Below the pieces are notes generated by a model, which made no database searches, had not been told where the DNA came from, and saw nothing but the letters and a program-made list of their open reading frames with translations. Positions 1 through 42,094 of a stretch of DNA of 42,094 nt are shown in pieces (position 1 is the stretch's first letter; each line of letters starts with the position of its first letter). The stretch lies in the IMG/VR virus record IMGVR_UViG_2648501187_000001. The stretch is one strand, 5' to 3'. This DNA is from an uncultured virus (IMG/VR IMGVR_UViG_2648501187_000001). Lineage: Duplodnaviria > Heunggongvirae > Uroviricota > Caudoviricetes. The translations under genes and the position numbers were made by a program.

Positions 1-380
1 ATGCCGGCCGCCATCGTGTTCGCGGCCGGGCCGGCCAGGGCGATCGCCTTGTCCGACCCGGCCAGGACGCCGCCGTCGGCCAGGTTCGCGGCCGCCGCCC
101 ACATGCCGTTGCCCAACGCGTTCATCAGGTGGCCGAACGAATTGCCGACGGCGTCCGTGAAGTTGAGCATGTTCACGATCTTCGACGCGAAATCCTCGCG
201 GCTGGTGCCCGATATGGTGCCCGTCGCCCACCGGTCGACGGGCAGGCAGTCGAGCGCCCTGCAGACCACGTCCGTGTTGAGCGTGTCCGCGCTGGCGGGC
301 GCGCCCGGCGTGACGCCCGCCCCCTGCCCGCCGCCCGCGTCCTGCGTGGCGAGCACGATCATGTCCGACATGAATCCCAT
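1..380 (-). CDS. 5' part of a probable conjugation membrane protein (VirB6/TrbL-like), running off the window
   Basis: AAGGAGG RBS (cctcctt 388-394) then ATG at 380; open frame MGFMSDMIVLATQDAGGG...LPVDRWATG...GNGMWAAAA to the window edge; third gene of the minus-strand operon. Confidence 0.5.
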   Translation of the reverse strand, partial: MGFMSDMIVLATQDAGGGQGAGVTPGAPASADTLNTDVVCRALDCLPVDRWATGTISGTSREDFASKIVNMLNFTDAVGNSFGHLMNALGNGMWAAAANLADGGVLAGSDKAIALAGPAANTMAAG

Positions 381-399
381 GCGGGATCCTCCTTCGTTG

Positions 400-795
400 T
401 CAGCGGTCGATCACGTGGTCGTGGAATTCGATGAGCTCGTAGCCGCCCGGATCGTATGGTTCGAGGCTTCCCGGACGGACGAACCGGCCGTCCATGCCGT
501 GCCGGCGCGCCATGATCCGGTCGATGCGCCGCATGTTGCGCTCCCCCTCCACGCTGCGCCGGCGGACGAACAGGACGAGCGCGGCGACCATGCCCGCGGG
601 GATCAGCAGGTACGGCCACCATTGGCCGGCGGCGGCCGGCAGCACGCGTACGAGCGTGGCGAGCGCCGCGCCCGCCACGGCGCCCGCCACGGCGATGAAC
701 AGGTTCGTGCTGGACACCCATTGGCGTCCGCCCAGGTGCAGTTCGTCGACCTGGGAGACGCGCTGGCCGCTGACCGACGTCAGATCGAACAGCAT
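400..795 (-). CDS. Small two-TM conjugation protein (VirB3/PrgI/TcpE-like)
   Basis: 131 aa, two hydrophobic segments then a basic stretch; tight operon spacing. Confidence 0.55.
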   Translation of the reverse strand: MLFDLTSVSGQRVSQVDELHLGGRQWVSSTNLFIAVAGAVAGAALATLVRVLPAAAGQWWPYLLIPAGMVAALVLFVRRRSVEGERNMRRIDRIMARRHGMDGRFVRPGSLEPYDPGGYELIEFHDHVIDR

Positions 796-799
796 GATC

Positions 800-1162
800 C
801 TACAGTCCGAACACCTGGGAGATGACGTTCAACACGATCTGGAACAGCATGGCGACCAGTCCGGCGGCGAACGGGAGGATCTGGGAGGGCAGGATGCCGC
901 ACAGGCCGAGCGTGATGCCCGCGCAGCACCATCCGACCGTGCCTCCCCCCTGCAGCGCCTGCCCGATCTGCGTGGACGGCCACCATTTGCGCAGGACGAG
1001 CAGCACGACGCAGGTGATGATCACGACCGCGCCGAGCAGGACGAGCAGGGTCGCGAGCGCCGCGTTGCCCGTCACAAAGCCGCACAGTTTCGCCACGCCG
1101 TCCATGATGGGCCGCACGATCTGGGGTGCGGCGGCGACTTCCACGCTTCGCATGGCTTCCAT
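800..1162 (-). CDS. Small multi-TM protein (VirB2/pilin-like)
   Basis: 120 aa, mostly hydrophobic; GGAAGGAAAGG RBS; first gene of the operon. Confidence 0.55.
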   Translation of the reverse strand: MEAMRSVEVAAAPQIVRPIMDGVAKLCGFVTGNAALATLLVLLGAVVIITCVVLLVLRKWWPSTQIGQALQGGGTVGWCCAGITLGLCGILPSQILPFAAGLVAMLFQIVLNVISQVFGL

Positions 1163-1178
1163 CCTTTCCTTCCGACGT

Positions 1179-1220
1179 CATGATGCACGCCCCTATGCGG
1201 CATAGGGGGCGTGCATCATG
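1179..1220. promoter_or_regulatory. Near-perfect palindromic divergent promoter region with back-to-back GCATA boxes
   Basis: catgatgcacgcccctatgc-g-gcatagggggcgtgcatcatg between the divergent transfer operons. Confidence 0.6.
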
Positions 1221-2207
1221 CGAAGGAAAAGAATCGACGAGGACGCGGGCTGGCGCGCCCCCGACCCGAAACGCGACGGCGACCCGGACCGTCAGTTCTC
1301 GAGGCGCGCGTTCCGCCTCACCGGCCTGCGGCTGCTCAGATGGCAGCGGTGGATCGCGATCATGCTGCTCCTGATCGTCGCCTATCTCATGTCGAACCCG
1401 CCGGACGCGTCGAAGCCCGCCCCCGCCACGGACCTCGATCCCGCGGGACGCGTCGAATCATGGGCGTTGACGGAGCAATGGCTCGCCAAGGGCGCGTTGG
1501 GCGCGGACGCGCGGATCGTCAGCTGGAACGGACAATCCCACGCCACCGTGTCGGACGGGTCCAAGGACATGACATTGAGCGTGAACACGCTGATCGTGGA
1601 CTCCGCGGCCGGCTGGTGGCGGGTCAGGACCACGGTCACGCCCGACGGGCGCCTGTCCGGCTGGCCGAGCGTGGAACGACTCGGCCTGGCAGGCGCGGAC
1701 GACAGGGGCGATACGGGCATGTGGAAGGACACGCTCGGACAATTGACCGCGTCCGACATGCTGGACACGACCGTGCGCAAATGGGCGGACGCGTTCATGG
1801 GCTCCGATTCGGACATGCTGACCGTGCTCGTCAACGATCCGGATCCGAACGCCTGGTATCGGGCGCAGGGGCTCGGCAAGGTGACGGCGGCCACCATCGA
1901 CGGGGGCGCCTACCTGGACAAGGGGAACGTGGACCGTAACGAACGCAGGTCGGACCGGGCGGCGCTCAGGGCCACCGTCACCGTCGCGCACGCGGACGCG
2001 GGTGACGGTTCGGCCGCCCAATCCCAATACTCGTACGATCTGCTGGTCGCCGACCCGGACGGCACGCCGCGCATCCTCGCCTGGGGGGCTCCCGGCACGG
2101 GCGCGACCCTCAGGGAGCATGGGAACCGGGCGCCCGGCGCGCGCCCCGCGCACGACGCGTCATCCGACACGTCCGCGTCCGCGGGCACGGGGGGCGCGGC
2201 GAAATGA
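1218..2207 (+). CDS. Conjugal transfer protein, TcpC/VirB8-like
   Basis: 329 aa, basic N-terminus, one TM, extracellular domain ending SYDLLV..PRILAWGAPG; conjugation context. Confidence 0.55.
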   Translation: MRRKRIDEDAGWRAPDPKRDGDPDRQFSRRAFRLTGLRLLRWQRWIAIMLLLIVAYLMSNPPDASKPAPATDLDPAGRVESWALTEQWLAKGALGADARIVSWNGQSHATVSDGSKDMTLSVNTLIVDSAAGWWRVRTTVTPDGRLSGWPSVERLGLAGADDRGDTGMWKDTLGQLTASDMLDTTVRKWADAFMGSDSDMLTVLVNDPDPNAWYRAQGLGKVTAATIDGGAYLDKGNVDRNERRSDRAALRATVTVAHADAGDGSAAQSQYSYDLLVADPDGTPRILAWGAPGTGATLREHGNRAPGARPAHDASSDTSASAGTGGAAK

Positions 2208-2245
2208 GGGGAACGCATACCCGGGTCCGGCATGGGAGGACGGAC

Positions 2246-2965
2246 ATGACGGCGGACACGAGACGGGATCGAACCAGACTGCGGCGCGGGCGCGTCAGGC
2301 AGCGGCATGTCGCCCTGCTCCTCCTGTTCGCGCTCGCGGCGTCGGGCATGGGAGCATGGCTCGCGAACCCCGCGCCCGCGACGGCGGACACGACGGCCCG
2401 CGCCTCGATCGGCGTGCGGGGCCGTCCCGACCCGTTCCCCGCCGCGGACCGCGACCGGACGCGCACGGACCTGACGGTGGACGGCACATGGGATATGGGC
2501 GACCGGCCGGAGGGCAAGCTCACCATCATCCACGCGGACAATCCAACGGTCCGTGACCTGATCAACGGGCGCGACGAGGATCAGACTCCGACCGGATTCA
2601 ATCCGGACCATGCGACCGGCGACACGGGCAACGCATACGCATACGGGCAATGCACATGGTGGGCGTATGTGCGGCGCACGCAACTGGGATTGCCGGTCGG
2701 CAGCCATCTGGGGGATGGCGGCATGTGGGCCGATTCCGCCAAGGCGCTCGGCTATTGGGTGGATGATACTCCCCGACAAGGGGATGTGATCGTGTTCAGC
2801 CCGGCGCAGGTCAACAACGCATGGGGGCACGTCGCCATCGTGGAGAAGGTCAACGGCGACGGTTCCATCGAGATTAGCGAAGCGAACGTGAACGGGCAGG
2901 TCGGCCCGTTCCGACGCACCATCGAGGCGAAACAGACGCATGCATACCAGTACATCCACTATTAG
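2246..2965 (+). CDS. CHAP-domain peptidoglycan hydrolase
   Basis: YAYGQCTWWA...GHVAIVE...ISEAN CHAP motifs; TM/signal region; GGAGGA RBS before ATG 2246. Confidence 0.9.
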   Translation: MTADTRRDRTRLRRGRVRQRHVALLLLFALAASGMGAWLANPAPATADTTARASIGVRGRPDPFPAADRDRTRTDLTVDGTWDMGDRPEGKLTIIHADNPTVRDLINGRDEDQTPTGFNPDHATGDTGNAYAYGQCTWWAYVRRTQLGLPVGSHLGDGGMWADSAKALGYWVDDTPRQGDVIVFSPAQVNNAWGHVAIVEKVNGDGSIEISEANVNGQVGPFRRTIEAKQTHAYQYIHY

Positions 2966-3650
2966 AAGAGCTCCCATTGTCCTGACGGTTCTCCTGCCAA
3001 TCGTCATGCTCGCCATGCCGACGATCCCGGCATGGGCGGACGCCGCCGATCCGGCTCCGACCCACATGGCGAGCAGTGTCAGATCGTTCCCGAAACACTT
3101 GGTTCCGCATCGTTCGTTCAGTGAGGCCGTATCGACCGACGTGGACGGCTCATGGGGAGGCATCGAAACCCTGGACGTGCCGCATACGGAAAGCCCCGAG
3201 GAACAGGCCACGCGCATCCAGGCCGAACAGGCGCGACAGTCGGAGGCCGCGTCACGCGCCGAACCACGCACACCGGCCGTATCGGCGCCGACGACAGGTG
3301 ACAAGGAGAAACCCGCCTCGGATACGGCCGCCGCCCTGGTCTCCTACGCGCTCCAATACCAGGGCGCGCCATACGTGTACGGGGGCAATACGCCTGCCGG
3401 CTGGGATTGCAGTGGTTTCACCCAATACGTGTACGCGCGGTTCGGCATCCAATTGCCGCACCCGTCCGGCATGCAGGCCACGGTCGGCACGCCCGTTACT
3501 GACCCGCAGCCGGGTGATCTTATGGCAAACGCGGGGCATGCGGGCATTTACATCGGCAACGGTCTGATGATCCATGCGACGAACCCGGTCGATGGCACGA
3601 AGGTCACGGCCGTCATGCCCGGCATGGGATATTATCGTCTGCTCGGCTAG
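2940..3650 (+). CDS. NlpC/P60 cell-wall endopeptidase
   Basis: PYVYGG..GWDCSGFTQYVY...HAGIYIGNGLMIHA; signal peptide; start uncertain. Confidence 0.9.
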   Translation: MHTSTSTIRRAPIVLTVLLPIVMLAMPTIPAWADAADPAPTHMASSVRSFPKHLVPHRSFSEAVSTDVDGSWGGIETLDVPHTESPEEQATRIQAEQARQSEAASRAEPRTPAVSAPTTGDKEKPASDTAAALVSYALQYQGAPYVYGGNTPAGWDCSGFTQYVYARFGIQLPHPSGMQATVGTPVTDPQPGDLMANAGHAGIYIGNGLMIHATNPVDGTKVTAVMPGMGYYRLLG

Positions 3651-3971
3651 GGCACGCTATACTGTGTGGAAAGGGTCGGTGCGCGTTTTCCGGTTCTCTG
3701 TCCGAACGACGCGCGTCGACCCTTCTTTGTCACCGGTTGTTGTTGGCGTACGGGTTTTGCGTATTGCCTGATGTTACGGGCGGTTGGGCCGCCTGCTGTT
3801 GCGGCGCGTATTGGCCTGCGTCCGGCGGCGGGATCATGCCATTGCCGGTACCGGGCACCTGAGGCGGATACGGGTTCACCGGCGGCAACGGCCCCCGCGC
3901 CCGCGCGGCGGACGGTGTCCGGGTCGGAAGGATGGCCCGTATGGCGTGTTCCCGTAGTGGTTTTTGTCCGG

Positions 3972-4169
3972 TCAAGCCGCATCCTCCCGTCCGCATGCGG
4001 GTCCCAGGGGGCCGGCGGGCAGCACGATCATGACCTTGCGGCCCCGATCGTCCGCCAGGGCGGCCCGCATGCCCCGCCGTCTCGCCTCATGCAGGACGGA
4101 CAACGCGAGCATGTCCGGATCCGATCCGTGCAGGACGGTGCGTTCGCCGCCGATGATGAGCATCGCCAT
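3972..4169 (-). CDS. Small hypothetical protein (65 aa)
   Basis: AAGGAGA RBS then MAMLIIGGERTVL..., directly downstream of 4190-5038. Confidence 0.5.
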   Translation of the reverse strand: MAMLIIGGERTVLHGSDPDMLALSVLHEARRRGMRAALADDRGRKVMIVLPAGPLGPACGREDAA

Positions 4170-4189
4170 CGCGCGTGTCTCCTTCGCCT

Positions 4190-5038
4190 TCAGCCGATGT
4201 TGCCGAGCAGTCGGGCGGCGAGCCGGTAGCGGCGGTCCATCCCGCGCGCCGCCGTCCCCGGATCCGCCTCCTCGCCCATATGCGCGTCCGTGTCCTCCAA
4301 AAGGATCCGCTCCCGTTCCGGATCGAGCCCGTAGCGGCCGGCGAGCGCACGGGAATACTGTCCCACGCCGTCCCCCTCCGCGATGCGTTCGCCCAACGCG
4401 TCCCATTCCTTCTCGTCCGCCAGGGCGAGCATGTTGTCGCGCCGGACCTGCTCGTTGAGCTGGCGGGCTTTGGCGAGCATGTAGGCGGCCGCCTCCCTGG
4501 TGCCGGAGATCTCCTTGCCGCGTTTCTCCTCATAGGCGCGGATCTCGGCCGGATGCCTCCGTCGATGCCGTTCGAACGCGTCGATCGCGTCCACATGCTT
4601 CTTCGACGGTTTCGGCTCCTGCCTCAACCGTTCGATCTCCGCGTCCACCCACCGGTCGAGTTCGCCGAATTCGGGATCCCGTTCGCGTTGCAGGTCGCGG
4701 CGGGCGAGCATGAACGCGGCCGCCTCCCGGTCCGACGAGATCGGGTCGCGGCGTCGGTCGACGAAAGCGCCCACCTCGTCCGCATGCCCCGCCCGCCATC
4801 GGTCGAACGCGGCGGCCCACCGGCGGGTCGTGCGGTGTCTGACGTCCCGTTCCTCCAGTTCGAGCAGCCGACCGTAATGCCCCTCCATGAGGGAGACGAA
4901 CCGGGCGTGCCCATCGTCCGTCACGGGCGTGGGCGCGGCGACGTCATCCGCGCCCGCGCCCGTGTTTTTCGCCTCGTATCGGCCGCCTTCGGGCGTGCCC
5001 TTCGGCTTGTGGCTCCTGTTGTTCCTGTCCACGGTCAT
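4190..5038 (-). CDS. Leader-family protein 1 (helical, charged cargo); RBS displaced by an IS insertion
   Basis: Starts MTVDRNNRSHKPKGTPEGGRYEAK...DDVAAP. Confidence 0.75.
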   Translation of the reverse strand: MTVDRNNRSHKPKGTPEGGRYEAKNTGAGADDVAAPTPVTDDGHARFVSLMEGHYGRLLELEERDVRHRTTRRWAAAFDRWRAGHADEVGAFVDRRRDPISSDREAAAFMLARRDLQRERDPEFGELDRWVDAEIERLRQEPKPSKKHVDAIDAFERHRRRHPAEIRAYEEKRGKEISGTREAAAYMLAKARQLNEQVRRDNMLALADEKEWDALGERIAEGDGVGQYSRALAGRYGLDPERERILLEDTDAHMGEEADPGTAARGMDRRYRLAARLLGNIG

Positions 5039-6427
5039 CTTGTTTGGCTTGTGGAGACTCCGCCCTTCAGGGCGGGGAGAAAACAAGCCTCCCTCCTTTC
5101 ACAATTCGTAATGGCATAATGTGAGATATGGTCAAGCGCAGGGAATTCCAGCGGGCATACAGGTTCCGCTTCTACCCGACGCCCGAACAGGAGAACCTGC
5201 TCAGGCGTACGCTCGGCTGTGCGCGCCTCGTATACAACAAGGCATTGGAAGCCCGTAGCGAGGCATGGACCAGCGAGAGGCGCAACGTGTCCTATTCGGA
5301 TACGAGCAGCATGCTCACCGGCTGGAAGAAGACCGACGAACTGTCGTTCCTCAACGACGTGTCCTGCGTCCCCCTGCAACAGGCCCTGCGCCATCTGCAA
5401 CGGGCGTTCTCCGGCTTCTTCAAACAGGAAAACGCCTACCCCGTGTTCAAGAAGAAGACGCACGGCGGTTCCGCCGAGTTCACGCGAAGCGCGTTCAATT
5501 GGAACGGCCGCGAGCTGCGTCTCGCCAAAATGAAGGAACCGTTGTCCATCGTCTGGTCGCGGACCCTGCCCAAAGGCGCGGAACCCTCCACGGTGACCGT
5601 GAGCCTCGACCCCGCGCAGCGCTGGCATGTGAGCATCCTCGTCAAGGAACGCATCACGACCCTTCGCGGGAAAAGCAACGCCATCGCGCTCGACCTCGGA
5701 GTGGATTCGTTCGCCGTCACCGACCAGGGCGCCGTGATAGAGAATCCGAGGCATTTGAAGAAAAGCCTCGAAAGCCTCGCACGGGCGCAACGGTCGCTCA
5801 GCCGAAAATGGAAAGGAAGCAACAACCATCGCAAGGCACAGCTGAAGGTGGCCCGCATCAACGCGCGCATCGCAGACCAACGCCGTGACTTCCTGCACAA
5901 GCTGTCCACGAACATCATCCGCGACAACCAAACGGTGATCATCGAGGACCTTGCCGTCAGGAACATGACCAGACGATGCAAGCCGAAAACCAATCCCGAG
6001 CATCCCGGCCAGTACCTGCCCAACGGCCAATCCGCGGAAAGCGGACTGAACCGCAGCATACTGGACGCCGGATGGGCCGAGTTCCGACGTATGCTCGAAT
6101 ACAAGAGCGAATGGTACGGACGCCAGCTGATCGTGATCGACCAGTATTATCCGAGCACGCAACTGTGCTCCATGTGCGGGGCCAAGACCGGCCCCAAGAC
6201 GCTCGACGTCAGGGAATGGACATGCCCTGCCTGCGGCTGCCACCACGATCGTGACGGCAACGCGGCAAAAAACATCCTCGCCGCAGGACTTGCGGTCAGC
6301 GTCTGCAAGGACGGCAGAATCAAAGACGGCCTCTCGCAAGAGTAGCCTCCTTTCCTTTTGCCAAACGAACAGAAAACCCGGGGCGCGAACCCCGGAATCT
6401 CCCGCCTTCAGGCGGGAGAGAAGTCAA
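5039..6427 (+). mobile_element. IS200/IS605-family, IS1341-type (tnpB-only) insertion sequence
   Basis: Left end GAGA+ctccgccc-ttca-gggcgggg following target TCAT; right end GAAT+ctcccgcc-ttca-ggcgggag...TCAA (6424-6427); removing it restores RBS-ATG of the flanking gene. Confidence 0.9.
5128..6345 (+). CDS. tnpB: RNA-guided endonuclease TnpB
   Basis: AYRFRFYPT HTH, RuvC motifs ALDLG / IIEDL / HDRDGNAA, zinc ribbon CSMC...CPAC. Confidence 0.95.
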   Translation: MVKRREFQRAYRFRFYPTPEQENLLRRTLGCARLVYNKALEARSEAWTSERRNVSYSDTSSMLTGWKKTDELSFLNDVSCVPLQQALRHLQRAFSGFFKQENAYPVFKKKTHGGSAEFTRSAFNWNGRELRLAKMKEPLSIVWSRTLPKGAEPSTVTVSLDPAQRWHVSILVKERITTLRGKSNAIALDLGVDSFAVTDQGAVIENPRHLKKSLESLARAQRSLSRKWKGSNNHRKAQLKVARINARIADQRRDFLHKLSTNIIRDNQTVIIEDLAVRNMTRRCKPKTNPEHPGQYLPNGQSAESGLNRSILDAGWAEFRRMLEYKSEWYGRQLIVIDQYYPSTQLCSMCGAKTGPKTLDVREWTCPACGCHHDRDGNAAKNILAAGLAVSVCKDGRIKDGLSQE

Positions 6428-6445
6428 GACGCCGTTCCCCTTTCC

Positions 6446-7375
6446 TTACTGGTTCTTCCCGGCCACACAGCCGGCGAGGTAGGTGACGGTCTGCTGTTTC
6501 TCCCTCGGAGTCATCGTCAGACCGTATTTCGTTTTGATGCTGACGCGTTTCGCCATGTAGTCGCACCGGTACGCCTTGTTGTCCGGCATCCAGATGTCGG
6601 GCGCGCCCGTATGCTGCGTCAGGTATCCGGATCGTCCGTTCACGTCGATGCCGCTCCCCTTCGCCATGTTCGCCGGCCCGTCCGAGGCCAGGAGCACGTC
6701 CGGATCGTTCGCGTACCGGATCCGTTTCCCCTGATCCCAGTCGCGGGCGCCGGACGCCCACGCGTCGTACAGGGACACCACATGGTCGATCTGCACGTCG
6801 GCGCTCGTCTTCACGCCCCGCCTGAACCCGATGCCCCTGCCCGTGTACGGGTCGCGCAGCGTGCCCGACACGACCCGGCATGAGGAGTCCTTCCTCACGC
6901 CGGTCAGGTCGCGGGCGAGGATCGTGTCCCTCGTGGTCGCCTTCCCGCAGCCGGACGGCGCCCAGCCGCCGAACCGCGTCTCACGGTCGTAGCCGCCCGG
7001 CCTGGCGTCCGCCGTGCCTATCCGGCCGGCCGCGTCCAACTGGGCCCGCCATGCGGCCGCATCCCCCGTCGGGGCCGTGTCCGGGGTTTTCCCCGTGTCC
7101 TTCGCCCCCGCGTCCGCCTCCCCGCCCGTATGGACGCCGAACAGGGAGAGCAGGCCCGACAGGCTTTTGGCGTCCGGGTTGCGTCCCGCATCCCCCTTCT
7201 TCGATTCGGCCAATGCGGCCGTGGACGCGTCCGGGTTCCCGACGCCCAGCGTCTCGGACACGGTCCGCCAGCCTCCCGAGGAGACGAGCACGACGACAAG
7301 CACGCCCACCATGACCAGGGTCGCGATCATGGACAGCAGCTGCCGGAACGGGCCTCCCCCATCGCCACGTCGCAT
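6446..7375 (-). CDS. Membrane-anchored HNH endonuclease (DUF1524/GmrSD C-terminal type)
   Basis: YDRETRFG.W, DPYTG, QIDHVVSL..AW, ANDPDVLLA...NMAKG; N-terminal TM. Confidence 0.85.
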   Translation of the reverse strand: MRRGDGGGPFRQLLSMIATLVMVGVLVVVLVSSGGWRTVSETLGVGNPDASTAALAESKKGDAGRNPDAKSLSGLLSLFGVHTGGEADAGAKDTGKTPDTAPTGDAAAWRAQLDAAGRIGTADARPGGYDRETRFGGWAPSGCGKATTRDTILARDLTGVRKDSSCRVVSGTLRDPYTGRGIGFRRGVKTSADVQIDHVVSLYDAWASGARDWDQGKRIRYANDPDVLLASDGPANMAKGSGIDVNGRSGYLTQHTGAPDIWMPDNKAYRCDYMAKRVSIKTKYGLTMTPREKQQTVTYLAGCVAGKNQ

Positions 7376-7377
7376 GG

Positions 7378-7674
7378 TCACGCCTCCGGGATGTAGACGG
7401 GGGCCTGCACCTGTTCGAGCAGCCAGTTGATCGCGGGCGTCAATCCGGTCATGTTCAGGCCGAGCACGCCGAGCACGCCCATGATCATGATCGCGGACAG
7501 GAGCAATGCGAGGACGCGCAGGCCCATGGAGAGCGCGGACTGGGCGCGGTTGAACGCGAAGCCCACGAGGAGCGCGATCATGAGGACGATGAAGTACACG
7601 CCGAACGCGCCCGGCGCGGTGACGCTCGACCAGAATGCGCGCCAGCCGGTGACGCCGATATCAACAATGCTCAT
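7378..7674 (-). CDS. Small membrane protein
   Basis: 98 aa, two TMs; GCATA box 10 nt upstream; abuts the HNH gene. Confidence 0.7.
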   Translation of the reverse strand: MSIVDIGVTGWRAFWSSVTAPGAFGVYFIVLMIALLVGFAFNRAQSALSMGLRVLALLLSAIMIMGVLGVLGLNMTGLTPAINWLLEQVQAPVYIPEA

Positions 7675-7945
7675 GGCCTCCCCCTATGCCCCAAAAGGGC
7701 CCGTCGTACGGGACGACGGCCCCCGGGGGGCGAGGGGCATGATGGCGGATGCCGATGGGCGGGATCGGCCCGTGACGGGCGTGGAACGAGAGGCTGCGGG
7801 CGTGTTCGACGAAAACGCGCGCCTGCGCGGACCCGACCCGCGGCACGGGGATGACGGGACCGGCGCCGGCGATGCATCATGCCCCGTTGCGCACGCATAG
7901 CCTCCGCACGCAACGGGAACCGGAACGGACGGAGGAAACGGCGTA

Positions 7946-8416
7946 ATGACCGTGGACAGGAACAACAGGAGCCACAAGCCGAAGGGCACGCCCGAAGGCG
8001 GCCGATACGAGACGAAAGGCGGCGCCACGGGCCCGGATGACGTGAGGCCGCCCACCACGGCCGAAAACGCGTCCGACATCCTCGACCGGGCACGGGAATA
8101 CGGCCTCGACTGGGATCTGCTCGCCGGACGAAGCGAGAACGGGCGCAGCATCAACCTGGACGCGCCGGGTCACGGCGACCGGCGCGTCCACGCGGAACCC
8201 GACGGGCACGGCGGCTGGGACCTCGTCTACCGGGAATGGAGGAAACCCACATTACGCGAATACAACGGGCCCGGCATCCACCCGTTCGGCGTATTCGGCT
8301 GGATGGCCGACCGGATCAACGGGAACGCGGAGACATGGATCCCCATCCGTCGCGGGCACGCCGCCAATGACGACCAGCTGCTCGACGCCGCCGCCGACTG
8401 GTGCGGGACCGACTGA
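7946..8416 (+). CDS. Leader-family protein 2
   Basis: GGAGGA RBS; MTVDRNNRSHKPKGTPEGGRYETK...DDVRPP. Confidence 0.8.
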   Translation: MTVDRNNRSHKPKGTPEGGRYETKGGATGPDDVRPPTTAENASDILDRAREYGLDWDLLAGRSENGRSINLDAPGHGDRRVHAEPDGHGGWDLVYREWRKPTLREYNGPGIHPFGVFGWMADRINGNAETWIPIRRGHAANDDQLLDAAADWCGTD

Positions 8417-8454
8417 AACGGGAAGCCGGCCGACGGCACGCATAGCCGTCCCGC

Positions 8455-9093
8455 ATGAGCAAAGACATGCACGGCCGGACGCACCGGCTCGCCGGACTGC
8501 CGAAAGGCGTGGCCGGCACCTACGACAGGAATCCCGGCACGAACGGCGACGACATCGCCCCGCCCATGCCCGTCCACGACGATCCGGACATACTGCGCCG
8601 CGAACTGGCATCCATCCCCCAGCGGGACGGTCCGGAATACGACGGGCTGCGCACCAGGCTCGCCCGCGCCGAACTGGGGCAAATGGAATCGAAAGAGAAG
8701 CATGCCACCGCCGCCGACATGTTCCGCTCACTCAGCGAAACAGGAGGCGGGACATGGAGTCCGCGAAACGACGCCACTCCCGTTGTCGGGTTCTGCCATT
8801 CACCATACCCCGAACGGAGCAGGGTCGTGGCAATGCCCTCCACCACCGATGATTTCGCACGACTGTCCATGGAATATCTCATGGACAATCGTGATCTGCT
8901 GTCGAAAGACGGCAACTATCTGGGATTATGGCGCAACCCGGCCGACGACAGATTATATGTCGACGTCTCCGTCTGCGACATGGACGCGCATGACGTCCGG
9001 GACGCATGTGCCAAACATGATCAGATAGCCTTCTGGGACATCCAATTGGGTGAAGAGGTCATCGTGAATCCAGACGCGCGATCAGGACAATAA
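8455..9093 (+). CDS. Leader-family protein 3 with a phage-like C-terminal domain
   Basis: MSKDMHGRTHRLAGLPKGVAGTYD...DDIAPP; C-terminal GGGTW...YLGLW...LYVDVS...DQIAFWD pattern recalled from actinophage hypothetical proteins. Confidence 0.75.
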   Translation: MSKDMHGRTHRLAGLPKGVAGTYDRNPGTNGDDIAPPMPVHDDPDILRRELASIPQRDGPEYDGLRTRLARAELGQMESKEKHATAADMFRSLSETGGGTWSPRNDATPVVGFCHSPYPERSRVVAMPSTTDDFARLSMEYLMDNRDLLSKDGNYLGLWRNPADDRLYVDVSVCDMDAHDVRDACAKHDQIAFWDIQLGEEVIVNPDARSGQ

Positions 9094-9108
9094 ACAAGGA
9101 GAACGACA

Positions 9109-9372
9109 ATGGCACGACAGCTTGAAGGCCTATACGATCCGAAGACCGGAGCCGTAGGCATGGCAAAGTTCAGCGTCATGATGATGCGTAAACTCAACGG
9201 GCACATCACCAGCCGTCAGGAAATCCTGGACATGCAGGACACGCTGGGCCGCGAATGGACGGAAGAGGAGATAAAGGAGATCCTCAAGGCGAACGGGACG
9301 TCCGCCGACGATCCGTCGCAGACAGCCTTACGCGCATCGACATGCGGGGGCACGCATAGCCGTCCCGCATGA
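9109..9372 (+). CDS. Small hypothetical protein
   Basis: AAGGAGA RBS; 87 aa; 3' end runs into the repeat. Confidence 0.6.
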   Translation: MARQLEGLYDPKTGAVGMAKFSVMMMRKLNGHITSRQEILDMQDTLGREWTEEEIKEILKANGTSADDPSQTALRASTCGGTHSRPA

Positions 9373-9410
9373 GCAGAGACATGCACGGCCGCGGCCGGAC
9401 CGCCGGATAG
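9369..9410 (+). pseudogene. Truncated leader-family remnant (MSRDMHGRGRTAG*)
   Basis: Second repeat copy begins the leader and stops after 13 codons. Confidence 0.6.
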
Positions 9411-9478
9411 AGGACGGCCGTCCTGTCCGCGATCGCGCATGCGCCCCCGCGCGCCCGGGACGCATAGCCGGAACCATC

Positions 9479-10252
9479 ATGAACGATAAGCCTCTCTTCG
9501 AAATCCGGCAGGGCGCGACGCCCATGCTCGTCCACACGCCACACGCGGGCCGGCTCGTCCCCGACGGATTCGACCGCACCCGCCTGACGGACGCGGAAGC
9601 ATTCGACCAGACATGCGAACAGGTACGAGACCGGCATGCGGACACGCTCGGCCTCATGATCGCCGCCCGACTCCACGCAACCATCATGCTCGACCACACG
9701 ACCCGCATGTGGTGCGACCCGGAACGATACCCCGACGACCGGGAGGAGATGAACACGGCCGGCATGGGCGCCATCCCCACACGCGACATCGACGGGCATC
9801 CCCTCTACAAGCCCGGACAGGCACCCGGCATGAGGGAACGCGGACAACGGTTCCGCCTCCTGTACACGCCATGGCACCGCATGCTGCAAGCCCAATGCCG
9901 GACCATGCTCGACACGTACGGACGATGCACGATCATCGACGTCCACACCCACCCCAAAGAACCACGCCCGTTCGAACCGCACGCCGACCAGCCACGCGCC
10001 CAGACCATCATCGGCCACAACAACGACCCCGCATCCCGGGCGATCGGGGCACGCGCCGCCGCGCTCCTCATGGGCCGCGGCCTCACCGTCGGCGTCAACA
10101 CCGCACACCGGGGAGCCATCACCCCCGACGGCATACACGACATACGGCTCGCCAGCATCATGGTCGAAACCAGATGGGACACGGCCGCCGACCCCAGGGC
10201 GCGCCACGACATCGCCGACGCGATCGCACGCGCCCTGGAGGGACGCGCATGA
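9479..10252 (+). CDS. N-formylglutamate amidohydrolase family protein
   Basis: HTPHAG, RMWCDPERY, YTPWH, IIDVHT, IMVETR motifs. Confidence 0.8.
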   Translation: MNDKPLFEIRQGATPMLVHTPHAGRLVPDGFDRTRLTDAEAFDQTCEQVRDRHADTLGLMIAARLHATIMLDHTTRMWCDPERYPDDREEMNTAGMGAIPTRDIDGHPLYKPGQAPGMRERGQRFRLLYTPWHRMLQAQCRTMLDTYGRCTIIDVHTHPKEPRPFEPHADQPRAQTIIGHNNDPASRAIGARAAALLMGRGLTVGVNTAHRGAITPDGIHDIRLASIMVETRWDTAADPRARHDIADAIARALEGRA

Positions 10253-10590
10253 AACCACGCATGCAATACCGGAGCCGACGCGTCCACGGCATCCTGTTCG
10301 AACCCGACCATGCGAGCATGATCATCCGCAACAAGCCCGGCCGCCACTACCTGATCCACGGCGACGACACCCGTCTCATCACCGGGTTCGACACCCCGCT
10401 GGACGCGCCCGACACCATGGGCTACGGCATCTACCACGAAGCCGACCGGCCGAACACCATGTGGATACGCGACCGGACCGGCCTACGCCGCATCCAAGGC
10501 ACGCCCGCCACGCCGCTCGAACGCGACGCGCCCTGGAACCGCGTCGCCACCCGCATCCCCAACCATCCCATCCCCAGCCCATACGCATAG
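10249..10590 (+). CDS. Hypothetical protein (113 aa)
   Basis: GGAGGG RBS, ATGA overlap with the upstream gene; MKPRMQYRSRR... Confidence 0.65.
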   Translation: MKPRMQYRSRRVHGILFEPDHASMIIRNKPGRHYLIHGDDTRLITGFDTPLDAPDTMGYGIYHEADRPNTMWIRDRTGLRRIQGTPATPLERDAPWNRVATRIPNHPIPSPYA

Positions 10591-10599
10591 GCGCACCGC

Positions 10600-11532
10600 A
10601 TGAGCACAGACAGGAACAACCGGAGCCACAGGCCGAAAGGCCTGCCCCCACGCGTGGCCGGAACATTCGAACCGGAAGCATGCGGCGGCCACGAGACCGG
10701 CATACGACCGCCCGAACCACCCGACCGCATCGAACTCATGGAACTCGAACGCCTCGCCCGCACCATGCCCGCACCACGGCCCGGCGACATCGCATGGCGT
10801 TTCGGCACGCACACCATCCCCCAGCAGGCCATCGACATGCGCTACGGGCGCGACGACATACGCCTCCAACGGCTCGTCATCCTCACCCACGCGGACGAGG
10901 ACACGCGCCGCATGCTCGCCGCACGCATGCACGACCACGATTGGATTCGCAGCCACGCCACACCCCTGTTCAAAGACCGCGCATGCATCATCATCCCCGA
11001 ACCGGACCCCTGGGACGAACCCGGCCGGCCGGACACACGCCCCGTCTGGCCGCACCCCATCGACACGCGCATGATCGCCGAAGACTGCGCCGCCCACCTC
11101 GACATCCGACGCTCATACACGCCCACGCGCGTCAGCCGCACGGGGAACGAAACCCACGTCGAATGCGTGGACGACACGACCCACACGTCCCGCTCCTACC
11201 GGACCGGGACGAACATCGCGCATCTCCCCGACGGAGCCTGCATCGAACATGCGGCCGACGGACGATGGCATGTCGTCCACGACGATCCGCCGCTCCCCCC
11301 GCGCCCCGCCGACAGGCCGCACGCACGCGAAGACACGCGCCCGCACGACCCCCGACCCGACACGGAACCGGAACCGGAACCAAACCCGGATCCGCCCGGG
11401 CGATCCGACGAAGCGGACAGGCCGCGACGCCCGGCCTCCGACCCGCGCATGCGCCGCGCCTGGATCCGGTTCCTCACCGGACTGTTCCAGGGCGTGTCCA
11501 GCATCATCCGCGAATCCAGGCGCGCCCGCTGA
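10600..11532 (+). CDS. Leader-family protein 4
   Basis: MSTDRNNRSHRPKGLPPRVAGTFE...GIRPP; GCATA box 10 nt upstream; Pro-rich linker and amphipathic C-terminal helix. Confidence 0.75.
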   Translation: MSTDRNNRSHRPKGLPPRVAGTFEPEACGGHETGIRPPEPPDRIELMELERLARTMPAPRPGDIAWRFGTHTIPQQAIDMRYGRDDIRLQRLVILTHADEDTRRMLAARMHDHDWIRSHATPLFKDRACIIIPEPDPWDEPGRPDTRPVWPHPIDTRMIAEDCAAHLDIRRSYTPTRVSRTGNETHVECVDDTTHTSRSYRTGTNIAHLPDGACIEHAADGRWHVVHDDPPLPPRPADRPHAREDTRPHDPRPDTEPEPEPNPDPPGRSDEADRPRRPASDPRMRRAWIRFLTGLFQGVSSIIRESRRAR

Positions 11533-11569
11533 CAGGGGGCGCCATGCGCGCCGTCCGGCGCACGCCGCG

Positions 11570-11830
11570 GACGAAAACGAAAAAAAGGAGACAAAGAAAA
11601 GGAAAAAGAGAAAAAGAGCAAAAGAGGAAAACACGATACGACACCATCCCATCAGCCATCAGAAAAGAAAAAAGACAGGACACCGACACCCAGGAACACA
11701 CGCGACGGACACCACACCATAACGGAAACCACACCACAAAACAGCATCACATCAAGGGGAGGGATCGTTTTTCCTTGCAAAAAACCGGGTTTCGGCATGG
11801 TTTCCGTGCCCGGACGCCGGGATTTCCCCT
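11570..11830. other. A-rich intergenic tract at a strand-skew switch; candidate oriT or origin
   Basis: Purine/A-rich run 11573-11675; C/A-rich top strand to the left, G/T-rich to the right. Confidence 0.3.
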
Positions 11831-11881
11831 TCATGCGGGACGCATACCCGATCCGCAAGGGACGATGGAAGGGGAAGGCGT

Positions 11882-12547
11882 ATGATCACCGTCAGTTTCG
11901 ACGACACGACGGCCGGGCCGGACGACCTGCCGTTGCTTCGGATCGCGGACGCGGCGAACCGGATCCATGGCATGGACGCGCGGCGGCTGCCCGGCCTGCT
12001 GGAATCATCCTGGCTGGACTGGGCGCCGCCGTCCTCGCGTCTGCCCGACGTGGGCATGCCGTCGCCGCCCGGCCGGGACGATTGGCTGTGGGCGCGCGGG
12101 CATGCGGGGCTGCTGGGGTTCGACGTGTCCGCCTACGGGTCGGGCATGATGTTCGCGTCCATGCTGGCGAAGCGCGTGGGCGTGCGCCGGGCGGGCTGGT
12201 CCGCGCTGGCGTTGGCCTGGTGCGCGCGCATGGCCCGGTTGGATGCGCGCGCCTGGACGCTGGCCCTGCTGGAGCATGATCCGGCGCGCGTGCAGGCCGA
12301 TTCGCTTCGGCTTGTGCCGGTGGGCCCGTTGTCGGGGTTGTGGAGCGTGTGGGCATCGCCCGCGTTCATGCCGGGCGTGACGGGGCCGGATGTGGCGTGC
12401 GCGTTGATGGATTGCGCGCGTGCGGGACGCTACCGGTCGGATCATGTGGTCGCGCCGGACGGCCGGACGGTCCGAATCCCGGATATGGTGTGGGATCGCG
12501 TGGATTCGATGGGATTGGCTTCCGTGTTCGCCGACACGGGGTTCTAG
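11882..12547 (+). CDS. Hypothetical protein
   Basis: GGAAGG RBS, 221 aa; GCATA box upstream. Confidence 0.65.
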   Translation: MITVSFDDTTAGPDDLPLLRIADAANRIHGMDARRLPGLLESSWLDWAPPSSRLPDVGMPSPPGRDDWLWARGHAGLLGFDVSAYGSGMMFASMLAKRVGVRRAGWSALALAWCARMARLDARAWTLALLEHDPARVQADSLRLVPVGPLSGLWSVWASPAFMPGVTGPDVACALMDCARAGRYRSDHVVAPDGRTVRIPDMVWDRVDSMGLASVFADTGF

Positions 12548-12614
12548 AACAGGGGCGTCATCGTCCCCTCGTCCGGCGTGCTGTTTTTCCGTCTGCATGC
12601 GCGGGCGGCGTGGA

Positions 12615-13577
12615 TCATGCGTCCCGCGTCCGTCTGACGAGCAGCCGCTTGTACAGTCGGCGTCCGTTGACCGTCGGATCGTCGAGCTTGCCGAGCAGCA
12701 TGAACCCGTTGCCGGGCGCCCAGCGTTCGAGGAAGTTCAACGGGACGCCCATCGGCCCGTCGTGATCGTCGGGCATCATGCGCATGGAGTCCACGTTGAT
12801 CGCGTCGTAGGCATCATATTCCGGATACTCGTCCTCATGTCCCCGGTACGTGTGTCCCGTGGGAGGCTGGGTCTTGTCGGCGCGCGCGGCGGCCAGGCTG
12901 GTGAGCCATCGGACGCTGTTGACGCCGACCGTGCCGTCGGGCCGGATCATGCTTCCCGTCTTCGGCCGGTCGTCGGGCAGTCGGAAGAACATGCTGCCCG
13001 AGTGGATGCTCAGGCCGACGAGGCAGCGTCCCCCCTTGACCATGGGGAATACGTCGTTGGCGGTGGCGAGGTTCAGGTTGGCGACGATCAGGAAATCGGT
13101 GTCCGGATGCCGGCGGAGCATGCGCATGAACCGGATGGCCTTGCTGAACGGCGGGTTGGTGACGACAATCGCGCCGGGCCGGTCGAGCAGGCGTTCGCAT
13201 TCGGACGAGTCGAAGGAGCCGTCGCCGTCCAATGGGCGGGCGGCCAGGTCCGCGATCGAATATCTTCCCTCGCGGCCGTCGTTGTCCACATGCCATTGCA
13301 TGGCGGGCGTCCCGTCGTCGAACAGGGTGCCATGGTCGGCTTCGAAGCTCGTGCAGGTGAGGGACGCGATCCCGTATTCGCTCATGTGGTCGAGCGTCCA
13401 TCGGACGAACATGCTCATGCCGGGCCGGTCATTGCAGTCGCAGATCACATGCCGGCCGGCCAGGTCATGGCGGTAATGGGACAGTTCCCTGTCGATCGCG
13501 TCGTACGTGGTGTAGAATTCGTCGGCCTTCGCCATGCGCGCGCCGGTCAGGTACCGGTGATGCTTGTGTGTTCCCAT
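12615..13577 (-). CDS. Adenine-specific DNA methyltransferase, EcoRI family (orphan)
   Basis: DEFYT, ICDCND, GDGSFDS, VVTNPPFS, YDAYDAINV, MGVP motifs. Confidence 0.9.
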   Translation of the reverse strand: MGTHKHHRYLTGARMAKADEFYTTYDAIDRELSHYRHDLAGRHVICDCNDRPGMSMFVRWTLDHMSEYGIASLTCTSFEADHGTLFDDGTPAMQWHVDNDGREGRYSIADLAARPLDGDGSFDSSECERLLDRPGAIVVTNPPFSKAIRFMRMLRRHPDTDFLIVANLNLATANDVFPMVKGGRCLVGLSIHSGSMFFRLPDDRPKTGSMIRPDGTVGVNSVRWLTSLAAARADKTQPPTGHTYRGHEDEYPEYDAYDAINVDSMRMMPDDHDGPMGVPLNFLERWAPGNGFMLLGKLDDPTVNGRRLYKRLLVRRTRDA

Positions 13578-13833
13578 GCCTCGTCGTATGCGTCAGGGGC
13601 ATGGTTCCCCGTCGTCTTGCCAGCGCCTCGTCTGCGCGCGCGGTGGGCAGCCACATGTTTTCGCCACGTTCGACGAGCTCATGCCGTTCGAGGGCTTTGA
13701 GGCTGCGCGCCTCGCGCATCACGGTCTGGTCGAACGGGATGAGCGAGGCGGCGAGCGGATGACGTTGGATGTCGCTGATAGGGGGACGCATGCCCGACGG
13801 CGAGACGTACAGGCACGCGACGGGAGGCATGAT

Positions 13834-14706
13834 ATGACCGGCAGGACGCTCGACGACATGATTCGCGAATACCGGATAGAACTGTACAAGGCTGCGGACG
13901 GGAGCATCGGATTGCAGGCGTGGGACTGGAGGGGCAAGCCGGGCTCCGAGGAGGAGATCCGCGCCAACAAGGACGCCTTGGTAGCCGAACTCGTACGTCG
14001 AGAACGGGAGCGGAAAACAAACGAGGAACGCAAACACCGCGAACGTATCCTCAATCTGCAGAAGGAACACCCGGCCAACCTGCCCGACCTCAACGTGGGT
14101 GACCTGGTCGCGTGGTATGACCAGCGGATGCCGTTCAGCTATGGGATCAGGCGCGCCGACGCGATCTTCTCGGGAGAGGCGTTCCATTGGGTTCCGGGAT
14201 TCACGATCATCGCGAGCCTGGACGACGGGGAGGCGTTGGCCGGGGAGCTGGGCGTGGAACGCTGGCAGCTTGACGCATTCCAGGCTGGCGAACCGCTGGG
14301 ATTGGGGCATGATGACTACGAGCTGCAGATGCACAAGGTCATCCGCGACTGGATCGAAGCGCACAAGGAATGCCGCGTGTCGGCGAACCACCCGACCACC
14401 ACCTGCTACCGCATCGGACGCGGCGAGGCGATCGCTCTGGCGAACAAGGTACGCGAAGCCGTCGCGGCAAGAGTTCAAAGCATTCTCGACGGCAACATCA
14501 GCCACCACATCGACATCATCAGCCGATACAACCATCAAGTCGAAAAGCCTTTGACTGAAGCCGAGGCCCGTAAGCTCTGGAAACGTGACAACGATCTGTA
14601 CAACGAAGGCGGCAGCGGATACGTGTGCGACTATGTGAGCCGTGAACGCGCGCGGCGCGCCGCCGCCTGGCTGCGCGACCACGGCGTGGACATGCGCGTC
14701 GTCTGA
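13834..14706 (+). CDS. Hypothetical protein with a C-terminal NEGGxGY motif
   Basis: GGGAGG RBS before ATG 13834; DNDLYNEGGSGYV near the C-terminus. Confidence 0.7.
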   Translation: MTGRTLDDMIREYRIELYKAADGSIGLQAWDWRGKPGSEEEIRANKDALVAELVRRERERKTNEERKHRERILNLQKEHPANLPDLNVGDLVAWYDQRMPFSYGIRRADAIFSGEAFHWVPGFTIIASLDDGEALAGELGVERWQLDAFQAGEPLGLGHDDYELQMHKVIRDWIEAHKECRVSANHPTTTCYRIGRGEAIALANKVREAVAARVQSILDGNISHHIDIISRYNHQVEKPLTEAEARKLWKRDNDLYNEGGSGYVCDYVSRERARRAAAWLRDHGVDMRVV

Positions 14707-14773
14707 GCCATCCCCCGGGGGGGGGATTCGGACGCGGCCTTGGGCCTCCGGTGCGGGACGCATACGGGCGGGC

Positions 14774-15244
14774 GTGACCGTGACCGAATCGTTGTATGAG
14801 GCGTTGAAGACCATGGGCGAGCATGATCCGCATAATCTGGCCTGCGTGCTCGTCGCGGACGCGTACTGGAATCTGGTGGGGCCGACGGCCGCGTTCGGCC
14901 GGCGCGACCGGCTGGACGCGGACCGCGTCCTCTCCTGGTATCGCGCGCACGCCGGCGAATTGAGACAGGCGACGAGGGACGGCCGTTACGTGGCCCTGCT
15001 CTCCGACGGGCGTCTTCCCGCGTCGGCGGCCGGCCCCGTGCTGGCGAACATCCGACGCGTCGCCCCGGACGCATGCGACCGGTTCCTGGGCCTGCTCGCC
15101 GACCCGGCGACCCCGGTGCGCCGCCGGTTGGACGAGGGTTTGGACCGGTCGGACGGGCGCGGCTCCATCCGTTTCAACGCGGGCCTGCTCGTCAAATGCT
15201 GGAACTTGACCGGACTCGGCGCATCGCTGCCGCTCCCCTTCTAG
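14774..15244 (+). CDS. Hypothetical protein
   Basis: GTG 9 nt after GGACGCATA; MTVTESLYEALK... Confidence 0.6.
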   Translation: MTVTESLYEALKTMGEHDPHNLACVLVADAYWNLVGPTAAFGRRDRLDADRVLSWYRAHAGELRQATRDGRYVALLSDGRLPASAAGPVLANIRRVAPDACDRFLGLLADPATPVRRRLDEGLDRSDGRGSIRFNAGLLVKCWNLTGLGASLPLPF

Positions 15245-15306
15245 GATTCCGCCCGGCCGACCGGCGCATACATACCCGTGAAGGCATGTAATCGGAAAGG
15301 AGCATC

Positions 15307-16629
15307 TTGACGGTCGACAGGAACAACAGGAGCCACAGGCCGAAGGGCCTGCCCCAAGGGTATGCGGGCACGTTCGACGCGGCCGGCCCGCAGACGGCCG
15401 GCGACGACGTCGCCCCGCCGTCGGCCGGCGGACATCGGCTGGACGATGCGATGCTCACAGCCGAAACATACATCGCTATGGATCCGGATGTAGCCGACTG
15501 CGCGGGATACGCCGCCAGACGATTGGATGAGCTCATCGCCCGTCCGGCGAAGCCGGGCGAAACCGATGACATGCCGTTGATCATTGAAAACCTGCGATAC
15601 GATCCGCAGGCCCCGGGCGGCTCCCATGCCGACTATGTCGCCGATCACATACAGAACGCTTATGACGGTATCCCAGTGAAAGCCTATGATTGCGCGCGAT
15701 TGGAACAGGAAACCCGACAGCATATCCTCGAGACCGCGTTGGATCCGAACCGGGAGCTCCGCAATCTCGGATTGGAGCCCGTACGGCCAGACGAACACAC
15801 GAACGCATACGCGGGACCGCAGCCGGAGGATTGGGGCGGGGATTACGACGAGGAGACCGCCGAACGCCGCCACGAAGCCGCATGGAAAGGCGCCCAGACC
15901 AAACAGGCCCGATATGCTGCGGCAACGGAGGAACATCTGAATCCGTTGGACGATGAGATGCGCGACCTGTACAGGAAGAACGTCGACCGTGGACTGATCA
16001 ACGGCAGCGCGTTCGATGACAGGATGGCGTTCGCCGACACGCTGCGCGAACTCCAGGAGGATGGCTGGAACCCGCAGGCGGGGCGCGAATACCGGAAATC
16101 CAAGGAGTTCAGGAAACTGGAGAAACAACTGCTGGACGGGAGGAAACCGACCCGACGCTACCGGCAGCTGCGCGACGCGTTGTGCGACGACGAACACGAG
16201 TACCGGGCGTTCATGGCCGCGGATCCGGACGTGTTCGACCCGGACGAGAGAATCGTGAAGCCGTTCGCCGGGCTCGGTCCGGACGTGGGGCAGGCGGCCA
16301 TGCTGCGCCTGGCCGCCAAACACCGGGGCGTCACCGGGGCGCTCGCCCTGGCACGCTGGGATCCGGGCATCGAATACGTGACGGCGGACGCGAAGACCCA
16401 CACGTTCCGCATGGAGCATGACCGGCCGGGAATCGGGTATTACAGCGACGGCTCCACCTATCCGATCGGGCACACGGTCATCACGGCGAACGGGATCAAA
16501 CCCGCGAGCGTGATGAGCTGGATACACAACGAGAAGCCGGGCACGCCGGAATGGGAGGCGCGGACCCGCACCCGGTTCGAGGAGTCGAACGGCGGCGAAT
16601 GGAAGCCCGCCGAAACCGACGTAATCTAA
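15307..16629 (+). CDS. Leader-family protein 5 (440 aa, acidic cargo of unknown function)
   Basis: GAAAGGAG RBS, TTG start, TVDRNNRSHRPKGLPQGYAGTFD...DDVAPP. Confidence 0.8.
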   Translation: MTVDRNNRSHRPKGLPQGYAGTFDAAGPQTAGDDVAPPSAGGHRLDDAMLTAETYIAMDPDVADCAGYAARRLDELIARPAKPGETDDMPLIIENLRYDPQAPGGSHADYVADHIQNAYDGIPVKAYDCARLEQETRQHILETALDPNRELRNLGLEPVRPDEHTNAYAGPQPEDWGGDYDEETAERRHEAAWKGAQTKQARYAAATEEHLNPLDDEMRDLYRKNVDRGLINGSAFDDRMAFADTLRELQEDGWNPQAGREYRKSKEFRKLEKQLLDGRKPTRRYRQLRDALCDDEHEYRAFMAADPDVFDPDERIVKPFAGLGPDVGQAAMLRLAAKHRGVTGALALARWDPGIEYVTADAKTHTFRMEHDRPGIGYYSDGSTYPIGHTVITANGIKPASVMSWIHNEKPGTPEWEARTRTRFEESNGGEWKPAETDVI

Positions 16630-16677
16630 TGGGGACGCATGCGGAATGCCGTAGGATTGGAATCGAAGGAGGACGTG

Positions 16678-17214
16678 ATGGAAGAAGAATCCGTTCGGCT
16701 CGCTATCCGGCTCAAAGATGATTCGGTGTGGAAGATTTCCAATCTTTCCGGCACCGTCATACCCTACAAGGCAGCCGCCGGCATCGTCCACCACGGAAAG
16801 GGTCTTGCAGGCCGTCCCGTCGAGGAGACGGTGTTGTTGTACCGTCTGTCGAACGCATTGGAGACGACCATCGCCAATGCAGATCATCCACTTGATGAAG
16901 ACCTGTTCGATTGCTTCAAGGAGCAGTTGGGGGCTTCGAAGGACATTCCCCTGCCGGATCACACCAATCCGACGGAGGAAAACGCCACGGACATGTTTAT
17001 GGAGCTTTGGAATCAGGATAGGATCCTCGCCGCCGTGTGCGCGAACCATCTTCTCGTCGAAAGCGGCATCGGCCTGTTCGGAACCTACCCCGACCAGCTT
17101 CCGGCATTGGAATCCGCCATAGGGGATTCCAAGGAAGCCGCCATCTCCTATATTCACGACAATGCGGTAGAGCTTCTTCCCGGAGGCCTCACCCGGAACA
17201 GGATGCCACAATGA
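16678..17214 (+). CDS. Degenerate Fic-fold paralog lacking the catalytic loop
   Basis: AAGGAGG RBS; aligns by eye with the downstream Fic protein (LAIRLKDDSVWK / LAKRRTIDLLWK; ANHLLVESGIGLF / ANHCLIHDGVGIF). Confidence 0.6.
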   Translation: MEEESVRLAIRLKDDSVWKISNLSGTVIPYKAAAGIVHHGKGLAGRPVEETVLLYRLSNALETTIANADHPLDEDLFDCFKEQLGASKDIPLPDHTNPTEENATDMFMELWNQDRILAAVCANHLLVESGIGLFGTYPDQLPALESAIGDSKEAAISYIHDNAVELLPGGLTRNRMPQ

Positions 17215-18035
17215 CCATGGATGCGAACAACCGGAGTCATCGTCCCGCCGGACTGCCACAAGGCGTGGCCGGCACGTTCGATACGACCGTATCCGGAGTG
17301 GATGATGCCGATGTCGCCCCTCCCATGGGGGCGGGAACCGTTTCCAATGCGGAGGCATGCGTCAATCTGGCGAAACGCCGCACCATCGACCTGCTGTGGA
17401 AGACCGCGAGCATCGAGGTCAGGGGTCTCACGTTCCCCGATACGCGCGACGTGTTCAAGGGCATCACGCCCGGGGATGCGAGGGCCAGGGATGTGATGGT
17501 GCTGAACAATCTGAAGCACGCCTGGCAGTTCCTTTTCGACAACACGGATTGGCCGGTCGACTGGCAGTATCTTTCCGAATACAACCGGCTTGTAGGTGAC
17601 GGGCTGGAGCCCTCCCCCGGCAGGCTGAGGAACGACATGGTCACCATCGGAGGCACCAGATATGTTCCCCCTGTTCCCTCGTATGATGGGGTCAGGGATC
17701 AAATCGGAAAGGATCTCGGGCTTGACGATCCGGAGGATAGGGCGTTGAACCTGTTCGCATCCATCAGCCGGGGCCAATGGTTCAGCAACGGCAACAAGCG
17801 GACTTCGGCGATGGCCGCCAACCATTGCCTCATCCATGACGGGGTCGGCATATTCGCATTGCCTCCGGAACGGATGGATGACGAGTTCAGGGACAGGCTC
17901 ATCGGCTTTTACGAAAGCGATGATCGCGGACCGTTCATCGACTGGCTGAAATACCATGCGGTCGGACGTCTGGTGGACAATGGGCTGACTTCGGCGCAGA
18001 AAAACGGGGATGATCCGATCCACGACGATATGTGA
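17211..18035 (+). CDS. Leader-family protein 6: Fic/Doc domain
   Basis: MTMDANNRSHRPAGLPQGVAGTFD...DVAPP; Fic-like motif QWFSNGNKRTS; flap PGRLRNDMVTIGGT. Confidence 0.85.
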   Translation: MTMDANNRSHRPAGLPQGVAGTFDTTVSGVDDADVAPPMGAGTVSNAEACVNLAKRRTIDLLWKTASIEVRGLTFPDTRDVFKGITPGDARARDVMVLNNLKHAWQFLFDNTDWPVDWQYLSEYNRLVGDGLEPSPGRLRNDMVTIGGTRYVPPVPSYDGVRDQIGKDLGLDDPEDRALNLFASISRGQWFSNGNKRTSAMAANHCLIHDGVGIFALPPERMDDEFRDRLIGFYESDDRGPFIDWLKYHAVGRLVDNGLTSAQKNGDDPIHDDM

Positions 18036-18185
18036 TATTCGACAATGACGGGGACGCATGCCGTGCGTCCGACGCCGTGCAGGCGCAGGAACTTTGTTTC
18101 GTGCGAAAGATTCGGTCTGGTATGTGATCGTTGTGGTATCGCGTTTTGCGGTATGCTTCTCGTAAGTTCGATGAGAGAAAGGGCG

Positions 18186-18659
18186 ATGATGCGCGGCTGG
18201 GCAGGTTTGGGGAAAACGGGGCGGATGACGAGCGGGATCATGCCCATATGCTCGGCTGTATTGGCTACTGCCATGGCCTTGGTGTTGTCGCCGTCCGCGT
18301 ATGCGGATGATATGGGTGGCTTGTGGCCGGTGAAGGACAGTGCGGTCGTCTCGGCGCATGAGGCTGGTCTGGATGGTTCGGGTGTGAAGGTCGGCATGTA
18401 TGATATGCAGGTTGTTTCGGATTATCCGGGGTTGTCGGATGCGGACGCGAATGTCGAATACCGGTTGGGGTCGTTCGTCAATGCGACTACGGATGGTGGT
18501 CTGCAGTGGAAGCATTCGCCACAGGATTATTTCAAGACGTTCGTTCCGGATCCAGATCATTTGTGGAATTTCAAGACCATATATCAGGCACCGGGCAAGT
18601 TGTCCGATGGGGTGGCTGAGGCATCTAATGCCATTCGAGTTGGTATCAGTGATCTATAA
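18186..18659 (+). pseudogene. Truncated/chimeric secreted S8 subtilase N-terminus
   Basis: Signal peptide plus AHEAGLDGSGVKVGMYD (Asp region); no His or Ser catalytic motifs. Confidence 0.5.
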
Positions 18660-18676
18660 AGGATGGATGATTGACG

Positions 18677-19723
18677 ATGAGCAGGAAATCGGATGCTGCT
18701 GAGCGTGGGCGGGAGGCTTACGCGCGGTGGAAGGAGCTTTCGGAGGATGAGAAGAATGAGGATCTTCGTCGGCGTCTTCTCGCTTCCGATCAGAATAATC
18801 CCGTGGTCAGGGATATGTTGAAGGGTGTCGAGAAGGATATCCGGGATCGTTCCCCGGCGAATGGTGGTCCGACTCTGGAGTATGAGAGTCATGGTTTGTT
18901 TGCGCTGACGGTTCCTCATCTGCATGGTCCGCGTCCGGGGCGTCGTGCGTTCGGAATGCGTGGCGTGGTGTTGAAGTCTTTGTGGTTCCTGTTTGTTTTT
19001 GTGGTGTCCGTGGTGGTGCAGGTAGTGTTCATGGATGCGGCGAAGGCGAATGGGTCGGGTGATTGGTGGCCGTTGGCGGCCGTCCCCAACGTCGTGGTAT
19101 TCGCTCTCGTGTTCACGTCGATGGCGCTATCCCCGTTTCTCATGTTGTTGTTCGGCGGTATTTGGCCTCGACTGTGGGGTTTGTCGATTTTGTTCGGTTC
19201 CTTGGCGATGCTTGCGGTTGGTTCGTTTGTGGGTCAGGAGGTTGGTCGTAGGTGGTTGTGGGACCGGTATGTGGCGACGGGCTTGTTGAAGCCGGGGGAT
19301 TTCGTGGATTGGTCGTCTGATCGTCTGCCTGCGCCTTTGGCACAGCCCGCGTCGGGTGGTTGGTGGGTGATTGGCTTGGTGGCCGGTGTACTGCTGGTGT
19401 CGGGTTCCCTGTTCCTGTACCGGGAGGATCGGCATCGTGGGTCGAATATTCTTCCTCGCTATATATCGTATGGTGGCGGCGTGGTTGGCTTGGTCGCGGC
19501 CATCGGCATCGCGTTGACCCGCCATGTGAGCGGTTTCGCGTTGGTGGCTGCCCCGTTCATCGCCTTGTTCGTCGGGTTCCTGTGGTTCCCGTTGGATTTG
19601 GCGGCTGCCTGTTTTTGTGTGGATAATCGTCGTGAGTCGTGTGGCGAGTGGCCGGCCGCGTTCTGGCTCACCGCCGAGGCGTTGTTCGTCATCGGCGTGT
19701 GTACGGCGCTGCCCATGGCGTGA
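18677..19723 (+). CDS. Multi-pass membrane protein, divergent Bax inhibitor-1/YccA-like
   Basis: About 7 TMs; C-terminal PLDL...CVDN...EWPAAFWL resembles the actinobacterial YccA tail. Confidence 0.55.
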   Translation: MSRKSDAAERGREAYARWKELSEDEKNEDLRRRLLASDQNNPVVRDMLKGVEKDIRDRSPANGGPTLEYESHGLFALTVPHLHGPRPGRRAFGMRGVVLKSLWFLFVFVVSVVVQVVFMDAAKANGSGDWWPLAAVPNVVVFALVFTSMALSPFLMLLFGGIWPRLWGLSILFGSLAMLAVGSFVGQEVGRRWLWDRYVATGLLKPGDFVDWSSDRLPAPLAQPASGGWWVIGLVAGVLLVSGSLFLYREDRHRGSNILPRYISYGGGVVGLVAAIGIALTRHVSGFALVAAPFIALFVGFLWFPLDLAAACFCVDNRRESCGEWPAAFWLTAEALFVIGVCTALPMA

Positions 19724-19764
19724 CGGTTGGTTGTGCGCTGGGATGGTAGTGTGAAGGAGGGTGA

Positions 19765-20100
19765 GTGGGGATGTCCATTCGGTTGGATGAGCGACGGTAT
19801 GTCGAGGAGTTGAAGCGGCTGGTTGCGGATTTCCGGATGTGGAAGAATCCGCTGGTTCCGTTGCCGGATGGCTTCGAGGACGATCTGGCGTGGAGGTCCT
19901 ATCGTGTGTTCGGGCAGACGAGTCCCGCCGATATCATCGCTTTGGCCGTCCGCACCCGTGATGAGGATTTGGTTGCCCAGGGCGAGGGATTTATATCTGA
20001 TTCAGTTTCCATGATTGATGATGAGGACGTGTTCGGCTGGCTGTTCCGCATGATTTGGGGCAAGGAGTTGCAGCTTCGCGAGCGTCAGCAATCACGCTGA
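19765..20100 (+). CDS. Small acidic hypothetical protein
   Basis: AAGGAGG RBS, 111 aa. Confidence 0.7.
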   Translation: MGMSIRLDERRYVEELKRLVADFRMWKNPLVPLPDGFEDDLAWRSYRVFGQTSPADIIALAVRTRDEDLVAQGEGFISDSVSMIDDEDVFGWLFRMIWGKELQLRERQQSR

Positions 20101-20128
20101 TTCCATTGTAGTCGATAAAGGTGATGGT

Positions 20129-20650
20129 ATGGATGTTGTTGAGGTTTGGGATCGGTCCATGCGGGCTTGTGGGTGGGTGCCGATTCCGTCTTGGCCGTGG
20201 ACGTTCGATAAGGTCCTGTTGCATGATGCCATCGGCATGCGTGCGCCGAAGATGCCGCGTACTGCGAATACGCAGTGGTTTTACGCCAAGGGGCCTTGGG
20301 TCACGTTCCAGTTGAATGTGATGGACAATCTCAGTTGGTGGACGATGTACTCCGCTTGGTCGTTGCAGACAGTGGTGTTGCCGGTGCGTTCTCGGATGTC
20401 GGGGTATGCGTGGTGCACCACTACGGATTTGAAGGGCAAGCCGAGGCCTCAAACGGTGGGTGGCTTGTCTCCTGAGGTGTTCCGTATCCTGTCGTCGTCT
20501 CCTGCCCGTCTCAATTTGTTGGTGGCGGATGGGCTGGCGTATTTGTGGACGCCGATTAGCGTTCATCGTCTTTTGGAATGGCAATATATGACCCCGGAAC
20601 TGGAGTCGCAGATGCTGCCGGTGGCGCAGGAGTTGTGCCGGTACGTGTGA
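20129..20650 (+). CDS. Trp-rich hypothetical protein
   Basis: AAGGTG RBS, 173 aa. Confidence 0.65.
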   Translation: MDVVEVWDRSMRACGWVPIPSWPWTFDKVLLHDAIGMRAPKMPRTANTQWFYAKGPWVTFQLNVMDNLSWWTMYSAWSLQTVVLPVRSRMSGYAWCTTTDLKGKPRPQTVGGLSPEVFRILSSSPARLNLLVADGLAYLWTPISVHRLLEWQYMTPELESQMLPVAQELCRYV

Positions 20651-21006
20651 TGGCGGGCTGTTCGGCCCGGATCGGGGGATACTGTTCAATGATGTTCCGG
20701 GCACTGGCGCGTGGAACACGGACCCGTTCCCGCCTGATGGCTGGCGCGAGCAGCTGGGCTGGACGCCGCCGGTTTAGTATGCCGCACGCCATCTGTACAG
20801 TCTGTACGGCATCGTTGGGGGCCTCGTCATGTCCGGTCCGGTATCTGGTTTGCCGGGCCTGGGCATCTGCTGCTCGAGCATGGCGGCCATGCTGCTCGCG
20901 CGCATCCCTGATCCTTCCTGGAGCCGCAAGTTGGCGGTGGATTTGTTGAACGCCGATATGGAGTCGTATGCGCGGCACGTTCGCGAGCTAGCCGAGTCGT
21001 GAGCAT

Positions 21007-21222
21007 TTGTTGCAGAAGGGGGCCAATCTGGCTGGCCATGCGCATGATTTCGTACTTGATCAGGTCAAGTACGGGCGGCAGACATCGGGTCCATGGGATG
21101 TGGCGAAAATGTTCATTCCGGGGCTTGCCCAGTTGAATGATGCGGCGGATGCGGTGAACAATGCCGGTGAAGGATTTGTTTATGCGGGTTCCGCGATTCG
21201 TTCCTTTATGGTGGAGAGGTGA
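21007..21222 (+). pseudogene. Orphan C-terminal gene fragment
   Basis: No convincing RBS; overlaps the RBS/start region of the next membrane gene; 20650-21000 looks decayed. Confidence 0.4.
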
Positions 21223-21227
21223 TTGAT

Positions 21228-22157
21228 ATGGTGAGAAGTGGTGGTCGGCCACCGTGGGAGCGTGGAGCCGCTGGTGTGGGCGGTGATGCCGAGGCTGGCG
21301 GTTCTGATGTCGGCGGTGAGAATCGTGTTCTGGCGAATGGCGCGTTGGGCGAGTTCATCGACATGTGCATTCCTGTGGGTGGCAGGCGTGTGTTCACTCG
21401 TTTGGGGGTTGCCTTGTGGACTATCATGTGGTTTGTGCTGTTCCTTGCGCAGGTAGGTTTGCAAGCCCGGTATGCGTTCTTCGAACGTGATTCCGCTAGA
21501 GGTGGTGTGTGGTTCCTGCAGATGGCCGGTATCTCGTTGTCGAGCGATTGGTGGCCTGTGGCGGTCTTTTTCGACGTGGGTGTTGTTCCGGGACTATTGC
21601 TGTGGCTGGCTGCTCATGTTATGCGCAAGCCGTGGATTGCTGTTGCCGGGGACGTTCTGATTGTTCAGTGTGTCGCCGGTGCCGTGGGCGCGGAGATTGG
21701 AAAGACCGTTATGTATGCGATGTATGGTCCCCATGTCGAAAGTTTGATTGACTCCACGACTGGACGTCCGGACAGACTGTATTACGACAGTTCTCCTGCT
21801 GTGGTGGTGCCTGGTTTGGTTGTGGCTGGGGTTGCCGTGGTGGTTGCCGTGGTGCTTGTGGTGTTGCGTGGGGTGGGTGTTTCCCCGCGTGTGCGTGTGG
21901 GTGGCAATGTGGTTGCCGGTTTGGGATTAATGGGCATGTTGTGGGTCGGCCCGGCCGATGCGAATCAGTTGTTCTGGGTGAATTCCGTGATGGCGGTCGG
22001 CATGGTGTTGTTCTGGATTCCCGGTGAGCTTCGTGCGATCCGGCGTTGTGTCTTGGAGGGGCGTGATGCCTCGTGGCAGCCTGTGGCTGCTGGGTTCCTG
22101 GTGCTTGATTTCGTCATGTTGATGCTGCTTGCCTACGCGGCCGCCACGGGTGTGTGA
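21228..22157 (+). CDS. Second BI-1/YccA-like multi-pass membrane protein (paralog of 18677-19723)
   Basis: Shared blocks DWWP(L/V)A, VG(Q/A)E(V/I)G, W(F/I)P..L....CV; GGAGAGG RBS. Confidence 0.55.
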   Translation: MVRSGGRPPWERGAAGVGGDAEAGGSDVGGENRVLANGALGEFIDMCIPVGGRRVFTRLGVALWTIMWFVLFLAQVGLQARYAFFERDSARGGVWFLQMAGISLSSDWWPVAVFFDVGVVPGLLLWLAAHVMRKPWIAVAGDVLIVQCVAGAVGAEIGKTVMYAMYGPHVESLIDSTTGRPDRLYYDSSPAVVVPGLVVAGVAVVVAVVLVVLRGVGVSPRVRVGGNVVAGLGLMGMLWVGPADANQLFWVNSVMAVGMVLFWIPGELRAIRRCVLEGRDASWQPVAAGFLVLDFVMLMLLAYAAATGV

Positions 22158-22357
22158 TGTGGGTGCGGCTGGCCGCTGGCGGCGTGGGCGTCGCCGTGGT
22201 GGCTGGTGGCATCGTGTTGGCGGTGGTGTTGTCGAAGCGTATGCCTATATCCTCTCGATGCCGTGGAGACCGAAGCCGCCGGAAAGGTCTGGGAGAGGAT
22301 GAGAGAACCCGAGCATCCCATACTTTTCCCACAGACCGTGTTTGACCGGCTGTTCGC

Positions 22358-22648
22358 CTAGAACGCGGCGTCGCGTATCCGCCATCCGCCGGCCGTCGGA
22401 TACGCGACATCACGGGTGACGCACGTGACGTCGGCCGGTATCGGACTATGGGGGTCGGCCAGCCATTGTTCCGCATGGCGTCGCAGCCGCGCATGCACTT
22501 CCGTTATGGTCGTGTCGATCGCGGTCACGAACGCGAGACGCCCGTCCCTCACCGTGACCGCGCAAAAACCGTCGGGCGGCGCGCACTCCAGGATTTCACG
22601 CCCGTCGCGGCACAGCATGGATCCGATCGGATCCGCATCATATCGCAT
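22358..22648 (-). CDS. Hypothetical protein (96 aa)
   Basis: ATG 9 nt after GGACGCATA; MRYDADPIGSML... Confidence 0.6.
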   Translation of the reverse strand: MRYDADPIGSMLCRDGREILECAPPDGFCAVTVRDGRLAFVTAIDTTITEVHARLRRHAEQWLADPHSPIPADVTCVTRDVAYPTAGGWRIRDAAF

Positions 22649-22657
22649 GCCTTCCCG

Positions 22658-22678
22658 TATGCGTCCGGGCCCGGCATA
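22658..22678. promoter_or_regulatory. Divergent pair of GCATA boxes
   Basis: tatgc (22658) and gcata (22674), 9 and 10 nt from the divergent ATGs at 22648 and 22689. Confidence 0.6.
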
Positions 22679-22688
22679 GCCGGCCCGC

Positions 22689-25600
22689 ATGATCAGATTC
22701 GAATACGAGTACCCCGTCCATGTGAAGACCCGGGCGGGGGGCAGCGTCGACTTCGATCCGGCGAACAACGGCAGCCACCGGGCTCTACTCGACCGGCAGA
22801 TAGCGAAATGGCAGGCCGGGCATCCGGAGGCCAAGGCCGCCCGCCTCGAGTTCATCGACCGGGACCGGCATGTCGCCGTCCTCGTCGACCGGCAGTCGTC
22901 CAGCGTCGACATGCGCGACGACTCCAGCCTCGAAATCAACCTGAGCGCCGAACATTCGAAACCCAGCAAGGGCGCCGAGGTGCAGGCCGTATACGAGACG
23001 AAATACCCCGGATACCGGCTCACCGTGTTCCACCCGTACGAAGGCAAGGCGCTCCTCGAACGGCTCACGGACGCGCAGGCCACGGCCCGCGCCCAGATCG
23101 CCACCGAACTCGGCCTGCACGACTGGGATCTCAGGGTCACGCCTTTGGAGGACGGCGGATGGAAGGTCCTCCTCGACGAGGGCATCACCTACCAGCCGTC
23201 CAAAATGGACACGCGCATGGAGAAGGCCTGCCTGACCGTCGGCCGGCTCGGCTGGTGGTTTGACGCCGACCCCGACACCGGCGTCATCGAGATCCATCCC
23301 GGCGAGCCGCCCACCTTCCCCAAACTCGTCCCCTTCCCGTTCGACCGGATCGGCGACCCGACCGTCCGCGACAAGACCCCGTTCGGCATCCGACTGGCCC
23401 GCCCCGGCGAGACCGGCGAACCCGCGTTCGTCGACTGGACCCAATCCCTCGGCCTCCTTATAGCCGGATTGTCAGGTGGCGGCAAGGCTCTTCCCTTGGA
23501 TGCGCGTATCCCCGTGCCCGTCTCCGAACGCTTCCCCGCCGGCTGGGCTAGGAACCGGGACCTCAAAGAAGGCGATCCGGTGTACGGGCGCGACGGGCGG
23601 ATCATCCCCATCAAGGACTTCAGCGACGTGGAGGAGCTGCCCATCTACCGTCTGACCCTGTCCGATGGCCAGATTCTGGAATGCGCGGACAACCATCTGT
23701 GGGCCGTATCGGATTCCGTCATGCGCCAGGCCATGTCCGACGAACGAGGCCGGGAGCGACGCGAACAGACCATCCGGCTCGTGAATCGTTTGCGTGACGA
23801 AGCGGCCACGGTCGGGGATGGCGTGAGAGCCAACCGACGCCATATCGCCATCGACCACGGGCTGCCCCCTAATGTGACCCAGAACTGCGCGGAACGGCAT
23901 GATCTGGTCGGGCCGGATGGCCTGTGCGACGAGGCGGAACTGCTGCACGCCATCGCCGACGAACGCGAATCCTACGTCATGCCCGGCGGCGTATGGGCGA
24001 ACACCGTCGAAACGATCCTCACTGCACGCGAGATATCGGAGAATCCGAAACCTCACGGCAAATGCTGGGGTATCCGCCTTGCCAATCCCATCGAGAATTC
24101 GGACGCCAACCTGCCGCTCGGCCCGTATTTCCTCGGCACCTGGCTTGGCGACGGCATCTCCAGTGCCGGGGCCATCTGTCTCAACGATGACGACGAACCG
24201 CATATGCAACCCGACATTCTCTCCAGTCTGGGTGGTTCGATCCGTCGCGGAAAAGTTGAACACGGGGCGCATACCTGGTTCTATGACATGGATGACGGGC
24301 GCATCCTCGTAACCGAACTCAAAAGGCTCGGCCTGTACATGGACAAGCACATCCCCGCCGTCTATCTGCGCGCCTCCAAGAGCCAGCGCCTCGCCCTGCT
24401 CCAGGGGCTCATGGATACGGACGGTTCGGTTTCCAGTCGCGGATCATGCGAACTGTGCTTCACCAATCAGCGGCTTGCCGAAACCGCATTGGAGCTCATC
24501 CGCTCCCTGGGCATCGCCGCCGGCATGCACTCCGGACGGGCGGGCTATACAAAAGACGGCGAACGTGTGGAGGCCGGTATCCGGTATCGGATCCGTTTCA
24601 CCACCTCCAAACCCGTGTTCCGCTTGCCCCGCAAACTGGCACGGCTCAAGACCGACACCCGTTCCACGCAGGATTGGCTGTACATCACGTCCTGCGAGCC
24701 GACGGGGCGCACGGAGCCGGTCCGCTGCCTGAACGTGGCGACCGACGATCACCTGTTCCTCATGGGCGGGTTCGTGCCCACGCATAACAGCGTCACCATC
24801 AATGACGTGACCACGTTGGGCATCGGCACGGGCGCGGAACTGTACGTGATCGACCATTCCACGAAGGCCACCGACTACTACTGGTGCCGGCCGTGGATCG
24901 CGGACCGGGGCTGGGGCGCGGATTCGCTGCTCCAGACCGCCGGACTGTTGAAATGGCTGCTCGACGACATCGAGGACGGCGGCGAGCGCGCCAGGGCGTG
25001 GAAGAGCCACGGCTGGCAGAACTGGTACGACGACCTGTCAGACGAGGACAAGAGACGATACCCGTACCGGCTGATCGTCGTGGACGAGCTGTCCCAGCTG
25101 ACGGTCGGCGCGAAGGATGCGACCAGCCTGCCGAAGAACCCGCTGCCGCCGGTCATGGAGAAGATGTTCGAACAGCAGGTGAAGGCGCTCATCCTGTCCA
25201 CCCTGATCCGCATCCTTCAGATCGGCCGAGCCTATGGCTACCGGGTGGTGGTCGCCACCCAGATCGCGTCGTCGACGACGGGCATGCCGCCCGCGTTGCG
25301 CGGCAACCTGGGCAACAAGGTCATCATGGGCGCGAAGGTCAACGACGCGCAGAAGAACCTGATCTTCAACATCGCGAAGGACGTGCCCGACATTCCGGCG
25401 AACGTGATCGACGAGGGCGTGTCCAAGGGCGCGGGCCTGAGCGAGATGGAGGGGCAGCCGCCCTACGATTTCAAGAGCTCGTTCCCCATGCTTGGGCATC
25501 ATGCGGGCGTGGCGGCGCTCGGCAAGGCTTTGGCCGAACGGATCGGCCTGCCCGACGGGATCGGCATGGACGAATACCTCGACTCCCTGGACAAGGACAC

Positions 25601-25880
25601 GCCTTCGAACCCGGAGTTCGAACAACGGGTCATGGAACGCATCCGGTTCCCCGAGGCGGAATCGTATCTGCGTTTCCCGTTCCTGCAGGCCATCAAGGAC
25701 AAGTGGGATGAAAGCCTCGACGAATACGGGGGCGGCCCGGCCGATGCCGGATCCGGGGGGAACGGGGATGACGGCACCGCACCCGCCGGCCGACCGGTCG
25801 CACCGGCCGCCTCCGGCCCGGAACCGTCCGGCCCGCTCATGGACGCGGCCGAACTGGCGCGCATCATGCGCCGGGGCTGA
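22689..25880 (+). CDS. FtsK/SpoIIIE (TcpA-like) DNA translocase or coupling ATPase, intein-containing
   Basis: Walker A GLSGGGK|S split by the intein; Walker B LIVVDE; GRAYG..VVVATQ; 629 aa after splicing. Confidence 0.85.
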   Translation: MIRFEYEYPVHVKTRAGGSVDFDPANNGSHRALLDRQIAKWQAGHPEAKAARLEFIDRDRHVAVLVDRQSSSVDMRDDSSLEINLSAEHSKPSKGAEVQAVYETKYPGYRLTVFHPYEGKALLERLTDAQATARAQIATELGLHDWDLRVTPLEDGGWKVLLDEGITYQPSKMDTRMEKACLTVGRLGWWFDADPDTGVIEIHPGEPPTFPKLVPFPFDRIGDPTVRDKTPFGIRLARPGETGEPAFVDWTQSLGLLIAGLSGGGKALPLDARIPVPVSERFPAGWARNRDLKEGDPVYGRDGRIIPIKDFSDVEELPIYRLTLSDGQILECADNHLWAVSDSVMRQAMSDERGRERREQTIRLVNRLRDEAATVGDGVRANRRHIAIDHGLPPNVTQNCAERHDLVGPDGLCDEAELLHAIADERESYVMPGGVWANTVETILTAREISENPKPHGKCWGIRLANPIENSDANLPLGPYFLGTWLGDGISSAGAICLNDDDEPHMQPDILSSLGGSIRRGKVEHGAHTWFYDMDDGRILVTELKRLGLYMDKHIPAVYLRASKSQRLALLQGLMDTDGSVSSRGSCELCFTNQRLAETALELIRSLGIAAGMHSGRAGYTKDGERVEAGIRYRIRFTTSKPVFRLPRKLARLKTDTRSTQDWLYITSCEPTGRTEPVRCLNVATDDHLFLMGGFVPTHNSVTINDVTTLGIGTGAELYVIDHSTKATDYYWCRPWIADRGWGADSLLQTAGLLKWLLDDIEDGGERARAWKSHGWQNWYDDLSDEDKRRYPYRLIVVDELSQLTVGAKDATSLPKNPLPPVMEKMFEQQVKALILSTLIRILQIGRAYGYRVVVATQIASSTTGMPPALRGNLGNKVIMGAKVNDAQKNLIFNIAKDVPDIPANVIDEGVSKGAGLSEMEGQPPYDFKSSFPMLGHHAGVAALGKALAERIGLPDGIGMDEYLDSLDKDTPSNPEFEQRVMERIRFPEAESYLRFPFLQAIKDKWDESLDEYGGGPADAGSGGNGDDGTAPAGRPVAPAASGPEPSGPLMDAAELARIMRRG
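23487..24788 (+). mobile_element. Ala-1 (class-3-type) intein with LAGLIDADG homing endonuclease, 434 aa
   Basis: Begins ALPLDARIP, block B NHLW, LAGLIDADG motifs LGTWLGDG and LQGLMDTDG, block F VRCLNV, ends PTHN|S. Confidence 0.9.
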
Positions 25881-25959
25881 TCCGGATCCCGGTCTCCGGG
25901 CCCATCCTGTTCCAATCGGCCAGCCAAACGACGATCCGATCATCATCATGCATGTACCA

Positions 25960-26092
25960 GGCCGGGCGTGGAGACACGGAGCCGGACATCCACGACAAGA
26001 ATCCTGCCGAGGATGCGGCCGTTCAGAAGCGCAAACCGACCGTATCGCACTGATACGGGACTCCCATGCCTTCAGGCATGGGAGGACGTCAA
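25960..26092 (+). mobile_element. Orphan IS200/IS605 right end / omegaRNA-like remnant
   Basis: GACT+cccatgcc-ttca-ggcatggg...TCAA with an upstream cgtatc/gatacg hairpin; same layout as the right end at 6395-6427; left limit approximate. Confidence 0.7.
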
Positions 26093-26140
26093 CGTATCGG
26101 CTTCCGATGCTAGCGCATGCGCCTTGTCCCCGGCCGGTGG

Positions 26141-27175
26141 TCATCCATGCGCCGGATAAGCGTCCCGTGGCGTCCCGTCGTCGGCGATGCTCGCCCAATG
26201 GTATCCGTAGGCGACGTGATCCGGGTCGCCCGCCACATGCCCGATGTTGGTGGCCGACCCGGCGGGCAGTCCCAATGCGACTGCGGCGGCGCGCAACGAC
26301 GGGTATATGGTTCCCGTCTCCACGCAGCGGATGGCGTGCCGGTTGCCTTTCGGCGCGGATCCCGCCCTCAGCCGGGCCAGGAGCGCCGGATCAGCCGAGG
26401 CCAGCCGGGCCAGCCATTCCGGGCTCGCCCAATGGAAGCCGCCGGCGCGGCGATCCGGATTGTCTCGCACATGGTTGATCAGGTCGCGCATGCCGGGCGT
26501 GTTCCTTGTCCGGCCCGTCAGGGCCAGGGTTTCGGCGGCGCGCATCGCGTCCCCGTATTCGACGCCCGTCTCCACGCATACGACCGGGCCGCGTAGCATG
26601 GTCTCGCGCATCGTCCTGCGCCAGGCGGCGAGCAGGCCGGGATGCCGGCGGCGTATCCGCCCGTACGTGACGCCGTCGACCCAGTGGACGCCCCCGTTCC
26701 GCCTGTCCAGCCGGTTGCGCTTCTGCAACCGGGATACGGGCATGCCATGCGCTTCGGCGGCCAGCGTCATCGTGTCGTACGCCTCCCCCGTTTCGGCGCA
26801 CACCCACAGTCCCCTGAGCCGCTCCCCCTCCATAAGCCCCTGCAGCCGGCGGCGGCCTTGTTCGTCCAGCGCATCCCAGCGTCCGGCGGAAATCCAGTGC
26901 GCGCCGCCGGCGCTGCGACGCCATGGCTGCGCGCTTCGGGCCGCCACGCTGATCCTGCCCACGGACCCCCCGGTCTCATCATGGGCGGCCTTCAGCGTGT
27001 CGAACCGTCTGCCGTCCTCGATGCGCACCACGCCGGACAACCGTCGCGGCTCGAACTCGAATCCCGCGGCCTCCAGACGACGGGTCTGCCCCGCGTCGAG
27101 CCGGCCATGCCGCCACGCGTCGCGGATCCGCGCCGCGTACGCCTGGTATCGTCTGGCTTCAGCGCTTGTCGCCAC
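26141..27175 (-). CDS. Helicase-associated (HA) domain plus four NUMOD1-like DNA-binding repeats
   Basis: GRLDAGQTRRLEAAGF; repeats VVRIEDG / WVCAETG / VVCVETG / IRCVETG, each ending G.HW. Confidence 0.65.
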   Translation of the reverse strand: MATSAEARRYQAYAARIRDAWRHGRLDAGQTRRLEAAGFEFEPRRLSGVVRIEDGRRFDTLKAAHDETGGSVGRISVAARSAQPWRRSAGGAHWISAGRWDALDEQGRRRLQGLMEGERLRGLWVCAETGEAYDTMTLAAEAHGMPVSRLQKRNRLDRRNGGVHWVDGVTYGRIRRRHPGLLAAWRRTMRETMLRGPVVCVETGVEYGDAMRAAETLALTGRTRNTPGMRDLINHVRDNPDRRAGGFHWASPEWLARLASADPALLARLRAGSAPKGNRHAIRCVETGTIYPSLRAAAVALGLPAGSATNIGHVAGDPDHVAYGYHWASIADDGTPRDAYPAHG

Positions 27176-28418
27176 GGCGTTCCCCCAATCGTCGGATCAC
27201 GTATTCGATCTTCCCGTCCATGCTCATGCCCAGCATGTCCTCCAGACGGGAGGCGAGGATGCGGATGTCGGCCGTCTCGTCCACGATCCGCATGCCCGCC
27301 AGCGGGTTTCCGGCATCCATATCCGCGCCGCCGGCCGCATCCGCGGGGGTTCCATGGGCGAGCAGCCATCCCAGCCCCGAATAATTGTCCGATATGTCGA
27401 ACACGAGGGGCGTCCGGTTGCCCGTCGCGTCCAAGACGCGCCCCAACTGCTGGAGGTACACGTGCGGGCTTGTGGTGGCGCGCAGCATGACGATCGCGTC
27501 CACGCCGTCCAGATGCACGCCCTCGTTGAGCATGTCCACGCAGTACAGGATCTTCCGCCCCGGCGCCGAATCCGCCTCGAACGCGCGGATCGCGCCGTCG
27601 GGCCGCCCGTACCGGCTATGGATCGCGTAATCCCTCACATCCGGGCCGAACCATTCGCGGGCATGGGCGCGCGCCCCCTCCAGCCGGGTCAGGTCGGTGC
27701 AGAACACGATGACGTGCGCGTCCGGCGGCAGGCGGCGGGCGAACATGGCGTCGACGCCTGCCATGCCCGTCACGGCGCGGCGCAGCCGTTCGAACAGGCG
27801 GCGCGCGTCCGGCGTCCCGCACCGTTCCACGCGGGGGCGGACGCGTCCGATGAGCGCATCCCCCTCGTATCCGGCGATGACGTATTCGGGGACGGGCAGT
27901 ATCCGTCGCGCCCATGCCTCGCTCAATGTCATGCGGGAGGCGACCCGCCCGTCGAACAGCTCGTCGGTCATGTCCCTGGCCCCGTCCCCGTACCGTCTGG
28001 GCGTGGCCGACAGTCCGACGATCCTCGCCCCGGGGTTCGCGTCCAGGAGACGGCGCACCCCCGCGCCCCAATGGCGGGCCCCGCAATGATGGTATTCGTC
28101 GAGGATGATCAGGTCCGCATGCGGCATGGGGTTCCCGCGGCGCGTGCCGATCATCAGCTTCGCGTAGGTGAGGACCGTCACCCGGTCGGCCCGGAAGCCC
28201 GGGATGTCCCGTTCCAGGCATGGCAGCCGGCCGTCGGTGATGGTCCTTGACGGAGTGCACCAGATGACGTCCCATGACGGGCGGGCGGCGATGAGCGCGG
28301 CGGCGACGTAGGATTTGCCGGTCCCGGTCGGCTGGATGACGGCCGCCCTGTCCGTCATGTCGAGCATGGCCTCCAGTCCGCGCAATGCGGTCCGATTATG
28401 CGGGAGCAGTCCGTTCAT
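27159..28418 (-). CDS. SF2 DEAD/DEAH (ResIII-like) helicase
   Basis: PTGTGKS, LDEYHH, SATP, EGVHL, QQLGR. Confidence 0.9.
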   Translation of the reverse strand: MNGLLPHNRTALRGLEAMLDMTDRAAVIQPTGTGKSYVAAALIAARPSWDVIWCTPSRTITDGRLPCLERDIPGFRADRVTVLTYAKLMIGTRRGNPMPHADLIILDEYHHCGARHWGAGVRRLLDANPGARIVGLSATPRRYGDGARDMTDELFDGRVASRMTLSEAWARRILPVPEYVIAGYEGDALIGRVRPRVERCGTPDARRLFERLRRAVTGMAGVDAMFARRLPPDAHVIVFCTDLTRLEGARAHAREWFGPDVRDYAIHSRYGRPDGAIRAFEADSAPGRKILYCVDMLNEGVHLDGVDAIVMLRATTSPHVYLQQLGRVLDATGNRTPLVFDISDNYSGLGWLLAHGTPADAAGGADMDAGNPLAGMRIVDETADIRILASRLEDMLGMSMDGKIEYVIRRLGERRGDKR

Positions 28419-29197
28419 GCCGTCGGGTATGCGTTCCCCTCGCGTTTCTCGAACGTTTCGAGCATGGCGGGCACGCCTTCCATGGGGAACGTGGCCGTCG
28501 TGCCGAGGATGACGCCCTTCAACAGGTTCGCGGCCACATGCTCCGCCTCCCGGACGGCTTTCGTGTTCGAGGCGGGACGCCGGTGCGCGGCCGCGTACTC
28601 GCGCATGACGGGCAGTTGGCGCGCCAGCTCGTCGTCATGCATGCCGTGCGCGCGGATGCGCCGCAATTCCGCGAGGTCGTCGTCCGGCAGGCGGCACGGC
28701 CATGGGGCGGACGGGTCCGCGCAGACGAGGCCGGCGGCGAGCATGAGCCGCATCGATTCCGCCTGCATTTTCCGCCGCCGCCGGGCGTCCATGTCCCGTT
28801 CCAGCAGATGCAGGTTCGAGGCGACGTTGCCCAACGCCATGTCCACGGTCCGCCGTGTCGCCAGACCGGCCGCCAGGGGCTTCAGGCCGTCCGGCAGCCC
28901 CGCGTCGAGGAGCAGGCACCCGTCCGGCAGGGACAGGGCCTCGAGCATGTTCGGGGATCCCTTGGCGACGCCTTTCAGGAACGCGACGGGCGTCATGATG
29001 GTGATGTCGGGATCGTGCAGCCCGATCGTCGCGTCCGCGCGATCCAGGAGGATGTCCTCCGGATTCGGCGCGATGACGATCCTCAGGTCGATGTCGCTGT
29101 CCGGACGGGCGAGCCCGTGCGCGTGGCTGCCGCCCACCCATGCGGCGAGCACTCGACGGGCCATGTGGGGTGCGAGCGCCTGTTCGAAACGGTTCAT
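28415..29197 (-). CDS. Pol-beta superfamily nucleotidyltransferase (RlaP/Nuc-transf-like)
   Basis: GGSHAHGLARPDSDIDLR and KGSPNMLEAL. Confidence 0.8.
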   Translation of the reverse strand: MNRFEQALAPHMARRVLAAWVGGSHAHGLARPDSDIDLRIVIAPNPEDILLDRADATIGLHDPDITIMTPVAFLKGVAKGSPNMLEALSLPDGCLLLDAGLPDGLKPLAAGLATRRTVDMALGNVASNLHLLERDMDARRRRKMQAESMRLMLAAGLVCADPSAPWPCRLPDDDLAELRRIRAHGMHDDELARQLPVMREYAAAHRRPASNTKAVREAEHVAANLLKGVILGTTATFPMEGVPAMLETFEKREGNAYPTA

Positions 29198-29514
29198 CGT
29201 TCGATTCCCAACGATTCGAGGTAGTCGTCGCCGAGCCGGGCGGCCTGCCGGCCTTCGCGGCTGTGGTTGATGCGGTCGGCCACGTCGCACGCCTCGCGGA
29301 CGAGGCCGGCGAACAGGCGGGCGTCGCCGGCGTCGCGGGCGCCGATGCCGGTCCATGCGATGCGGGCCTTGCCGTATTCCATGCGGATGGTCACGCAGGC
29401 CGGTTCGCCGAGGCGCGTGGCGTCCGTCCCGTTGTCGATCCGGTATGGGCGTTCCGGGTCGTCGAGACGGTGGACGGTGAAGTGTTCTGTGGAGAATGCG
29501 ATGCGATCGTTCAT
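29194..29514 (-). CDS. Hypothetical protein
   Basis: ATG 9 nt after GGACGCATG; ATGA-coupled to the nucleotidyltransferase. Confidence 0.6.
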   Translation of the reverse strand: MNDRIAFSTEHFTVHRLDDPERPYRIDNGTDATRLGEPACVTIRMEYGKARIAWTGIGARDAGDARLFAGLVREACDVADRINHSREGRQAARLGDDYLESLGIER

Positions 29515-29553
29515 GGAGGGGTGCATGCGTCCCCGCGGACGGGTTCCGTCGGG

Positions 29554-29633
29554 CTTTACATTATTGTAAGGCCCCGGCCCCGGACTTTACAATATTGTAA
29601 AGCCTCACCTCCGACCTTTACAATATTGTATAG
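29554..29633. repeat. Three palindromic CTTTACAATATTGTAAAG-type repeats at 31-bp period (iteron-like)
   Basis: Copies start at 29554, 29585 and 29616. Confidence 0.85.
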
Positions 29634-29653
29634 TTTTCCGGCCCGTTTTGTAT

Positions 29654-29930
29654 GCGTGTATGCATCTGTATGCATCCGGGGATGCATACAGAAAAAGCCC
29701 GGAAAAAGCCCGAAAACCCTTATAAATAAAGGAAAAAATATAATTCCTTTATCTTGTATGCATTGTATGCATCAATATATGGGGTTTCCTTCCTTTTTCC
29801 CGAATCCCCTATAAGGGAATGATGCATACAATGCATACACGCCTCCGGACCATCCCCGGAACGCTGGAAACAAGCCGAAACGGAAAGAAAAGATGTATGC
29901 ATCCCCGGATGCATACGGATGCATACACGC
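29654..29930. repeat. Nested inverted repeats of ATGCATAC units around an AT-rich core (candidate origin)
   Basis: 29654-29690 / 29894-29930 (36 of 37 bp) and 29755-29774 / 29820-29839 (20 of 20 bp). Confidence 0.8.
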
Positions 29931-29975
29931 GCCCCGGAATGCATACGCGCCCCGGGGCCGGCATAGCCGCGCCGC

Positions 29976-30803
29976 ATGAACGGCTTGAGACCATACGCGG
30001 TCCGGTTCACGGTGTCCGCCTCCCTGTGGATGACGACCACCGGCGACGAGGACGTGATCGAACGGAAACGGCGGCGGGGACGCCTGCGCGCCTACGGACG
30101 GCAGGTGTGGCGGGAGGCGAAGACCGCGGGCGCGCCCCGGGTCAACCGGTACATGATGCTCGTCACCGTGGGGGGACGCCCGGAAAGCCCCGTGCTCGCC
30201 GCCGAGACCCTGAAGCCCCTGATCGACGCGGGCACGGACGAGGCCCTGTGGCCGGACGACGACCCGTACCATCGCGTGATGACCTGCTATCTGAGGGATC
30301 CCCGCCCCCTGCCGGGCGGCCGGGCGGAACTGTTCATCTGGGTGATCCCATTGGCCCCCGGCGTCGACCCGCTGGCCCGGCTGCTGGCCCGCGTGCCCGG
30401 CTCCAAAGCGACCCTGGCGCGCGCCACGTTCGGCGAGGATTCGTGGCTGACCAGCAACATGCGCATGACGGCCCGGGAGCGCAAGGCGATGCAGACGCGT
30501 GCCATGCGCGCCTGCCAAGGCGCATGGCACGCGAGCCCGGGCGCCTGCTGCGGCGTCGTCTGCCAGGTCCGCTACCCGGATCCGAGACGCGAATACAAGG
30601 GCGATCCGGACAACGTGGCGGAGACGGCGACCGCCATGTGGGGCGTCGGCGTCATGCAGGGCCTCCTGCCCGCCAGCCCGGGCGTCTTCTGCTTCATGCT
30701 CGCCGACGGGGAATCCGAACCGAAGCACCATGATCTCGACATGCTCGCGTTCACCGTGCCGTCCGACGCGGACTGGCCCCGCCTGCTGCTCGGGGACGCA
30801 TAG
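29976..30803 (+). CDS. Tandem two-domain RusA-like resolvase homolog
   Basis: Domain 1 LWMTT...[11 protein letters not shown]...WPDDD; domain 2 WLTSN.R...YPDPRR...DPDNVAET. Confidence 0.55.
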
Positions 30804-30842
30804 GAGCATGGCGAAAACGCAACCGACCGGAGGGAGGCCGTC

Positions 30843-31892
30843 ATGGTCATGGACAGGCATAACAGGAGCCACAAGCCGAAGGGCACGCCCGACGGCGGCC
30901 GATACGAGGCGAAAAACGGTTCGGCCGGGTCGGATGACGTGGCCCCGCCCATGGACGCGGATCCGACGGCCCGCATCATCGGCTCGCACGAACCCCTCAC
31001 CGGGGATGACATCGAGTACATTCGCACCGCCTCCGGCCCCGACACGATCGGCCTGATGGCCGCCCATCGGCCCGAGGTGGACGCGTGCCTCGCGTCGAAT
31101 CCGAACATCACGGAGGATGACGTGGACAGGCTCGTATTCCGCCAGCGGGACGGCGGGGCGCGCGCGGACACGGTGTCCGGCGCCTGCATGCGCCCCGTCA
31201 TGTCGGACGCGTTCCGCGACCGCTGCGTGGGCTGGATGCGCGACCAGACCCCGCGTATCAGGCACGCGGCCATCGACGCGATAGGCTCCAACCCGCATGC
31301 GGCTCCCGAACTCGTCAAGGAAAGCCTGTGGGCCGACCCGTGCATGCGGCAGGCCGTCCGCGTGGCCGCGAACCCGGCGGCGGACGATTCGACGCTCGCC
31401 CTCGCCGTCAACATCCACCCGCGCGACAGCAGCGTGTTCGCGGGCAAGGTGCTCCGCCATCCGCATTGCGGCCCCGACGCGCTGCACGCCATCGACGAGA
31501 GGACCACGGACCCGTGGATCCGAGAACGCGTGTGGAGCCATCCGCGCATGGACATGGCGACGCTCGCCGACTGGAAAAGCCACGTGTCCTACGACCGGTA
31601 CGAGGCCGCGTTCGGCGCGGCTCGCAGCCCGAAGCTCGACTTCGCGCTCGCCTCAAGCCTCGCCTCTTTGGACAACCCGGACGTGGACAGGCGGCTCGCC
31701 TCCAATCCGAGGACGCCCACGGAACTGCTCGGCTCGTTCGCCGGACGCGGAGACCGTCAGACCGACCAGAACCTCGCCCGAAACCCGAGCCTGCCGTTGG
31801 CGAGCCTCAAGGTGCTGCGCGACCGGTATCCGGACGATCCCGGCATGCAGGCCATGCTGGACGGCAACCCGGTTTCGACGGACCGGCATTAG
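30843..31892 (+). CDS. Leader-family protein 7 with HEAT/LRV-like helical repeats
   Basis: MVMDRHNRSHKPKGTPDGGRYEAK...DDVAPP; repeated LASNP / IGSNP / AANP / LARNP units. Confidence 0.8.
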   Translation: MVMDRHNRSHKPKGTPDGGRYEAKNGSAGSDDVAPPMDADPTARIIGSHEPLTGDDIEYIRTASGPDTIGLMAAHRPEVDACLASNPNITEDDVDRLVFRQRDGGARADTVSGACMRPVMSDAFRDRCVGWMRDQTPRIRHAAIDAIGSNPHAAPELVKESLWADPCMRQAVRVAANPAADDSTLALAVNIHPRDSSVFAGKVLRHPHCGPDALHAIDERTTDPWIRERVWSHPRMDMATLADWKSHVSYDRYEAAFGAARSPKLDFALASSLASLDNPDVDRRLASNPRTPTELLGSFAGRGDRQTDQNLARNPSLPLASLKVLRDRYPDDPGMQAMLDGNPVSTDRH

Positions 31893-31908
31893 GAAAGGCA
31901 GCGTCATC

Positions 31909-32367
31909 ATGGTCATGGACAGGAACAACAGGAGCCACGCGCCGAAGGGCACGCCCGGCGGGGGACGTTTCGAACCGAAGGGAGGGGACGCCCCGGCGGA
32001 TGATGTGACGCCGCCCGCATCCCGCCCCGACCCGCATGATCTGGCCGCCATCTTCGACCGGCCGGACCTGGCCCGCCAAATCGACTTCACGCTGGCGGAC
32101 GGCGGCCGGGTCAGCGGGTACGCGATGGACTGCGAACGCCTTCCCCGCGAGCATGTGCCGGACGGCTGGCACGTGTACGCGATCATGGAAAGCGAATCCG
32201 ACGACGACGATGCGGACATCATGACGATCCGCGAGAACACGCGGGTGAACCATCGCATGGACTTCGCCACCGACCGCGACCTGACCGATGTCATCGACGA
32301 CCCGGAATTGGAGAACGTGGCGGACTGGGGGTTCACGGACCGGACGCTCGCCGACGACCTCGCCTGA
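31909..32367 (+). CDS. Leader-family protein 8 with an LPD28-like domain
   Basis: MVMDRNNRSHAPKGTPGGGRFEPK...DDVTPP; ERLPREHVPDGWHVYAI...TIRENTRVNH. Confidence 0.75.
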   Translation: MVMDRNNRSHAPKGTPGGGRFEPKGGDAPADDVTPPASRPDPHDLAAIFDRPDLARQIDFTLADGGRVSGYAMDCERLPREHVPDGWHVYAIMESESDDDDADIMTIRENTRVNHRMDFATDRDLTDVIDDPELENVADWGFTDRTLADDLA

Positions 32368-32421
32368 CATGGAAGCCGCGATACGCCGAGACCGTCGGAA
32401 ACAGGCCCCGGGAGGGGCGCC

Positions 32422-32700
32422 CTAGCCGGCGATCTCGGCGAAGAACGCGTCCGGATCGTCCACGACCCACACGTGGAAGCCGCGTGATTCGAGTTTCGCG
32501 AACATGGCCGCCTGGCTGGCCCGGGGCCGGCCGCCCGGCCGTTTCAATTCCACGAGATACAGCCGTCCGCCGGGCATGAACAGGAGCCGGTCCGGCACGC
32601 CCAGCCGTCCGGGCGACACCCATTTCAGGGACAGTCCCCCATGGCGTCTCGCCAGAAGGTTGAACCGGCGTTCCACCGTGTTCTCCCTCACCGCCGCCAT
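32422..32700 (-). CDS. VRR-NUC domain nuclease
   Basis: REN.VE, KWVSPG..GVPDRL, VELKRPGG. Confidence 0.9.
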   Translation of the reverse strand: MAAVRENTVERRFNLLARRHGGLSLKWVSPGRLGVPDRLLFMPGGRLYLVELKRPGGRPRASQAAMFAKLESRGFHVWVVDDPDAFFAEIAG

Positions 32701-33107
32701 CCGAACCCCTTCCGCGCGTCGGGCGCGTCCGGCTCGACGGGGAGCATGCGGATCAGGCGCGCCCGTTCCGGAAAGCCGGCCGCCTCCAGCACGCGCGCGT
32801 CCAGATCCGCGCCGAGCGTGCGCAGCGTGTCCGCGTCCAGATCGGTCCGGGCCGCGAGCACGCGGCGCACGCGCGCATCCCGGTCATGGGCGAGCGTGGA
32901 CATCAGCGCCGCGTCCAGGCCGGGCCGGGCGGCCACGCGGGCGCGCACGCAGGCCGCCGGATCGTCCGCCAGACGCTCCACGACACGGTCGGGCAGCGGC
33001 ATGCCCGCCGCGTGCGCGCGCACCACCGGATTCGGGTCGAACGCGGCCCGACGCGCGTCCCCCGACCCGTCCAGCAGGGCCAGGACCCTGTCATGCCAAT
33101 CATCCAT
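32688..33107 (-). CDS. HEAT/LRV-repeat protein
   Basis: Repeats LADDP..VR..VA and LAHDRD..VR..LA; ATG 9 nt after GGAACGCATA. Confidence 0.7.
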   Translation of the reverse strand: MDDWHDRVLALLDGSGDARRAAFDPNPVVRAHAAGMPLPDRVVERLADDPAACVRARVAARPGLDAALMSTLAHDRDARVRRVLAARTDLDADTLRTLGADLDARVLEAAGFPERARLIRMLPVEPDAPDARKGFGWRR

Positions 33108-33196
33108 GCGGCCGCGTATGCGTTCCGGCGCATAGACGCATACCGACGCGCATGGGGCCGCCACCGGTCCCATGCGACGATTCGAAAAGGAGAACC

Positions 33197-35605
33197 ATGG
33201 ACAAACGAATCAGCAGGACCCTGGCCGCGACGCTCGCCGCGGCCACCCTGGCCGGCGGGACGGCCGCACCCGTCTGGGCCGACCAGCCGACGGCGGGCGG
33301 GGCGGCGACCCGCACCGGACAGCGCGCGCCCATCGCCGGCCTGGCCGGCGTGACGGCCCGGTGGAGGGACGCGCAAGGCGGCACCGGCCCCGTCACGGGA
33401 TTCGATCCGGCCAACGGGAGGGGAGGCGACGTGCCCGCCGGCACGACCGCGGTCACCCTTGACGGCCTGCCCGACGGATGGACCCAATCCGTCTCCAAGG
33501 ACGATCCGCTGACCGTCACCCTCGCCGCGCCCGATCAGGCCCAGTCCCGCACCTACACGTTCCGCGCCGTGTCCGCCGCCGACCGGTTCAGGGAATCATT
33601 GAAGAAGGCCGAAACGATCCGCGACGACAGGGACGCGACGGACGCGTACGACCGGGCGAGCCTCGACGCGCTCGGCAAGGCGATCGGCGACGCGGGGAAA
33701 CTGGACGCGGACACCGCCGGCGACCAGGCACTCGACAAGGCCGCCGACGGCCTCGACCGGGCGGTCGCGGGGCTGCGCGTCGTCAACTGGACGTTCCACG
33801 GCCGGACCCTCGCCTACGACGAGTCGAAGACATGGACGATCGCCGACCCGTTGGACACGCTCCCCGGCACGGACGAGAAGATCACGGGAGGCAGCACGTC
33901 CAACCGGATCGAAGTGCCGCCCACGGCCTCCAAACCCGACGTCAGGAACACGCTGCCCGGCGTCACCGAAACGAATCAGGACCTGACCGCGTCCCACGGC
34001 GGCGAATCGTTCCGCATCCCCATACGCATCGTCCAGGGCACGGAGATCACATTGAAGGACGGGACCCGTTTCACCGGTCCGGAGAACGGGTCCGAATGGA
34101 CCGTCACCGACACCGGCCACCGGCTCGACAAGGACAACATGCCCGACACGGACAAGGTGGAACTGTCCGACGGATCGACGCTCCCCGTCACCTGGGGCAA
34201 GGCCACGCTCGACCCGTCGGGCGCGGCCGGCCCCGTATGGACCATGAGCGGGAAGGCCACGCGCACGCTCGACAACGGGCAGACGCTCACCGTCGAACTG
34301 ACCGCCAGCCGCGCCTGGAACGCGAAACTCAGCATCGGCGTGGAGCATCGGACCGCCGACGGGAACACGACCCTCATCCCCGGCATCGACCTGGAGGACG
34401 CGACCGCCGCCGACACCCCGTTGGACGTGACCCTGCCCACGCTCCCCTACGCCGCGGCCGGCGACCAGTACACGCCCGCCGTGACCAGCGGCGACGACGC
34501 GACGGTCGCCATGAACGCCACCGGGCTCGGCGACGACGGGATGCGCGTGTTCACCGGCACCGTCAAGGCGACCAGGACGGACGGCACCGTCGTGACCCGC
34601 AGGTTCACGATCCGCCAGCCGTTCGACAAGCCGTCCAGGACCGTCGACGCGCCGGACGCCGCCCTCGACGGGCTGCTCGTCAACGGCAGGCCCATCCAAG
34701 GATGGGATCCCGACATCCTCGAATACACGATCACCGCGGGCGAGGACGACAAGGTCACGGTCAGCCCCAGGGCGAAGGCCGGGCAGACGGTGAAGGCGTC
34801 CGACACGACCCTGACCGCGCACAGCACCGTCCAGCATTGGACGGTGACCGGCCCGGACGGCGGGAACCGTACGTACACGGTCACGCTCGTCCGCGACCAC
34901 AGGACCCCCACCGCGGACGAGGCGTTCAAACCCTCCGATCCGAAGGACACGGGCGGCACCCAGGAGGCTCCCGGCCCGGACACGGCCACGCTGAAAAGCG
35001 TCGGATGGACGAAGGACGGCACGTACCACGCGGAGAAGGGCGACGAATACCTGATCCCGGAGGGCGGCTCGTTCGCCTACGAATCGTACCTGGGCCAGAT
35101 CGTGAAGATCACGCCGGGCCGCGACCACGGCATGACGTGGAAATACCGGATCGGGGTGCTCGCCCCCGACGGCGTCACCTACCGGACGCGCACCGTCACG
35201 GTCACCTACCTGACGGAGGCGACCCACAGGGCGGGCCTGACCGGGTTGAGCGTCGACGGGCGCGACGTGGACGGGTTCTCGCCGGACAGGCTCGAATACA
35301 CGGTCGGGGTCGCCAATCCGGAACGCTACGTGGTCACCCCGTCGTGGGACAAGCAGACGGGCATGAGCGTCACCAAGCATGTGGACGGCGCGGACACGAC
35401 GCTCACCGTGACCAGCGCCGACGGGCTGACATCCGTCGTCTACAGGGTGCACGTCGAATACGATGCGGGGCTCGCCGCCACCGGCGCGGGCGTGACGGGC
35501 GTGATCATGATCGCCGTCGCCGCCGTCCTGGCGGCCGCCGGCACATGGTTCGCGTCCCGGCATAAGCCGCATGATCCGGACGGGGACACGGACGCGACCA
35601 TGTGA
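33197..35605 (+). CDS. Sortase-anchored surface protein (FIVAR-like and cadherin-like beta-sandwich repeats), putative mating adhesin
   Basis: AAGGAG RBS, signal peptide, repeats LDGLLVNG..GWDPDILEY and LTGLSVDG..GFSPDRLEY, C-terminal LAATG + TM + basic tail. Confidence 0.8.
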   Translation: MDKRISRTLAATLAAATLAGGTAAPVWADQPTAGGAATRTGQRAPIAGLAGVTARWRDAQGGTGPVTGFDPANGRGGDVPAGTTAVTLDGLPDGWTQSVSKDDPLTVTLAAPDQAQSRTYTFRAVSAADRFRESLKKAETIRDDRDATDAYDRASLDALGKAIGDAGKLDADTAGDQALDKAADGLDRAVAGLRVVNWTFHGRTLAYDESKTWTIADPLDTLPGTDEKITGGSTSNRIEVPPTASKPDVRNTLPGVTETNQDLTASHGGESFRIPIRIVQGTEITLKDGTRFTGPENGSEWTVTDTGHRLDKDNMPDTDKVELSDGSTLPVTWGKATLDPSGAAGPVWTMSGKATRTLDNGQTLTVELTASRAWNAKLSIGVEHRTADGNTTLIPGIDLEDATAADTPLDVTLPTLPYAAAGDQYTPAVTSGDDATVAMNATGLGDDGMRVFTGTVKATRTDGTVVTRRFTIRQPFDKPSRTVDAPDAALDGLLVNGRPIQGWDPDILEYTITAGEDDKVTVSPRAKAGQTVKASDTTLTAHSTVQHWTVTGPDGGNRTYTVTLVRDHRTPTADEAFKPSDPKDTGGTQEAPGPDTATLKSVGWTKDGTYHAEKGDEYLIPEGGSFAYESYLGQIVKITPGRDHGMTWKYRIGVLAPDGVTYRTRTVTVTYLTEATHRAGLTGLSVDGRDVDGFSPDRLEYTVGVANPERYVVTPSWDKQTGMSVTKHVDGADTTLTVTSADGLTSVVYRVHVEYDAGLAATGAGVTGVIMIAVAAVLAAAGTWFASRHKPHDPDGDTDATM

Positions 35606-35613
35606 TCCGGATA

Positions 35614-35673
35614 CCCATACACGCGGGAAGGCCGGATGCGGNNCCCCGCATCCGGCCTTCCCGCGCGTATGGG
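35614..35673. terminator. Long GC-rich hairpin between convergent genes
   Basis: cccatacacgcgggaaggccggatgcgg / ccgcatccggccttcccgcgcgtatggg; NN in the loop. Confidence 0.65.
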
Positions 35674-35683
35674 GAAAACCGGC

Positions 35684-35965
35684 CTAGGCGGCCGGGTCGA
35701 GGGCCGCGGCCCGCCTGGTGGCGAACATGCCCGCACGGCACAGGATCGACGCCTGGACGGGCGTCAGGCCGCCGCCGAACCGTCCCATGAGACGGAACGC
35801 GTCCTCCATGAGAATCCGGTCCGTTCCGGGCAGTGTCTCCAGGCATCTGGCGGCACGGGCGAACACTTCCGCATCATGCTCCAGCATGGCGTACGCGTCC
35901 ATCATGCGCGCCCCGCCCTCACGGCTGATGCTCTCCGCCGCGCGATCCCAATCCATTCCGGTCAT
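35684..35965 (-). CDS. Hypothetical protein
   Basis: 93 aa; ATG 9 nt after GGAACGCATA. Confidence 0.6.
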   Translation of the reverse strand: MTGMDWDRAAESISREGGARMMDAYAMLEHDAEVFARAARCLETLPGTDRILMEDAFRLMGRFGGGLTPVQASILCRAGMFATRRAAALDPAA

Positions 35966-36001
35966 GCCCCCGTATATGCGTTCCGGCCACCCGCCTGTCG
36001 C

Positions 36002-36988
36002 TCAGCCATGCCAATGCCCGCGCATGCGCTCCGGCAGCCGCCATGAGGCGGCGTTCGGCAGGCCGAACACGCGGCCGAGCCTGTCCATGTCATGTCCCGT
36101 CCACCCGTCCAGGGGGACGGGAATGCCGGGTGAGGGCGTCCACCCGTCCGTCATGAAACCGCCGGCCATGACGGACGCCGCGTCGCCCGCATGCTGGCGG
36201 GAGCGTGCCGCGCACAAGCCGTCCAACCGTTCCAGGATCCCCGTGTTCCCGTCGCCGCGGCCGGCCGACAGCCACAGGACATGCGTGTTCCGGCAGGCCG
36301 GATGGTCGAGCACCCTGTCCCACCGGCGGAACTTCGCCTCCAATGACTGTCCGGTGGACGCGGTCAGCTCCACGCATACGAGCAGGCCCTCGCCGATGAG
36401 CGCCAGATCGGGGCCGCCATGGCCCATGATCGGATCATCGCAGATCCGGTCGAACCGGCACCACGCCTCCCCCGCGGTCAGCCACCCGTCGCGCCGGGCG
36501 CGGACGGCGAGCCCCGTGCAGATCAGGTTGTGCCGGTCGTACTGGCGTTGCCCGCGCAACGGCCCCGGCCCGATGTCCGCGATTTCCGCGGGCGTGAGGC
36601 CCAGCCGGCGCAGTTCCGGATCGATCGCGTGGTGGACGGGCAGGCGGACGGCCATGAAGCCCGCGTTCTTCGGCCCCCATCCGCCGCGCCCGTTCACGTT
36701 GATGGGGAAGCCCAGGTCGATGAGGCGCATGCCGGCGAGCATCATCCACAGCGTGGACCGCGGGTCGGCGGGCAGCCGCGGGTCGAGCTCGTGGAGTTGG
36801 CTTGTCTCGCAGGTCCTGTACGAGCGGATGAGCGCGAGCGCCGCCCCGGTGACGGGGGCATGCCGTTCCAGCCATGCGCGCGCCCTCTCCCGGTCGGGGA
36901 GCCATGCGGGCGGGTCGGCCACGCGGCTGTCCCACCAGTTGAGGGCCGATCCGGCCGACCACCATGATTCGTCGAAAGCGTCGAACAT
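36002..36988 (-). CDS. Replication-relaxation (Replic_Relax-like) wHTH + PD-(D/E)XK protein
   Basis: HNL...W..GE...GPDLAL...VELTAS...K pattern. Confidence 0.55.
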   Translation of the reverse strand: MFDAFDESWWSAGSALNWWDSRVADPPAWLPDRERARAWLERHAPVTGAALALIRSYRTCETSQLHELDPRLPADPRSTLWMMLAGMRLIDLGFPINVNGRGGWGPKNAGFMAVRLPVHHAIDPELRRLGLTPAEIADIGPGPLRGQRQYDRHNLICTGLAVRARRDGWLTAGEAWCRFDRICDDPIMGHGGPDLALIGEGLLVCVELTASTGQSLEAKFRRWDRVLDHPACRNTHVLWLSAGRGDGNTGILERLDGLCAARSRQHAGDAASVMAGGFMTDGWTPSPGIPVPLDGWTGHDMDRLGRVFGLPNAASWRLPERMRGHWHG

Positions 36989-37068
36989 GAGGTCCGGCTA
37001 TGCGGGTCGTCCGCGTACGGCGTGTCGCCTTGCGCCGGCCGGGATGCGGGGTGGTGGCGAAACGCATG

Positions 37069-37090
37069 GTATGCGTCCCGGGACGCATAC
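37069..37090. promoter_or_regulatory. 22-bp perfect palindrome with GCATA boxes on both strands
   Basis: gtatgcgtcccgggacgcatac, just before ATG 37099. Confidence 0.65.
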
Positions 37091-37098
37091 GCGCCCGC

Positions 37099-38136
37099 AT
37101 GTCAGACGATAACCTTGCATGCACTCCCGCACAATGGGAGCGGATCATCAGCCGATACGCCGACCCGGCCCGGTCGAACTCGCCGGCGGGCCGGATCGCC
37201 GCCCTGCTGCGCGACGACGCGCGCGCCTCCGACCTGGTGCGCGAATGGGTCGAGGACCAGGCCATGCGATGCATGGCGAAGGGGCAGACGGTCACGCCCA
37301 CGCTGCTGACCATGATCTGCAAACGGTGCAGCAAGGAGGCGATCCTCCACAGGGAGCTGGGCGTGAGCGTCAAACTGCTGCGCGCCGGCGCCGCCTATGA
37401 GAAACGTCTCGCCGCATACCGTAACGATCATGCGTCGGGGCGTCCCCCGCGCGCCGTCAGGGAACGCCTGTGGGACGAGGCGGTGGACGCGCATATCCAT
37501 GGTCAGATGGAGCGCGGCGTGAGCAGCATGGTGTTCCTGCCCTACCATGACGGGCGCAACTCGCGTCCGGGCTCGTCGAACCTGCTCGCATGCGGCGGCC
37601 TGCCGGAATGGGAGGCGCTGTTCGGGTCGAAGCGGCGTCGTTTCGCCCCGTTGGAGGATGTGGACGAGGATCATGATCCGGCGCTCATGGACCATACGGG
37701 CGGCATGCCGTTCGAGGTGACCGCGGAATGGCTCGAACGGCATGGGATCACGCCCGCCATGCTGAACCGTCTGACCGACACGGAGCTGGCCGTATTGGGC
37801 GTGGACGTCAGGTCCGCGCGCCTCGAATCCGCGGGCGGCGTCCTGGACGGGGTGGCGGGCCGCCTCGACCTCATATTGGACGATCCGCGGGCGAGCCAGG
37901 CCCTGGCGGCCGGCCGGCCGATGCTGGGGGCCGTGGAGATCCTCCACTCGCTGGGCATGGATGTGGGCATGATCCGGGCGGGCATGCGGCTCGGCCGCTG
38001 GTCGCGGGCCGGGGACGTGCACGATCCGGGCATGCTGCGCGCCGCATGGGACCGGATCCCGGGCCGTGGGGGCACGTACGACGAGTATCTGCGCGCCGTG
38101 TCCGACATTCTCGACAAGGCCCACGCCCTCGCATAG
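37099..38136 (+). CDS. Hypothetical helical protein, possibly a divergent sigma-70-like factor
   Basis: 345 aa; weak similarity to sigma regions 2-3 (WERIISRY...ASDLV; GRPP). Confidence 0.4.
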   Translation: MSDDNLACTPAQWERIISRYADPARSNSPAGRIAALLRDDARASDLVREWVEDQAMRCMAKGQTVTPTLLTMICKRCSKEAILHRELGVSVKLLRAGAAYEKRLAAYRNDHASGRPPRAVRERLWDEAVDAHIHGQMERGVSSMVFLPYHDGRNSRPGSSNLLACGGLPEWEALFGSKRRRFAPLEDVDEDHDPALMDHTGGMPFEVTAEWLERHGITPAMLNRLTDTELAVLGVDVRSARLESAGGVLDGVAGRLDLILDDPRASQALAAGRPMLGAVEILHSLGMDVGMIRAGMRLGRWSRAGDVHDPGMLRAAWDRIPGRGGTYDEYLRAVSDILDKAHALA

Positions 38137-38179
38137 CGAGGCGATGAACGTTGTTTTCCCGAGGGAAAGGAGACCGGTC

Positions 38180-38692
38180 ATGACCGTTGACGCGCATGGG
38201 AGAAGCCACAGGCCGTCCGGACTGCCCCAGGGGTATGCGGGCACGTATGACGGGGGCACGGGCGCGTCCGGGGGCATGGACGTGACGCCGCCCTCCTCCT
38301 ATTACGACGGGCGCATGGGCGAGGCGGAACGCGCCGACCGGCCGGCCCCGATCCGAAACTCCATCCGGCCGAAACCCTCGCATGCAGGACAATTGCGCCG
38401 TCTTCTGGGCGACGATCCGGTCGAGGGAAGCGTTTCGAGCGTCGCCGGATCGTACCCGGGCCCGAACGCGCGCCTGTACGCCGACTTCGTGCGTCATCCG
38501 CGCCGCCGCACCTACACGCTGGAGGGCGAGACCATGACCCGCTCCCAGGCCCGCGACTACGCGCGCGGCATGCTCGTCGAATCGGCGCGCAACGATGCCG
38601 GGGCGTGGGGCGACGGGTATGATCCGGACGCCATGGCCGAACAGGCAGGCGACTGGTTCGACAGGACATATCCCATGCCGAAACGACGTTGA
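38180..38692 (+). CDS. Leader-family protein 9
   Basis: AAGGAGA RBS; MTVDAHGRSHRPSGLPQGYAGTYD...DVTPP. Confidence 0.8.
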   Translation: MTVDAHGRSHRPSGLPQGYAGTYDGGTGASGGMDVTPPSSYYDGRMGEAERADRPAPIRNSIRPKPSHAGQLRRLLGDDPVEGSVSSVAGSYPGPNARLYADFVRHPRRRTYTLEGETMTRSQARDYARGMLVESARNDAGAWGDGYDPDAMAEQAGDWFDRTYPMPKRR

Positions 38693-38732
38693 CGGAGATC
38701 TATGACGGAGGGAAACGGTATCATGGGCGACC

Positions 38733-39686
38733 GTGACCGCATTCATACTGATCTTTGCCCTGCTGTTCCTTCTCGGCATGATCGCCCTGCCGTTCATCCC
38801 CGTCATCGCGATCATCCTCCAGCGTCGGCATAACAGGAAACGCGCGCAAGGAGGCGTGTTCGTCTCGCATCGGAGCGAATACGCGAACATGGAGCCTTCG
38901 CCCGCGGATGTGGCGCACGTCGCCGCACGATACGGGATAATGCCCGATGCGCGTGGATGGATGGGATGGCGGTGCGTGACGCATGATGCGGGCGGCATGG
39001 GGGACAACATTCGCGGGGTCGCCGCGACCGTGGATCTGAACGGCTTGGCGGCATGTGGGCTTGTGCGCGGCGTGCCCGGCTCGGGTCTGGAAGATTCCTC
39101 GTTCACCGCGGATCAGATAGGCGCGGGCATATGGGGGGAAAGCCTGCTGGCCCGCGCGATCATGGCCGGCCGGCCGCGAGTCTTGTCGTGGTGGAGCCTG
39201 TACGGTTTCGACGAATGCCTGCGCCTGTCGGACAGTGACATCGACTGCGTGCTGGTCGGGATTCGTCCCGACGGCAGGCCTGTCGCATGGTTTGTCGACG
39301 CGAAACGGTACAAGGGCGGTTCGGATACGAGCTATGTGAATGTGGATGCGTGGCATCTGGCGCGCGTCAGCCGGGCGAGACGCGCGTTCGTGCTTGACTC
39401 CGCGGGCCGCGCGTGGACATCGATGAGCCCGAACATGTGGGAGCAGCGGGAACGGTGGCAGGGTCTGCTGGCCCGATACGGTGTCGTATCGTATTGGGTG
39501 GTGTGCGTGACCCCGCCGGGCGGGCATGGGACCCCCGATATGACCACTGCCGTATGGCCGGGTGGCGTGACCTGCATGGACATACCATCGCTTCGCGCGA
39601 TGGTCGATTCCGTGTGTGTTCCGGACATGTTCGCCGCGATCCCGCCCGGACTGGTCTCCCTGCTTGATTCGCATATCAAATATTAA
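38733..39686 (+). CDS. Membrane-anchored NERD-domain nuclease
   Basis: N-terminal TM; GIWGE..., DIDCVLVG, VDAKRYKG. Confidence 0.75.
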   Translation: MTAFILIFALLFLLGMIALPFIPVIAIILQRRHNRKRAQGGVFVSHRSEYANMEPSPADVAHVAARYGIMPDARGWMGWRCVTHDAGGMGDNIRGVAATVDLNGLAACGLVRGVPGSGLEDSSFTADQIGAGIWGESLLARAIMAGRPRVLSWWSLYGFDECLRLSDSDIDCVLVGIRPDGRPVAWFVDAKRYKGGSDTSYVNVDAWHLARVSRARRAFVLDSAGRAWTSMSPNMWEQRERWQGLLARYGVVSYWVVCVTPPGGHGTPDMTTAVWPGGVTCMDIPSLRAMVDSVCVPDMFAAIPPGLVSLLDSHIKY

Positions 39687-41070
39687 CGCCCGCCGTCTCT
39701 CCTTCCAATGCGTCCATGACCGCCTCGTGCAGCATCATGCGGCCGGTCAATACGTCGAGCTTGCGACGGTCCACAGTGTTCGACTCCAATAACCGGTGGA
39801 CGCGCACCGTCCTTTTCTGCCCCTGACGGTGTAATCGGTCGCATGCCTGACGGTAGTCGTCGAACGACCAGGGCAGGCTGGTCCACACGATCTCGTGTCC
39901 CCCGTCCTGGATGTTCAGCCCGTATTTCGCGGCCTGCGGGTGGGCGGCAAGCAGCGGGACGCGGCTGTTGCGCCATTCCTCCAGCACGCCTTGCTCATGC
40001 ACCTCGCGCATGCCCGGGAAGCGTGCGCGCATGCGCTCCAATTCGTCGGTGAACTGGTAGAACACGAGCACCGGGCCGTCCGCCGCTGATATGATGTCCG
40101 CCAACGCGTCGAGCTTCACGTCGTCCACGTGCCGGATCGTGCCTTCCGGATCATCCGCGTCCGGGTACAGGCATCCGCACGTCAGTTGGGCGAGCTTCGC
40201 GGTGAGCACGCCCGCGTTGGCGACGGTCACGGTCGTCCCGTCATCCAGGTCGGCGACCATTTCGCGGCGCAGCCGGTCGTACGTGTCCCGGGTCGGTTTC
40301 GGCATGTCGAGCCAATGGTCGGTCTCGATCATGGACGGGAGCCCGGGCAGCCTGTCGGACGCCTTCATGCTCAGGCAGAACGGTTCGATGAGGTCGAGGA
40401 TCTCCCGTTGGGCGCCGTCGCGGGGCGTGTAGTCGATGGGCTGCAGACGGCCGCCCATGTCGATGTACCGGGTGGGCGTGAACCAGCGTTCCCGGTAGCG
40501 GGTCATCGACCGTTCCAACGTTTCGGACCGGTCGATGACCGCGATTTCGCCCCACAGGTCCAATAGGTTTTTGGTGGCGGGCGTGCCGGTCAGTCCGAGC
40601 GTCCAACGGGCCTTCCTCGCATGACGGCGCAGGATGAGTCCCCGGTTGCTTCTCGGCGTCTTGTAGCCGGACAGCTCGTCGACGACGATCCCCTTCCACG
40701 GCCAGTCCCCCACCTTGTCGTCCAGCCATTTCAGGTTGTCCTGCCCGATGACGGTCACGTCCGCGCCGGCGTCCAGCGCCTTCGACCGTTGCCGCGGCGT
40801 GCCGACGGCGACCGCCCAGGTCAGGGAGTGCATGCCCTTCCAGCGTTCGAGCTCGTCGGGCCACGAGTTGCGGGCCACCAGTGCGGGCGCTATGACGAGG
40901 AACCGGGCGTGCGGGTCGGCCGCGTGCATGATGTCCATGACCGCGATGCTGGTCAGCGTCTTGCCGAGCCCGGGTTCGAGGAACAGGCCGCATCCGCGGG
41001 ACGGGGAGGCGAACGCCTTCAGGGCGAAGCGGACGGCCTGCCGCTGGTAGTCGTGCAATGGGGTTTCCAT
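39676..41070 (-). CDS. Phage-type SNF2-family helicase
   Basis: LHDYQ, PGLGKT, VDELS, LTGTP, GLNIQ, RLHRQGQ. Confidence 0.9.
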   Translation of the reverse strand: METPLHDYQRQAVRFALKAFASPSRGCGLFLEPGLGKTLTSIAVMDIMHAADPHARFLVIAPALVARNSWPDELERWKGMHSLTWAVAVGTPRQRSKALDAGADVTVIGQDNLKWLDDKVGDWPWKGIVVDELSGYKTPRSNRGLILRRHARKARWTLGLTGTPATKNLLDLWGEIAVIDRSETLERSMTRYRERWFTPTRYIDMGGRLQPIDYTPRDGAQREILDLIEPFCLSMKASDRLPGLPSMIETDHWLDMPKPTRDTYDRLRREMVADLDDGTTVTVANAGVLTAKLAQLTCGCLYPDADDPEGTIRHVDDVKLDALADIISAADGPVLVFYQFTDELERMRARFPGMREVHEQGVLEEWRNSRVPLLAAHPQAAKYGLNIQDGGHEIVWTSLPWSFDDYRQACDRLHRQGQKRTVRVHRLLESNTVDRRKLDVLTGRMMLHEAVMDALEGETAGVNI

Positions 41071-41143
41071 GCACGCGCGTATGCGTCAGAGCCGGGACGC
41101 ATATGACGGGTTCGGTGGAGGACGTCCGGAAAGGGGTTCCGTC

Positions 41144-41392
41144 ATGTTTGATTCCGTCGTGGCCTGGTATGGTGCGCTGCCCGTTGGGGCGAGGGGCGCG
41201 GTCACTCTTGCCGTGGGCCTGCTCGTCGCCTGGATCGCGTTCAGGGTGGCGGTCAGGCTGGTGAAGGGCCTGGTCCGTTCGATCGTGGCGGCCGTGCTCG
41301 CGTTCCTGCTGGCGACCGTGCCGGGCAATCTCATCCTGCACGACGCGTACGCGCAGCTGAGGGAGAAGGCGTCCATGTCGGCCGTCATGTGA
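41144..41392 (+). CDS. Small membrane protein
   Basis: AAGGGG RBS; two TMs. Confidence 0.65.
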   Translation: MFDSVVAWYGALPVGARGAVTLAVGLLVAWIAFRVAVRLVKGLVRSIVAAVLAFLLATVPGNLILHDAYAQLREKASMSAVM

Positions 41393-41494
41393 CACATGGC
41401 ATCCGTCCGCCTCCGGACGCGGGTCCCGGACGTCCTTTGCGGGAAACGCATATCCATGGGTGTCCATCGTATTTCCCGTCGTAAGGAGCCTGAC

Positions 41495-41689
41495 ATGGCC
41501 GACAAGCCGTTCGTCCCCGTCGAGCATCGTCTCGCGCTGACCGTCCCCGAGGCGGCGGCCCTGTGCGGCATCCCGGAGAAGGTGGTGCGCGCCGCGGTCG
41601 TGCACGGCGATCTGAGGCATTTCGAGAAGGGGTCCACGACCGCCAGGATCCGCAGGACGGATCTGGAGGACTGGGTGGCCTTGCTGTGA
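41495..41689 (+). CDS. xis: Excisionase / MerR-like HTH recombination directionality factor
   Basis: AAGGAG RBS; ALTVPEAAALCGI...RIRRTDLEDW; next to the element end. Confidence 0.75.
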   Translation: MADKPFVPVEHRLALTVPEAAALCGIPEKVVRAAVVHGDLRHFEKGSTTARIRRTDLEDWVALL

Positions 41690-41702
41690 GCCCGACACGG
41701 GA

Positions 41703-41721
41703 TAGGCACACTTAGGCACAC
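41703..41721 (+). repeat. Direct repeat TAGGCACAC x2 (arm-type integrase site candidate)
   Basis: 41703-41711 and 41713-41721, about 55 bp from the dif-like core. Confidence 0.55.
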
Positions 41722-41774
41722 ATGCCGTGTATGATGTTCTTCAGATGCGCGTGATTCCGCCATTCCGTGGTGCC

Positions 41775-41802
41775 GGCTGGCTTAATGTACGTTATGTCAG
41801 AT
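41775..41802 (+). other. dif-like XerC/D recombination site; probable att junction of the element
   Basis: GGCTGGCTTAA-TGTACG-TTATGTCAGAT versus E. coli dif GGTGCGCATAA-TGTATA-TTATGTTAAAT. Confidence 0.7.
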
Positions 41803-41839
41803 TAGTTATCCTTGACAAGGATTCGGTCGCCTGTATCAA

Positions 41840-42094
41840 CTAGTCCACGCATACCAAGGCCGACAGCCAAAGGAGCACCGGAGCATACCAGGCCAACAGC
41901 CAAAGGAGCACCGGAGCGACCACCGCAATTGCAAGAATCGCCGTGCCTTTCAGCCAATCCTTGTCATCTCGTTTCCAGTGGAATGCTCGCCAAATGAACC
42001 ATATCAGCATGGGAATCTCATACAGCGACAGCAATGGCAAACCGATGAAAACCAGGTCGAAGCCCGCGGCGCAGGCTCCATCGCATCCCATCAT
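41840..42094 (-). CDS. Membrane protein 3' end (flanking DNA) with a 33-bp tandem duplication
   Basis: Hydrophobic ORF, lower GC, APVLLWL repeated twice. Confidence 0.5.
   Translation of the reverse strand: MMGCDGACAAGFDLVFIGLPLLSLYEIPMLIWFIWRAFHWKRDDKDWLKGTAILAIAVVAPVLLWLLAWYAPVLLWLSALVCVD

Follow-up and report, generated by a model that had tools for sequence, protein, structure and literature searches.

Results and discussion

Organization of the window and of its leader genes

The window, i.e. the whole analyzed stretch of 42,094 nucleotides, comprises nine genes starting with a common N-terminal leader, two predicted cell-wall hydrolase genes of a type usual in Gram-positive conjugation modules, and a gene for a putative ATPase of the FtsK/SpoIIIE family. 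The features are listed below with the bit scores of the leader profile; leader genes are further referred to by their start positions.

2204-2965, plus strand: cell-wall hydrolase, CHAP (Pfam CHAP, E 4e-23)
2940-3650, plus strand: cell-wall hydrolase, NlpC/P60 (Pfam NLPC_P60, E 8.5e-21)
4190-5038, minus strand: leader gene 1, 282 aa, leader at about 4919-5038, GGRYE subtype, 69.4 bits
7946-8416, plus strand: leader gene 2, 156 aa, GGRYE subtype, 68.9 bits
8455-9093, plus strand: leader gene 3, 212 aa, VAGTYD subtype, 65.8 bits
10600-11532, plus strand: leader gene 4, 310 aa, VAGTFE subtype, 71.7 bits
15307-16629, plus strand: leader gene 5, 440 aa, TTG start, YAGTFD subtype, 75.5 bits
17211-18035, plus strand: leader gene 6, 274 aa, predicted Fic/DOC body, 74.0 bits
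22689-25880, plus strand: second FtsK/SpoIIIE-family ATPase, with intein matches; its intein-free homologue is FtsK_SpoIIIE
30843-31892, plus strand: leader gene 7, 349 aa, leucine-rich-repeat-variant repeats in the body, 69.9 bits
31909-32367, plus strand: leader gene 8, 152 aa, LPD28-like body, 63.2 bits
38180-38692, plus strand: leader gene 9, 170 aa, body family with PP..YYDG.M, 70.6 bits

The original prediction of nine genes with one N-terminal leader has been confirmed, as all nine starts translate to a leader of ~40 residues. The leader profile gave exactly nine matches in the six-frame translation of the window (63.2-75.5 bits); the next best match reached 6.8 bits, so that neither leader stumps nor frameshifted copies were detected there. 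The motif D...R[ST]H...G.P occurs nine times in the window versus a mean of 0.04 (maximum 1) over 50 shuffles. Eight positions are invariant in the nine aligned leaders: M1, D4, R8, H10, G14, P16, G19 and P36. The two continuations described in the prediction were found in the given proportions, GGR(Y/F)E in four genes (5038, 7946, 30843 and 31909) and (Y/V)AGT(F/Y)(D/E) in five, whereas the ending given as usual, (D)D(V/I)xPP, is present exactly as DD(V/I)xPP in five leaders and as a near variant (DDVAAP, ADVAPP, MDVTPP, TGIRPP) in four. The net charge is +1 to +3 over residues 1-17 and -1 to -4 over residues 18-42. Reading of the nine sequences revealed neither a hydrophobic stretch nor a twin-arginine (RR) motif, in agreement with the claimed absence of a Sec/Tat core. 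In AlphaFold models of two leader proteins pLDDT is below 50 over residues 1-43 and 1-56, which predicts a disordered leader; in the model of the 15307 product residues 1-43 have no secondary structure.

Beyond the leader the proteins diverge completely, as had been claimed, and the nine bodies form nine separate BLAST families (single linkage, E<=1e-5). Two of the proposed cargoes are backed by scores above the Pfam cut-offs: the predicted Fic domain of 17211 (PF02661, E 1.2e-5, 26.5 bits vs cut-off 24), with an additional match to phrog_11900 over residues 51-247 (E 5.4e-23), and the LRV repeats of 30843 (LRV_2, E 6.2e-9, 36.1 bits vs cut-off 27). The 31909 body may be called LPD28-like with the reservation that its PF18843 score of 23.6 bits (E 3.9e-5) lies below the gathering cut-off of 27; the relative P0017 scores 22.7 bits. 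The supposed phage-like domain comes down to one weak PHROG match (E 2.2e-4) of the 5038 body, its sole family match; the family, phrog_34979, has no known function. The 7946 body matched nothing in Pfam, NCBIfam or PHROG, and the function of the 5038, 8455 and 10600 bodies is likewise not known.

Distribution of the leader and the selection acting on it

A search with the leader profile matched 144 cluster representatives among 1.84 billion, 10 of which were judged spurious. Among the 134 accepted matches the leader lies at residues 1-3 in 127, bearing out the strict N-terminal position; in six its own Met is placed 6-28 residues inside a probably miscalled start, and in one it is internal. 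The cargo has proved diverse as well, since the 120 bodies of at least 60 aa form 50 BLAST families. Of 93 leader proteins scanned with Pfam two contain Zeta_toxin and one pentapeptide repeats, and 88 have no Pfam domain, so that for most cargo "effector" is a proposed term. WXG100/LXG Pfam families were absent from the nine window proteins and from the 93 scanned proteins in this domain-level scan.

Conservation at the DNA level starts at the start codon and does not extend upstream. Invariant residues are encoded by synonymous codons in 20 leaders compared (five for R8, three for P16, two each for G14, D4 and H10), which indicates that the leader is under protein-level selection. The original prediction had named internal positions, or conservation of DNA alone with frameshifted copies tolerated, as signs against a peptide signal; conservation was found at the amino-acid level, and neither sign was seen beyond the single internal match. 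Judged from its sequences, the leader is a protein-level tag, modular and strictly N-terminal, which is borne by diverse cargo.

Two alternatives to an address tag deserve mention here. In the first, which we consider improbable, the peptide or its coding RNA sets the amount of protein, whether by acting as a degron recognised by a protease adaptor, by subjecting all the genes to one translational control, or through an activating cleavage near DD(V/I)xPP. Some RNA-level constraint is hinted at by codon 5, which is AGG in 12 of 12 leaders having Arg there, across diverged elements; the tag is also disordered with a conserved acidic-Pro hinge at its end, and several cargoes are potentially toxic. 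The codon variation at most invariant residues and the unconserved upstream DNA nevertheless argue that RNA control is not the main constraint.

The second alternative, a very improbable one, sees the shared 5' 120 bases as homology tracts for shuffling bodies and the peptide as functionless. In the course of evolution bodies have clearly swapped tags, and RNA-library contigs of a related strain, which cover leader genes (coverage being no proof of transcription), pass from the 30843 leader into the 7946 leader sequence (loose end 30914) and from the 15307 start region into the 38180 leader (loose end 38204). These joints, however, may be assembly cross-joins, the 7946 and 30843 leaders sharing ~32 identical bases. 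DNA pieces between leader paralogues are about 86-88% identical pairwise with many synonymous differences, and selection acts on amino acids, the peptide pattern persisting in the diverged leaders of element G662.

Element context

The window is assigned to a Bifidobacterium conjugative element. The leader copies are clustered within large T4SS-type elements of Bifidobacterium (12 copies in G001, 13 in G002, 9 in G108 and 8 in G662), which upholds the proposed mobile-element context; in these four it is carried by proteins of a T4SS-bearing element, as is expected of T4SS signals in general. The G001 element encodes a TcpA-like FtsK coupling protein (PDB 6o1w, E 4e-4), a VirB4-like AAA_10 ATPase, CHAP and NlpC/P60 hydrolases, surface adhesins, ParA and Prim-Pol. 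No capsid, portal, tail or protease family was found in the window (Pfam, PHROG) or among 78 further G001 proteins scanned; the absence of proteases speaks against the regulatory explanation. No tagged relaxase was found, and the only relaxase-like piece, a TraA-like helicase fragment in G001 (E 5e-8), has no leader match adjoining it.

Replacement of the leader by a non-homologous tag

Homologues of the 15307 body (n = 48) carry the window leader, designated tag A, in 15 cases, a different leader, tag B, in 25, a third tag in one and a short A-like sequence in one, with six sequences cut N-terminally. In tblastn the 15307 protein matches pMP7017-type megaplasmids from residue 44 onward, and from that residue on its body is 82.5% identical to the copy in the tag-B element G657. 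Similarly, the 31909 body has tag B in G657 and a diverged tag A in G662. Relatedness of the two tags was not detectable by hhalign (probability 1%). They are mutually exclusive in the elements, with tag A/tag B copies of 9/0 in the window, 12/0 in G001, 8/0 in G662 and 0/7 in G657. On the strength of these comparisons the tag is tied to the element lineage and not to the cargo. The PP..YYDG.M motif of 38180 was also seen by eye in a tag-B gene of G657 (start 92506); tblastn of the 38180 body against G657 gave no match at E<=1e-4.

Both lineages are present in Bifidobacterium longum and Bifidobacterium breve, and because they occur in the same host species a host-encoded reader would not explain the two tags; likewise a host protease, as assumed in the regulatory explanation, would not need two unrelated tags there. 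That the tag follows the element lineage strengthens its reading as an address label beyond anything listed in the original prediction. The leader is thus probably an element-specific address tag, perhaps for delivery into recipient cells.

FtsK-like ATPases and a candidate reader

The ATPase encoded at 22689-25880 had been taken for the coupling ATPase of the element. It proved to be a second, soluble, intein-split member of the FtsK/SpoIIIE family and not a TcpA-like coupling protein. An intein interrupts its P-loop after about residue 278, GLSGGGK running into the intein sequence; no TM-like segment was found in it, and its intein-free homologue of 639 aa in G657 matches Pfam FtsK_SpoIIIE (E 2.5e-5). 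PHROG terminase matches fall on the intein of this ATPase. The TcpA-like coupling protein of the nearest genome (1093 aa, PDB 6o1w-like) is encoded outside the part matching the window. The export-tag interpretation is supported in part, for a modular, N-terminal, protein-level tag clustered in T4SS elements; the 22689-25880 ATPase is a candidate reader of the tag, and transfer into recipients a proposed step.

A tagged protein of no recognisable fold is conserved in G001 and in G662 next to the gene for the coupling protein. Such a protein could be a structural partner instead of cargo if the peptide tethered accessory proteins to an element-encoded hub (relaxosome, partition complex, chaperone or scaffold), whether in the donor or, once expressed, in the new host, and these proteins were never exported. 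Docking of this kind accounts equally well for lineage-specific tags with an element-encoded reader, disordered short linear motifs are typical of docking peptides, and the lack of a tagged relaxase is in line with it. We consider it unlikely, though, as toxin-type cargo (Fic, Zeta toxin) is easier to understand as acting on another cell, and cargo families of such number (about 50) and turnover look more like a repertoire of effectors than like the subunits of a single complex.

Proposed role of the leader

The reading that we place first, with about even confidence, is that of an address tag on accessory proteins which most likely serves their loading into a Tcp-like type IV secretion machine. 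The tag would be an intrinsically disordered segment of ~38-43 residues, specific to a single lineage of large conjugative elements in Bifidobacterium, with a basic first half M-x-x-D-x-N-G/N-R-S-H-K/R-P-x-G-x-P, a G-x-aromatic-acidic core, a Gly-rich spacer and an acidic, Pro-ended second half. It would mark a changing set of soluble accessory proteins (Fic, Zeta-toxin kinase, pentapeptide-repeat and LPD28-like proteins and many bodies of unknown function) for recognition by an element-encoded protein. Loaded into the secretion machine, the tagged proteins would reach the recipient together with the DNA or before it and aid establishment, as an "unbundled" counterpart of the polyvalent proteins that other conjugative elements encode. 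We infer the export of the proteins and an element-encoded reader, namely one or other of the two FtsK-like ATPases. A wider proposal, which we put forward tentatively and with some doubt, is that each lineage pairs a disordered N-terminal tag of its own, non-homologous to that of the other, with a matching reader encoded by the element, possibly the soluble second FtsK-like ATPase that accompanies the TcpA-like coupling protein; through this pair fast-changing single-domain effectors would be exported into recipients. The predicted cargo types (Fic, Zeta_toxin, pentapeptide repeats) fit invasion effectors, and solo LPD domains adjoining T4SS genes have been proposed as early-invasion factors in the excerpted text of PMC5512222.

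If the leader is an export signal, the full protein set sent by gut-commensal elements into new hosts would be identifiable with a 40-residue profile, most of the predicted cargo being proteins of no known function, and the tag could serve as a portable handle for protein delivery between bifidobacteria. Under the wider proposal, T4SS signals would gain their first N-terminal member defined by sequence, Gram-positive conjugation machines their first known signal for protein export, and the second FtsK-like ATPase, a dispensable component of Tcp-type systems, a function. Two non-homologous tags on the same bodies constitute a natural specificity experiment, usable for finding the reader. A tractable system is at hand, as the tag-B megaplasmid family is experimentally conjugative and its representative pMP7017 already conjugates in the laboratory (excerpts of PMC10832533).

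Comparison with known systems

In our literature search no published description of the leader was found, and the described T4SS signals are, to our knowledge, C-terminal or internal, which weighs against an N-terminal export signal. The VirB/VirD4 C-terminal charged or BID-type signals and the Glu-rich Dot/Icm signal are short, poorly structured, charge-patterned and read by the coupling-protein complex, but they are C-terminal and of low sequence conservation, whereas the leader is N-terminal with eight invariant positions. The XVIPCD of a Gram-negative bacteria-killing T4SS is a folded C-terminal module of about 120 residues which binds the all-alpha domain of VirD4; the leader, in contrast, is N-terminal, ~40 residues long, predicted disordered and found in an actinobacterial conjugative element with FtsK-type ATPases. 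The position at residues 1-3 in nearly all accepted matches led us to reject the VirB/VirD4-type C-terminal signal, BID and XVIPCD as identities of the leader. The capsid targeting sequence of phage T4 IPI-III and Alt is a short N-terminal modular peptide on unrelated proteins travelling with DNA, which needs the prohead and is removed by the prohead protease. The leader resembles it as a short N-terminal address peptide; this identity was set aside on the absence of capsid, portal, tail and protease families reported above.

The XVIPCD of Xanthomonadales antibacterial effectors is likewise one module common to unrelated effectors of one T4SS, by which they are recognisable as the proteins described here are by their leader (PMC8740702, excerpts). 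During conjugation F-type plasmids send accessory proteins, among them PsiB, SSB and ParB, to recipients through the pED208 T4SS, in a Gram-negative system for which the excerpts of both reports mention no common sequence tag (PMC8406263, PMC11288057). The excerpts of Iyer et al. 2017 (PMC5512222), which do not mention a leader of this kind, describe similar cargo in polyvalent proteins of phages and conjugative elements and in their solo-domain versions, where genes for LPD28-like, Zeta-toxin and other conflict domains lie next to those of the T4SS and the products have been suggested to travel with the DNA. In polyvalent proteins many domains are fused in one polypeptide, whereas here they are encoded by separate genes, each with its copy of the leader, which suggests that polyvalent proteins and tagged solo-protein sets are two solutions to one delivery problem.

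The leader in the window

Nine genes of the window, starting at 5038(-), 7946, 8455, 10600, 15307, 17211, 30843, 31909 and 38180, had been noted to share one N-terminal peptide, and all nine indeed translate to it. In the alignment of these leaders, which are about 40 residues long and are referred to below as tag A, the residues M1, D4, R8, H10, G14, P16, G19 and P36 are invariant; the two subtypes already noted are present, four genes having GGR(Y/F)E and five (Y/V)AGT(F/Y)(D/E). A leader profile run against the six-frame translation of the window gave exactly nine matches (63-75 bits), and because the next match reached only 6.8 bits, frameshifted copies and stumps of the leader are absent from it. 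The core motif occurs nine times in the window; 50 shuffles gave 0.04 occurrences on average. The parts of the proteins that follow the leader (bodies) belong to nine separate BLAST families, which bears out the predicted diversity of cargo. No Rfam family reached its gathering score. In the ESM Atlas the top score for the leader was 0.87, and named families scored 0.79 at most.

The original prediction had named conservation of the DNA alone as evidence against it. When 80 bases upstream were aligned together with the leader DNA, conservation was found to begin at the start codon, the DNA 5′ of the start being unrelated between copies. Synonymous codons vary as well: among 20 leaders from the window, G001 (the genome nearest to the window) and G662 (a tag-A IMG/VR record), five codons are used at R8, three at P16 and two each at G14, D4 and H10. 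Unrelated upstream DNA and varied codons at invariant residues together argue that the main constraint acts on the peptide. A segment repeated in front of unrelated bodies might be a mere recombination handle; next to these codon data we find that reading hardly credible.

The Arg5 codon is AGG in all 12 leaders that have Arg there, the diverged G662 copies included (e.g. window 7958-7960 and 15319-15321), whereas the codons of other conserved residues vary.

Distribution and cargo

The 41-position leader profile was compared with 1.84 billion cluster representatives and matched 144 of them at E<=0.001, 51 of these at E<=1e-10. Ten long proteins made of repeats, which gave many partial matches but lack the leader motif, were set aside. 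The leader stands at residues 1-3 in 127 of the 134 accepted matches, so that the expected strict N-terminal position holds. In six it lies 6-28 residues inside; its own Met is retained there, which suggests miscalled starts. In the remaining match, P0093, it stands at residue 347 and precedes a body of the 38180 family, which looks like a fused gene call.

Bodies of at least 60 residues from the profile matches, the window and G662 (n=120) fell into 50 single-linkage families. A Pfam scan of 93 of the 134 leader proteins, the 41 of <=128 residues being left out, found a domain at E<=0.001 in five: Zeta_toxin in two, pentapeptide repeats in one, and LPD28 and LRV_2 in one each, these last two scoring below the Pfam cut-off. 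All named leader proteins are annotated as 'hypothetical protein' and come from Bifidobacterium sp. SO1, B. felsineum and B. myosotis, with one marginal Curtobacterium match.

Genomes with a match to the leader profile in three surveys
Relatives: 1 of 61
Family: 4 of 236, clear in two, G001 (12 copies) and G108 (9 copies)
Class: 1 of 401, with 18 first-look candidates scored per genome

The other two genomes of the family survey are marginal (E about 7e-5). With so few genomes matched across the three surveys, tag A is therefore rare among species-representative genomes. Two IMG/VR records labelled as provirus carry 13 (G002) and 8 (G662) copies. A 6-row leader alignment compared with genome contigs gave one weak locus, on a Flavobacteriaceae MAG contig (55% identity over 20 residues), and tblastn of one leader against phages gave three matches only, all with E of 3-4.

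The element and its relatives

All 12 leader genes of G001 are located on one contig inside 94 kb, and the window is 94-99% identical to this stretch, with insertions and replacements. A family scan of 78 proteins of the region found no virion families; the following were recognized.

Protein families of the G001 element
1093-aa FtsK/SpoIIIE protein, matching the solved 'DNA translocase coupling protein' PDB 6o1w (E 4e-4)
1382-aa AAA_10 (VirB4-like) ATPase, by family scan
CHAP, NlpC/P60 and lysozyme-like hydrolases, by family scan
SpaA-type and Listeria-Bacteroides-repeat surface proteins, by family scan
ParA, DUF2637 and Prim-Pol, by family scan
Orphan methylases and transposases, by family scan

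The host genes HAD and RbpA take over from about 1,245,900 in G001, and the G+C content is 63-71% in the element and about 58-62% beyond its right end. The block that holds the genes for coupling protein, nuclease, ParA and Prim-Pol is common to G662 and G001 at 35-50% identity, and the tag of G662 has diverged to M..D.(N/K)GN(S/N)HKAAGRPDGGQFD.KAGQG.DDDL. Megablast of window 22000-32000 found no match among plasmids or phages.

Several further features of the DNA were observed. A TnpB gene of the IS200/IS605 family (5128-6345) lies directly upstream of the leader gene 5038(-), within window 5039-6422; the gene is missing from this site in G001, where the flanks are contiguous. Window 18061-22646 finds no counterpart in the G001 element by blastn; its G+C content is 57-58%, compared with about 65% on either side, GC and AT skew are strong, and its ORFs lack family matches except a weak Bax-inhibitor-like one. 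The intergenic stretch 29550-29960 holds all nine window copies of TGTATGCAT (expected 0.16), arranged as nested inverted repeats, together with a CTTTACAATATTGTAAAG palindrome pair; at least seven similar blocks of about 380 bases occur in the G001 element, and the block could be an operator array, an iteron array or an oriT candidate. In one G662 gene (L068, G662:C1:12696-13487) the second half of the tag is tandemly doubled, GTPNAGRFAPKAGAGDDDDL being followed by GGTAWGGRYVPKAGAGDGDM.

Window 22653-39000, with three leader genes, is covered by contigs from three RNA libraries of one sample. Such contigs may hold DNA and give no level or strand, so that they do not attest transcription; bins 19100-21755 are uncovered in these runs. 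Such contigs, from a related strain, exit the window inside two leaders, at 30914 and 38204. The sequence past 30914 is a 7946-like leader and that before 38204 is the 15307 start region; the joints are either real leader-gene recombinants or assembly cross-joins.

Unrelated tags on shared bodies

A search with residues 45-440 of the 15307 protein, its body, found 48 homologues, the named sources being Bifidobacterium longum, B. breve and sp. SO1.

N-termini of the 48 homologues of the 15307 body
Tag A: 15
Tag B, MVDSRKS.QAKQQRR..NGEFAEE...LPSGDTL: 25
Third tag, MARNPQFEAKIRRDTDGRFANKP: 1
Short A-like tag: 1
N-terminally cut: 6

Tag B is located on the 170-198-kb conjugative megaplasmids of the pMP7017 family, and tblastn of the window 15307 protein against these starts to match only at residue 44. 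Three IMG/VR records have 7, 6 and 5 tag-B genes; the tag-B profile matched 0 of the 236 family genomes, although megaplasmids and IMG/VR contigs often carry the tag. In the tag-B element G657 the 15307 body (82.5% identical) and likewise the 31909 body stand under tag B, and in a third tag-B body the motif PP..YYDG.M, known from the 38180 family, was recognized by eye. Profile-profile comparison found no relation between the two tags (probability 1%).

Copies of tag A and tag B per element
Window: 9 and 0
G001 element: 12 and 0
G662: 8 and 0
G657: 0 and 7

The two tags are mutually exclusive in each of these four elements. They have a common architecture, in which a basic stretch is followed by G-x-(F/Y)-(A/D/E), then by acidic residues and a proline. 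A possible likeness between the C-terminal tail of SSB and the acidic half, with DDV.PP and DDDLDF, was set aside. The conjugation proteins of the tag-A and tag-B lineages are only 22-32% identical. The tag changes with the element lineage and not with the body. That both lineages live in the same host species and yet put unrelated tags on shared bodies points to a tag reader encoded by the element rather than by the host.

Structure models

AlphaFold2, supplied with family alignments, was used to model the 15307 protein and a 424-aa leader protein. In the former, residues 1-43 have a pLDDT of 26-34 and lack secondary structure, and the body is folded from residue 45 on; residues 1-56 of the latter are below pLDDT 50, and its body is confidently modelled (pTM 0.72). 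Neither model had a Foldseek match at E<=0.001, and the best wide VIA-align match (Z 6.7) was on helical repeats, inside the tool's stated noise.

The body of the 424-aa protein is modelled as helical, without a known fold. A leader gene of this kind (424-471 aa) is the divergent neighbour of the TcpA-like coupling-protein gene in both G001 (G001:C1:1145101-1149720) and G662 (G662:C1:84658-89394); the two pairs are 47% and 38% identical.

Possible role of the tag and its candidate readers

We give about an even chance to tag A being an element-specific address, by which soluble accessory proteins would be loaded into the conjugation machine and then delivered to recipients; export, the reader and any cleavage of the tag are what we infer. 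An element-encoded reader would equally suit the main rival, rather unlikely in our estimate, that the tag docks the proteins on an element-encoded hub within the cell and they are not exported. A regulatory or processing tag might also take the form of an unstructured N-terminus; set beside the exchange of whole tags between lineages, it seems quite improbable. Full-text searches of the literature listed no description of a leader of this or similar kind. None is described in the available part of the polyvalent-protein paper (PMC5512222) or in that of the pMP7017 transcriptome paper (PMC10832533), where the term 'N-terminal' occurs 0 times.

The window gene 22689-25880 encodes a second, small FtsK-like ATPase of 1063 aa without a TM-like segment. 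An intein bearing a LAGLIDADG homing endonuclease interrupts its P-loop GLSGGGK right after the lysine (about residue 278); this intein is absent from 31 database relatives (572-642 aa) and from the G657 homologue, a 639-aa FtsK/SpoIIIE-family protein whose gene directly follows that for a 1135-aa coupling protein. Since the small ATPase stands beside a separate coupling protein, there are two FtsK-like ATPases per element, and both are candidate tag readers. The same pair of ATPases, TcpA and TcpB, is found in pCW3. TcpB is dispensable for DNA transfer according to the available part of PMC6137059.
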